DNA of 63,879 nt, filler included, from Octopus bimaculoides (GCF_001194135.2; 5 parts of 5 records of this genome joined end to end with filler, not necessarily neighbours in it); one strand, 5' to 3'; positions 1 to 63,879 are shown, counted from the first letter of the whole stretch. Notes: generated by a model from the letters alone, not told the origin. A program made the numbers and translations.

Positions 1-66
<66 letters not shown>

Positions 67-76
67 CTTCTCTCTC
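1..76. repeat. (TC)n microsatellite
   Basis: Direct dinucleotide run. Confidence 0.95.
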
Positions 77-943
77 TTCCTCCGAGCATGCATGTGTGTG
101 TGTAAGTACAGGTGTGTAGCGAATTTTTGAAAGCTTCATTAGAAGGAGACAAAAAAAAAAGTCATTTCTGATGATTCTCAGAAACGAATGAGATGAAAAC
201 ACTAATAAATAATTATCCCAAATTCTGACTACCTTCTTTTTTGTAATATATATATTCACACATACATACATGACAGCAGTAGCACAATGGGGTGAGAGGT
301 TGGGGCTGAGGGGTAGGCCACACTGCTGCTAAAAACTATGACACACACACAAGCATACGCACACACATACACATGCATACACACGCACACACACACACAC
401 AAACAAGGACACAAACGCATGCGCACATAAGGATACACATCTTAGAAGAACAGAATGGAGTAAGTGGAGCAAGGACACACACAGAAACGAAAAGTGTCAC
501 TGAAGAGGTCACAGATGTGTGATGAAGGATTTCCGGACAATGGACAGGCATTAAAATAATATAATAACAGTAATAAATGAGTGAAGGAAAATATATATAT
601 ATAGTGCATGTGTTTATTTGACAAAAAAAAAAAGAATAAATAAAATGACCATCCTGAAGTGCAACAATATATGTTTCAACACACAATTTCACATCAGGAA
701 TCTTGCAAAATGAATTAATAAATGTATATATATAAAAGAAAATTTAGAAAATAAAGATGTAGCATTAAGATAATTTATTATCTGCAAAAATCCTGCATAT
801 TCTCTTACAGCTGTTTCAATTTAGCCTAAAAGATTAAATTACAATAATTAAATCATTGTATTAGGCAAAATCTCATCAGAGGGGTAGGTTATTAGATGCT
901 TTGTTTTCAAATCATCTCAGCAGATGCTAATTGAATGTACATA

Positions 944-1047
<104 letters not shown>

Positions 1048-1060
1048 GATAGAGAGATAG

Positions 1061-1254
1061 AGATATGGCTGGTCTATAGGATTACCCTGGGTTTCATTTC
1101 CATAAAGTGCTTAGTTTTACAGTGTTTCTTCAAACCCTAGACCTATGGCTTCTCTAGCAACAGAGACCATAGGCCTAGGGTCTGAAGAAACACTGTAAAG
1201 CTAAGTGCTTTACAGACGTGAAACCCAGTGCAACTCCATAGACTGGCCATATCT
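1061..1254. mobile_element. Palindromic foldback element with a hammerhead-like motif in each arm (PLE pLTR-derived, non-autonomous)
   Basis: About 95-bp imperfect inverted arms. The + arm (1178-1237) has CTGAAGA...ctgtaaagc/gctttacag...GAAACCC. The - arm (1079-1137) has TTGAAGA...GAA-ACCC-A-GGGT-A-ATCC. Confidence 0.7.
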
Positions 1255-1468
1255 ATTTTTATCGATATACTTTATTGCTCTATAACTGCTTCTTTTTTGG
1301 ATTTATAATTTACCAACAATATATATACATACATATACCATTTACTAGTTATTCTTTTATGTACTTTATTGATTTTTAGAATAAGGTTTTTATGATAAAT
1401 TTATTTTCTAGAGGGTATGAATTACGTTCTTCATTATTGAATTATTTAATAGTAGTTTTTCTCTAAAT

Positions 1469-1499
<31 letters not shown>

Positions 1500-1657
1500 G
1501 GATGCTAAACAATGATGATGGTGATGTGCTCCCCACACCTCCAACCCCCACACCTTATTTTTCTAACCAGGGTCTACGCTAATATTCTTGTTACTTGTGA
1601 GTATACCCTAGCGCTACACCATCTCTTTTCTACTCTCTCTCACACTTTTGCTGTTTC

Positions 1658-1691
<34 letters not shown>

Positions 1692-2269
1692 NNNNNNNNN
1701 NCTCTCTCTCTCTCTCTCTCTCTCTTTCGCTTTTGTTGCTCTCTCTCTCCTCTTCTTTTTCCTCTGACTATGTAACCAAGTATCACCTTTACATCAGCAC
1801 ACTTGTTTCTGACCTCTTTCTGTACCTCTCTCTTACTTTCTATTTCCTCCCTCTCTCTTTCTCTCTCTCTCTCTCTCCACTAGTGTAGCTAGAGTGTGCA
1901 ACCCAGAGCGACCCTTCTGTTTGCTGCCCCTGGACCCCACAAAAAACACATATAATGCCTACTACAGACCCAAAAGTGGTGCCCCGTTCAAAGTGCTGCC
2001 TGGGGCGGACTGCCCCTACCGCCATCCTCCAGCTACGCTAGTGTCTCTCTCTCTCTCTCTCTCACTGGGTAACCATGTGCCTCCTCTATAGCAAGACACC
2101 TATTTCTGTTACACTCTAACCTTTCATCATTTGATACTGGATCACCTCCTTTAATGCCCCATCTCTAGTGGCAAGACACCTGCTTCTGTCTCTCTGTGTC
2201 TTTGTAACATTCTGATCTTAAGTTCCTCTCTGTGAATGCCCTGTCCCTCTCATAATTCCTTGTCTTGTG

Positions 2270-2580
2270 AGTTACTTGGTTACCCTACCTGTGCTGGTGC
2301 CACATTAAAAGCATCTAGTTGACATTGTAACACGGTTGGTGTTTAGAAGGGCATCAAGCTGTAAAAATCATGCCAAAACTAACCTTGCTTATGCTTGTGC
2401 CACATAAAATGTACTGAGTCCACTCTGCAGAGTGGTTGGTGTTAGGAAGGGCATCCAGCTGTAAAATAAACCCTGTCAAAACAGACACAGTAGCCCAGGG
2501 TAGTTTTTCTAACTGACTGGCTCCTGTCAACCATCCTACCCATGCATGCATGGAAGATGGACACTAAATGATGATGATAT
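2270..2580 (+). mobile_element. RTE-type 3' tail repeat (non-autonomous), duplicated internally
   Basis: ttggtgttaggaagggcatccagctgta...catgcatggaagatggacactaaatgatgatgat; the same tail recurs many times in the window. Confidence 0.7.
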
Positions 2581-2589
2581 ATATGTATA

Positions 2590-3125
2590 TTCCAGAAGAT
2601 GATATTTCAACACATTTTTGTATATGGTTACTGTGTGGATAGCTTATTTCTACTACTTTACATTCAAAGTGAAAATGGAAGAAAATGAGATACATTTTCA
2701 TCCTTTGGTGCAATTTTTTCTGAAAAGGAAAAAACACTATACAAACAGCAAAAAATATAAGTGCAATTTATTGAGATAGTGCCATAACTGAGAGGGCTGT
2801 TCATAAGTGGTTTGCAAGGTTTCAGAGTGAAAATTTTTATCTGGAAAATTGTAAAACATTTCAGCAGACATACAGTTGTTGATGATGACCAAATTAAAAT
2901 GCTAATCAAACATAATCCAAATTAAAAGATATGAGACATTGCTGAGATACTCTGTATACCTCATATGTGTATTATAAGGTATTTAAAACACTTGGATACA
3001 TGAATTGCTATGATATTTGGGTGTTTCATGATTTAATGGAAAAAAAATTAACTGAATTGAAAAAATTATAACTGTGGAGTGAAAAAGATCCCACAAAAAA
3101 TTAAATGAACCACCTTTAATCATTC
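2590..3125 (+). mobile_element. Mariner transposase N-terminal remnant (HTH region)
   Basis: From ATG at 2675: MEENEIHF...ITERAVHKWFARFQ...VVDDDQIKMLI...DIWVFHDL (WVPHEL-like), with stops. Confidence 0.75.
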
Positions 3126-3217
3126 CAAAAACTTGTGTGTATCACGCACTTCTCATGAGGAATTTCGGAAGAAGCTTCGTGAGACCATTGCTGAGACGCT
3201 TCCGAAAAAAGAAAAGT

Positions 3218-3350
3218 CATTGGAAAACAGATTATAGCAGCGACTCCATCTAGGAATATCTGAAGAAGGAATTGTATTCTGAAATATCATCGGACTATAG
3301 ATAACTAAATTACAACAGGTATATAGTCCATTTTTGTACCATTGAAAACT
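3218..3350 (+). mobile_element. Hammerhead-bearing repeat, same family as 8463-8857; degenerate HHR at 3255-3292
   Basis: cattggaaaa...tagcag.gactc...aatatCTGAAGAaggaattgtattctGAAatat aligns with 8641-8790. Confidence 0.65.
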
Positions 3351-3944
3351 TTTTGTTCTGATCTAAATAGTGTTTTAAAATTTCTTCTTAAAATCAGTAT
3401 GCACTTTTGTTCAACCCANNNNNNNNNNNNNNNNNNNNNNNNNNNNNNNNNNNNNNNNNNNNNNNNNNNNNNNNNNNNNNNNNNNNNNNNNNNNNNNNNN
3501 NNNNNNNNNNNNNNNNNNNNNNNNNNNNNNNNNNNNNNNNNNNNNNNNNNNNNNNNNNNNNNNNNNNNNNNNNNNNNNNNNNNNNNNNNNNNNNNNNNNN
3601 NNNNNNNNNNNNNNNNNNNNNNNNNNNNNNNNNNNNNNNNNNNNNNNNNNNNNNNNNNNNNNNNNNNNNNNNNNNNNNNNNNNNNNNNNNNNNNNNNNNN
3701 NNNNNNNNNNNNNNNNNNNNNNNNNNNNNNNNNNNNNNNNNNNNNNNNNNNNNNNNNNNNNNNNNNNNNNNNNNNNNNNNNNNNNGCTATAACAATGACT
3801 ACAGAAATATGGAATGCATCACCACGTTTGTTTCTACTTACTTTTGACTAGTCTCTACCAAGATATTTAGGTAACTTTTCCCTGCCCTTTTAATAATGAG
3901 ATGAAATACAGTTACCGACCATATAGTTATGCTTCTTTCACCAT

Positions 3945-4190
3945 AGTGTGAAGGTGTGTGACTTAGGGGTTAGGGTGTTAGGCTCACAATTGTAAGGTCA
4001 TAAGTTCAATTCCCAGCAGCTCATTACGTCCTTGAGCAATACACTTTATTTAACATTACTCCAGTTCACTCAGCTGGCAAAAATGAGTAGCACCTAGTGC
4101 TCAGCCACCTGTACATTAATTTCACGAGCAGGCTGTTCTGTTGATCGGATCAACTGGAAACCTTGCCGTCGTAATCAACTGTGTGCCAGT
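3945..4190 (+). mobile_element. tRNA-derived SINE (V/Meta-like central domain)
   Basis: A/B-box-like head (gttcaattccc); ttgagcaatacact...ttcactcagctggcaaaaatgagta; related copy at 50536. Confidence 0.6.
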
Positions 4191-4589
4191 TATTTCACCA
4201 TATTTAAAGACAAGTTTTAGAAGTTTCAATTCTTTTTTTTTTTTGAGACATTGGGAATTGTCTCCCCCTTTTTCAGTTATCACAAGCATTCCTAGCACTG
4301 CATTAGCATTCACCCCATTTTGCTTTCTCTCACCGTAGAAGAGTTTGATTGAGTGTAATACAGTTTCATTTTGAGGGAATGGGTCCTTGATCTTTGCTAT
4401 ATAATGCAGCGGTTCTCAAACTGACTCACTTCTTTGCACCAAACTGTTAGGAAAATATTTTGGGGCCTCATTTTATTCACAAAAAAAAAAAAACAACAAT
4501 AGAATTTGTCTTTATATATTTTTTCCTTCTTTGCTATGGTATTGCATGTAAATTTTAAATGCTTCAAATGATTTTAACGTTTTTTAACA

Positions 4590-6133
4590 TGACAATTTGT
4601 CTGCCCTTTTCTCAATCATAATAAAACCTGACTTGATGAGAACAACACCACTATCAATGATCTACTAACCAAGAAGAACAAGATATTTAGAGAGTGGCAG
4701 AATAACCAGAGCTCCACCTGCAAGAAGGACAGATTCAAATCCTTCCAGGCTCTCTCTCTCTCTCTCAAAGAGAAATCTGCACAAAGCACAATTCATGGTG
4801 GAGTAAAAGGGCAGATGAGGTTCAGTTCTACAATGCCATCAAGCCTGTCTTTGGTCCCTCAAAACCAAGTATAGCCTCTCTGTTATTGGCAGGTGGATAC
4901 TCATTCATCAAAGACAAACAGGGCATTAACAACAGATGGAAAGAATACTTCAGCTAACTTGTGGACAAACCCTTCTCTGTCAATCAGTCAGCACCTCATC
5001 AGATCTCCCAGAGTTCAGAACACGAGCACCTCAATGAACTGTCTTCCTTGTCTGAGGTCAAATCCCCCATAAAGCAGATGAATTGTGGCAAAGCATCCAG
5101 AAGGATGGCATTCCCAGAGAGTGTACAAAACTCTTGACAAAGAGTCCTTCAAAGTATTCTAGGATGATCTGATCAGTATCTGAGAACAGGGAGAAATGCC
5201 ACCTGATCTTCAGGCTACTGCAATAGTTTCCCCTCTATAAGAACAAAGGCTCATGATCAAACTGCAGGAACTACTAAGGTATCTCCCTACTCTCCATCAC
5301 CAGCAAAATTCTAGCCCATCTCATCCTTAATAGACTTATTTCAACATTATCCAAAAAAGGTCTTCCTGAATCACTATGCAAATTCCAACCTGAAGGTAGC
5401 ACCATAGATGTGATCTTCACAGTTAGACAAATGCCTAGAACAGAACATAAATTTGAATTTTGTTTTCATCAATCTGACAAAGGCATTTGATATGGTCGAC
5501 GGATAAACCCCGTGGATTATTCTCAAAAAGTTGGGCTGCCCATCAAAATTTATTAACTTCATAGTCTCTTCTATGACAACATGACTGGAGAGATGCTCTT
5601 GGCTGATGAATCTGGTGAGAAGTTCAACATCATCAATAGTGTTAAACAAGGCTGTATGCTTGAACCAGTACTCTTTAATCTCTTCTTCAACCAAGTTCAA
5701 CTACATGCTATCAAAGACCTAAATCTGGACATCAAATACTGTCTGAATGAATCACTTTTTAATCTGGGTTGCCCTACAGCCCACACAAAACCTTTTAGAA
5801 GCTCATCGTAGAAGTGTTCTTTGTAGATGGCCATACCCTCATGGTACAGCAAGAAAACTGCCTTCAGAGCATTGAGAGAGCCAATGCTGCATCCAGGTAG
5901 TTCAGTTTGACAATCAGCTTCAGTAACACAGAGGGCCTCCTTCAAATTTCACCTAACAGCAACCTGCTACAGCAATGCATTATCATCAATGACTCACGAC
6001 TATTTTCAAATACCTGAGGAACACCATCTCCAGTGATGGTACTCTTGACAGAGAAATCATGTCCAGAACCCAGAAAGCAAGTTAGGCACTGGAAGGCTAT
6101 GGATCAAAGTTCTGCAGTACAAAGACATTCACT
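4590..6133 (+). mobile_element. Decayed RTE (BovB-like) LINE reverse transcriptase
   Basis: GISLLSITSKILA..ILNRL, FVFINLTKAFDMV and NSVKQGCMLEPVLFNLFF motifs, with stops and frameshifts. Confidence 0.85.
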
Positions 6134-6460
6134 TCAGAATTTCTGGAACCACTGTTGACACTGGCTTATGCTTATTGTCCAATCCCCATATACTGCTTCA
6201 ATATTCCTTGCATTTTCTGTTGCATTGTTGCCTTTATTGAACTCATAAAGCAAAATATGCTCCTTTGTCACTTTCATTATAGCTTTGAAACAATGGCTGT
6301 TAAAATCGAACTGCACTCTTCAAAACTTGCACTAAGAATAAGTACAAGGTAAAATTACTCCCTGCTTTTATAGCAAGTTGATGCAGGTAGTTTATCCCAT
6401 TCCCCTCTGACTTTTAGTTCATGCAATTGAAAAAACCGCATTATTTATGGGATGACCTAA
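6134..6460 (-). mobile_element. Mariner fragment with TIR, inserted at the end of the RTE remnant
   Basis: ORF EHILLYEFNKGNNATENARNIEAVYG...CQQWFQKF; TIR-like ttaggtcatcccataaataatgcgg on the - strand. Confidence 0.75.
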
Positions 6461-6480
6461 TACACACACATACATATATA

Positions 6481-6633
6481 ATGGGCTTCTTTCAGTTTCT
6501 ATCTACCAGATCCACTTACAAGACTTTGGTTGACCCAAGACTGTATTAGAAGATACTTGCCCAAGTTGCTGCTCAGGAGAACTGAACCTTAGACTAGCTT
6601 CTCAACCACACAGCCACACAGCCTGCACCTATA
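6481..6633 (-). mobile_element. tRNA-derived CORE-type SINE, partial
   Basis: Reverse complement of the recurrent ggctgtgtgg...cttgggcaagt...gtggatttggtaga..gaaactgaaagaagccc SINE. Confidence 0.7.
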
Positions 6634-6720
6634 GATATATATATATATATTCTCTAAGATTCAGTCCAAGGACTGCGGCCATGCTGGAGTACCACCATTT
6701 ATATTGCTATACTTTCACTA

Positions 6721-7990
6721 AACCTCATCTGATACATCACATTTGGTGGATGAGCAAGTTTGATGTTGCTGGCCTCATCTGTGTTTCTTGCCCAGAGGTA
6801 GCTTCATCCGGAACTCTTGACAGAACGAGATTTAGTTTTGTTTCGAAAAAGCCTACATTTATGTCATGTAGGTCTCTCAGGCTTTGTGGGAAGATACTGA
6901 AGAGCTGTGGGCCTTTGAAGCCCAAACTGTTGCAGTATTTGATCCTGTATCCTGATGGCCATGTTGGGATCTTTGGTACCATGCAGTAGTGCCCCATCCT
7001 GCTGTTTGTGTGATTGACAATGCCAAAGTTTGGAACAAGATTTTCTGGGGTTTTCCAGATGTATATTACTGCATATGTTTCCTGCCTTCACTCCAGGAAG
7101 GAGAGTCTTAACTCTTTCAGTCTCTCCCAGTAGGTAATATGTTACATTGTATTGATCTTCCTTGTGTAGCTTCGCTGGATCACCTCAAATTCCATCATTA
7201 ATTTTACAGTTTGATGACCACAGTTGGGAGCAGTAATCCAGATGGCTGAGAACAAAAGTCCTCATTACTCATGTCAATACTCAGGTCACACACTGATTTT
7301 GATTCAGGGATTGGAATCCCTCCTGAGCCAGTATATCCTATCTGCTTTTCATTGAGCTTCCTGTGTTGGTAGCACAGGGCTTGGAATTTTCCAGCATTAA
7401 ACTGCATGTTATTTTCCTCAGCCTACCTGTATATTGCATCTAACTCTTGTTGCAGATGCACAACATCTTCAGCGTTCTGTATCTTCTGAGAGGCTTTTGT
7501 ATCATCTGCATAGCTAGCAAGGGTGGTTACTTGAGCAGCTGAGGGCATGTCAGAGAGGGCCACTATGAATAGCAGTGACCTCAAGACAGTGCCCTATGGA
7601 ACACCACTCATTATTTGTGTTTTCTTGGAGGTGGCTCCATTGACCACCACTACCTGACTTCTATCTTTTAGAAAGTCATGTAGCCATTCTGCAAGTTTTC
7701 CAAATATGTCAAGATTTTGGAGCTATGGTCAATTTGTCAAAAGCTTTGGCAAAGTCAAAGAATATCACGTCCACATTTGAGTTTTTGAGCAGCTGCTTTA
7801 GCACCTAGTTGTAATACTGCAAGAGCTGTGTCAAGCAGCTTCTACCTGGTCGAAAACCATGCTAGGTGTCAGTCATTTTCTTCAAGGAGTGCAATTAATT
7901 TCCTTCGGTCTATTCATTCCATGACTTTGCTGACATGTGAAGTCAAAGAGATAGCTCTATAGTTTTTATCATCTGTTTTGCTTCCTCCTT
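6721..7990 (-). mobile_element. CR1/L2-like LINE RT and 3' end, decayed
   Basis: FDFAKAFDK, QGTVL.SLLF, SYADDTK, MQFNAGKFQ and NSLGFKGPQLF...VPDE motifs on the - strand. Confidence 0.85.
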
Positions 7991-8462
7991 TATGGAGAGG
8001 GCATATTATCCCCATCTTTAGTTTGTCCAGGAGCTTATATATATAATATTTACTCATAGCCAAATCTGTATGAGTTGCTATTCAGAGATTTTCACTCTTA
8101 ATTTTCAGATGAGTGATGTTTTGGGTCTTGAAGCTTTCTTGTATATAGACCAATTGAATCTGCTCAGGCACTACCAAAATCTTTGCAAGAATTACTTGAT
8201 CTCCATGACAATGTGTAAAGAAAATTGTGAAAAACTGTTTACATCTAAGCATGTTCAGAATTTTATATGGAACATTATAGGAAAAGTAATTTTCTATACA
8301 TAGAATTTTGACAAATTCTGCAAAGTTCAAGTAAGTTGTCTTTCACCTTTTATCGCTTAATTGCTCCAGCCATTGGACTGCAGTCATGCTGGGGCATCAC
8401 CTTGATGAAACTTTAATTGAATGAATTGACCCCAGTACTTTTTTTTTAACCAGGTACTTATT

Positions 8463-8857
8463 AAACAATAATAATAAATAGTAATTGTGTGTTCTGAATG
8501 GCACAACAATGCACTATAATAACTGGTGTAATTTAATCATCCATAGTCTGATATAATATTTCGGAATATAAAAATTCCTTCCTTCTTCAGATATACCTAG
8601 GGACTGATCAAGTCACTACTACAATTGATTTTCCAAAAGCCATTGGAAAATCAATTGTAGCAGTGACTCAATCAATCCCTAGGGATATCTGAAGAAGGAA
8701 TTTTTATATTCCAAAATATTATATCAGACTATGGAAAATTAAATTACACCAGTTATTATAGTGCATTGTTGTTCCATTCAAAACACATTATTACTATTTA
8801 TTATAATTGTTTACAAACAATACACAATGCTTCAAGCAAACTACAATACTCTCCTAT
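8463..8857. mobile_element. Palindromic hammerhead-bearing element (inverted pLTR-like pair)
   Basis: About 170-bp inverted arms (8462-8635 and 8643-8813) plus a unique tail; HHR motif in both arms. Confidence 0.8.
8550..8594 (-). ncRNA. Minimal type-I hammerhead ribozyme with intact core
   Basis: atat-CTGAAGA-aggaaggaa-tttttata-ttcc-GAA-ATAT-T-atatc: stem I ATAT/ATAT, stem II GGAA/TTCC, palindromic stem III, AUU site. Confidence 0.7.
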
Positions 8858-10294
8858 CAGGTACTTATTCTATTGGTCTCTTTTGCCAAACTGCTAAGTT
8901 ATGGGGGATGTAAACACAGCAACACTGGTTGTCAAGCAGTGGTGGAGACAAACACACACACACATACAACAGGCTTCTTTCAGTTTCCATCTACCAAATC
9001 CTCTCACAAAACTTTGGTCAACCTAAGGCTATAGCATAAGACACTTCCCAAGGTGCCACGCAGTGGGACTGAACCTGGAATTATGTGTTTGGGAAGCAAA
9101 CTTTTTATCACACAGCCTTACCTGTGTCTAAGTTAAGGAAACTTTTGAAGAATTTCTGACAATTTTATAATTTTTTTCTTTTCCTTAATTGAATAGTACA
9201 TATTTTGTACGACTATCTTTATTATCATCTGTGAATCATATGCAAACATTGACAATATTATGTAAATCTATTTTAACAGAGACTTTGTTCTATCCAGGGT
9301 TGAATGAAAATGAAGTAAAAGGTATTTCTTTTAGGAAAACTGTGAGATTGAATTTTTATTTTATTTAAAACCAAACAACAGAAAATCTTTATTACATAAA
9401 AGAATTAAATTTTATTATATTTGTAAATATATTTACAAATCAAAAAATAAAATGTGTGAAAATATAGAATTACATTTTAAAAAATTTGTTAGTTTTAGAG
9501 AGAGAGAGAGAAGGAGAGAGAGAAGGAGAGAGAGAGTTAGAGAGTGAGTGAAATTAGTATTGCTGTTTTAGTTTTGAGTTGCTGCATGCTAATATTACAA
9601 AAAGGATAGTAGTTCCATATAGATACAATACCAGTAGACACAGACCTGGCTGTGTAGGGCAAAAATCTGCTTCACAAACACATCATTTGACTGTGAATGA
9701 AAGTGAGTAAATTGAGACTGTGCAGAAGCCCATCAGATAGATCATATTTGTTCTTAATCTCTCTTCCAAATAAAATACCACCATCTGGCTGTTAGGTAGG
9801 TACCTTCAGCAGTATTCACAAAGTTGTGATGCATTTGCATCGGGTCTCCAGTCTTTGGATGAATTGAACCTGAATTGTCCTGAACTTCCCTTTTCTTCCA
9901 TGCATCTCAGGGATCATGCAAGAGGTCAAGAAATTTTTTGGAGTACATCATAAAAAAAATTAAAGAAGAACTGCAATTTATAACTAATTATACTGAAAGT
10001 CTTCTGGAAATTCCACTATATATATATTTAATTAAGATTCCTTTGAATTAGGAACTTAAATTGAGGCACCTTGCTAGGTTAATATAATCTGCACACCCAA
10101 ACAATATTAATTGAATATTGAATATCAAGACTCTGTGCAGGAGTGTTTGCACTTGATATTCCTGCTGTGTGTGCAGACACTGCAACCCAGCTGAGTAAAG
10201 AGATCCGCACTTGGTAGTTCAGACATGTACTTTATATAAAGATACTTTCTATAGTATTTCCAAAGTGCAAATTCCAAGGTAGGTGAATTAAATA

Positions 10295-10379
10295 TAAATG
10301 AGTTACGAAGATGTACAGGTATCAATTCATTATAGTGTCAAACAGTAATGGATTGACACCTGTACATCTTCATTACTCA

Positions 10380-10383
<4 letters not shown>
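10295..10383. repeat. 89-bp near-perfect hairpin (38-bp arms, 13-nt loop)
   Basis: taaatgagttacgaagatgtacaggtatcaattcatta / taatggattgacacctgtacatcttcattactcattta. Confidence 0.8.
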
Positions 10384-10456
<73 letters not shown>

Positions 10457-10479
10457 AAAGAGAGAAAAGGATAAAGAGA

Positions 10480-13192
10480 ACAATGGCAAAGTTAGAAATA
10501 TATTTTATGGATAAAGTCTTACAGCTGTTTCAGGGAAAATCCAATGTATTCCTTCATCGGAGACAGTAATAGTAGAGGAATGGATTATTACATCTATAAG
10601 AGGAGAGTTGTAGTAGGAAGTGAGAGTGATGCGCTGAAAAAAGAACAAAGAAGAAACAGTACTTGGAGTGTAGCTTCATTCCAGTAGTAAACATCCATGT
10701 AAATAATCCTTGTGGGCATTTTCCGGAGATAATTGTAGTAGCAAAGGTGTATATATGTCATATCGTGTCCGGAGTATACTGTGAGTTGTTTACTCAAAGG
10801 ATAGCCTAAATCAAGTGAGAGATGTGTGTAGGGTAAAGAGGTCAAGCCTTAAGACAGGAAGGAAAGGGGAGAAGGAAGTAATTCAAGTGAGGAATAGTAG
10901 TGAGCAGTTGTATGGTCAGTTATTCTGACAAGACAAATAATAAGTATAGGGAGTAAAGGAAGAATGAGGGGGTGGAGGCATAAGTTTAGTAAGGAAGAAG
11001 GAATGTGAGGAGGTAATGTGGAGAGGTATTTATATGTGTATATTGTCAGGCTACAAGTGGTGAGGGTGTAGGTGACATTCTAAAAACAGTATTAAAGGAA
11101 AATAGAAGAGAATAGAATTAGTAGTAATATGTTCTAAAAAAAGAGCTAAACCTAATTTCAAGATGGTAGAATGGGAATCAGATGCTACCTGGAGTTGATT
11201 GTGGTTATCAATAGGGAGCCTGCAAGTGGTGGTGGTGTTAGTGGCAAGGAAGTATAAAGGAAGTAAAATAGGAAAAAATATATTTAGTAGTGATAGGATC
11301 ATAAAATGAAATAAATCTATTCTAAAGATGGTAGAAGGGGGATCAGTTTGCTAGGTTGAATAGGTTGCCTATAGGGAGTTGTGTGATAATGTTGTGTGGT
11401 CATTTGTGCATTTGTGTCTGTGATAGAATTTAAATGTATGGAAAAAACGGTGATTGCAGGTGCTAAGTGCTTCGTTATATCGATTAAGTAGAATGGGAGA
11501 ATTGTATTTTAAAATATGGAACACCTCCTTTAAGCAAAGCTTGCAATTAGAGCGCTGGCCCTGGTATGGAATTCCAGAGTCCAGGATAGAACATTTTAAA
11601 GTATACTGGGTATTTGTGTTTTTAAGGTGGTGAATGTGGTTGGCTAGTGTTGTAGATTTACTGTGTTTGTCATATCTAAAAGAGTGCAAATGGGCTGCAT
11701 AGCGTTGCTTGAAGGTTTTAGTTGAACCTATGTATGCAGCTGTAGAGTTATGTAGCAGATTCGTTACAGTGCACTTATATATTACGTTATATCTTACGCA
11801 ATGCGTTTGTAGCAGGCAGATTGTCCCGGAGCGACAGTTATAAGTAGATGTGACTTGGGGGTTGGGCTCTGTGGTGGATGAGGCATTATTGTTGGAGGAT
11901 ATGTTATGTGAGGATGTAGAAGAATCTAGATCAATGGAATTATTGTTATAGTTATTTATCCCTCTATTGTTATTATTATAGGATATGGTATTAAAGATTT
12001 CGTTGGAAGAGGATAGATCAGATATGCAGGTTGAAATACCCATGACTATGTTATCGAAAGTAGATCTGTGGTGATTAGAGTGAACATTGAGGCATTTTAG
12101 GTATTGGTTAGGTTTATGATAGGGGGAATATTGTGAGCTTGATAGGTTTAGAGTAACGTCTAGAAAGTTAGCCGTTTTATATGCGTTTTCAAATGTGATG
12201 GATAGATTCAGATTAGAGAAGAATTTGTGTAGATCCTTTTTAGTCCTTTCCAGAGAAGATTTATTAATAGCCTTGGTAAGTAATAAGGCATCATCCTTAT
12301 ATAGACCTCCGCGGATATTAGGGAAATGTGAGCGCAGTTAGTGAAGTATATATAATCCAACTAAATCAGTGGCCTGAGCGGAATCAGAAGATCCCATGGT
12401 TATATCAAATAAGTTGTTAGAGTTATTACTATGTTGGTTAGCTCAGCACCAGAGTTTGTTTTCGAAGGATATAAGAGTTTTGCGTGCATTGAGTATAATG
12501 TTAATTTCCAGAGGGGTTATGCTAGTAAGATTCCTAGCAAAAAGAATAGCCTTATTTAGAAGTTTAGGAGAGATAGAGGAGTAATAGTTGTTAATATCAA
12601 ATTGAAGGAATGAGAAAGAGTTTTTGTTATCCAAGGTGTGGAACTATGCAATAACCTCCCCAGTGTGGTACCATAGATTAGTGTTTAATTTCTCTTTGAC
12701 AACAGGTATTATCTTGTCCAGAATATTTTTGCTGATTCTTCCGAGGTCGGATTTGGTAGGGCATATTAGGCGTATAGATGGTTTTGTGATGAAATCCTTC
12801 TTATGATCCTTGAGGTTGAAGTGTGGAGGTGCAGGGCAGTATGGTCCTGTTCTGTCATCCACATGTAGTTTCCTCATGAGTTTGCAGTGGCTGGTGTTGA
12901 CGTCATTTAAAGCAGATGTTGATGCTAGCTTGTAGGATCTGTTGAGCTCGTTTCTAATGAATTTAATGTACTCCTCTATGGTGATGGGATACAGATTTCC
13001 TGTTTTATCAGAAAATATGTGTAATTTAAGGGGGAATTAGTAATTCTTTTTATGGTATGTGATAGTCTTTTTTGAAAGGGAGATTTGAATTTAGAGAATT
13101 TAATATTTTTGATTAAATCTATCATATCCGCTTCAAATTTTTCAAGATGTGGATTGTGTGGAGGATTGTTATACGATGTGAGGTTGAATTTG
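10480..13192 (-). mobile_element. Penelope-like retroelement (RT plus C-terminal GIY-YIG), decayed; 5' end lost in gap
   Basis: RT: IRLICPTKSDLGRISK, FDINNYYSSI, FDITMGS.D.AQATDLVGLYIL, GLYKDDAL, NFLDVTLNL. Endonuclease: CNCR...NVIYKCTV...AYIGST..FKQRY..HLHSF...CKLCLKE. Several stops. Confidence 0.9.
10516..10564 (-). ncRNA. Minimal hammerhead ribozyme in the PLE 3' pLTR (U4C variant)
   Basis: gtct-CCGATGA-aggaa..ttccct-GAA-ACAGCTGT-A-agac: stem I GTCT/AGAC, palindromic stem III, GUA site. Confidence 0.75.
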
Positions 13193-14135
13193 NNNNNNNN
13201 NNNNNNNNNNNNNNNNNNNNNNNNNNNNNNNNNNNNNNNNNNNNNNNNNNNNNNNNNNNNNNNNNNNNNNNNNNNNNNNNNNNNNNNNNNNNNNNNNNNN
13301 NNNNNNNNNNNNNNNNNNNNNNNNNNNNNNNNNNNNNNNNNNNNNNNNNNNNNNNNNNNNNNNNNNNNNNNNNNNNNNNNNNNNNNNNNNNNNNNNNNNN
13401 NNNNNNNNNNNNNNNNNNNNNNNNNNNNNNNNNNNNNNNNNNNNNNNNNNNNNNNNNNNNNNNNNNNNNNNNNNNNNNNNNNNNNNNNNNNNNNNNNNNN
13501 NNNNNNNNNNNNNNNNNNNNNNNNNNNNNNNNNNNNNNNNNNNNNNNNNNNNNNNNNNNNNNNNNNNNNNNNNNNNNNNNNNNNNNNNNNNNNNNNNNNN
13601 NNNNNNNNNNNNNNNNNNNNNNNNNNNNNNNNNNNNNNNNNNNNNNNNNNNNNNNNNNNNNNNNNNNNNNNNNNNNNNNNNNNNNNNNNNNNNNNNNNNN
13701 NNNNNNNNNNNNNNNNNNNNNNNNNNNNNNNNNNNNNNNNNNNNNNNNNNNNNNNNNNNNNNNNNNNNNNNNNNNNNNNNNNNNNNNNNNNNNNNNNNNN
13801 NNNNNNNNNNNNNNNNNNNNNNNNNNNNNNNNNNNNNNNNNNNNNNNNNNNNNNNNNNNNNATCTTCTTTCCCCACTAATAACAGGTAAGGTATATATAT
13901 TTTTTTAAAATATGTTTAAATAATTTATAATTAATTCTAGTGTCCTTTTATTCTTATTGCATGTTATAGTAGGCTTTAAAATGCTTATATTATTAGATTA
14001 GTATTTTGGATATAATTTTCTATGTGTACTCCAGTAAATAAGGTTATCTTGAAATTGAAGTTGGGGTCCTATTGGTAAAATCCCAAATTTTTAATAATAA
14101 TAATATTATATATATATATATAATTGCTTTCTTAA

Positions 14136-14355
14136 CCCTTTTGTTTCCATATTCCTGTTGAATCTGTTTTTGTTTCAATTAGTTTTGATGATTATGAAGA
14201 ATTTGTTAAAGTAACTTCGTCATTATTAAACTGATGCTTAGAATATAAATTAACATGAGATTTTGCTGGAAGGTTTTAATTTAGATCATTTTAAAACACG
14301 AAGTTTGTATTATAGAATCAAGTGTGGCATCAGGTAGGGGTTGGTATCAAAAGGG
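14136..14355. mobile_element. piggyBac-type MITE
   Basis: TTAA-CCCTTTTG...CAAAAGGG-TTAA: TIRs with TTAA target duplication. Confidence 0.75.
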
Positions 14356-15022
14356 TTAATTCACAAACTTTTCTCATAAATTAATATAGCATATCCAACA
14401 TACTCTATTGGTCTCCCCTTGGTCATCATGTATTCATTACCATAAAGCATCACATTTTTCACATATACTTTTTTGAAATTTCTTCCTGATGATAACAATG
14501 GTTTACTTTTTATTAGAATTGTCCAGACATAGATTTAAGAATTCAATCTTAGGTATTACAGAATAAAAATAGTAATGAGCAAAGTACTAAAACACCCCTC
14601 TTTTATTTACAGATTATAAATATAAAGTATTCCAGTCAAGGGTGGAAACACGAGATTTTTTGTCGTGACATTCCTTGTACACCAGTTTAAGATTCTGTCT
14701 GGTGAACAAAAGATTATAAATTTTATCACATGACAATATCTGCTTTGTTTTTTTCATCTTAGCTGCCTTTAACACCATTGGTATAACAACCCGAGTCTTC
14801 TCAATTCTGTAATAAAAGCAATCATATGTTTAGTGTGCATTAATAGTGTTGATAAATATACATAAATAGGACATTCAGAAGAGATATGACAGTTTCTCAA
14901 GCTGACCATATGTACATCTCTCATATTTGATATTTTATTTGAGAATACTTTTTTCAATATTTCATTTTCATATTTAGTTTGCAAGGTTCTTTGTGAATTT
15001 GCATGTTGAAACAAATTTCGTT

Positions 15023-15277
15023 GAGTCTAAGGAGAGTCACTACACCAATATTAATGCACTGGTTCAATTCCACTCCTTTATTATTAGTCAATTAATTAAA
15101 TATCCATACAACTAACTAATCGATTGTTTGTGTAACTTGTTGATTAAACAGTCATACAAGTTAAGGAAATTAGATGGATAATTAGTTGGATATTTAACCA
15201 ATCGACTAATAATAAAGGAGTGGAATTGAACTGGTACATGTGTCATTAATATTGGCGTAATGACTATCCTTAGACTC
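15023..15277. mobile_element. Foldback/MITE hairpin element
   Basis: About 90-bp inverted arms gagtctaagga..gtca.tac.ccaatattaatg...gttcaattccactcctttattattagtc. Confidence 0.75.
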
Positions 15278-15687
15278 TCTCTTTACTCTTTTACTCTTTT
15301 ACTTGTTTCAGTCATTTGACTGCGGCCATGCTGGAGCACCGCCTTTAGTCGATAAAATCGACCCCAGGACTTATCCTTTGTAAGCCTAGTACTTATTTTA
15401 TCGGTCTTTTTTTTTTTTGCCAAACCGCTAAGTTACAGGGGACGTAAACACACCAGCATCGGTTGTCAAGCGATGGTGGGGGGACAAACACAGACACACA
15501 AACATATATATATATACATATATACAACGGGCTTCTTTCAGTTTCCGTCTACCAAATCCACTCACAAGGCTTTGGTCGGCCCGAGGCTATAGAAGAAGAC
15601 ACTTGCCCAAGGTGCCACGCAGTTGGACTGAACCCGGAACCATGTGGTTGGTAAGCAAGCTACTTACCACACAGTCACTCCTGCAAT
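15278..15687 (-). mobile_element. Full-length tRNA-derived CORE-type SINE
   Basis: A box TGACTGTGTGG and B box GGTTCAGTCC; CORE-like cttgggcaagtgtcttc; (taaaagag)n tail. Confidence 0.85.
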
Positions 15688-15968
15688 ACATTTTTTTCTT
15701 ATGGTGCCTAGTTTAAGTGCAGCAAGTATAATGTCTCTCATTCAAGTACTAAATTTAAGGCCACAATTTTGAAACCAGATTGTAGTTCAGTTTATTCAAT
15801 AGCCTAGATGCTTCGATTATACTACTTAATCACACACCCCACTAACAGTATACAACGTGCTACTTATTTCAGAGTTATTATCAACATAGAACATAAGCAT
15901 ATACCTATGTCCTTGCACAAATGAAGACTCACTCTATTTTACTTTTAGTTCTAATATATATGCATGCC

Positions 15969-16011
<43 letters not shown>

Positions 16012-16513
16012 TGCATGTGTTTGTGTGTGCGTATACATACATTAAATAAAATTATATATATANNNNNNNNNNNNNNNNNNNNNNNNNNNNNNNNNNNNNN
16101 NNNNNNNNNNNNNNNNNNNNNNNNNNNNNNNNNNNNNNNNNNNNNNNNNNNNNNNNNNNNNNNNNNNNNNNNNNNNNNNNNNNNNNNNNNNNNNNNNNNN
16201 NNNNNNNNNNNNNNNNNNNNNNNNNNNNNNNNNNNNNNNNNNNNNNNNNNNNNNNNNNNNNNNNNNNNNNNNNNNNNNNNNNNNNNNNNNNNNNNNNNNN
16301 NNNNNNNNNNNNNNNNNNNNNNNNNNNNNNNNNNNNNNNNNNNNNNNNNNNNNNNNNNNNNNNNNNNNNNNNNNNNNNNNNNNNNNNNNNNNNNNNNNNN
16401 NNNNNNNNNNNNNNNNNNNNNNNNNNNNNNNNNNNNNNNNNNNNNNNNNNNNNNNNNNNNNNNNNNNNNNNNNNNNNNNNNNNNNNNNNNNNNNNNNNNN
16501 NNNNNNNNNNNNN

Positions 16514-16720
16514 CATATGTTAAATGAATTCTTTTATTTCCAACATATGTTTCGAAGATTACAAATATATTCGGTTAAAATGTCTTACGGTTAAGCTGGT
16601 TCCTATGTATTTCCCTGAAGAGAAGATTACATCCTTATCAACATCACCTATTCCTATGGAAGGTATAATTTATAATCTTCAAAACATATGTTGGAAATAA
16701 AAGAATTCATTTAACATATG
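16514..16720. mobile_element. Inverted-pLTR-like element with hammerhead motif at 16608-16699 (+)
   Basis: 53-bp terminal inverted arms; tatttcc-CTGAAGA-gaagatta...taatcttc-(A)AA-ACATATGT-T-ggaaata. Confidence 0.7.
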
Positions 16721-16945
16721 CGTTTTACTCCATTTACTAAATTTATATATTTACTCAAGTACCCAAAATAACAAGGAGTTTCTACCTCATAAACAGGAGT
16801 TACACCACAGTCATTTTGTGATCTTTGCTACCCTGGTATCTATTAACCAATTTATTTTGTCCGAGCAAATATTAACTTAGAGAAAATAAATACATATAAT
16901 AAAATATATATATGTATGTATATATATCATATATATACATGTGTG

Positions 16946-17009
<64 letters not shown>

Positions 17010-17517
17010 TATAAATTAGAACTGGAAAACAAAACAATTAATTGAACAATTAAATAATTTAATCATTTAATCATTAAAAGATAAATTCAATTCAATTTAA
17101 TTATTTTATACAAACAAATGACACAGCTCATAAATTACAGCTGTTTCCACTCGATTAATAAAAAACAAGTTTTTCAAGAATAATAAAATATCATTTAAAT
17201 ATAATGAGGTTTCATCAGATTGACATATCTTGTTAAATATCTCATGAAAAATAGCAACTGAAAATTTTCTATAACTGCTAATGCTTTTTGAGAGCAAGCT
17301 TAATCATAAATAAATAATCTAACTGAAATTTTGTAACTTCCTAAATTTAAATCTATTAGTATCTAGTTCCAATAAATGATTTTGTTGTGTAATACACACT
17401 TTCATATAGACATATCTATATATATTTATATATACACAGGTATACCTATCCATTTATGTATATATACATACACATACACATACATACATGCATATTCACA
17501 TACACAAGTTTACATAT

Positions 17518-17519
<2 letters not shown>

Positions 17520-17612
<93 letters not shown>

Positions 17613-17619
17613 TAGATAG

Positions 17620-17650
<31 letters not shown>

Positions 17651-17740
17651 GAGAGAGAGAGAGAGAGGGAGAGAGAGAGAGAGAGGGAGAGAGAGAGAGA
17701 GAGCGGGAGAGAGAGAGAGAGGGAGAGAGAGAGAGAGAGA
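17520..17740. repeat. Compound microsatellite (TC)n(TA)n(GA)n(GATA)n(GA)n
   Basis: Direct. Confidence 0.95.
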
Positions 17741-17960
17741 TAAGCAATATGCATACATATACAGTTCCATACACACATGTATATATATTTATGGTAAAAC
17801 ATTATTTTACATATTAATTCAAATCTAAATAAAAGAATTTATAATATATGTATAAACATGTATGAATGTATGTATGCGTACGTTTGTATGTATATGTATT
17901 TGCATATATGTGTGTGTCCATGTGTATACGTTATATATGTATATATATATGTATATGTAT

Positions 17961-18859
17961 CGTCGTCGTCGTCGTTTAACGTCCGCTTTCCATGCTGGCA
18001 TGGGTTGGACGATTTGACTGAGGACTGGTGAAACCAGATGGCTACACCAGGCTCCAATCTGATTTGGCAGAGTTTCTACAGCTGGATGCCCTTCCTAACA
18101 CCAACCACTCAGAGAGTGTAGTGGGCACTTTTTACGTGCCACCGGCACAAAGTCCAGTCAGGTGGTACTGGCAACAACCACGCTCAAAATGGTGTATTTC
18201 ATGTGCCACCCGCACAAGAGCCAGTTCAGGGGCACTGGCAACGGTCTCACTCGAAAGTCCTTACACATGCTGCGGGCACAGGTGCCAGAAAGGCGACGCT
18301 GGGCACAGGTGCCAGAAAGGCGACACTGGGCACAATGCCAGAAAGGCGACGCTGGGCACAGGTGCCATCACAATTTTGCTTTCGTTTGCCCCAATAAGCC
18401 TTCGCAAGTGGAGTTTAGTGTCCAATGAAGGAAGGAAGGTACACATAAGTGGACTGGCTGAGTCCTTAGATTTAGGTTTCACGTGGCTTGCCAGGTCTTC
18501 TCACGCACAGCATATTTCCAATTGACAGAGTTTCTACAGCTGGATGCCCTTCCTAACGCCGACCACTCAGAGAGTGTAGAGGGTGCTTTTACGTGCCACT
18601 GGCACGAATGCCAGTCAGGCGGTACTGGCAACGGCCACGCTCAAAATGGTGTATTTTATGTGCCACTCGCACAAGAGCCAGTCCAGGGGCACTGGCAATG
18701 ATCTCTCTCGAAAGTCCTTACACATGCTGTGGGCACAAGTGCCAGAAAGGCGACGCTGGGCACAGGTGCCTTCACGATTTCGCTTTCCCCAATAAGTCTT
18801 CACAAGCTCAGTTTCGTGTCCAATGAAGGAGACAACGATTTCGATTTCACTTGCCTCAA
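17961..18859 (-). mobile_element. Composite non-autonomous RTE-tail repeat with internal tandem subunits (two partial units)
   Basis: RTE-type tail ...catggaaagcggacgttaaacgacgac; repeated ggcacaggtgccagaaaggcgacgctg subunits. Confidence 0.75.
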
Positions 18860-19250
18860 NNNNNNNNNNNNNNNNNNNNNNNNNNNNNNNNNNNNNNNNN
18901 NNNNNNNNNNNNNNNNNNNNNNNNNNNNNNNNNNNNNNNNNNNNNNNNNNNNNNNNNNNNNNNNNNNNNNNNNNNNNNNNNNNNNNNNNNNNNNNNNNNN
19001 NNNNNNNNNNNNNNNNNNNNNNNNNNNNNNNNNNNNNNNNNNNNNNNNNNNNNNNNNNNNNNNNNNNNNNNNNNNNNNNNNNNNNNNNNNNNNNNNNNNN
19101 NNNNNNNNNNNNNNNNNNNNNNNNNNNNNNNNNNNNNNNNNNNNNNNNNNNNNNNNNNNNNNNNNNNNNNNNNNNNNNNNNNNNNNNNNNNNNNNNNNNN
19201 NNNNNNNNNNNNNNNNNNNNNNNNNNNNNNNNNNNNNNNNNNNNNNNNNN

Positions 19251-19582
19251 AGGTCTTCTCACGCACAGCATATTTCCAATTGACAGAGTTTCTACAGCTG
19301 GATGCCCTTCCTAACGCCGACCACTCAGAGAGTGTAGAGGGTGCTTTTACGTGCCACTGGCACGAATGCCAGTCAGGCGGTACTGGCAACGGCCACGCTC
19401 AAAATGGTGTATTTTATGTGTCACCCGCACAAGAGCCAGTCTAGGGGCACTGGGAACGATCTCACTCGAAAGTCCTTACACATGCCGTGGGCACAAGTGC
19501 CAGAAAAGCGACACTGGGCACAGGTGCCATCATGATTTCGATTTCGCTTGCCCCAATAAGTCTTTGCAAGCTGAGTTTCGTC
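19251..19582 (-). mobile_element. Further copy of the composite repeat, near-duplicate of 18493-18820
   Basis: Near-identical sequence on the other side of the 18860-19250 gap. Confidence 0.7.
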
Positions 19583-19618
<36 letters not shown>

Positions 19619-19621
<3 letters not shown>

Positions 19622-20478
19622 GGTGCGATGGCTAAATTGTCACCATTTTATATTTATATTTTTTAATATCGCGCATGCACATTGTTTGATTTTTATTTTG
19701 TCAACTACACAATATAGTAGGGTGAATTGGACACTGTCTGTGAAAAATAATGCGCCATGATGCAATTCACTCTACCAGAAATTTGGAAATAACATGCTGT
19801 ACTGCTTGGCATTCATGCTGGAAGTCCCAATACAAACAGATGGTGGTGAACACACAGAACAACCGTTGGCTTGCCATGTCTCCGAAACATATACCAGGAG
19901 TGATAAAAATCAGACATTCCATCATCATGGTATTTGGAGCGATCACTAGTGATGCTGACATTATGCCTCCATTCATCTGCCCAGATGGCCTCACACTCAA
20001 AAACGGAGGCTTACATCAAATGCCTGAAAGAAGTAATGCCACCCTGAGTAAAGAGAATGGCTGCTGGAAGACCCTTTGTCTGGCACACAAGCAGGGGAGC
20101 TCAGTCATAGCTGTCAGACAATTTCTGTGACCACATCACCCCTAACATCTGGTCACCTAAGTCCCCAGACTGCAACCTGCTTGATTATTATGCGTGGGGT
20201 GCAGTTGAGAAAGACCAACAAAACTCCCTGTAACACCAAAGATGAACTGAAGGCAAGGATTATGACAGCATTCACTAACTTAAACAAGGAAATCATCCAG
20301 AAGAGTTGCAGGAAAATACGAAGTTGTCCGGATGGTGTGGTTGAAGCCAATGGCAATTTTATTGAATAAATTTACTCCTTAGTATTTCAAGATATTTTTA
20401 TGTAATTTTGGTAAATGAAATGTTAGTGTTATTTTCATTTTTGCGTAATTTAGATGGCAATATATTCACTGCAGCTTG
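19619..20478 (+). mobile_element. Tc1/mariner-superfamily element, internally deleted
   Basis: TA-flanked degenerate TIRs; IMVFGAITSDADIMPPF and WSPKSPDCN.LDYYAWG motifs. Confidence 0.8.
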
Positions 20479-20486
20479 TATATATT

Positions 20487-20518
<32 letters not shown>

Positions 20519-20519
20519 A

Positions 20520-21070
20520 AACCAAATTCAACGACTGGCACCCGTGCCAACCTCTCCTTCATTGGACACTAAACTCTGCTTGCGAAGACCTGTTGAGGCA
20601 AGTGAAATCGAAATCATAATTGAACCATATTCGATGACTGGCACCTGTGCCAGTGGAGCACTAACAGCAATGTCCAGAGAAGCTGTCTGGCTTCCATGCT
20701 AGTGGCAAGTAAATAGCACCATTTGAGCGTGATCGTTACTGGCACTTGTGCCGGTGGCACATTAGAAAATCATTCGAGCGAGGTCATTGCCAGTGCTGCT
20801 GGACTGGCTCCTGTGCAGGTGGCATGTAAAAAACACCATTTTGAGCATGGCTGTTGCCAGTACTGTGTGACTGGCCTTCATGCCGGTGGCACATAAAAGC
20901 ACCCACTACACTCTCGGAGTGGTTGGCGTTAGGAAGGGCATCCAGCTGAAGAAACTCTGCCAAATCAGATTGGAGCCTGGTGTAGCCATCTGGTTCACCA
21001 GACCTTAGTCAAATTGTCCAACCCATGCTAGCATGGAAAGCGGACGTTAAACGATGATGATGATGATGAT
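20520..21070 (+). mobile_element. Composite RTE-tail repeat, tail-to-tail with the 21092-22277 copy
   Basis: Ends in cggacgttaaac(gat)n. Confidence 0.8.
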
Positions 21071-21091
21071 TATGATGATATATGATGATAT

Positions 21092-22277
21092 ATCATCATC
21101 ATCATCATCATCATCGTCATCATCATCATCGTTTAACATCCGCTTTCCATGCTAGCATGGGTTGGATGATTTGACTGAGGACTGGTGAAACCAGATGGCT
21201 ACACCAGGCTCCAATCTGATTTGGCAGAGTTTCTACAGCTGGATGCCCTTCCTAACGCCAACCACTCAGAGAGTGTAGTGGGTGCTTTTACGTGTCACCG
21301 GCACGAAGGCCAGTCAGGCGGTACTGGCAACGGCCACGCTCAAAATGGTGTATTTTATGTGCCACCCGCACAAGAGCCAGTCCAGGGACACTGGCAACGA
21401 TCTCGCTCGAAAATCCTATGAAGGCCAGTCAGGCGGTACTGGCAACAGTCACGCCCAAAATGGTGCACTTCATGCGTCACCCACACAAGAGCCAGCCCAG
21501 GCGCACTGGCAACGATCTCGCTCGAAAATCCTACGACGGCACCGCACAAGAGCCATTTCAGGGGCACTGGCAACGATCTCACTCGAAAATCATACGACGG
21601 CCAGTCAGGCGGTACTGGCAACGGCCACGCTCAAAATGGTATATTTTATGTGCCACCCGCACATGAGCCAGTCCAGGGGCACTGGAAACGGTCTCGCTCG
21701 AAAATCCTATGAAGGCCAGTCAGGTGGTACTGGCAACAGCCACGCTCAATGGTTTATTTTATGTGCCACCCGCACAAGAGTCGATCCAGGGGCACTGGCA
21801 ACGATCTCTACGAAGGCCAGTCAGGTGGTACAGGCAACGGCCATGCTCAAAATGGTGTATTTTATGTGCCACCCGCACAAGAGCCAGTCCAGAGGCACTG
21901 GCAACGATCTCACTCGAAGGTCCTTACACATGCTGCGGGCACAAGTGCCATTACGATATCAATTTCGCTTGCCCCAATAAGTCTTTGCAAGCTGAGTTTC
22001 TTGTCCAATGAGGGAGACGACATTGGTATGGGTCCGAGTCATCAAATTTCACTCGATTTCGATTTCACTTGCCTCAACAGGTCTTTGCAAGTGGAAGTTT
22101 AGTGTCCAATTTAACTTGATTTCGATTTCACTTGCCTCAACAGGTCTTCGCAAGTGGAAGTTTAGTGTCCAATTTAACTCGATTTCGATTTCACTTGCCT
22201 CAACAGGTCTTCGCAAGTGGAGTTTAGTGTCCAATCTAACTCGATTTCGATTTCACTTGCCTCAACAGGTCTTCGCA
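21092..22277 (-). mobile_element. Composite RTE-tail repeat with expanded ~114-bp dimeric and ~63-bp tandem arrays
   Basis: gaaggccagtcaggcggtactgg units at about 21306, 21420, 21711 and 21812; gatttcacttgcctc units at 22061, 22124, 22187 and 22249. Confidence 0.8.
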
Positions 22278-22378
22278 ANNNNNNNNNNNNNNNNNNNNNN
22301 NNNNNNNNNNNNNNNNNNNNNNTTAATTAATTAANNNNNNNNNNNNNNNNNNNNNNNNNNNNNNNNNNNNNNNNNNNN

Positions 22379-22414
<36 letters not shown>

Positions 22415-23239
22415 GTGTGTGTGTTATGTGAATTTATGGAAAGTTATCCCATAAAACTCAACAAATTTGTTAAAAATAGAGAAGAGAAGATGTTAAAATT
22501 TAAGAGAATTTTAATTCATTCATGCATACGATCGTTTCAAACAACGATATTACAATCATGCAAATTCATGGTTGAATAGGAAATATTAAATTAATTTAAT
22601 TTAATTAAATTAATTATGTATCACTTTTCTCCTCACTGCAAGAAGTATAAACAAAAAATTATTGCAAATGACTCAATGAAGGAAATAGCAGAGAATGATC
22701 TCAGATATTCATATTTATCCTTATGAGAAATACAAGCATCATAATAATGAGTGTGAGTCCTGTTAAGTATAAACTAAAACCAAGGCAACTAATGATTATT
22801 TGAAAATATAAGCGAAAAAGGTTTTATGAGACGTTTCCTCTATAGAAGAGTAAGGTGATAAGTGATCCTAATTCCAAATAAATTGTGTGTGAAGGAAGTT
22901 TAATAGAGATGTCTAATGGAAAAGCATAGTTATGTTTGAATTAAGATATAAGTTATAAACAATACTAGGTGTTGTGTATATTTAAAAAGATTTTTACGTG
23001 AGAATGAAGTTAAACTAGAGTATGTAGTATATAGATGGCTACTGGAATGTAATGTAAACACGTATTAAGGGGTAGAAATGCTTAAAGAGCTATGTAAAAT
23101 GGAGTTGTGTTAGTGTAAGAACTAATATTCATTTGTATGTATTAGATATAAGGTAAAAAAATTTTAAAAAATATGGAATTAGTTGTTAATATTACAGATT
23201 TAGATAGTAAATACTTGCTGTGGTTGTAAATATTAAAAA

Positions 23240-24960
23240 GAACATTCATTTAAGGTTCCCTGCATTTTCACTGCTTCGATCATTTCTTCTTTACTCCCCT
23301 TGACATACCAGGCCAGGCTAGTCTTCTCTTCCCTTACACAACCTTCACAACAGACCAATCCCCGTCCTCCTTCCCTCCTCTTCACATACAATCTTGACAC
23401 ATCACTCTTGGGTGTAGTTCTTTGTTCATTGTCATTAATTTACATGTTCTCTGGTCTATCTCTTGAAATTCATGCTTCTTCCAAGATACTATTCCTGCCC
23501 CATATCTCATCAAAGCAATCGCCCACGTGTTAATTGCTCTAATCTTATAGTGGCCATTTAGCTTCAATTGGAACACAAGCTGAGTTCTCTTCAAATACTC
23601 TTTCCTGTACATTTCTTTCAACTTATGTTCATTCATCTTCTCTCTTTCAATGATACCCAGGTACTTATATCTTTCCTCTCTGACTTCCTTTATAGTTTCA
23701 CCACTTTCCATCTTAATCACATGGCTTTTACTGATTTTCTCCCTTTTGTGAATCATTACACCATATTTCTCAATCTCAAATTCCATGCCAATATCTTTGC
23801 TAATCATCTGCACAAGTTGCCATCAAACTCCCAATTTCTTTCTCAGTCTTAGCGAATAGCTTTAGATCATTCATAAACCACAAGTTGTTTACTTTCACCC
23901 TGCCTAGCATGTACACCACATACATCTTTCTTAAAATGCTTGTTAGTGGCAGTATACAGTCAACAAATAGGAGAGGCGACAGACTGTCAACTTGAAAGAT
24001 TCCTCTTTTGATATTTACCTCTCCCAGCTTATCTTCCCATGCTGTGAGTTCAATTAACCACATTGTCATTGAGTTTTGTATTACCTTCAGGATATTGTGT
24101 GAGACCTTAAGTAGTTTAACGCATTCAATAATCCATGAGTGTAGGACCATATCATATGCTTTCCTGTAATCCACCCATACCATCGCAAAATTTTTGTGTC
24201 TCTTCTTGCAATCAGCCAGGATAGTTTTATCAATTAGTAATTGATCATTCATTCCTCTGCTCTTACATCTACACCCTTTTTGTTCCACTGGTAGTAACTC
24301 GTTCTTATCTAGATACTTACAGATGCTGTTTGATATGATGTCCGTCATCAGTTTCCACATCAGTGGCAAACAGGATATTGGTCGGAAATTTCCAACCACA
24401 TTCCCTTTATTTGGGTCCTTCTGGCATAGTACCATTCTTCTTTTTGCCATCTAGGCTGGTATTTGGATGTCACTACTCAGTATTTCGTCCAGCTATCTCA
24501 TAATTTTCCTGTGCAGAGCTGTCGAGTTTTTAAGCCCAAATCCCTGAACCCTGTCTGGGCCAAGCACTTTCCAGTTAGGAATTTTCCTGCACTGATCTGT
24601 AATCATCTCCTTGGTTATTCTCAAATCTTCCTACTGATACTCTCCTCTTTGAGTGTCTTTAACCACTCTGCTTCAGTTTTGTGTTGTTTCTCCTGAGACC
24701 ATATGTTTGACCAGAATCTTTTGCTTTCTTCAGTATCCAGCACAGCTTTTTCACCTTTTTCTTTCCCATCCAGATCCTGATAGACTTGTTTCTGATTTTG
24801 TTTGAAAAGTCTATTTACTCTGTATTGCTCAATTCTCTGTTCATATCTCTTTAGTTTATGTGCTTTAGCTTTCAACCTCTGTTTTAATTCCTCAATCACA
24901 ACATTGATTCCCTTTCTCTTCACCCTATACTTCCTCTCTAGCTCAGTATATTTTACTAGT
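23240..24960 (-). mobile_element. Dong/R4-clade non-LTR retrotransposon RT fragment
   Basis: [70 protein letters not shown] and AINTWAI motifs. Confidence 0.9.
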
Positions 24961-25059
24961 AGTGCACTAGTAAATATTAAGATAGGGATTATAATAGTAA
25001 TACAGAAATTATAATAGCAAAAATTACCCAGAATGATTTAACAAGTGGAGTTGTGAAAC

Positions 25060-25680
25060 CATTGAGTTGTCAGCAACTAAACCGGCAACCCCACTAAGCT
25101 TGCTTGGTGAGGAGGGTGGATTTTCGACACCCTATGTGAGTAAAAGCAAAACCAGGCAAAGGGCAGAGGAACTTAAAAGAGCCAATGGCCATTCCAAAAA
25201 CAGGTAGACAGAACTTGTGAGCTTTGGTTGGCAGTCTGTCTAGGAGAAGGAATACTCTGATTTAAAAACTGGGATAGATAGTAACTCCTGAGTGACAGTG
25301 GTGACAACCTGTCCCCTGACAATCAAGCCTGGCTCCTTCACAAGACCAACAGGAGAAGTGTGGGAAAAGGAGATGGAAACTCCAAAAATTAAACCAGGCT
25401 TACAGGAATCCTATATCCTAGGGTGGAGATCCTGTCAGTGAAAAAACAATACTGGTGATTGTGCAACCTAGAATTCACTAACCCTCATCACAAGTGCTGA
25501 TATGTCAAATGAAAATAGAAATGAGAATTGCAGGAATGAGGCTGGAACACCTTGTGAAGGTTTCTCACCTGGGTGGGCAGCGTGGGCCCAGTCGTTATCA
25601 AGCAACTGCTAAAAGAAGGTGAATGAAAGAAATGGAAATGAATGTGGCTGTAATGGAGTGCTACTTTCTGGGTAGTCCAA
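25060..25680 (+). mobile_element. 5' end and ORF start of a Dong/R4-like element
   Basis: ...ATAKRR*MKEMEMNVAVMECYFL..P, resembling the Dong N-terminus; ends at an (ATT)n run. Confidence 0.55.
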
Positions 25681-25694
25681 GAAATGATAATGAA

Positions 25695-26040
25695 GTAACT
25701 ATAATTATTATTATTATTTTATGTTTGACTTTTGCTTTGCATTTGTACAAGTTAGCTCCAAGTCTCACCCAGAGACCTCAAGAGACAACAGGTTAGAAGT
25801 TCATGTTGGTGTTATACCTAGGGTGCCATATATTTGGTTTTATACAGTGTTGTTGTAGAGAATGTTTAAGAAACCATAAGAAAATTATGTGTTTGTTTTA
25901 AAATTTGACATTACATAGACAGTATTTTATGTAGGATATGGGCAGTTCCCATGATTTGCACTATCTTTTGAATTTCTGCCATTTTGGGGTTTCCTGGTGT
26001 CTGAGCTAGGTAGCAATCAGCCCCTTTTGCTATCATTCCT
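25695..26040 (-). mobile_element. Dong/R4 3' end (subfamily 1) embedded in (ATT)n
   Basis: PGNPKMAEIQKIVQIMGTAHILHKILSM* followed by 3' UTR and (AAT)n. Confidence 0.75.
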
Positions 26041-26089
26041 ATTATTATTATTATTATTACTATTATCATTATTATTATTATTATTGTTC

Positions 26090-26247
26090 AGTAGTTTTAT
26101 TTTTATGACGTGCTTTCACTTCACTACTGAGCGCAGCTCTGTGCGCCTTGGGTATGTGAGGATGTGTGCTGTGCCCAGTAATGCAATTTTCTGTATGTTA
26201 TATATATTTGTAAGTCTTGGTGTTTTTGTTATGTATTTGTCTGAATA

Positions 26248-26265
<18 letters not shown>
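26090..26265 (-). mobile_element. Dong/R4 3' end (subfamily 2), internally deleted
   Basis: TPRLTNIYNIQKIALLGTAHIL; UTR matches 62850-62925. Confidence 0.75.
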
Positions 26266-26322
<57 letters not shown>

Positions 26323-26329
26323 GATAAGG

Positions 26330-26543
26330 CAGTGAGCTAGCAGCATTGCTAGTACACTGGACAAAATGGTTAGCGGTATTTTGCCTATCACTTTGTTCTG
26401 TGTTCAAATTCTGCCAAGGTAACTTTGTCTTTTGATCCTTTCAGGGTCAATGAAATAAGTACCAGTTACACATTGGGGTCGATGTAATCGACTAGCCCCT
26501 TCCACCAAAATTTTCAAGGCCTTGTGCCTAGAGTAGAAATAAC
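26330..26543 (+). mobile_element. tRNA-derived SINE with Nin/Deu-like domain
   Basis: aaggcagtgagctagcag...ttttgatcctttcagggtcaatgaaataagtaccagt. Confidence 0.7.
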
Positions 26544-26547
26544 TATT

Positions 26548-26600
<53 letters not shown>

Positions 26601-26606
26601 TATTAT

Positions 26607-26826
26607 TGATAAGGCAGTGAGCTGGCAAAATTGTTAGCACACTGGGCAAAATGCTTAGTGTTATTTTGTCTATCACTATGTTCTGAGTTCAAATTCCGTT
26701 GAGGCTGACTTTGCCTTTCATCTTTTCAGGGTCAATAAATTAAATACCAGTTGAGTACTGTGGTCGATGTAATTGACTAGTCCCCTCCCCACAAACTTCA
26801 GGTCTTGTGCCTATTGTAGAAAGGAT
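26607..26826 (+). mobile_element. tRNA-derived SINE with Nin/Deu-like domain
   Basis: aaggcagtgagctggca...gcctttcatcttttcagggtcaataaattaaataccagttgagtactg. Confidence 0.7.
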
Positions 26827-27075
26827 TTTTATTATTATTGAAGTTATTATTTTTAAAATAGAAGAAGGAACGCATATCATCATCATGGAAAGTTAAGTCA
26901 TTGAATTTACATGTGGCACACTACTTGTAATCATGTCTTGGTTCTTTCCAGTCATCATTTTAAGCACAGTTTTGGTCTCATAATCTAAAGACAAATGTTC
27001 TACCACATTATGAAGAGGACTTTATAAGTTGCCTGTACGCACAGATGGTAATAATATTTGTGACATATTTTACAG

Positions 27076-27176
27076 TGAAACCAACCATTCAGATCATGAA
27101 TGAAACAGATTGTATATACAATGTAACAGCACAATGTTCTTTACCTGTGACACATATAGAATGTTTTATTGGAAAG
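27076..27176 (+). CDS. Candidate host exon A: first half of an Ig-like domain (could instead start at 26965 or 26970 in the same frame)
   Basis: ttttacag acceptor and AAG|GTAAGT donor; phase 1 to 0; (V)KPTIQIMNETDCIYNVTAQCSLPVTHIECFIGK. Confidence 0.55.
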
Positions 27177-27894
27177 GTAAGTAAACAGAATTCTTTTTAT
27201 CTGTATTCATCTTTCTACCATTAAGCTACTCAGCTCTGGACTAAGGAGTGGAATGTTTTATATTATTCAAACTATCTGGAACAAGCATAGGGACTTTAGT
27301 AAGATTTGAACCTATGACTATGTGGTCACTAGTCTAGCAGCCACTTAACTACACAGTCATTATTTTTGATTTCACAGGGTTGTTTTTTCTTCTTCTGTGT
27401 TTTAGTTTTAGATTAGATTTCAAACTAATAAAACTGTAAGAATTCACATGCAGGTGGAATTTTAGTTTCCCTGTTGCCTCGTGTTATTTTAAACACTCGG
27501 AAATTTCAGTTAGACTTACAAATATTTTAGCTTCATCTTTATTATGTGAATTATTTTAGATAGATAAAAACTAGTGATTTGCTACATCGTTTTTGGCCTG
27601 TATTATTATACGTGTCAAAATTTTTTACCTACACAAAACAAAATAATTCTCTTTCTGTACTTCTGATTCTTACTGTGACAACAACCATGCATAAGCTGTA
27701 CTTTGTTATATTTCATTTTAATTTCCTCTCTAGTAGCCTGACATTAACCTTTTTCTAACCTGAGTAGAGTAAATTTTGCATGTTCAAATACTCATATGTT
27801 TACCAGATTTACTTTGCATTGACACATCTGCTTACACACATTTAATTCTGCAGCATGAATCACTCCATTGACACAAAACGAAAATATCTATATA

Positions 27895-28035
27895 AATACA
27901 GTTCTATATTTAAGAGATGAGGAATTATTTATATTATTTACATTTGACAGATATTTGTCTGCATCTTGTTTGTTGTTAACACGTTTCAGCTGATATACCC
28001 TCCAGCCTTCATCAGGTGTCTTGGGGAAATTTCGA

Positions 28036-28068
<33 letters not shown>

Positions 28069-28318
28069 CATTATTATTCAGGTCACTGCCTGGAATCGAA
28101 CTCGGAATCTTGGGGTTAGTAGCTTGTACCCTTAACTACTATGCCACAGGCACATGGCATAGTGGTTAAGAGCGCAGGCTACTAACCCCAAGATTCCAAG
28201 TTCAATTCCAGGCAGTGACCTGAATAATATAATAATANNNNNNNNNNGGCATAGTGGTTAAGAGCGCAGGCTACTAACCCCAAGATCCCAAGTTCAATTC
28301 CAGGCAGTGACCTGAATA

Positions 28319-28374
<56 letters not shown>

Positions 28375-28512
28375 TCGAAAAATACCTTAGGAATGAGAAC
28401 CCTGGTTTGAAATTTCCCCAAGACACCTGATGAAGGCTGGAGGGTATATCAGCCAAAACATTGTGTTAACAACAAACAAGATGAGGACAAATATCTGTCA
28501 AATGTAAATAAT
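27895..28512. mobile_element. Head-to-head inverted pair of tRNA-head + (AAT)n + hammerhead elements
   Basis: A box TGGCATAGTGG and B box GTTCRATTCC; HHR gacac-CTGATGA-aggctg..cagcc-GAAAC.. at 27977-28020 (-) and 28422-28467 (+). Confidence 0.75.
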
Positions 28513-28519
28513 GTATGTG

Positions 28520-31480
28520 TGACAGAACCGGGTGAAAGTGCCCAAGGGGTGGTCGCACATGATGATGCACCTTGGAACACTGACATGGTAGACAGGTACG
28601 TGACCAAGCAGTAATAGACCGATGCATATTTGGCCAGAAAAAGTGGGCTGAGATAAGCTTTACTGTGGCCACAATGCCTGGGTGTGACAGTGAATTCAGT
28701 GCTTCAAAAACAGCACAACAGTGATGTTCAGGAACAAAGGGTCGGGGTGACCCGGTAGAAACATCGCAGAGAATGGTTCCTTCAGAGAAAGGCAGAGGCA
28801 GGTGTTCAAACTTGCAGCAGCAAAACTGTGCTGAAGAGATGTCCAGAGAGTCCAAGGAAGGTTGGTCAGTAGCCGTAGCAACCAAATCAATCGAAGCAGG
28901 AGTTGACAAAGCACCGACAGGCAGGTGAGATAAGGCATCAGCAGGGATGTTGTCGGTGCCAGTGATGTGGCGAATGTCACTAGTGAACTGTGATATGTAG
29001 TCCAAATGCCTTGCTTCTCTGGGCGAGTACTGGTCCATTTTGGCAAAAAGAGTGAACGTTAGCAGTTTGTGGTCAGTAAAAATTGTGAAATCTCTACCTT
29101 TGAGAAGGTGAGAGAAATACTTCACCACAAGATAAATTGCTAAGAGTTCCTTACCAAATACACGGTACCTCACTTCAGCAGCTTTCAACTTGCAAGAAAA
29201 GAAAGCCGGTGGCTGGATTCGGCTGTTGACAGATTGCTGCTAAAGCAGATGCATGTACAGTAAGAGACAATTTTGCATCAGCAACAGGTTGAGCGAGGAA
29301 GGATGCTTGAGCAAGCTCAGCTTTGACAGATTCAAAAACTTGGATGACTGTATGAGACAGTGTAATTGTGGTATCTTTCTTGCATTGATGTTTCAAAAGC
29401 TGGGTCAAGGGAAGCAACTTCTCCTCACAGTTAGGAATGAAGCAACGATAATGATTAATTAAACCAATAAAATTTCTGAGCTGTTTTAAAGAAACAGGAA
29501 GAGACAAGTGTTTGATGGCTTCCACTTTAGAGGGAAGCAGATAAAAACTATCAGCGTCAATAAGATGCCCCAAGGATTCCAAGCTGGTAGAACTAAATAC
29601 ACACTTAGCTGGATTGATCTTCACATCATAAGAATGCAGACGCTTGAACAGTTGGGTTAAGTGTTGGAGGTGCTGGTTCGGACTACTACTGGTGATTAGA
29701 AGGTCATCAATGTATGCAAAGACAAAATCTAATCCATGAACAACCTCATCAATAAACCTTTGGAATGTGCTGGCCACATTACGAATACCAAACGACATAG
29801 ACAGGAACTCAAATGCTCCAAAAGGTGAGGTGACGGCTGTCATTAGAATGTCATCAGGGTTGACAGGGATTTGATGGTATACGTGTACCAAGTCGATTTT
29901 AGAAAAACCCTTACAGCCATGCAGAGCAGATGAAAAATCCTGCACATTTGGTAGCAGATAGCTATCTGGAATAGTGACAGTGTTAAGGCATCTAAAATCT
30001 CCAATCAGTCCAAAATCAGCTTCATTCTTCCTGGCCATGTGTAAAGGTGCTGCCCACTGGCTCATAGAGGAACGAATAAGGCCCAGCTAGAGCATGTGCT
30101 TGAATTCAGCCCAGGCAATCTGGAGCTTCTCTGGAGACAAAAGGCGCAGTCGGGAAAAAACAAGAGGTCCCTTAGTCGTGAGGAAATGTCTCATGAAATG
30201 GGCTTGATTCAACAGATGAAATGACAAATCAGTCAACTCTGGAAATGAAGCGAGTAACTGGTGGTAAGGGTCACCCGAAGCAGCCACAAAGAAAGAAGGG
30301 CTCACAACAGGGACATAAGAATCCTTTTCTGAGACAGCAAGTGAGGTAGTATCATCAAGAAGCCGGTGTCCTCTAACGTCCACAAGGAGAGAATAGTGAT
30401 GTATGAAGTCAGCTTCAAGGATGGGGTAGGGCAGGTCCGCAATGACAAAGATCCACTTGAAATCTCTATGGAGTGACAAATCCAGAGTAAGAGCGATTTG
30501 TCCATAGGTTTTAATGGCAAGGTGATTCACTGCATAGAGAAAGATGTCAGAAAGACCAGGATTGGTAGAAGTAATCTTACAAGACCAGACACTCACACTG
30601 ACTCCTGTGCCCACCATAAAGGACTTTGAAGAAATAACATTTCGGATAAAAACTGCATGGTTAGGTGAATCAATGGGGGACAACTGTCGTGCCCAGTGCC
30701 TCCCTGCTTAGTTTCCCTGAGAAGAGTAAGAGCAGAGCTGTGTACACATTTCGGCCAGGTCTTTGAATTTCCTATAATACCAGCAAAGGGGTGGAGCAGG
30801 AAGCATGCACCTGCATGTGGAAGAGTGACGTCTGGTTCTCCCTGTAGAATAATTCCGTGAAGAAGGACAGTTCCTACACATGCATGAAACTTGACGGGTC
30901 AGTTCCCTAATAGGCCGTAAGGTTTCGGAGGATTGTATGTTGTCCGGAGCAGAAGAAGTGTAAGCTCACGAGGAAGATGAAGAAGCTACTGTGACAACGT
31001 TATGACAGTGTGCCAGAGAATTCCAGAATCCTGTCTGTGGAGGCAGCAAGTTGTTCAATGGTGGTATGTTCCATTATGGGTGCTAAAATTGATTAGACAT
31101 TAGAAAGCATCCTTGAAAAAAAAATAACTGTTTGACGAATGATTGACCCTCATATGAACTATAAGTCAATTCCTTGGTCTTTCACAAAAACTTGGTGGGG
31201 TTTAGTCCCCAAGATGCTCGTCCCGCAAGAACATGCGAAATTTACTTTTGGCAGAAGGAGAGTTGCATCTGGGAACCTCTGTTTTGAAGGGTTCATATGT
31301 TGTGTCAAGTGGGGTTATCATATCATGGGCTGAGAGTGTGAGAGGAGAAGGGATGCCTGTGAGTGCAATGTGGAGTTTGCTCTGAGCCAAATGAATATTT
31401 GAGGAAAAGAAAAAGGATTCCAATTGTGAAAACCACATCTTAGCATCTCCATGAAATTGAGGCAAAGGAAAAGGACTCAT
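28520..31480 (-). mobile_element. Gypsy LTR retrotransposon gag-pol fragment (gag, PR, RT, RNase H, start of IN)
   Basis: Gag LPQF...WFSQLE...EHLGD; RT FSKIDL..YHQIPV..DDI..TA...PFG.FEF..M.FG and FAYIDDLLI; RNase H ELLAIY..VKYF..LL.GR.FTIFTDHK; IN zinc-binding LSHPG...FFWPNM..C..CQ. Confidence 0.9.
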
Positions 31481-31954
31481 CTTTAGACGATAATAAGAAA
31501 TAGAACGCCATGAAGAATAAGCTGGTTGAAGAAAATGCCATTAGAAATAGCAGTCAAACACTGTGCCTACAACTACATCATCCATTGTGTTCATTTCTAC
31601 TTCAAGGTGATAACGATGTTATCTGAAGTACAGTGGGTTGCTATTCCTAGTAGATCTAGTGACATCGTATAGAATTCCAAGTTGGTCTATTACCGTAATA
31701 ACTATTGCAATCATATTGGATTGCAGTCTTTGGGTGTAATAACATCTATAATTCAATCTGTATTTCTCTAGGACTTGAGCCTTATATAAGTTTTATAATT
31801 TTTTAGTTCTACTTCAGTACTTCATGATCCTTAAAAGGAAACAGTTTCAGTGTTGCAGTCTTGGTTATCTGGTATTTGTGCAAACCACAATGAGAGGTTC
31901 TAAGAGACAGTATAACCTAAAATTCATAGAGAATGTGCAAAAGCTTTGTGGTAT

Positions 31955-32346
31955 GTTACTCTTACTCTTTTAGTTGTTTCAGTCATTTGACTGTGGCTAT
32001 GCTGGAGCACCACCTTTATAGTCGAGCAAATCGACCCCAGAGCTTATTCTTTGCAAGCCTAGTACTTATTCTATCGGTCTCTTTTGCCGAACTGCTAAAT
32101 TACAGGGATGTAAACACACTAGCATCAGTTGTCAAGTGATGCTGGGGGGACAAACATATACACACACATATATATATATACATATATGACAGGCTTCTTC
32201 CAGTTTCCATCTACCAAATCCACTCACAAGGCTTTGGTTGGCCTGAGGCTATAGTAGAAGACACTTGCCCAAGGTGCCACACAGTGGGCCTGAACCCGGG
32301 ACCATGTGGTTGGTAAGCAAGCTACTTACCACACAGCCACTCCTGT
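31955..32346 (-). mobile_element. Full-length CORE-type SINE
   Basis: Matches 15278-15687. Confidence 0.85.
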
Positions 32347-32651
32347 GTTGTTTAGGAATGGTAAGGATGTTGTGTGTGTTTCCTTGATTTGTGTCATATT
32401 TGTGTTTCAGTATAATGGAATGAAACTAAAATGTCAAACTCAAATTTCAGAATATCTCCAAGTCCTTTTAGTTAATAAAGGCTAAACTTTGACAAACTCA
32501 TCAAATTTTGTGTAATGACACTTAGCTGCAGAAGAAGATGGTTTCTGGAATAAAAGTATCATATGTTTAGAACTGTATTTAATGCCTGTTCTATCAACTT
32601 CAGACTGTAATTACTACTCTATGTCTATGCCCTTCCCTTAGACTATATCAT

Positions 32652-32890
32652 TCTTTTATTTGTTTCAGTCATTTGAATGTGGCCATGCTGGAGCATCGCC
32701 TTTAGTCAAACAAATTGGCTCCAAGACTTATTCTTTGTAAGCCTAGTACTTATAAATGGTGGTGCCCCAGCATGGCCACAGCTCATGAGCTGAAACTAGA
32801 TAAAATGATAAAATGAAAAAATGATTCTATCAGTCTCTTTTGCTGAACCATTAAGTTATGGGGACGTAAACACACCAACACCGGTTGTCA
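32652..32890 (-). mobile_element. CORE-type SINE 3' half interrupted by an inverted SINE tail (about 32754-32824)
   Basis: Break at agtacttat^tctatc. Confidence 0.7.
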
Positions 32891-33124
32891 CTCGAGTAAA
32901 TCATCCATGCAAGCCTTTCATGTGCCATAATGAGTTCTTGTCAGAGTATCTTAATAATATTGTATCAATTATGCTAACAAGTCAAGTAATTTAATGAAAA
33001 ATGAATTGAGAAATAAATGTGGTAAAATAAATGCACTCCATGATGCTTTATAATGAAGTTTTTAAAAGTTATTCTCTCTCCTTCACTTTCTTTCTCTCTC
33101 TCCCCATCTCTCTCTCTCTTTTAG

Positions 33125-33278
33125 GATCTACAAAAATTTAGTTCAAACAAAACAGAAAATTGTCTTGATGGAAAAACTTACACATTCAGTGCTACATTAA
33201 AACCTCATTCTGGGAATCTGAAATGCAGTTTTACTATGGACAACATATTCAGTACTGAACGAACTAAAGAAGTTAAAT
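33125..33278 (+). CDS. Candidate host exon B: second half of the Ig-like domain
   Basis: Long polypyrimidine tract with TAG acceptor; T|GTGAGG donor; phase 0 to 1; open: DLQKFSSNKTENCLDGKTYTFSATLKPHSGNLKCSFTMDNIFSTERTKEVK. Confidence 0.65.
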
Positions 33279-33398
33279 GTGAGGGAATAATTTCATAAAT
33301 TTTATAAATTCTATTGAAAATTGTTTTTAAATTTCCTTTATCTAAATATTTAATCTCTTTTTTAAAAAATTTTTTGGTTATTTCCAACTTTCTTCAAA

Positions 33399-33441
<43 letters not shown>

Positions 33442-33605
33442 AATCATACTTAACATGTTATCCTAAATTGGGTGCTCCTGCAATTCATGTCAACTCCTTA
33501 AAATTTTCCTTAAAAACAAACCAAAGTGGTCCAAGATCCCTTGGACCAAAGTGGTCATGCCCTTGTATCATAGTCTTTTATAGCCCTCTGTTTCGTTATC
33601 CATCC

Positions 33606-36250
33606 ACCTATAGCTGGATTTATAGTGGGGCAGAAGGGGTAATTGTCTCAAACATCCTCAATATTTCAGCCCCCACCCCTGCAACAGGTGATGAGTCTTC
33701 TGTACAAACAAGCCCCCACCATTTCCGAGTAACCTTGCGTGAAGAGGGCCTCCTCCAATATGCAAACATATAACCACTTCTTAAAAATAACACTTTTTCT
33801 CCACTTTAGTAACAACAGTTTACTCAATTAAAATGCAAGCTTATTACCCAGTCCAGACCACTAATTTTCAACTATCTCTGTCAAACATTAGTTGTTATTC
33901 CTAGTTATAAATTGGTGAATTTTAAAAATTGGAAAAATGTCAAAACAAAAAAAATAAGTTCAAGGATCATCAATAACAAACAACAACGTGCCTTAATTGT
34001 GATCCAAAATATTCTCAGAAAGAAGTGAAAAAAATGCTGCTGTATTGGCAAAGACACACTGCCCTACAGAATTTTTCTTTGCTTTGAAGAAGGAAAACTT
34101 GGAAGCTGATGAAGAATCAGAAACAGATGTCCCTTTTGAGAAAGTTACTGCACTCCCAAATACATCTGCAGAAATTAGGAGTAATATATCATCTCAAAAT
34201 ATTGATGATGAAGTATCATTGCCTCCTATAGACATAGCTAGTGAAGTGCTATTTTGAGATCTAGATCCAGCCATGTGGTTTTCTGTTCATGAAAAAAATG
34301 AACAGCATTTGAGAAAGTGGCTCCTGTACAGCCCATCAAGCGATGCATTTTATTGCTTTTACTATACATTGATATCAAGCAGATGTAACTGTTTTTATAG
34401 CAAGGATAGATTTAATGACTGGAAAAAAGGAGAGGAGAAAATGGAAACACACAAACAAAGCTGAGGTGCTGGTGTGGCTGTGTCAGTTTTTCTAGCCAAG
34501 AAAGGCCTGGCATTTAGAGGTAGTGAAGAGATCATACAATCTTAGCAAAATGGGATTTTTTTAAGGAAATATGGAATTCCATACATTCCTGATGGGTTAC
34601 TTGAAAGCATTTGACCATGCTGGAAGTGGTAAGCAGTCATACTTATCACCTACCATCTACAAAGAAAACATTCTGTTGATGGCAAAATACATAAATCATA
34701 TAATAGCAGAACTTAAAACTACCATATATTTCTCAGTTTTTGTAGATTCAGCACCAGACCAGGCTCAAGTTAAACAGCTTGTTATACTATTTCTGGGGAG
34801 TCAACAGAAAGTTTTTGACTTTTCTGCAGACTGGTTCTCAAAAAACTGAAGTACTGGCTATATCTTTGTTAGAATTTTTTTTTAAATAGGATATAAATTT
34901 GAAAACTACAGAAGTAGTCCTGTGACAAATCCAGTGATACGTCAAATTACTACACTGGAACGCAAGCCAGACTTAAGGGAAAAGAGTGCAGCTAGTTTTT
35001 GTTCCCTGTGCTGCTCATTTGTTGAATTTTTTTTTGACAAGCTACTGCTTCTTACTGTTTCAAAGCTGTTAACTATTTTATAAAGGTTATAACCTTTTTT
35101 TTTTATGTGTGAACACACAGTTGGACAAATTTAATCAAAGCACTCTCTAGAAAGAAGTTATAGAGCACCAATGTTAAGTCCTTGTCAGAGACTCATTGTT
35201 CAGCAAGAGCTGAAGCTACTAAAGCCTTTCATTGATGCATATAATTAATTGCATTCAAAATACATTCAGATATATTGAAGATGATTTGGAACAAACACCT
35301 GAAACAAGATATGAAGTTCAAAGATCGGCCAACAAAATGGATTGTCTTGAAACTGCTTTGATGGCTAGAATCTGAAATTTAATTCTTGTATGTTTTAACA
35401 GTACAAATAAAGCATTTCAAGGAGTTGAAGTTGATATGAATAAAATGGTTGGTCTAATTTATTCTTTGGAAAAATTCAGATGTAGGACTTTCAATGTTAT
35501 TTTAGATCAATTGTCTATTGCCTTACAAAAACTCAGAACAGCCTATCAATCATTGCATGATGAGTTCAAAGTCATAACCACCTTATGTAATTTACCTGAT
35601 GCAGAGATAGGAACTGAAGTTAAGAAACTTATCACCATTTCTCTCTGATTTAATAATGTGTATATGGATAAAATTATAATTTGCAGCCTTATAATTTGTA
35701 AGCTCACGCCCTGTTTCACTCCGTCTCAACTGGAACTTTTAATTCATGATGAAAGACTTACTGAAAACTTTCCAAGTGTTGATGTAGCTCTTGGAATATA
35801 TTTGATTTTGATGGTCACTAGTTGTTCAGGAAAGAGGTTATTTAGTAAATTGGGGCTGATTAAGAATTATCTGAGAACAACAATAACACATGAAAGACTA
35901 AAGGCTCTGTACCTTTTGGATGCAGAGAGCAATGTTCTAAATGATACAATTTAAGGAAATCATTAAAGATTTTCCAGATGCAAAGTGTTGAAAGAAAGAA
36001 TTTTTGCAGGTATTGTAGCAGTATGTAGTGGTAAAATAGTAAAACTTCTGTACTTAGTTTAGATGATAAATTTTGCATTGACAGATACATTTAAATTTTT
36101 AATATGCTAACTAGGCAATTTCATTTGCACACAATTGATGGGTGTTGAGATGTAAGTTTGGTGATTTGTCATGGATTTTAATTGTTGTGTATGAGGAGCC
36201 TACCAAGCTTGAAGTGCCATGGGACCCTGCAAGGTTTAAATTTAGGCCTG
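33606..36250 (+). mobile_element. Decayed hAT transposon
   Basis: WLLYSPSSDAFYCF, FLAKKGLAFRG, YFSVFVDS.PD, FVPCAAH.LN, and dimerisation motif FPSVDVALGIYL...SCSGKRLFSKL.LIKNYLRTT. Confidence 0.85.
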
Positions 36251-36717
36251 CATCTACCCACTGTTGTCTACTGTAGTTCCTTACCACTTTACCTTTCCAC
36301 AGCTCTCTGCTTCATTAGTTTTCTAACCACTGTTAACCTTCCATACATCCTCACTATAATACCTTTCCACAACCTTTTACCCCATTTACCAACAACTGAC
36401 TGTTAGCCTACCATAGTTCATATCCACAATACTTCTTCACATCATTAGTCTATCTTAGTCATCCTCTTCAAGTCATCTACCACAGACTTCTAATACCACT
36501 GCAACAGTACCCACCCCTTTTAACTTGTGTACAAGCTACTCTTAATTAAACTACTCAATTCACTTGTCCCTTGTCTTCATTTTGCCTTTATACACTATTT
36601 TCAGTACATTATCCAATCATTTCTCTCATAAATGCAACAATCTGGTACCCTACATTTCCATATTTTCCACTCAAAGTTTATAATACAAAGTTTTACATTT
36701 CATTGGTGTCTTTGCAG

Positions 36718-36919
36718 GCAATAATCCATCTGCTGCAACATCAGATTTGTACACAATGGAATCTTTTGTGGTTGGCTTTTCACAATCAACAATATCAACA
36801 CCAAACATTACAAAAAAATCTTCAGCAGGTGATAAAACTAAGCAAAAGAATTACATCAGTATTATCATTGCGGTTCTTATTGTTATTGGTGTTGTAGATG
36901 CCCAAAAATATTCCTATGG
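36718..36919 (+). CDS. Candidate host exon C: Ser/Thr stalk plus hydrophobic (TM-like) segment
   Basis: tctttgcag acceptor, phase 1; (C)NNPSAATSDL...SQSTISTPNITKKSSAG..YISIIIAVLIVIGVVDAQKYSY; donor GG|GTAAAA is weak. Confidence 0.55.
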
Positions 36920-37116
36920 GTAAAAAAGGTATTTTGTGATTTTTTAAAATTTCATTTTGAGTTTGTTAAGTGCAATTGTAGATTTTGCTATATACTTTGA
37001 GTTAGCATAATTGGCTTTAGTGTAAATTGTCCCAGCATTTTATATGTGTGGATCTGTATTTTCTGAAATATTTAATTCTATATAACATAAAATTCTAAAT
37101 GTGAATTCTTTTCTAG

Positions 37117-37149
37117 TAGGAGACTGTGGATAAAAGTGCATTTAGTTTG
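37117..37149 (+). CDS. Candidate micro-exon D
   Basis: ttcttttctag acceptor and TG|GTAAGC donor; phase 2 to 2; (G)RRLWIKVHLV. Confidence 0.4.
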
Positions 37150-37229
37150 GTAAGCAAATAGTCAGATAGTGCTCAAATGATGACTGTTTTTAAATAAAGG
37201 ATTGTACAAGGATTGTTGTAGTTTTTCAG

Positions 37230-37246
37230 TAGGAAAACTGTGAAGG
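37230..37246 (+). CDS. Candidate micro-exon E
   Basis: gtttttcag acceptor and G|GTAACA donor; phase 2 to 1; (C)RKTVK; 80-nt intron from exon D. Confidence 0.3.
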
Positions 37247-37299
37247 GTAACAAGCAAAATATGAAAGCAGAAGTGAGATTAATTTATCATACTTTGTTT

Positions 37300-38500
37300 A
37301 TCACTACTGGATCAACATGAATGCAAGATATTATCCAATTACACTGGTCAACAAAATGAAACATTTCTAAACTCTAGAGATCTCTTGTTGCCTAGGAAAT
37401 TTTCACAGAGTCATTTGAAGGATTCCTAGGCTTTAAGTTCAGTCTCATTCAGTGCTGTGAGGAAGTGGTTGTCCTTCAGGAGTTCTTTTATCTGCAGACC
37501 TATGAATACACCCTCCTTCAGTTTTGCCTTGGTGATTTTTGGAAATTTAGCCTTCACATATTCAAAATCTTTTGAGCTTTTCCTGACAAGTGTCTTTACG
37601 AATTGTTTCATGAGGCCAAGCTTTATGTGAAGAGGGGGAAGAAGAACATTTTCTGGGTTTAAAAGTGGCTTACTCAGGACACTAGAAACTCCCAGCTCAT
37701 ATGATTTTTGCAAAGGCCACTCTGATTGCACATAGTGCTTGTTAGTTGCATGACTGTCCCATAGGCATAAAAAGCAGATTGCATTCCCATCAACATTCCA
37801 ATCACCTTCAAGTCTCCACATATTTTCCAGCTGTAGTTTGTATACTTTATGGCATTGAGGAGTACTTGCATGTTTTCATAACACTCCTTCATGTGCACTG
37901 AATGTCCTATGGGAATGAATGGTTTCTTATTGCCATTGTGTAGTAGTACTGCCTTGAGGCTTCTCTTAGATGAATCAATGAATATGCGCCATTCAGCTGG
38001 AACATGCTCTTGGAACAAACAGTGAAATAACACATCAGTGTTATTATTGAAACAAAGTGGACCATCAACAGAGACGCATGAAGTCAGATCCCTATTTCTC
38101 TTCCACAAATGAGTAATACAAACATCTTTCTTAAGCAGACACTTTTCTTGTAGACGAAATGTTAATAGTTCAGCTTTATCCCTTGACAATGACAAGTCTC
38201 TAAATCATTTAACTCTCCTTGAGAAAATTTCTGTGGTACGTCTTCATTTTCAATCGTAAAATCTGCATCCACTTCGGTGTCTTCCACAGCAGTAGTATTT
38301 TATTCAGGAAATACATCTTCATCAGACATCTGAGGGTCATTTTCTGATGGTATTGGAATAGGAAGGTCATTATTGTTGTGTAGTACTGGTCTTCTTACTG
38401 ATTCCAAGTTGGGATACACAATCTTATGCTTGGTCTTTACAGTAAACCCACATACATTAATGTTCTTTTCAACATAGTCCCCTTTACGACCCACACACTT
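37300..38500 (-). mobile_element. Chapaev3-type (CMC superfamily) transposase remnant
   Basis: IVYPNLES.RRPV.H, EWRIFIDSSKRSLKAVLLHNGN, ICGDLKVI, CLWDS and LLPPLHIKLGLMKQFVK motifs. Confidence 0.75.
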
Positions 38501-38623
38501 CTTCCATCAGTGCTTGAATCTTATTGGTAAAGATGTTTTCATTCTGTTGCTCAAAAAAGTCATCAACACTAGAAATGACATCATCATTACTGTAATATTG
38601 GTTCTCAGCCAAGTTTTTTTCAT

Positions 38624-38765
38624 GTTGGCATTAGGAAGGGCATCCAGCTGTAGAAACTTTGCCAGATCAGATTGGAGCCTGGTGCAGCCTTCTGGCTTGC
38701 CAGCCCTCAGTCAAACCATCCAACCTATGCCAGCATGGAAAGCAGATGTTAAACGATGATGATGT
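38624..38765 (+). mobile_element. RTE-type tail repeat
   Basis: ttggcattaggaagggcatccagc...gttaaacgatgatgatg. Confidence 0.75.
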
Positions 38766-38879
38766 TGGGAAACAGATGATTGTCAGATGGGACCAAATTA
38801 GGAGAATGATTAACTAGTTCAAAGCCACAGTCATACATAGCAACCGTTGAAACCAAAAACTTACATGCTGGAACATTCT

Positions 38880-39777
38880 CCTAGTGAAACAAGACCCCTT
38901 CCATCAGATTTCATGGCTGTTTGGTTTTGATAACTGCTTCAGCAAGTTGGTGTAGCACTCTCCATTGATGTTGTAGTCTTTGTTAAGATTGTCAATGAAC
39001 ACAATACTTTTTGCATCCCAAAAAACTGAAGCCAACAGATAAAACAATCTTGGCCTTCTTTGAAGAAGGTGAGGAGGGGTGTTTCCATTATATGGATTGC
39101 ATCCTTCTCTCTGTTTTAAAGTGATCAACCCAACACTCATCATAGGTTGGGAAATTTTCAAGGAAACCAGCTAGATTTGCCAGAAACAATGCCAAATTTT
39201 CCTCTGGTGCACGTTTGACCAGGTGTCAGAAGATGTGGCACCCACTGAGCAGAAACATTCGTCATGCCAAGTTCATTGTGCAGAATATTCTCAACTTCCA
39301 CATGGGATATACTAATAGCATTGGCTATTTGATTTATAGCCAATCGTCTGTCATCCATCATCATATGGTGAATACAATCAATGTTTTCCTCAATGGTGGA
39401 AGTTACAAGATGTCCAGATCTTGAGTCATCTTCATGACTCTCCCTTCCTCTCCTAAATCCAGCTACCTACTTTTGCACTGTTGACAAAGCTGGAGCATTA
39501 CCTCATAATATAGCAACCATGTCAGCATGAATGCCCTTCAGGACTGAACCCTTTTTCTGTAGGTACTTGATAATACCACAATACCAAATTTTGTCTACTT
39601 TCAAGAGAAGTTGCTACTAGCTAATTTTGAAGTATTCTCTGAACATTCAAATATCAGTTGCCATGGAAAAAAAACAATGCAGCTATTAATAAGACAGACT
39701 GAAATTAATGCACACAAGATTTCACAGCTCTAGCATCACTCCTTCATTCTCCGCCTATGATCTTTTCAGCCTCATGT
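38880..39777 (-). mobile_element. Mariner transposon remnant
   Basis: HNELGM..VSAQWVPHLL and ASVFWDAK.IVFID motifs; TIR-like gaggctgaaaagatcataggc. Confidence 0.8.
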
Positions 39778-39927
39778 ATATAAAGGTTAATCAAAAGCAC
39801 TCATACACTAGGAAAATTGTTTTTCCCCAAAAAGGTTAGTTATATCCCGATGAAAGATTTTATAATTTTTTTTTAATATCCCCTTTATACTTAGAAACTG
39901 TATTAAATAATTTTTTATAAAAACTTT

Positions 39928-39969
<42 letters not shown>

Positions 39970-39973
<4 letters not shown>

Positions 39974-40535
39974 TCATCATCATCGTTTAACGTCCACTTT
40001 CCATGCTAGCATGGGTTGGACGATTTGATTGAGGACTGGCAAGCCAGAAGGCTGCACCAGGCTCCAATCTGATCTGGCAGAGTTTCTACAGCTGGATGCC
40101 CTTCCTAACACCAACCACTCTGAGAGTGTAGTGGGTGCTTTTACGTGCCACCAGCACGAGGGCCAGTCACACGGTACTGGCAACGGCCATGCTGAAATAC
40201 ATGTTTTTACATGCCACCTACACGGGAGCCAGTCCAGTGGCACTGGCAACAACCTCGCTTGAATGATTTTCTAACGTGCCACCAGCTAAAGTGCTAGAAG
40301 GCAACGCTGGTAATGATTATGCTCAAATGGTGCTATTTACAGGCCACTAGCACAGAAGCCAGACAGCTGCTCTGGCAATGAACACGCTCGGACAGTGCTG
40401 TTAGTGCTTCACTGGTGCAGGTGCCAGTCATTGAGTATGGTTCAATTATGACTTCGATTTCACTTGCCCCAACAGGTCTTCACAAGCAGAGTTTAGTGTC
40501 CAATGAAAGAGAGGTTAGCATGGGTGCCAGTCATA
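39970..40535 (-). mobile_element. Composite RTE-tail repeat
   Basis: Same family as 17961 and 21092; tail abuts (TA)n. Confidence 0.75.
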
Positions 40536-40544
40536 CACATATAT

Positions 40545-41225
40545 GTATATTATATATATAGCCATTGGCTTCATCAACGGCCTCCAGACGATTTCAGAAT
40601 GCTGCCATAATCATTGCCTTCATTTCATCTTCAGTTCAGCTGCAACCCACATACAATAATCAAGAGGGTTGCAGTCTGGGGAGTTAGGTGACCAGATATT
40701 AGGGGTGATGTGGTCACATAAATTGTCTCACAGCCGTGATTGGTTCTGCTTGTGTGGCATGATACAGAGTCCTGTTGTCAGATATAGGGTTTCCAGCAAT
40801 CACCTTATTGACCCAGTGCACCACTATCTCCTCCAGGCACTTTATGTAAGCCTCCATGTTGAGTAGGAGGCTATGTGGGAAAGAGAATGGAGGCATATCG
40901 TTGCCATCACTAGTGATCACTCCAAACATCATGACGCTGACTGACTGTGTGTTTATTATCACTCTTGGTACATGTCCTCAGATAGAAACCCAAATTCTGA
41001 TATGTTTGTATTGAAGATTCCAGTATGAATGCCAATATGCAGCATATCACTTCCAAATTTCTGGCAGAGTGAAATTTATAAATACATCTATCCCTAAACA
41101 TACCATTACAAGTGAAAGTGACTGTTTAAAGAAGATCTGAGAAACCATAAACCAAATTCCCTTTTTTTTACTATTTTAATTCTCACACTTGTTTTTTTCA
41201 GTACGACTTGTCAACCACCACTGAA
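40545..41225 (-). mobile_element. Tc1/mariner remnant, same family as 19619-20478
   Basis: VMMFGVITSDGNDMPPF and WSPNSPDCNPLDY motifs. Confidence 0.8.
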
Positions 41226-41534
41226 ATTAATGAACCTTGTACATTCTAACAATATAATATACAGTTTTAATTTCAAACTTACACCTTCTGTTTTGAACAT
41301 GATAATTTATCAACATTGAAAGATTTTGATTTGTCAACATTGAAACTTTTAACAATATTTTTCTAATTTTAAACTTTTACCATTGATAAACAAAAAATAT
41401 TGTTGAAACTAGTTTGGTATATATGTTAATAAATGTATTTTAAACATTTACAAGCTTTTGAAATTTAAGTGCATTTTCAACAACACATTTTCCTATATTT
41501 TTTCCTGCATGGAAACACCACTCCCTTTTTTGCT

Positions 41535-41579
<45 letters not shown>

Positions 41580-41640
41580 ACCACATATGAATCATTGGCA
41601 ATTTTCTTCCTCCATCTTTCTTTCGATTGGACTTTCCTCT

Positions 41641-41675
41641 GTTTCTGAAGGAAGAGTATTGCTTGAACGTTAAAC
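41641..41675 (+). ncRNA. Degenerate minimal hammerhead motif
   Basis: gttt-CTGAAGGA-agag-tattg-ctt-GAA-CGT-T-aaac: stem I GTTT/AAAC; core carries indels. Confidence 0.45.
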
Positions 41676-42094
41676 TATCTTTCTTTCCTTGCCTGAGCGT
41701 TTACTAATACTTTACATGTACCATGTCCTCCCGTTGTTTTGTTTTTTTTTTGTGTTTTGTTCATCTTTCTTGTTAAATACTGTTGTCTAGGGTTTCCTGA
41801 TTGAAACATTAATTTATTTCACCATTTTTCAAGCTGATAACAAGGCTGTTTGCCAGTTGCTTTTTAAAGCAGATGACATTTGAATAAGGGACACTGTTCA
41901 AGGAAGAAGACAAAAAGAAAAACACAAAGGAGATAACCAACGTTACAATACCATTTCAAAAGACAAACAAGATGTTCATGATTCACTGTGTCTGACTGTT
42001 CAATTTTAAATTCCACCTACATGTATTTCTTAAATTGTGGACATACAAAAACAAAAAAACACTCATTCCTGAAATTTATGTAATCATTGGAGGC

Positions 42095-42400
42095 TCACAG
42101 GTTCTTTGAGAGATATAGTTTTTCAAGAGAACATACTGAACATCTTTTTGACCTGTTGATATAGGATCTGGCTTTGGAGAGGATTTTCCATTTGATGTTG
42201 TAGCTTGTCCCTTTATCTTTAAACCTCCAAATTAAAACCAAAAGATCCGTTGAATGTCTTTTATAACAGTGCCTAAAATTTGAAAGGTGGTTGTTACATC
42301 TTGGTTTGAATTTTCCTTCCACTGCTGCGATATAGCATTTAATTTCTGTCTGATAGTTGCCATAGATCAATCAGGAAATTCTGGATAGCTGTATTTAACA
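42095..42400 (-). mobile_element. PLE GIY-YIG endonuclease fragment
   Basis: YIAAVEGKFKPRCNNHLSNF...NIKWKILSKARSY...CSVCSLEKLY. Confidence 0.8.
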
Positions 42401-43040
42401 AGAATTGTAGTACTTATAACAGTATGCATGTATGTAGTACAGAGAGACAACAGAGTAATGCCATTAGTAGGAGAGGCTGGGAAGGTGAAAGGCAGGGAGC
42501 AAAGTGTAGTGTCAGAAAGAAACAAGCTGCTAAGCTAAGAGAAGTTAGTATGGGTATGAGTTAAGTTACCTGATAAAAGGAATGAACGGGCAGAAGAAAG
42601 TGACAATTGAGAAATTAACAATTAGGGATGGAGAAACGAAAGTTAAAAGTGAAAAATGATAAGCTAAGGCAGTGTGAAAGGGTGAGGTATTTATAGATTA
42701 TATGAACTGAGAGGAGACCCTTGGAAATCCTCGTTTAAAAATTCTAGAAGGTTTTATTTTTCAGATAATTTTTTTTTCAATTTTAAAAGTTCAAAAGCTT
42801 AAAAAATCTTTCAAAACTTCCCCCAAAACCTCTTGGGATAATACAGAAATTTCCAAGGTCTCACAGTTTTATGAGAGATAGATAGATAGATATGTAGTGA
42901 GCTCATTCTATGATTTTACTATAGATACCTTCCCAACCTCTTCAACTAATGATGTTACCCTGTTATCTCTCTGTACTAGACCGTAACTATGTTGCTTGCG
43001 GTACACCAATACAGTGTATATATATATATATATATATATA

Positions 43041-44104
43041 TGTAAGAACGACCGTGCGAACCCAAAAGGAGAAATGGTGACGAATGGAAAACAGGGCTCC
43101 TTTATTAAACGCGTCACACGGTCGAACACAAAATATATCAAATGATATAAATATGTTATACTTCGATAACATAGAGAATTCGTAAATGCCAGTAATGAAG
43201 ACGATAGAACACAACCGTATGAGATGAATAACAGTAATATTTATTGTAGCATTAAAATGTATGTCTGTGTGTGAGTGTGAATGCGACATAATAAAACACA
43301 ATAAAAGACAGGCTGTCATGTAAAGAAAATAGTGTGTGCGAGTGATACATGTATGTGGGTACGAGAGATACACAGTATTGAATATGAGTCAGTAACACGT
43401 ATAAGGATTTAAGGTACCAGTTCTTAGAGTACACAGTGGTAAGTGTCTGTATGAGAAGTTAAGGCGTGTGGGGCAGAGCGATCACTAGTTGTGATGTTAG
43501 GGCTTCCATGCCAAGCCGGGTTCTTGAGTACAGATGTTCTTCGCAGGCTGGGCTCTTGGCTGTTATTTATCGTGGTGAAGATGAATCACACAAACAGAAT
43601 CGAAGAGAGAAGTGCCACGGTAGTTTGGTTAGCTGTTGGTAGCTTGTGTACGTAGAAGTCATGTTGATGCTGGTGGGGACGATGCTAGTAGTCATAGTGT
43701 CGTGTTGCTGCTGGCGACGATGCTGGTAGTCGTAGTTGTACGATGGTGTTGATGTTGTCGCTGGAAACTGGTTGCTGCTGTGTTACGCGTGTGTGGCCGG
43801 TGGCCAGATCTAGGCAATCTGGGGCGCGACGATTTGGCGGGGATAATTTAGTCTATTTATAGTTGAAAGTAGGCTCCACAGAAGCATTAGAAAAACACTA
43901 TCATGTGACTTTATTAGGGGCTGTGATTGGTCGATTTGCGTTCTGGCGGGAACGGTACGAGGCAGTTGCCACTTCAAATAATAATCAGTCACGTGATGGA
44001 TATAGTAGGCTGCTTTCTACTACGCCCGAACTTGATTATATTTATACAGTGGGGAAGATGGTTTGTTTGTATATAATGGCAATAGAAATATTAGTTTCAC
44101 TACA
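43041..44104 (-). mobile_element. Solo LTR (TG...CA) inserted in (TA)n
   Basis: TGTAAG...CTACA termini; (TA)n on both sides; CpG-rich; AATAAA on the - strand near 43100. Confidence 0.65.
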
Positions 44105-44229
44105 TATATATATATATATATATATGGAGAGAGAGAGATTAGATAACTTAGATATGTTTTGACCAAAGATTGACCTAGGCCATGTCTGACTTGATAGCAC
44201 CACCTGATAGGATTTGCTAAATCCATGTT

Positions 44230-44915
44230 AAGTCAAGTTTTGTGGTATCATAGCCCATTTGAGTAGGGAGTTCCTGTTGAGTGAGTTATATCCAGGTATA
44301 GGTGGTTTATCTGGTATCCCTTGAAGAAATTTGTCCAGATTCTGTTTAAAGGTGATGAGATCTTTTTCTCTTTCATTTGTTTTGGGACAATGTTAAATAG
44401 GGCAGGGCCTGTTGAGAAAAAGAAATTGTGTTGCAGTGTATTTATGTGTTGTGATCCTCAATTGGGTAGGGGACATATGGCACGTGGTCCATGCCTTAGA
44501 TAAATTCTGAAACTAATGTTGAGGTCATCTGGGCAATGTTGGTGGTATATTCCCACTTTGTGCAAATGATGTATTGCTCATGGAAACACTGGAGAGAATA
44601 GAGTTTCAATGCCTTGAGGCAGTCCCAATGATTGAGATCAGTCAGGCCCTTAATGCTTTTAGTGAATTGAATTACCCCTCTGGGGGAATTCAATTTTTGA
44701 AATATTTTTGTGTGGGGAGACCACAGGGGGCAGCAGTATTCGATGTGTGGCTGTACAAAAGGGGAAAAGAGAAATGATGACACCTTGTTCTCTGGACCAG
44801 AAGGTTCTTAGGATCCAGGAACTCATCTTATGAGCTATGTCGACTTTATTGCTGATGTGGGCATTCCAGCTGAGATTGTTATCAACAATTACACCTAGGT
44901 CTCTTAATCTCAATT
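44230..44915 (-). mobile_element. CR1/L2-like LINE 3' fragment
   Basis: LRDLGVIVDNNLSWNAHI, PHIEYCCPLWSP, LKALKLYSLQ and STGPALFNIVPK motifs. Confidence 0.85.
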
Positions 44916-45229
44916 TAAATACACAATCGAAAGAGCTACTAATAGTTTCATGCTTTTATGATACTTGAACAAACATGTTTATAAAATACACTATGTATAC
45001 AGAGCTGGCGATGCTCTCCAATTCACTGTTACTACTTTTACAGTCGCACATCTATAGTCTTTAAAAACCCTGATAGCCATGTTTTTTCCTTATTTTCTTA
45101 ATGTAACGCAAAAAAAGAGAGCCTGAAATATTGTTGTAAGATACATGGCATATTTTATAAAAATGCCTGTTCAAGTATCATAAAAGCATGAAACTATTAG
45201 TAGCTCTTTTGGTTGTGTATTTAAATTGA
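44910..45229. mobile_element. Inverted-pLTR-like element with degenerate hammerhead at 45118-45207 (+)
   Basis: About 95-bp inverted arms; agagc-CTGAAATA...agcat-GAA-ACTA-T-TAGT-A-gctct. Confidence 0.6.
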
Positions 45230-45353
45230 TATTCATATCTCACTAGATGGAGCACTTGTTTGTTGATTCTACCTCTATTGGATCTGTAAACTATACATAC
45301 ATACATATATATATGTGTGTGTGCATATATATATGTGTGTGTGCATATATATA

Positions 45354-45401
<48 letters not shown>

Positions 45402-47769
45402 AAGTGAACAAGGGCACTAATCAGCACCAGTATTGCTAGAAATAAGAGTCAGAATAACTCAACAAAAGCACTATCTTAATGAGCTGACAAGGGAGATAAG
45501 CTCCCTATGGTCGCAGATACAGCCAGATCATCGATGATTTCACACTCTGATGCTTAATGCATCTTAATGCTCATCAATGGCTATTACCACGCTAAGGGTT
45601 AAACCCATCTCGCCTTGTCAGTTTATAAGATTTCCGTTGAGATCGTACGCTGGTTTCAAAACAGTAAAAGTGAAAATTATAAATAATATGGGTGACTAAT
45701 TCGCACAACACAATACAATATGCACAGTTTCCAACATTCATGTAAAGTGACTTCATAACGCTTTTGCAAGCATCTTTGAAATTAAGATGGGGTCGTGCCT
45801 ATGTTGTCTGAACGAACGCCAAGTCACCATAAAGCAGGCTTTTTGGGATATTCCCTTGTGACATGCAGCGTACATGGCAATGAAGCAATATAGGAGTGTC
45901 CTGTCCAAAGCGCAGGCCTCAGTAGGGTTTGTTAGGTACCTCTGTTCTAGATTTTCCCTCAGGGTTTACTCCCGAAACTTTTCCAAGAAGTGGGTATTGC
46001 TGCAAGATAGTAGAGCTTTGACGCTAGAGTTTTCCTTCTCTAGAATCATTGTCTTACCAAGTTGACGAGTTCCATCCACTTGAAGCGCTCATTTTAAGAT
46101 GCCAGTACTCACCTTAGCCCTTTCTCCTGTCAGTACAAACAGTTTCACTAGACTTAAATTCCAAACAGCACAAGAAAGCCAGGAGTTGGACTTGGTTGTC
46201 AGAATCTTGCTGTCAGAAGCATTACTAAGTGGAAGTTTATCCACGGTATCACTTCTTGGCTTGGAATTATATAAAGATGGACGAATAGCATTTAAATCCT
46301 ATATTGAATGAAATATGTGATATTTCCATTACTATATAGTATAAAAATCGATGGAAGACATTCAACAATGCAGTCAATCAACAATACCCGCGTTCCTTCA
46401 AGTATTGTAACTTAGGCTGGTAATTTGAGGAGTGTAGATAACGATAATGCCTTTTCCAGTTTTACACAAGATGTGTCTAAGAGAGGTAAGTGTGTAGTGC
46501 CGATAACGTTATTTACTGTTGAAAAGATATAACCAGAAACATAGAACTAAAAGTGTAAGTAGGATTTTTATCCGTTGAAACTTGGTATAATGTTAATATC
46601 TGGTCAAAGGAGGTAACTATACTGTACGGATAGATTTGATCTCTGACGAAGGGAGCTAACAATGTAGTGTAGAAAATGTAAGGGAGGTAACTAATGTAGT
46701 GTAAGTTGGTCTACGACCAGAGCTTATTTCTGCACACAATATTACTAGATTTGAACCCAACACTGCAGGCTGACAAAAATATGTAAATAGGATAACGTTA
46801 ATGAAATAAAAAATGTAGACAATTACAACAGCAACTAAAAGCATTCATCAGCGATGCAATGTTTCTTTTTATACTATCACCTAAATATGTTTTAACAATA
46901 ATACACCTTGATGAAGTGGGCAATTCATTACGTAATTTCGTCACAATTTACAATTTAGCTGTGTTTTTTTTTATATCCGTCAGTATTATTGGTATTTGAA
47001 TATGGATATTTCCGCAGCAGCAGATGTTTGTTAGTCTCTAACATGCAGCCAAATTACGTACAATTAAAAAAAATATTTCACTGAACAGAAACCAATATTG
47101 GTGTTCATTTGATTCAACATCTGTAGTTTGAATTCAACTGAGAAAAAATGGATCGGGAGAAAGTTCCAGGAGTAACTTAAACGACAAGCATATTGTTTAG
47201 TAAACTACATGTAGAGGGGAAATGGTAATAAAAAGAGAGGGTTTCACCATCTATCTTTTGGCCTTTGAGTACCTTGAACGAAGTTTATTTAACTGAAAAC
47301 ATTCATATCAAGTCACTGATTCGAAGACAGTATAGATTCTTGTTTCACTGTTTGCCATTCATAGTCATCAGCACAGATCGCCAGAACATAGACTGGAAAA
47401 CATTCTCATTGGTCGCCCAATCCAAATAATACGCTGCTCGAGCCCTTAGTTAACACCTAGGAAACAGGTGCATGATCCAGAATTTTCTTGTTTCGATCTG
47501 TAACTGATGCTCTTCCTCTGGACACACAACGTTTCAAAGGATCCAAACAAAGTTACTGACTTCCAAGTGGACTTGGCACGGGAATCTATTATGAATCTTG
47601 TTTCCATCTTCCTTAAATCAACGAAACTTTTCACATTCTCTTATCAAATATACATTTCTGGGCAGTATCGATCCTGGCTGTGTGTATGTATGCTTGCGTG
47701 TTTCTCAGTTTCTGTGTGTCCATGAGCGTGTTTGTGTGTATTTCAAGAAGCAAGGAGATTTCTTTCTCA

Positions 47770-48138
47770 AAACTTTTACGGAAGTGGCGGTTTTTCATCG
47801 TTGCAAACGCGCGCGACACTCCGATGTCAAATCGTCCGGCCGACGACGCCGGCACGCAACAACGACGACGAACCGCGAACGGAACGCCGCACGGCGCATG
47901 CTCCACGCCGCTGGTGACGGCGGTCGGTGCGGGCCAACACGAATGCTGCCGCCTATGGTACGCCTGTTGTGTGCCCTCACAAAACCCGATTAGAATCAAG
48001 CTCAACAAGGTCTTTTCTCGCCGGTCCATCCTAGCCCATTCTCTTGGTTGTGGTTTCGCTAGACAGTGGATAAGGACAGTGGGAATCTCATTGATCTGAG
48101 CATGCGCATCACTAATTAGATGACGAGGCATTTGACTA
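47770..48138 (-). rRNA. Orphan, diverged 28S rRNA fragment (pseudogene)
   Basis: TAG.CAAATGCCTCGTCATCTAATTAGTGA.GCGCATG...GAGATTCCCACTGTCC...CTAGCGAAACCACA.CCAAG...TTGAGCTTGA.TCTA, then a GC-rich expansion segment. Confidence 0.85.
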
Positions 48139-49208
48139 GTTACACAATATATTAATAATATTCTTCCCTATTGTTTACGTAGGCGGTCCCACAGTGCACT
48201 CGTCATAGCAACGCGCAAGAACGGACGTGCACTGTCACAAATCGAGGATGTCGAGCGATGCATAGCCAAGTCTAAGGCTCACTCTGAAATAGACGTAACC
48301 GGTGCCGGTTTTTACCATGGACGGTGCCATCGCGCCTTGAGAGTTAAGCCATCACAACGAAGAGGCCAATTGTCAGCCCAGGCAAACACAGGGGTTTCGA
48401 TCGTCAACTACAGGCCCCCAAGGAGGGATCGATCGAACAGGTGCTCTCCGACGCAGATCGCTCCATGATGCAGGGCGCTTCCGAAGTCAACCTCACCCAG
48501 GTGTAGCAGGGACCACACGAGCGATCCTGGTGCAAATTGGCCTTGCTGCATAGCCCCTACTCTTCGGTAACCACAACCACCGCCCCAAGGCCATGTCCAT
48601 CCGCCCAAGCAGCCAAGAGTGGCAGATCATAACCACACCAGCACACCGGTGTGTTATAGTGGGCAATGTCATTCGTCCTGAATTTTGACCCTCATCAAGA
48701 CGCTTTGGTGTATTATAGAGAACAGCGCCACTCGCCGACGTTCCAGTAGACTCCGAGCGATCGACCATGAGGCCACTGCAGTCCCGACTTCCGTGGACAG
48801 AGCCACGCGTCCAGGGGATGAGAGCGAATCGACTTCAACGACCAGGGCCCCCAGCTTTTGTGGACAAGCTACTCGTCCATTGGGTGCGCCCATCTGCCAC
48901 TCCAGCGTACAATGGGGGAGGATCATAATCGCACCTAAACGCTCGGTATATTAGGGTGGACGGTGCCGTCGGTACCGCCAGACACCGCAACGGTTCCGGT
49001 TCGACGTCATCTCCAGTTGAGATGAATCTGTAACAGATCTACGGCGGCCAATTGCGGGCTCAACACCAAGGTGACCGGCGCACGTCCGAGGATAGTTCCA
49101 GTCGTGGATATCCCTCGAAGCGAGATTACTAGTTTCTTAGGATGACCCACTGACATTACGAGCCCTGGGTTTAACAACGATCACCAGGAAATGTCGGGTC
49201 GGAGCACA
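48139..49208 (-). mobile_element. Decayed R2-like retrotransposon 3' part joined at the canonical R2 site
   Basis: 28S homology starts exactly at TAG(C)CAAATGCC. Broken frames give ..HPLDAWL, LYNTPKRL, IAHYN...LAAWA.GHG..V..E and PVFAWADNWP, resembling the R2 C-terminal region. Runs into a gap. Confidence 0.65.
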
Positions 49209-49499
49209 NNNNNNNNNNNNNNNNNNNNNNNNNNNNNNNNNNNNNNNNNNNNTTAATTAATTAANNNNNNNNNNNNNNNNNNNNNNNNNNNNNNNNNNNN
49301 NNNNNNNNTTTGAAAATTGGTTATGGAACACGTGTAATCTTTTTATTATATTTATCTTATGATATTTACTTTACTTTATATTATACTCATTTATTGTGCT
49401 TTTAATTATTAATTTTTCTATATGTGATAGTGGATTTTCATCAATGAGTTCTTGAAAATTGGTTATTTTCCCTAAAACTATATATATATATACACATAT

Positions 49500-49655
49500 A
49501 TACGACGGGCTTCCTTCAGTTTCTGTCTACCAAATCCACTCACAAGGCTTTGGTCAGCCCGAGGCTATAGTAGCAGACACTTGCCCAAGGTGCCACGCAG
49601 TGGGACTGAACCCAGAACCATGTGGTTGGTAAGAAAGCTACTTACAACACAGCCC
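49500..49655 (-). mobile_element. CORE-type SINE 5' half
   Basis: Match to the recurrent SINE. Confidence 0.8.
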
Positions 49656-49864
49656 CTCCAACAATAATTTTATTCAAGTGTTAATAAGCAAATGAATTTT
49701 ATATATAATTCTGATGGGTTGAGTTTGAGACCTCATCAATATACTATTGCATAAATTATGCCATAATATAACAATATTCATAAAATTGAATTTCAATGAA
49801 ACAATTGTAAATTATTGTAATAAAAGGACACACTCATTCTATTCTCCTTGCTTATAATTATTTA

Positions 49865-50235
49865 TATAGGCGCAGTCACTTCCCAATCACATGGTTCCAG
49901 GTTCAGTCCCACTGCATGTTACCTTGGGCAAGTGTCTTCTACTACAGCCTCAGGCCAACCAAAGCCTTGTGAGTGGATTTGGTAGACAGAAACTGAAAGA
50001 AGCCCATCGTATATATGTGTGTGTGTGTATTTATGTTTGTGTCTTTGTTCCCCCACCATCACTTGACAACCAATGTTGGTGTGTTTACGTCCCAGTAACT
50101 TAGCGGTTCGACAAAAGTGACCAATAGAATAAATACTAGGCTTACAAAGAATAAGCTCTGGGGTCAATTTGCATGACTAAAGGCTGTGCTCCAGCATGGC
50201 CACAGTCAAAATGACTGAAACAAGTAAAAGAATAA
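49865..50235 (+). mobile_element. CORE-type SINE, near full length
   Basis: Match to the recurrent SINE, including the (taaaagaa)n tail. Confidence 0.85.
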
Positions 50236-50535
50236 AAGAAAGAATTATTTCCCATCTTTCTGTTAGTTTTGTTTCATTTTAGAAAACAAAAATTTATTTT
50301 ATGGTTTATTATTGTTTACATTTTGAATTATATATGGAAGCACCAAAATCTTTTGAGTGCTTAGGCCCTCTATGGGTCTTAATCCGGCCCTGCTTTCAGG
50401 GTTTGATAAAATAAGTACCGGTCAAGTACTGGGGTTTAGGTAATCAACTTTAGGTCCCTGTACCAGAATTTGAAACCATCAATTATTATATTTCTCATCC
50501 TTTGATTAAAAACAATGCTTATACATGAAGTATGT

Positions 50536-50790
50536 GGAGGCATGTGGCTTAGTGGTTCGAGTGTCAGCATCATGATCGTCAGATTGTGGTTTCGATTCCT
50601 GGACAGGGCAACACATTGTGTTCTTGAGCAATACACTTCATTTCATGTTGCTCTAGTCCACTCAGCTGACAAAAATGAGTAATGCTACAATGGACTGGCA
50701 TCCTGTCCAGCTGAGGAACACATATGCCATAGAAACCGGGAAACCAGGCCCATGAGCCTGGCTAGGCTTTAAAAGGGCGCATTTATTTTA
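50536..50790 (+). mobile_element. tRNA-derived SINE (V/Meta-like domain)
   Basis: A box TGGCTTAGTGG and B box GTTTCGATTCC; gtccactcagctg..aaaatgagta...atggactggcatcctgtccag. Confidence 0.7.
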
Positions 50791-50807
50791 TACATGAAGT
50801 ATAACAT

Positions 50808-50985
50808 AATCCTTTCTACTAAAGGCACAAGGCCTGAAATTTTTTGGTAGGGGGACTAGCCAATTACATCAACCCCAGTGTTTCACTGGTATTTAATTTA
50901 TCAACCCTAAAAGGATGAAAGGCAAAGTCAACCTTGGCGGAATTTGAACTCTGGTGTGCCAACGATTCTGCCAGCTCGTCGCCTT
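50808..50985 (-). mobile_element. Nin/Deu-domain SINE
   Basis: Reverse complement of the 26607 family. Confidence 0.7.
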
Positions 50986-51135
50986 ATGAAGTATAACATA
51001 ATGTAACAGTTATACAACTGTGTATATTATTGTTTGTACTTTATTCCGTTAGTTGTTATGTTTTAGTCATTCAAAGAAAAAAGTACAAAAAAATTAATAA
51101 GTATGCAAGTATACCTGAGTATATATATATATATA

Positions 51136-51275
51136 CTGGTACTTAATTTATCGACCCCAAACAGATGAAAGGCAAAGCTGACTTCAGCGGAATTTGAACT
51201 CAGAACGTAACGGCAGATGAAATACCACTAAGCATTTTGCCTGGCATGCTAACGTTTCTGCCAGCTCGCCGCCTT
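51136..51275 (-). mobile_element. Nin/Deu-domain SINE, truncated
   Basis: Near-identical to 54384-54523. Confidence 0.75.
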
Positions 51276-51316
51276 GAAATGTACAGACTGGAGCGAACAC
51301 ATGTTACAATGAAGTA

Positions 51317-51355
51317 GAGAAATTTGAAAAGACAACTCGAAACCGGTTATTTCTC
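51317..51355 (+). ncRNA. Minimal hammerhead motif with two core substitutions
   Basis: gagaaat-TTGAAAA-ga-caac-tc-GAA-ACCGGT-T-atttctc: 7-bp stem I, palindromic stem III, GUU site. Confidence 0.6.
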
Positions 51356-51459
51356 CAAATACAATGTTTATATACCAAAAAAATTTTATAACATTTTTCT
51401 GACATAATTTAAATATATACTTTAACCATGTAACACAAGCCTTCTGTTGTTTTTTCACT

Positions 51460-51461
51460 CT

Positions 51462-51503
<42 letters not shown>

Positions 51504-51767
51504 GAGTAGAATATATTATTATGTATATGCGTATGTGTAAATGTGTATGTGCATGTGTGAAAGAAAGAAAGAGAATGTGTGTATATATTCATACATACAT
51601 ATTATATATATACTTATACGCACACACACATATATATATATTCACACACGTACATGTATGTACATACATATATACTTATATATGTGTATATATACAGACA
51701 CACATACACTTACTTATATATACATGTATATATATGTATATAAATACACATAGATGTGTGTATATAT

Positions 51768-51801
<34 letters not shown>

Positions 51802-52360
51802 ATGTACATATATGTATCTATACATGTGTGCATGTATGTATGCACATGTGTGTCAATACAAATCTGTGTGAGTATTGTCTATACATGTGTTCCAACACAC
51901 ATATGCTTACCCACATACAATACACACATGCATCACACACAAACCTACATGCATAGTGCGTTACATCAATTTTCACGCTTGCATAGGTGGGGATAGTTTA
52001 TTTGTTGGAACAATTATTTTTACAGCTGGAGGCCCTTCCTGGAAGCCTAACCACTTAACCATGAACAAATGTGGAGGAGCATGTTTCTTGTTTCATCAAA
52101 CAAACAAGATTGTGACAGTAGGAAAACCTGAAAGTCAAAATGGATGTATAAAACAATATATATGTGTATATATATATATATATATATGCATTCATGTATG
52201 TATGTATGCATGCATGCATACACACATGCATATGTGTGTATTTGTGTGTGCGTGTGTGTATGTGTGTGCATATATACACACACATATATATATGCATATA
52301 TATATGTATGTATGTGTGGTTATGTGGATATAAGTATTTGTGTATATAATTAGATGGTTT

Positions 52361-52393
<33 letters not shown>

Positions 52394-52395
52394 CT
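51460..52395. repeat. Complex (TA)/(CA)/(TG)/(GATA) low-complexity tract
   Basis: Direct; source of many spurious Y/I/C/V/H/T ORFs. Confidence 0.9.
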
Positions 52396-53343
52396 TTCTT
52401 TTATTAGCCACACAGGGCTGCACACAGAGGGGACAAATACAACTGTAGAGCTTTTCTTTAAGANNNNNNNNNNNNNNNNNNNNNNNNNNNNNNNNNNNNN
52501 NNNNNNNNNNNNNNNNNNNNNNNNNNNNNNNNNNNNNNNNNNNNNNNNNNNNNNNNNNNNNNNNNNNNNNNNNNNNNNNNNNNNNNNNNNNNNNNNNNNN
52601 NNNNNNNNNNNNNNNNNNNNNNNNNNNNNNNNNNNNNNNNNNNNNNNNNNNNNNNNNNNNNNNNNNNNNNNNNNNNNNNNNNNNNNNNNNNNNNNNNNNN
52701 NNNNNNNNNNNNNNNNNNNNNNNNNNNNNNNNNNNNNNNNNNNNNNNNNNNNNNNNNNNNNNNNNNNNNNNNNNNNNNNNNNNNNNNNNNNNNNNNNNNN
52801 NNNNNNNNNNNNNNNNNNNNNNNNNNNNNNNNNNNNNNNNNNNNNNNNNNNNNNNNNNNNNNNNNNNNNNNNNNNNNNNNNNNNNNNNNNNNNNNNNNNN
52901 NNNNNNNNNNNNNNNNNNNNNNNNNNNNNNNNNNNNNNNNNNNNNNNNNNNNNNNNNNNNNNNNNNNNNNNNNNNNNNNNNNNNNNNNNNNNNNNNNNNN
53001 NNNNNNNNNNNNNNNNNNNNNNNNNNNNNNNNNNNNNNNNNNNNNNNNNNNNNNNNNNNNNNNNNNNNNNNNNNNNNNNNNNNNNNNNNNNNNNNNNNNN
53101 NNNNNNNNNNNNNNNNNNNNNNNNNNNNNNNNNNNNNNNNNNNNNNNNNNNNNNNNNNNNNNNNNNNNNNNNNNNNNNNNNNNNNNNNNNNNNNNNNNNN
53201 NNNNNNNNNNNNNNNNNNNNNNNNNNNNNNNNNNNNNNNNNNNNNNNNNNNNNNNNNNNNNNNNNNNNNNNNNNNNNNNNNNNNNNNNNNNNNCCTCCCC
53301 TCCACTAATCCTCTATAGAACGCTTTTGTGGAATCAAAGTTGC

Positions 53344-53414
<71 letters not shown>
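53344..53414. repeat. (TAGA)n microsatellite
   Basis: Direct. Confidence 0.95.
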
Positions 53415-53415
<1 letters not shown>

Positions 53416-54051
53416 CATATTTATCTTTTATTTGTGTCAATCATGAGATTGCAGCCATACTGTGGCACTGCCTTGAAGGGTTGCCACCTTATCATTCATA
53501 GATATTGAATAAGTACTAAACAGAATAAAAATTATTACTGAGGTAGATATGATAACCAACTTAAAAAAAAGAAATAGACTCTGAAAATGGTACTCCAACG
53601 AACTGCACTCCATTGACTAATATGACAAAAGACTAAAAAGACTATTGACAAAGACTAAGAGAAACATTGATTTATCTAATTCTTGTGGGATGTCAGACCA
53701 TCCAAATGATAATTACAGTTATGTTGATGAAAATATATTATTTTTCTTTTACAACATATTTCACCATATTTTGCTTTATTTAATGTTCTTATCAATAAAT
53801 ATACTCGCATTACTATTATCAATATGAAATATCTCATGAATCTTGTTTGACAAGAAGAAAAAAAAGAAATTTCGTTTTTGGAGATTAGAAACAACATCGG
53901 GGTAGTTTTTATGATTTCCGAAAATGTCAGAGTATGACGAAATAATTGAATGATTTTTATACAACTTCCTTTCCAAATAAGATATCGGTTATATCTGTTT
54001 TATATCTACAAGAGTTCCACGTAAAATATAAATATTTACTTGGAAACTTTG

Positions 54052-54053
<2 letters not shown>

Positions 54054-54130
<77 letters not shown>

Positions 54131-54287
54131 CAGGTGTATTTAATAAATTATTTGATGCACTGTATATCACAGATAGGTAGAGAATATTAATACTACTTAT
54201 ACTTCTACTACTACTACTACTACTACTATTACTACTACTACTACTAAAAATAATAATAATAATAATAAGAAGAAGAAGAAAAATAAA

Positions 54288-54324
<37 letters not shown>

Positions 54325-54325
54325 C
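54054..54325. repeat. (GT)n followed by (CTA)n/(AAT)n/(AAG)n microsatellites
   Basis: Direct. Confidence 0.9.
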
Positions 54326-54383
54326 AACCTTGAAAAGAGGAAAAAATAGTCAAGAGTAGCAACATCACACTAGACAAAGCTAA

Positions 54384-54523
54384 CTGGTACTTAATTTATC
54401 GACCCCAAACAGATGAAAGGCAAAGCTGACCTAAGCGGAATTTGCACTCAGAACGTAACGGCAGATGAAATACCACTAAGCATTTTGCCTGGCATGCTAA
54501 CGTTTCTGCCAGCTCGCCGCCTT
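54384..54523 (-). mobile_element. Nin/Deu-domain SINE, truncated
   Basis: Near-identical to 51136-51275. Confidence 0.75.
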
Positions 54524-56030
54524 GAAATGTACAATAATAATAACAACCACAACAGCAACAGCAATAATAATAATAAGAAGAAAGATTTATATCATTAGCC
54601 AGAGGGGCATAGATGAGGGAAACATCACAAACACAGTCTACAGTTTGTGTGTGTGGTGGGGATTACATAAAAGACAGGGAAATGAAATAAAATAACCATA
54701 ATATACAAAGAATGTTAATATGAATGATATGGTCCTCCTGATATAAGGGAAACTCCAACTAGGATCACTCGAGGAACCTCATAGATCTAGGATTACCAGC
54801 ACCACCAAGGGCACAAGCCCTTACCCAACTGTTGCTCTCCAATCTACGAGTGTAAGCTTAGCGTAGTGCCATTGGTTTCCGATTTTGGCCCAGCAGATTT
54901 AAGAGTAAGGGTTAATCGATATCATCAACCCCAGTAATTAAATTGTTTCTTTATTGACCCTGGAAAGACGATGGGTAAAGTTGACATAAGTAGGGTTTGA
55001 ACTCAGAGCCAGAAGAGAAAGAAAGAATACAGCAGAGCATTTTGTCTGACGTACAAAGGGTTTGGCCAATCCACTTTTAATAGTACTTACTAATACAGGT
55101 ACAAACCCTGAGAGTCAAGGAAGTGGTTAGTCAATCCATACTTAGTTGAACAATAAAAATAAGATTACTCACGACTAATAATGTTAATCTCATAGAATGT
55201 AAGTTATTTAGAACCGTATCTAATGCGATAACATCTCTTAGATACACCATTATTTTTCAGTTTAGTTATGTACACCTCATCAACATCATCCCATGAAGTG
55301 CATTCCGCTATTCTGGTGCGTATAAATGCCTGTTAATAATTCATTCCTAAGAGTTGAGGATTTATGCCACCCAATCAGAACTAATTATGCTACAGAAATC
55401 AATTAAATTTGCTGTGTTTGGAAGAACAATAGAAAACTTACTTTCATATTAATGGTGAAGTGCTTTCCAGCAATATGAGAAAAAAAAAATTGATCTTCTC
55501 ACTATAGAACAAGGAAATATAATAATGTATAGTATTAAAATGTGATGGTCTTGCCTGAAGTCATACAGAAATGTAATAAACTGGTTTTAAAGAATTCATA
55601 AGGACTGTTTGTGTTAATAAAACCAAAAACAATTGAATTATTGGTAAGGTTGATAAACCCTGGGGTTCTCTGTTAATATAAACATGTTTAGACCACTTAG
55701 GTCTAAATTTAGCAAAGGCCTCTAAATTTAGGGGAGCGGATTAGTGTAGTCAAATATATCAGCCTGGTGCTTGAATGGTATTTTGTTTTAGTGACAAATA
55801 TATTAAATATAAAATGTTTTTATGTTTGTCTCAGCAGATTTTCTAATCAAACTGTCCAACCCATGCCAGCATGGAAAGCAGATGTTAAACAATGATGATG
55901 ATGATGAAGATGATGTCTCTACAGGTTTTCTCTCAAATTTAGAGCCAGCACTGAAAGTTGCTATGTTTTGTATATGAATACATCTATGTAAACAATGCAA
56001 TCAAAGATAGAAAAATAGGTAATGGGTGTA

Positions 56031-56246
56031 TGAGGGTGTGCTGAAAAGTTCCTGGCCTTAAAGGCATTGCGAAAGGCCTGGTTGGAGGCCTAACTTTCTG
56101 GGTTCTTTTACAAGGCTTAGGAAAACTGAAGGACTGTTGTAATAAGCATGTGAATCTGAGAGGGGAATATGTTGAATAAAATCATAATTAACTGATCTTC
56201 ATGTATTTTTTTTACCCAAAACCAGGACATTTTCAACCTCCCCTCG
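56031..56246. mobile_element. Mariner-type MITE copy 1
   Basis: TA-(t/c)gagggtgtgctgaaaagttcctgg ... ccaggacattttcaacctcccctcg-TA. Confidence 0.8.
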
Positions 56247-56279
56247 TATGTATGATGTATGTATACAGACAAACATATA

Positions 56280-56496
56280 CAAGCCGGTGCTGAAGAGTTC
56301 CTGGTTTTAAGGATATCATGAAAGTCCTGGATGAAGGTGGAACCTTCTGAGTTCTTTTACAGGGCTTAGAAAAACTGAAGAACTACTGCAATAAGTGTGT
56401 GAATCAGAGAGGGGAATATGTTGACTAAAATCATAATTAACTGATCCTCCTGTATTTTCTCTTACCCAAAGCCAGGAACTTTTCAGCACCCCCTCG
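56280..56496. mobile_element. Mariner-type MITE copy 2, tandem to copy 1
   Basis: ggtgctgaagagttcctgg ... ccaggaacttttcagcaccccctcg-TA; same internal sequence as copy 1. Confidence 0.8.
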
Positions 56497-56892
56497 TAGA
56501 ACTTCAGCAGTTCTTGCTCCTTTTTCAACACCACTTCCAGTACATTAACCATCCATGAATACATTGCTTAAGTGTCCGCTAAGTTTAGCTGTGTGAAACT
56601 TTTGGACAGACCAATTTAGATATCAAATACGTTACTGGCAGCTGTTGCAGACATACCAATTACTGGTAGCTTATAGTTGTAAGGGCACTGAACTAAAATG
56701 AGACATTTTGTCTGTCACCCTACTAAATTTTTTATTCTTAAACAAGAATGTTGTTGTCAGTGACTTCGAAGTTTTGGCCTGCTGAGCCATCGTTGGACCG
56801 CAATGCATTAGAGTTAGCCTTGCTTTTATATAATGAACCCATCGGATTTTAATGTAAAATTGTTTTTATTACAACTGAACATAAAAACAGAC

Positions 56893-56940
<48 letters not shown>

Positions 56941-57002
56941 CAATTAGAAAATGGAGGATAATATGCTGAACCCGTAAAACCTCCACTTTGAGTATAGATT
57001 CC

Positions 57003-57156
57003 GTGGCTGTGTGGTAAGTAGCTTGCTTACCAACCACATGGTTCCGGGTTCAGTCCCACTGTAATGGCACCTTGGGTCAGTGTCTTCTACTATAGCCTCG
57101 GGCTGACCAAAGCCTTGTGAGTGGATTTGGTAGACAGAAACTGCAAGAAGCCCATC

Positions 57157-57190
<34 letters not shown>

Positions 57191-57380
57191 CTGTCTGTCT
57201 GTCTGTATTTGTCCCCCCCATCAGTGCTCAACAACTGATGTTAGTGTGTTTACGTCCCCATAACTTAGTGATTCAGTAAAAGAGACTGACAGGATAAGTA
57301 CTAGGCTCACAAAGAATAAGTCCTGGGGTCAGTTTGTTCGACTAAAGTCAGTGCTCCAGCATGGCTGCAGTAAAATGACT
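57003..57380 (+). mobile_element. CORE-type SINE
   Basis: Match to the recurrent SINE. Confidence 0.85.
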
Positions 57381-57418
57381 GAATACATACATAAAAGAAT
57401 ACATACATACATATATAC

Positions 57419-57463
<45 letters not shown>

Positions 57464-57639
57464 TACACATGTATGTATATATGTATGTATGGTGCAGGCT
57501 ACAGTCAAATCATCAAACCCATGCCAGCATGGAGGGCAGACAATAAATGATGAAGATGATGATGATGATATATAAATTTTTGACTGTTAGTTTTACATAA
57601 CAGGACCCAATGTTAATCTTTTGATGTGATGTGTGTGTG

Positions 57640-58310
57640 TGTGATTTGCACCTTTCTTTTGCCATGTTATTACAACATGAGTATAGATTCCATGATTAGT
57701 CTTCTATTTTTATTATCCTCTCTTATTTTTCCTATTTGTTTTGTAGAATGTGTTATAGTGTTTTATGATTGCTTCCTGTTGTAAATGCATAGTGTGCCAA
57801 CAAGAGACTGTTGTACTAGTATGTCCAGTTTTACAGTCAGCTGCGTAGATTTCATTGGTTATTAGTTACATGTTCTTGTGTTTATTTGCTTGTGATGTGT
57901 TATTGATAAGGAGGTTTTTGTAGTATATCATTATTTTAAGTTTCTGGTTGGGTATGATGCAATTTGTGTTCCATTTTATGAGGTTTCTGATCATGTATTT
58001 GTCTGTTCAATAGTTGTTATGCATTTGATTGATATAATAAATGTTACGAGTGATTTGAGTATTTTTATTGAATATATCGTCTGATGTATTTGTTGTATTG
58101 TATTTGTGTGTGTGACTGTGCACTGGAGAAGTTTATTTCATGACCAAACGGTCACAGGTTCATATCTGTCAACATGGATGGACAGCTCCTTTGTTGTGTC
58201 TACTTGGATTAGTTCCATTCTTAGGCATTCTCTGCAATCAACAGTCTCTCATAGTAGCAATTATTTTAACATTAAATAATTGGAAAGATTTTACTTGTAT
58301 TCAAGTTAAT
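57640..58310 (-). mobile_element. Highly decayed PLE (RT C-terminus, linker, GIY-YIG) of a different type from 10480-13192
   Basis: IRNLIK.NT.C..PNQKLKIMIYYKN, GHTSTTVS..HTMHLQQ.AI.KH and RLIMESIL motifs in broken frames. Confidence 0.55.
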
Positions 58311-58321
58311 GTGAAAGGATA

Positions 58322-58485
58322 GGCATGGCTGTGTGGTAAGAAGCTTGCTTACCAACCACATGGTTCCGGGTTCAGTCCCACTGTGTGACACCTTGGGCAG
58401 GTGTCTTCTACTATAGCCTCGGGCCGACCAAAGCCTTGTGAGTGGATTTGGTAGACAGAAACTGAAAGAAGCCCATCGTATGTAT
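58322..58485 (+). mobile_element. CORE-type SINE 5' half
   Basis: Match to the recurrent SINE. Confidence 0.85.
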
Positions 58486-58611
58486 ATATATATATATATA
58501 TATATATAAGATTAGGTAGGGTATATATTGTACAGGTGTGAACTTGCTAGCCACCTTATTATTACTGTACATAACGGTAATAATACTACTTTATTTACAT
58601 TTTTCATATAT

Positions 58612-58742
58612 ATATCATCATCATCATCATCATTGTTTAACGTCCGCTTTCCATGCTAGCATGGGTTGGACGATTTGACTGAGGACTGGTGAAACCGGAT
58701 GGCAACACCAGGCTCCAGTCTGATTTGGCAGAGTTTCTACAG
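58612..58742 (-). mobile_element. RTE-type tail repeat running into a gap
   Basis: (atc)n-gtttaacgtccgctttccatgctagc. Confidence 0.8.
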
Positions 58743-58842
58743 NNNNNNNNNNNNNNNNNNNNNNNNNNNNNNNNNNNNNNNNNNNNTTAATTAATTAANN
58801 NNNNNNNNNNNNNNNNNNNNNNNNNNNNNNNNNNNNNNNNNN

Positions 58843-59137
58843 AAGAAGAAGAAGAAGAAGAAGAAGAAGAAGAAGAAGAAGAAGAAGAAGAAGAAGAAGA
58901 AGGAGAAGAAGAAGAAGAAGAAGAAGAAGAAGAAGAAGAAGGAGGAGGAGGAGGAGAAGGAGAAGAAGAAGAAGAAGAAGAAGAAGAAGAAGAAGAAGAA
59001 GAAGGAGGAGGAGGAGAAGGAGAAGAAGAAGAAGAAGAAGAAGAAGAAGAAGAAGGAGGAGAAGGAGAAGAAGGAGAAGAAGAAGAAGAAGAAGAAGAAG
59101 AAGAAGAAGAAGAAGGAGGAGGAGGAGGAGGAGAAGG
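58843..59137. repeat. Pure polypurine (GAA)n/(GGA)n tract
   Basis: Direct; about 295 nt without pyrimidines on the + strand. Confidence 0.95.
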
Positions 59138-59229
59138 AACTGCACTCAATTTCAAATGAGACATAAATACAGACGAGAAGTTAATCTCCATTATTATGAT
59201 GATGATAAGGAGGACTCAGCACTCGCTAA

Positions 59230-59470
59230 GGCAAGGAAATAGTGTAAAAGGAATGCCAAACAAGAAAGTTTGAAATATCAAGATATTGGCAAGAAAAATC
59301 ATTCCATGGGCAATACCCCATACGAGCTGGGGAAGCTGATGTAGATATAATAAGAACCCATTCGTGGCGGCAGAGTGCTGGTTTGAGAAGCCGAAACAAA
59401 AGGATGTATCCTAGCGGCACAAGAACACAGTCTCCTCGCTCGGAACTATCAAGCTAATGTCACACACCAT
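59230..59470 (+). mobile_element. Dong/R4 post-RT fragment
   Basis: ADVDIIRTHSW.QSAGL...GCILAAQEHSL.ARNYQAN. Confidence 0.65.
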
Positions 59471-60489
59471 GAGGTAAATATAAAGTTGGGGTTTGAATAA
59501 TCCACCTCTGGAAACATGGGTGTTTTGTTCATCATCCTTAAACAAACCTTGTTCAAGGACCTTTTGAGTGGGATGGGCTACTAAACCTGGAAAAAATTCT
59601 AACTGGACCCCCACCTGCAAGTCATGCGCTGTTTGTCTTGATATAAGATCACCGTGTCACGCACATATTGTTGTGATACTTGTGCCTGGTGTACCCTTAT
59701 CAGACGGGTAGCCATGAGGTGTATATTGGGTTTCGTATATTTGTACCCCAGTGTCACTTTGATGGCATGCACTGCTCTCTCACTCAGTAATAATAATGAA
59801 GAAGGCGACGATGATAATAAATCTTTTTTATTTGCCACAGGGGTATCAGAAGATGTGATGGGATGTTTTAATAATAATAATCGTCTGCATCTTGGGCACT
59901 AGTCCTGCAATTTTGAAGGGAAGGACCCAGTTGATTTCAATGATCCCCTGCTTAAATGTTACTTTATTTCATTGACAGCAAGAGGAAGAAATTTAAAGCT
60001 GATTTCGGCAGGATTTTGAAAACAAAACGTAATAAGTCGGAAGAGAGTCCGATATGCAATTTGTCCGATGTGCAATTTGTCCGATGTGCTTATGCAGTCA
60101 ACTTCAACCTACTTCACCCCATCTCATGCTCGCCATGGTGATCTATTCCACCGGACATCAGATAGTTGTCCCGCCGACGATTGTACAACCTAAAATTTTA
60201 CCTCCAATGAGAGTTGCACAACACCCCGCCACCCTACTCCTGACCCCTGACCCTCTGCACTCCATTAACACGATCCAGAGACAAGCCAAGGCAAGATCTC
60301 CAGTGCTAATATGGGTAGTAGATTCAAGAATGATCAGAAGAACAAGTAAAATATCTCCCAAAATGTCTAATGCCATTCCCTACAAAAGCGGGTTTATGTG
60401 TTAGACATGCTTTAACAAAAGCTGAGGAGTGCTTCACTCCCAGTAGACTTTCAACACATCGGGGACCAACCCATATTTTCTGAGAGCCC

Positions 60490-60665
60490 ATACATACATA
60501 CATACATACATACATATACATGCATGCATACATACATACATATATACATACATACATACATACATACATACATACGTAAGTACATACATACATATATAAA
60601 TACATACATACATACATACATACATACATACATACATACATACATACATACATACATACATACAT
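60490..60665. repeat. (TACA)n microsatellite
   Basis: Direct. Confidence 0.95.
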
Positions 60666-61690
60666 AGGGTATTCGGAAAGTAATCATATATTTTGCAAGA
60701 GAAACACAACTGTCAGATCCTATAAGACCGCAAATTTATTTCGACTTTCAAAGAATTCCACATCTTTTGATGAAAGAAATGTTTCCAATACGTTTGTTTC
60801 TGAATTTAGATCCAACATTGAAATTCTTTAGGCATTAAAACATGTCATAATGGAAAAAACAATAAAGATACTAATAATTTTGTTGAAGTACTTCCTATGA
60901 TATCGATATTATTTTGCTCCAAGCTCCATTTTCTGATTAATTCCATCTCATGTTATACCGGAAATCGACAACACTTCTGGTGCACAAAGGACGGCCACTC
61001 TGCATATAACACTTCATTTACACACAGAAGTTACTGGCAATAAAATATTTGCAGTAGTTGTCGCCCCTTGTTTGAGTATCGGATAAGGATCAGCATTATC
61101 TGCTTCGTAATCCACAAACCGTATGAAGTATGAAGACTTGGTTGTTTAGTTAACATAGTTTTCTCATTTACAGATAACAAATGTCTGGTCTTTTTTTCTT
61201 ATTGCTTGCTGCACCACTTACATTCAAATTTTTTGTGATTTATGTTAAACCAAAAAGAAATTCTATGTTATTCTTAAGCAGCAGTCTCCAGCGAATGGGG
61301 AAACATCGATTGCGATTCTCCAGCGGGAGATTTTGAGGGAACTAAACACTCTCTTGCATTGTTTTCCAGTTCCTTTGAAATGTTACTGCACATCTGAAAA
61401 TGACACATTTTGTTTTTCAGTTTCTAGGCCAAATCTCTGGTATTTTACGAAGGATCTGATTCAAATGCTTCTCTCAAAATGTTCGAATTCGTACGTCTTC
61501 CAGAACTAATATTTTCTAGAACGAAGCAGACGAAACAATCATGAACGTTAGTCTTCATACATCAGAGTTAACAGCTTCCGTTAATCAACAAATCTTCCAC
61601 AAACGTTACATTTTTCCACGTTCTCCTGTTTCGAGATTTATGTAACACACAACAACAAATAAGAGGCTTCTGTAAATTATTCATGTTAAA
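60665..61690 (-). mobile_element. Very decayed Tc1/mariner-superfamily element
   Basis: SGRRTNSNILREAFESDP..NTRDLA and weak VN..N / PY..G.T.VT..Y..M similarity in broken frames. Confidence 0.4.
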
Positions 61691-61813
61691 GGCAAAATTA
61701 TATTATATATTATTAACGACACACTACGCAATGATAAACTATATATCTGTCTGTGAGTGCTTGGCTGTGTATGTGTATATATATATATATATATATACAT
61801 ACATACATACATG

Positions 61814-61860
<47 letters not shown>

Positions 61861-61920
61861 ATACATATATATATACATATATAAATACATATATGCATAT
61901 AAACACACATACACACACAC

Positions 61921-61978
<58 letters not shown>

Positions 61979-62613
61979 ACAGACAGACAAATAATTATAT
62001 TGTTTGATAGTTTCCCTGTCTGGTGAAATTGTTTATGTCTACCAACTTAGTGGTCCGTCAGATAGCTGAAAGAAATAATTTACTTAATATTTCTCGATGT
62101 TTCGAAATTCTTATGATGTAAACAACTTACTATAAATATATATGGAAAGAGACAGAGAGAGGAAGGGAAAGAGGGAATATACAGACAATTTGTATACATA
62201 TGTAAATAGGCGGCATATTATAAACAACGCAATTCACTTATCGTTGAATTCTGACAGAAAAACAAAAAAAGTTATTTTCATTAAATGAACGATTCGTATT
62301 ACAAACTAATGCCATTATTAATATTCAATATAGAATACAACATTAACAAACCAACAATACAAACAACATCAACATCAACCTAATAAGCACACCAGATTTC
62401 CTGGAATTTATATATAAACTATGTGTGTGTGAGTGTGTGTGTGTTTGTGTGTGTGTGTGTCTCTGTGTGTGTGTGTGTAGACTTATATACACAGAGGATT
62501 ATATCTACTGCTCTTTCTATGTATGTATAATATATATACACATATATATATATTATACACACATATACACGTATGTATATATATATATGCGATGTATATA
62601 TACATATATGTAC

Positions 62614-62648
<35 letters not shown>

Positions 62649-62754
62649 TATATNNNNNNNNNNNNNNNNNNNNNNNNNNNNNNNNNNNNNNNNNNNNTTA
62701 ATTAATTAANNNNNNNNNNNNNNNNNNNNNNNNNNNNNNNNNNNNNNNNNNNNT

Positions 62755-62925
62755 ATACCATACAGAAAATTGCACTACTGGGCACTGCACACATCCTACG
62801 CAAAACACTTTCAATACAGTAACCATAAGAGCATCACAGCAAACCACAGCACATACCCAAAGCGCACAGAGCTGCGCTCGGTAGTGAAGTGAAAGCACGT
62901 TATAAAAATAAAACTACTGAACAAT
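62755..62925 (+). mobile_element. Dong/R4 3' end
   Basis: YTIQKIALLGTAHILRKTLSIQ* plus UTR ending actgaac(aat)n. Confidence 0.85.
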
Positions 62926-63081
62926 AATAATAATAATAACATCGAAAAATACCTTAGGAATGAGAACCCAGGTTCGAAATTTTCCCCAAGACACCTGATG
63001 AAGGCTGGAGGGTATATCAGCCGAAGCATTGTGTTAACAACAAACAAGATGAGGACAAATATCCGTCAAATGTAAATAATG
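62926..63081 (+). mobile_element. (AAT)n plus hammerhead tail, same family as 28320-28512; HHR at 62990-63035
   Basis: acatcgaaaaataccttaggaatgagaacc...gacacCTGATGAaggctggagggtatatcagccGAAgcattgtgtt. Confidence 0.75.
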
Positions 63082-63129
63082 TTCACCATCTCTGCCTGTC
63101 ATTTATGGATAGCTTTCTCTCAGTCCATT

Positions 63130-63879
63130 TCTAGATGAGACTAGCCACCCTACTCGTCACCTCATTCCAGTTCTACTGCACTTGGATATCTGAGCCAAAA
63201 CAGATGCCACACAATTTAACCGGACTGACATGGACCTACCACACCAGATGCCGAGCCGACGGCCAACTAACTCTTCTTGGTTGCCACCGCTTCGTACTTC
63301 CTTAGAACAGTGCCGATCACCTCGATGTTCTCGATGTCAGACACGATTTTGAAATCTTCGTTTCACAGAGTTATGGGCTGAAAATTATCAATGTGAACTT
63401 ATTTCTTTGGGGCCTTTCTCGGCAGTGCCACCGCTTCTCGACTCACAGAATAGGAAATTCTCTCGCCCTGATACCAATTACGGTAGACATCTGCCAAGAG
63501 GTTGCCAAACAAGCTCGGCATGTAACAGTAAAGCACGTATGGCAAACCACCCAAACCAAGCGATTTGCGCCCCGCGTAGCCAACCATCACTTCCCATATT
63601 TCCGCGGCGGTAACTGGTTTTTCACGACACTCTGTTTCCCTTGCCGAAAATCGCAGCAGGCCGTCGAGGCGGGCACTGAAATCCGTTCTGCGTTTCGGCC
63701 CGCCATTCATCCCGAACAGTCGACCGAAGTATTGTTGAAAAACTGGGCATCCGCTTGAGTTCGAGTAACATGCGTCCGTTATGGTCCACCAAAGACCGAA
63801 TTGTGTCTTGGTTGCCACGTAGCATCTCCACCACAAACGCCCATACAATGCCTTTTGTTCCCTCATTTTTTAGAGCATG
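63130..63879 (-). mobile_element. Tx1/L1-clade LINE RT N-terminal region, decayed
   Basis: FQQYFGRLF, ETEC.EKPVTAAEI..KSLGLGGLPY..Y, RK.PKK..IDNF.PITL.N.DFKI. Confidence 0.8.

Follow-up and report, generated by a model that had tools for sequence, protein, structure and literature searches.

The octopus DNA studied here contains hammerhead motifs that are real and mostly decayed. In the window (the whole stretch analysed, 63,879 nucleotides from Octopus bimaculoides, filler included), all 13 stretches listed in the initial annotation have a hammerhead-like layout. The motifs are minimal type-I hammerheads, for the most part decayed, and probably lie at the 3' ends of numerous separate insertions produced by Penelope-like element (PLE) machinery. 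One of their families, referred to as the ACGT family, is probably a SINE of tRNA origin that uses this machinery.

Hammerhead motifs and their state of decay

We used a descriptor fixed ahead of the shuffles (at most one core mismatch, stem I of at least 4, stem II of at least 2, a palindromic stem III and NUH). It finds seven near-intact hammerheads in the window compared with 0.50 ± 0.75 in 100 block dinucleotide shuffles (maximum 4); none of the 100 shuffles reaches seven, and the reversed window gives no match. The motif frequency exceeds that of shuffled sequence, as the initial annotation implied. Four of the seven matches are listed motifs and three are not. Among the 13 listed motifs, 8550-8594(-) and 51317-51355(+) are intact, a number reached by 2 of 300 shuffles, and the other 11 each carry a defect in core, stem or cleavage site (Table 1). 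The 13 fall into 10 loci, five of which are head-to-head inverted pairs: all three pairs of the first list, plus 16608 and 45118, which were listed there as singles. At least five motifs are absent from the first list, as are a weaker candidate at 41378-41419(+) and half-motifs at 16553(-) and 44949(-). The proposed set of 13 hammerheads thus holds for position and layout, but not for integrity, number of loci or completeness.

Table 1. Hammerhead motifs, insertions and PLE genes in the window (unlisted, absent from the initial annotation)
Feature	Coordinates	Strand	Details
Unlisted minimal hammerhead, ACAGCTGT	802-883	-	Exact core, 1 mismatch in stem I
Family A head-to-head inverted pair	1061-1254		Motifs 1079-1137(-) (C3>T, stem II decayed) and 1178-1237(+) (stem III and cleavage site broken); 79% self-inverted
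Family B single copy	3212-3349	+	Motif 3255-3292, stem I of 2 bp
Family B insertion, splits older SINE-like repeat	8451-8869		Inverted pair; motifs 8550-8594(-) (intact) and 8684-8725(+) (G12>A)
Decayed C-terminal-endonuclease PLE, Neptune-like	10430-13197	-	RT with YxDD, Cys-rich linker, GIY-YIG, CCHH residues
Listed motif	10516-10564	-	U4>C
Family D inverted pair	16514-16720		Full motif 16608-16699(+), G12>A; inverted half-motif retains GAAA
Unlisted hammerhead, ACAGCTGT	17133-17221	-	Exact core, stem II base decayed
Unlisted hammerhead, ACGATCGT	22523-22640	-	C3>G
ACGT family, inverted arm	27894-28147	-	tRNA-like head, (TAA)n, body, motif 27977-28020 (3 nt deleted at cleavage site), AC-rich 3' part, tail
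ACGT family, forward arm	28149-28514	+	tRNA-like head 28149-28222 with A and B boxes, (TAA)n, body, motif 28422-28467 (G12>A), no tail
Weak unlisted candidate	41378-41419	+	U3-A8 core, ACTAGT, stem II imperfect
Decayed listed motif	41641-41675	+	A9>G, one A lost; ~60 nt past (TA)n tract
Second PLE remnant, broken GIY-YIG endonuclease fragment	41993-42361	-	HMM iE 6.8e-18
Family G inverted pair	44906-45233		Motif 45118-45207(+) with G8>A and A9>T; inverted half-motif
Unlisted hammerhead	45519-45584	-	12-nt palindromic stem III, C3>T
Unlisted hammerhead, ACAATTGT	49705-49815	+	A9>G
Listed motif, intact as U3-A8 core variant	51317-51355	+	Stem I 7 bp, stem II 2 bp
ACGT family, third copy	62921-63082	+	Short (TAA)n, body, motif 62990-63035 (A15.1>G), no tail, no tRNA-like head

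A short palindromic stem III is found in the window motifs. The palindromes are not family-specific as had been claimed: ACAGCTGT recurs at 879, 10560 and 17218 in motifs whose likeness is about at shuffle level (scores 53, 52 and 29 against shuffle maxima of 50, 66 and 46), and ACGT is common to two unrelated families (score 16 against a shuffle mean of 16.8). No hammerhead appears among the Rfam matches listed for the window (150 of 181) or among the five for 27850-28560. A dinucleotide microsatellite lies within 200 nt downstream of 9 of 21 arms, compared with a background of 15.9% (binomial P 0.003, for arms that are not fully independent).

Minimal hammerheads (min-HHRs) of metazoan PLEs occur in thousands per genome and in many families, with few in full PLEs and with opposite-strand pairs 100-700 bp apart (PMC4209133, Cervera and de la Pena 2014). 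As far as the available text of that source goes, the window motifs agree in their minimal type-I form, palindromic stem III, family diversity, mostly solitary occurrence, opposite-strand pairs and U3-A8 core variant. The multi-family, mostly solitary pattern of the initial reading was already published there. The ~19 motifs in 60.8 kb include decayed ones and are not comparable with the ~2,000-9,000 descriptor matches per genome given there. Differences are the longer stem II and 6-12-nt stem III palindromes of several window motifs, and a tRNA head, which is not described for min-HHRs in the available portion (PMC4209133). In O. vulgaris, 190 PLE families are known (PMC13282606).

Insertion anatomy and Penelope-like genes

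The family B pair is flanked by a 12-bp target duplication (8451-8462 and 8858-8869) and consists of inverted arms (8462-8637 and 8642-8813) followed by a one-sided 44-nt tail (8814-8857). An optional one-sided tail also occurs in the ACGT family (33 nt) and is not shown for families A, D and G. Of four hammerhead pairs tested for target duplications, three (A, E and G) gave none as long as 8 bp. A common 5' end is not demonstrated for the three family B copies. In the family A pair the defects lie at differing positions in the two copies, and the left arm enters a GA/TA/CA microsatellite. Because an inverted pair places its ribozymes on opposite strands, no cis dimer is possible.

The PLE at 10430-13197 has frame breaks and an internal deletion, and its 5' part enters an N gap. 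Motif 10516-10564 lies on the same strand ~800 nt behind the ORF, in a 3' region of ~800 nt that ends at (TA)n and has no second copy in the window. P0002 matches this ORF by tblastn (E 5e-96) and gives a weak match to a group I intron endonuclease (E 0.002); Pfam and NCBIfam gave no direct match to the window PLE peptide. No autonomous PLE with the 3' end of the ACGT family was found. Motif 41641 lies ~320 nt from the PLE fragment at 41993-42361 and on the opposite strand; this antisense placement is unaccounted for by a PLE-end model.

In the available portions of PMC8557442 and PMC11167929, Neptune/Nematis PLEs and anole Poseidon have a C-terminal GIY-YIG with a Cys-rich linker and a hammerhead near the 3' end, as found here. 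Shared features also include an inverted 5'-truncated copy in the head-to-head arrangement described for PLEs (PMC8557442), an optional 30-40-bp tail, a microsatellite bias and no RNA ends at the cleavage site (PMC8557442, PMC11167929). Unlike Neptune/Nematis in these accounts, the window ORF is broken (and is likened to them by its domains), and the ACGT family has no ORF and a tRNA-like head. Insertion anatomy, one neighbouring RT-endonuclease ORF and motif architecture together support the proposed PLE connection. The further claim that most motifs are non-coding passengers of PLEs finds positive support for the ACGT family only. Elsewhere an absent ORF is insufficient, since short 5'-truncated copies of autonomous PLEs look alike.

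The ACGT family

In both arms of the insertion at 27894-28514, the first base lies no more than a few bases from that of the tRNA-like head. A second head on the forward arm (28248-28329), 98.8% identical and across a 10-N gap (28238-28247), is likely an assembly overlap. The inverted arm has a 32-nt deletion in its body, and its 33-nt tail (27894-27926), absent from the other window arms, matches the main RNA loose end. The head is present on two of the three ACGT bodies, both belonging to one insertion event. The third body adjoins a piece of another repeat, present also at 26069-26173, and follows the TAA tract of that repeat. Three of the four A+B-box sites in the window are ACGT-family heads. 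With a tRNA model built from eight phage tRNAs the head scores 12.2 bits (E 0.14, rank 4 of 20), its best phage matches being tRNA-Gln (E 2); ARAGORN and Rfam did not detect it. A T4 run is absent inside the two headed arms, as it is in half of the shuffles. This tRNA-like head had been overlooked in the initial annotation.

The element is non-coding and ~250-300 nt long. Its 3' end consists of the hammerhead, an AC-rich stretch and the optional tail, with no LINE-derived end, no simple-repeat tail and no microsatellite near the 3' ends; as this end is not LINE-derived, the family is not a standard LINE-dependent SINE. The family is probably a SINE moved by PLE protein, with the link between head and body seen at one insertion.

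Reads from two organisms restore the motif. Position 63026 is A in 97.5% and 96.7% of DNA depth and in 78.6% and 78.3% of RNA reads, and 63028 is G in 76%, 77%, 66% and 63%, which restores GAAA and the ACGT palindrome. Most reads thus restore an intact minimal hammerhead, and the intact core sought for a family is given by the majority letters. The motif has an unpaired base before stem II, a G10.1-C11.1 pair and the palindrome, which are PLE hallmarks (PMC4209133, in the text available). Summed contig depth is 5.7 million on the motif compared with 51.6 on the flank; depending on how overlaps are counted the ratio is ~3,500 to ~110,000, which is not a copy number. DNA contigs exit the family at 63080-63082 into unlike, diverse flanks, and 2135 and 1743 RNA reads continue into the tail of the inverted window arm. 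The family has two alternative 3' ends and is highly abundant in both organisms. Strand inversions make up 4 of the 15 joints listed (84 in all), one being present in both organisms.

Octopus SINEs include OK, OR1 and OR2. The schistosome repeats Sm-alpha and Sj-alpha carry a canonical hammerhead, whereas the ACGT motif is of the minimal PLE type and its copies have a PLE-type inversion and tail. Like these repeats, the family is short and non-coding and places a polymerase III promoter (here predicted) before a hammerhead, but Sm-alpha and Sj-alpha are tandem, self-cleave to free copies and are not tied to PLE machinery in the available account (PMC6765202). With tRNA-derived SINEs (PMC3531059) and Helenus TRIMs (PMC10886601), as described in the accessible sections, it shares a tRNA-like head, A and B boxes and the form of a short non-autonomous retroelement. 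By the SINEBase definition, however, SINEs are LINE-dependent with a simple-repeat tail (PMC3531059), whereas the ACGT family has its simple repeat inside the element and a PLE-like 3' end; Helenus TRIMs depend on LTR elements (PMC10886601).

Alternative origins and a proposed copying route

It is credible, though on balance unlikely, that all families including ACGT are plain truncated PLE ends or retrozyme-type monomers, that the ACGT body attaches at (TAA)n, and that the head at 28149 came from a neighbouring SINE in a single chimeric event, the two then being copied together once. The headless third copy behind another repeat's TAA tract fits this account, as do loose ends upstream of the ACGT body, where TAA runs are followed by letters of low agreement (0.52-0.57) in which the head is not seen; microsatellites are favoured by PLEs (PMC8557442, available sections). 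Against it, each arm has its start at the first bases of the head, as expected for a polymerase III transcript, the window contains no such head without an ACGT body, and the body's upstream neighbour in reads is TAA, not PLE coding or 3'-UTR sequence.

We consider it improbable that the motifs belong to active non-autonomous retrozyme families, with tandem transcripts that cut themselves as dimers, form circles and insert again, as the initial annotation held in its strong form. Animal non-LTR retrozymes are likewise non-coding, with a type-I hammerhead derived from PLE ends, but are defined by tandem repeats and circular RNA, and no tRNA-derived head is reported for them in the available parts of the sources (PMC7229834; bioRxiv 10.64898/2026.07.22.740005). 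The minimal type-I motifs with palindromic stem III agree with such an origin, one organism B DNA contig returns from 63082 to 62954 as a partial tandem, and tandem master loci could lie outside the window. Within it, no motif forms a direct tandem and 11 of 13 are defective; two RNA runs have no end pile-ups and equal reads on both strands, and no RNA circle joint is among the 15 of 84 joints listed. The RNA libraries were ordinary cDNA and ~6% of each run was read, so that small circles could be missed, and the anole PLE likewise lacks RNA end pile-ups (PMC11167929, as available). 

A very improbable account is that chance produced the motifs within AT-rich repeats and that the inverted pairs are artefacts of assembly. 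In its favour, the bare CTGAnGA count (41 against 30.8 ± 5.4, maximum 49 in shuffles) is not clearly raised, the exact-core tier alone is weak (one match, reached by 6 of 100 shuffles), the assembly is gapped with at least one overlap artefact (28238-28247) and an isolated weak candidate (41383 or 41641, for example) could have arisen by chance. For most motifs, however, this reading is contradicted by the excess of full structures, by arms differing by 10-25%, unlike an artefactual fold-back, by the clean family B target duplication and by restoration of the motif in independent reads.

For insertions made by PLE machinery, the published elements suggest a copying route (PMC11167929, PMC8557442, in the portions available). 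The PLE RT-endonuclease would nick AT-rich or (TA)n DNA, and reverse transcription would start within the RNA at either of two sites lying ~50-120 nt beyond the hammerhead; this would produce the optional tail. Copying would run back through the hammerhead and usually stop early, and the inverted arm would be a second copy made from the other strand. We propose that hammerheads are over-represented because they lie just upstream of the start site. Cleavage would require either a dimer or help from protein, within a tandem precursor RNA. The copies in the genome are decaying, and inverted pairs would instead form long hairpins.

Our tentative reading, held at slightly less than even confidence, is that the ACGT elements form a very high-copy SINE of tRNA origin that has a PLE instead of a LINE as partner, with (TAA)n connecting a polymerase III head to a PLE end that bears the hammerhead and internal sites at which reverse transcription starts. 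Transcription by RNA polymerase III would be driven by the A and B boxes and pass through (TAA)n, body and hammerhead into the AC-rich start region. With initiation inside the RNA, no defined 3' end would be required, and the head could be copied only if the monomeric hammerhead stayed uncut. We did not find the pairing of a tRNA-headed SINE with Penelope copying machinery in print. If this reading is true, the ACGT family would represent a class of its own among mobile elements derived from small RNAs, and some of the hyper-edited double-stranded RNA in these animals may come from its fold-back insertions.

Hammerhead motifs in the window

The window is gapped and rich in repeats and microsatellites, and it contains LINE and Gypsy reverse-transcriptase fragments. 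All 13 hammerhead-like stretches listed in the initial annotation could be found within it. A descriptor allowing at most one core mismatch and requiring a stem I of at least 4 pairs, a stem II of at least 2, a palindromic stem III and an NUH site returned 7 matches versus 0.50 ± 0.75 in 100 block shuffles (maximum 4) and none in the reversed window, bearing out the suggested excess over shuffled sequence. Four of the seven are listed motifs, and the other three (22636, 45577 and 49711) had not been listed. A second descriptor, which requires C after A15.1, was picked post hoc and is not relied on (300 shuffles; half-motifs 14 versus 3.7, full motifs 5 versus 0.1). Minimum-energy folding, whether of monomer or dimer, fails to capture the catalytic fold and was left unused.

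Additional motifs and an endonuclease fragment in the window
Feature	Position	Strand	Basis or remark
Further unlisted motif	879	-	motif scan of window
Further unlisted motif	17218	-	motif scan of window
Weak unlisted motif	41383	+	motif scan of window
Half-motif, unlisted	16553	-	motif scan of window
Half-motif, unlisted	44949	-	motif scan of window
Second endonuclease fragment	41993-42361	-	strand opposite to 41641 motif

When an exact core is required (the published U3-A8 variant allowed), the descriptor is passed at 8590(-) and 51324(+) alone; each of the remaining 11 listed motifs carries a visible defect, and a count of two is also reached in 2 of 300 shuffles. The proposal that each family has its own stem III palindrome did not hold, as palindromes recur across families and the likeness among three ACAGCTGT motifs is at or close to that of shuffled sequence. 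Two families with an ACGT palindrome likewise align with each other at shuffle level.

Minimal hammerheads are reported to number in the thousands per metazoan genome; they fall into many families and are for the most part solitary, few lie in full Penelope-like elements (PLEs), and some form opposite-strand pairs 100–700 bp apart (PMC4209133). PLEs are described with an inverted 5' copy, an optional 30–40-bp tail and a microsatellite bias (PMC8557442). The O. vulgaris genome has 190 PLE families amounting to 6.83% of the genome and 1279 unclassified SINE families (PMC13282606, in whose supplement hammerheads go unmentioned), and the giant squid has 235 Rfam hammerhead-1 matches (PMC6962438). 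On this picture, a dense multi-family set is therefore expected in such a genome. The annotated multi-family ribozyme-bearing set is real, but it is largely known already, being what a genome rich in PLEs would be expected to leave behind.

Insertion anatomy and PLE remnants

The 13 listed motifs collapse to 10 loci, five of which are head-to-head inverted pairs with an arm divergence of roughly 10–25%. The clearest case, the family B pair, interrupts an older SINE-like repeat and shows a 12-bp target duplication (8451-8462 and 8858-8869) and a 44-nt extension confined to a single arm; tested likewise, the A, E and G pairs showed no target duplication of 8 bp or more. A dinucleotide microsatellite lies at most 200 nt downstream of 9 of 21 arms versus 15.9% of random positions (P 0.003, with paired arms non-independent). 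The inverted pairs are predicted to form long hairpins with 72–90% of bases paired and, because their ribozymes also lie on opposite strands, cannot act as working dimers.

The motif at 10516-10564 follows, at a distance of ∼800 nt, a broken ORF that carries RT, a Cys-rich linker, GIY-YIG and CCHH residues, and whose layout suggests a Neptune- or Nematis-type element when judged against PMC8557442. A PDB search with P0002, the protein query matching the ORF of this decayed PLE (10430-13197(-), its 3' region included), gave no match. That most motifs are non-coding passengers, as had been put forward, is unproven for most families because truncated autonomous copies look alike.

Several neighboring features were noted separately. 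At 41578-42361, a minus-strand PLE endonuclease fragment ends ∼320 nt from a decayed plus-strand hammerhead beside (TA)n, and the arrangement may represent either an antisense-hammerhead family or two abutting insertions. Fold-backs at 15023-15277 and 10289-10391 are of the same size class as the hammerhead pairs, have no hammerhead match, are not counted in the motif set and are possibly ribozyme-less PLE-type insertions or MITEs. The segment 20503-21411 holds a fold-back of 640 bp, near-perfect at 90.7%, formed by a common repeat family that is also found at 17932-18432, 38624-38767, 39943-40560, 55844-55915, 57502-57577 and 58604-58742. Open frames of 149–176 aa at 36825-38204(-) and 63306-63869 have no Pfam match and are probably transposon remnants.

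The ACGT family and a tRNA-like head

Within the motif set, the ACGT family is the one credibly new item. In the window it comprises the two arms of one insertion (27894-28147(-) and 28149-28514(+)) and a copy at 62921-63082(+). We compared the region 62850-63330 with two raw RNA runs (∼6% of each) and two DNA contig sets. At position 63026, A accounts for 97.5 and 96.7% of the depth in the DNA sets and for 78.6 and 78.3% of reads in the RNA runs; at 63028, G accounts for 76 and 77% (DNA sets) and for 66 and 63% (RNA runs). The majority letters thus spell an intact minimal hammerhead: stems I and II have 5 bp each, one unpaired base precedes stem II, the closing pair is G-C and the palindrome is 4 nt long. 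Among the differences listed, those remaining in the motif fall at the free N7 position, in loop II and at two CpG sites.

Summed contig depth for organism A is 5.7 million on the motif versus 51.6 on the flank, and organism B is similar on the motif; the depth ratio, ∼3,500 to 110,000 according to how overlaps are counted, is not a copy number. About 0.06% of RNA records match 62850-63330, reads of the neighboring repeat included, with equal strands. DNA contigs depart into dissimilar flanks at 63080-63082, and 2135 and 1743 RNA reads run past this point into sequence matching a 33-nt tail, which in the window is present in the inverted arm only. Of the 15 joints listed (of 84), four are strand inversions, and one contig is a partial tandem. 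No pile-ups of starts or ends were found over 62850-63330. Four exact-pattern scans for the body or the head junction returned 0 loci in metagenome, viral and prokaryote collections.

Some further features of this region stand apart. Listed places with A>G and T>C changes number 17+14 and 16+18 in the RNA runs versus 6+9 and 9+9 in the DNA sets, with C>T and G>A comparable, and the RNA loose end before 62981 has several A>G changes absent from DNA loose ends. The excess is consistent with A-to-I hyper-editing of a fold-back or of paired copies; it could instead come from individual differences or one highly expressed locus. About 15% of RNA reads, versus 1.5% of DNA depth, have a short deletion where the hammerhead would be cleaved (63026-63029), and a similar 3-nt deletion occurs in the 27977 copy; the RNA signal may reflect one highly expressed locus, or uncleavable copies may be enriched among stable RNAs. 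The 3' end of the forward arm is also the exact point at which a broken Gypsy-type pol region (28466-30707(-)) stops, in the beginning of its integrase.

The starts of both arms of the 27894-28514 insertion lie a few bases at most from the point where a 75-nt tRNA-like head begins; A and B boxes lie 45 nt apart in this head, which is followed by (TAA)n and then the hammerhead-bearing body. The window has four A+B-box sites, and three of them are ACGT-family heads, one of these being a likely assembly duplicate. The two heads represent a single event, and the third family copy has none. With a model built from 8 phage tRNAs, the head ranks 4 of 20 matches (12.2 bits, E 0.14); the three higher tRNA-like segments, heads of SINE-like repeats, are at 3952-4023, 27291-27358 and 50543-50606 (23.0, 17.3 and 12.6 bits). 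ARAGORN and Rfam did not detect the head, and among the matches listed Rfam returned neither hammerhead nor tRNA at motif or head sites. When the heads were compared with phage sequences by BLAST, the sole matches were two to tRNA-Gln, at E 2, and the forward head had none. A T4 run is absent from the headed arms, as it is in 50% of shuffles, which makes its absence uninformative. In the upstream loose ends, TAA is followed by letters of low agreement in which the head is not displayed. Such loose ends, the single event behind the two heads and the headless third copy speak against the tRNA-head reading. We take the head-to-body junction to be common in octopus sequence entries, and the head is probably a constant part of the family.

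Candidate mechanism and implications

Beside the directly observed motifs, their decay, inversion, tail, target duplication and abundance, we infer a route in which a PLE protein would nick AT-rich DNA, reverse transcription would begin inside the RNA past the hammerhead and copy back through it, and copying would often end early or yield an inverted second copy. In the case of the ACGT family, the template would be a polymerase III transcript used in trans, and the monomer should stay uncut because cleavage would strip the head from the copied part. According to PMC11167929, initiation is internal at two sites, which bound the tail, and the hammerhead is protein-assisted and dispensable for insertion in vitro, its cut site lacking RNA-seq ends.

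Among the closest systems are the tandemly arranged schistosome Sm-alpha elements, which combine a polymerase III promoter with a hammerhead (PMC6765202), retrozymes (PMC7229834; bioRxiv 10.64898/2026.07.22.740005) and Helenus (PMC10886601). Full-text searches of the literature, PMC5625713, PMC4758252, PMC8969392 and PMC8967140 among it, turned up no description of a tRNA-headed SINE mobilised by PLEs or of octopus PLE hammerheads. The family may already be catalogued under a different label in Dfam, Repbase, the PMC13282606 repeat library on Zenodo or the supplements of the retrozyme preprint.

In SINEBase, SINEs are defined as LINE-dependent (PMC3531059). Should the ACGT family be a SINE mobilised by PLEs, the SINE concept would reach a third retroelement class, and the family would provide a natural minimal substrate, ∼100–140 nt, for a PLE protein supplied in trans. 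Such a family would also be relevant to the purpose of the PLE hammerhead, left open by PMC8557442 and PMC11167929: since a monomeric polymerase III RNA would be harmed by cleavage, whether the core is kept or lost across copies would separate a catalytic from a protein-binding or neutral role.
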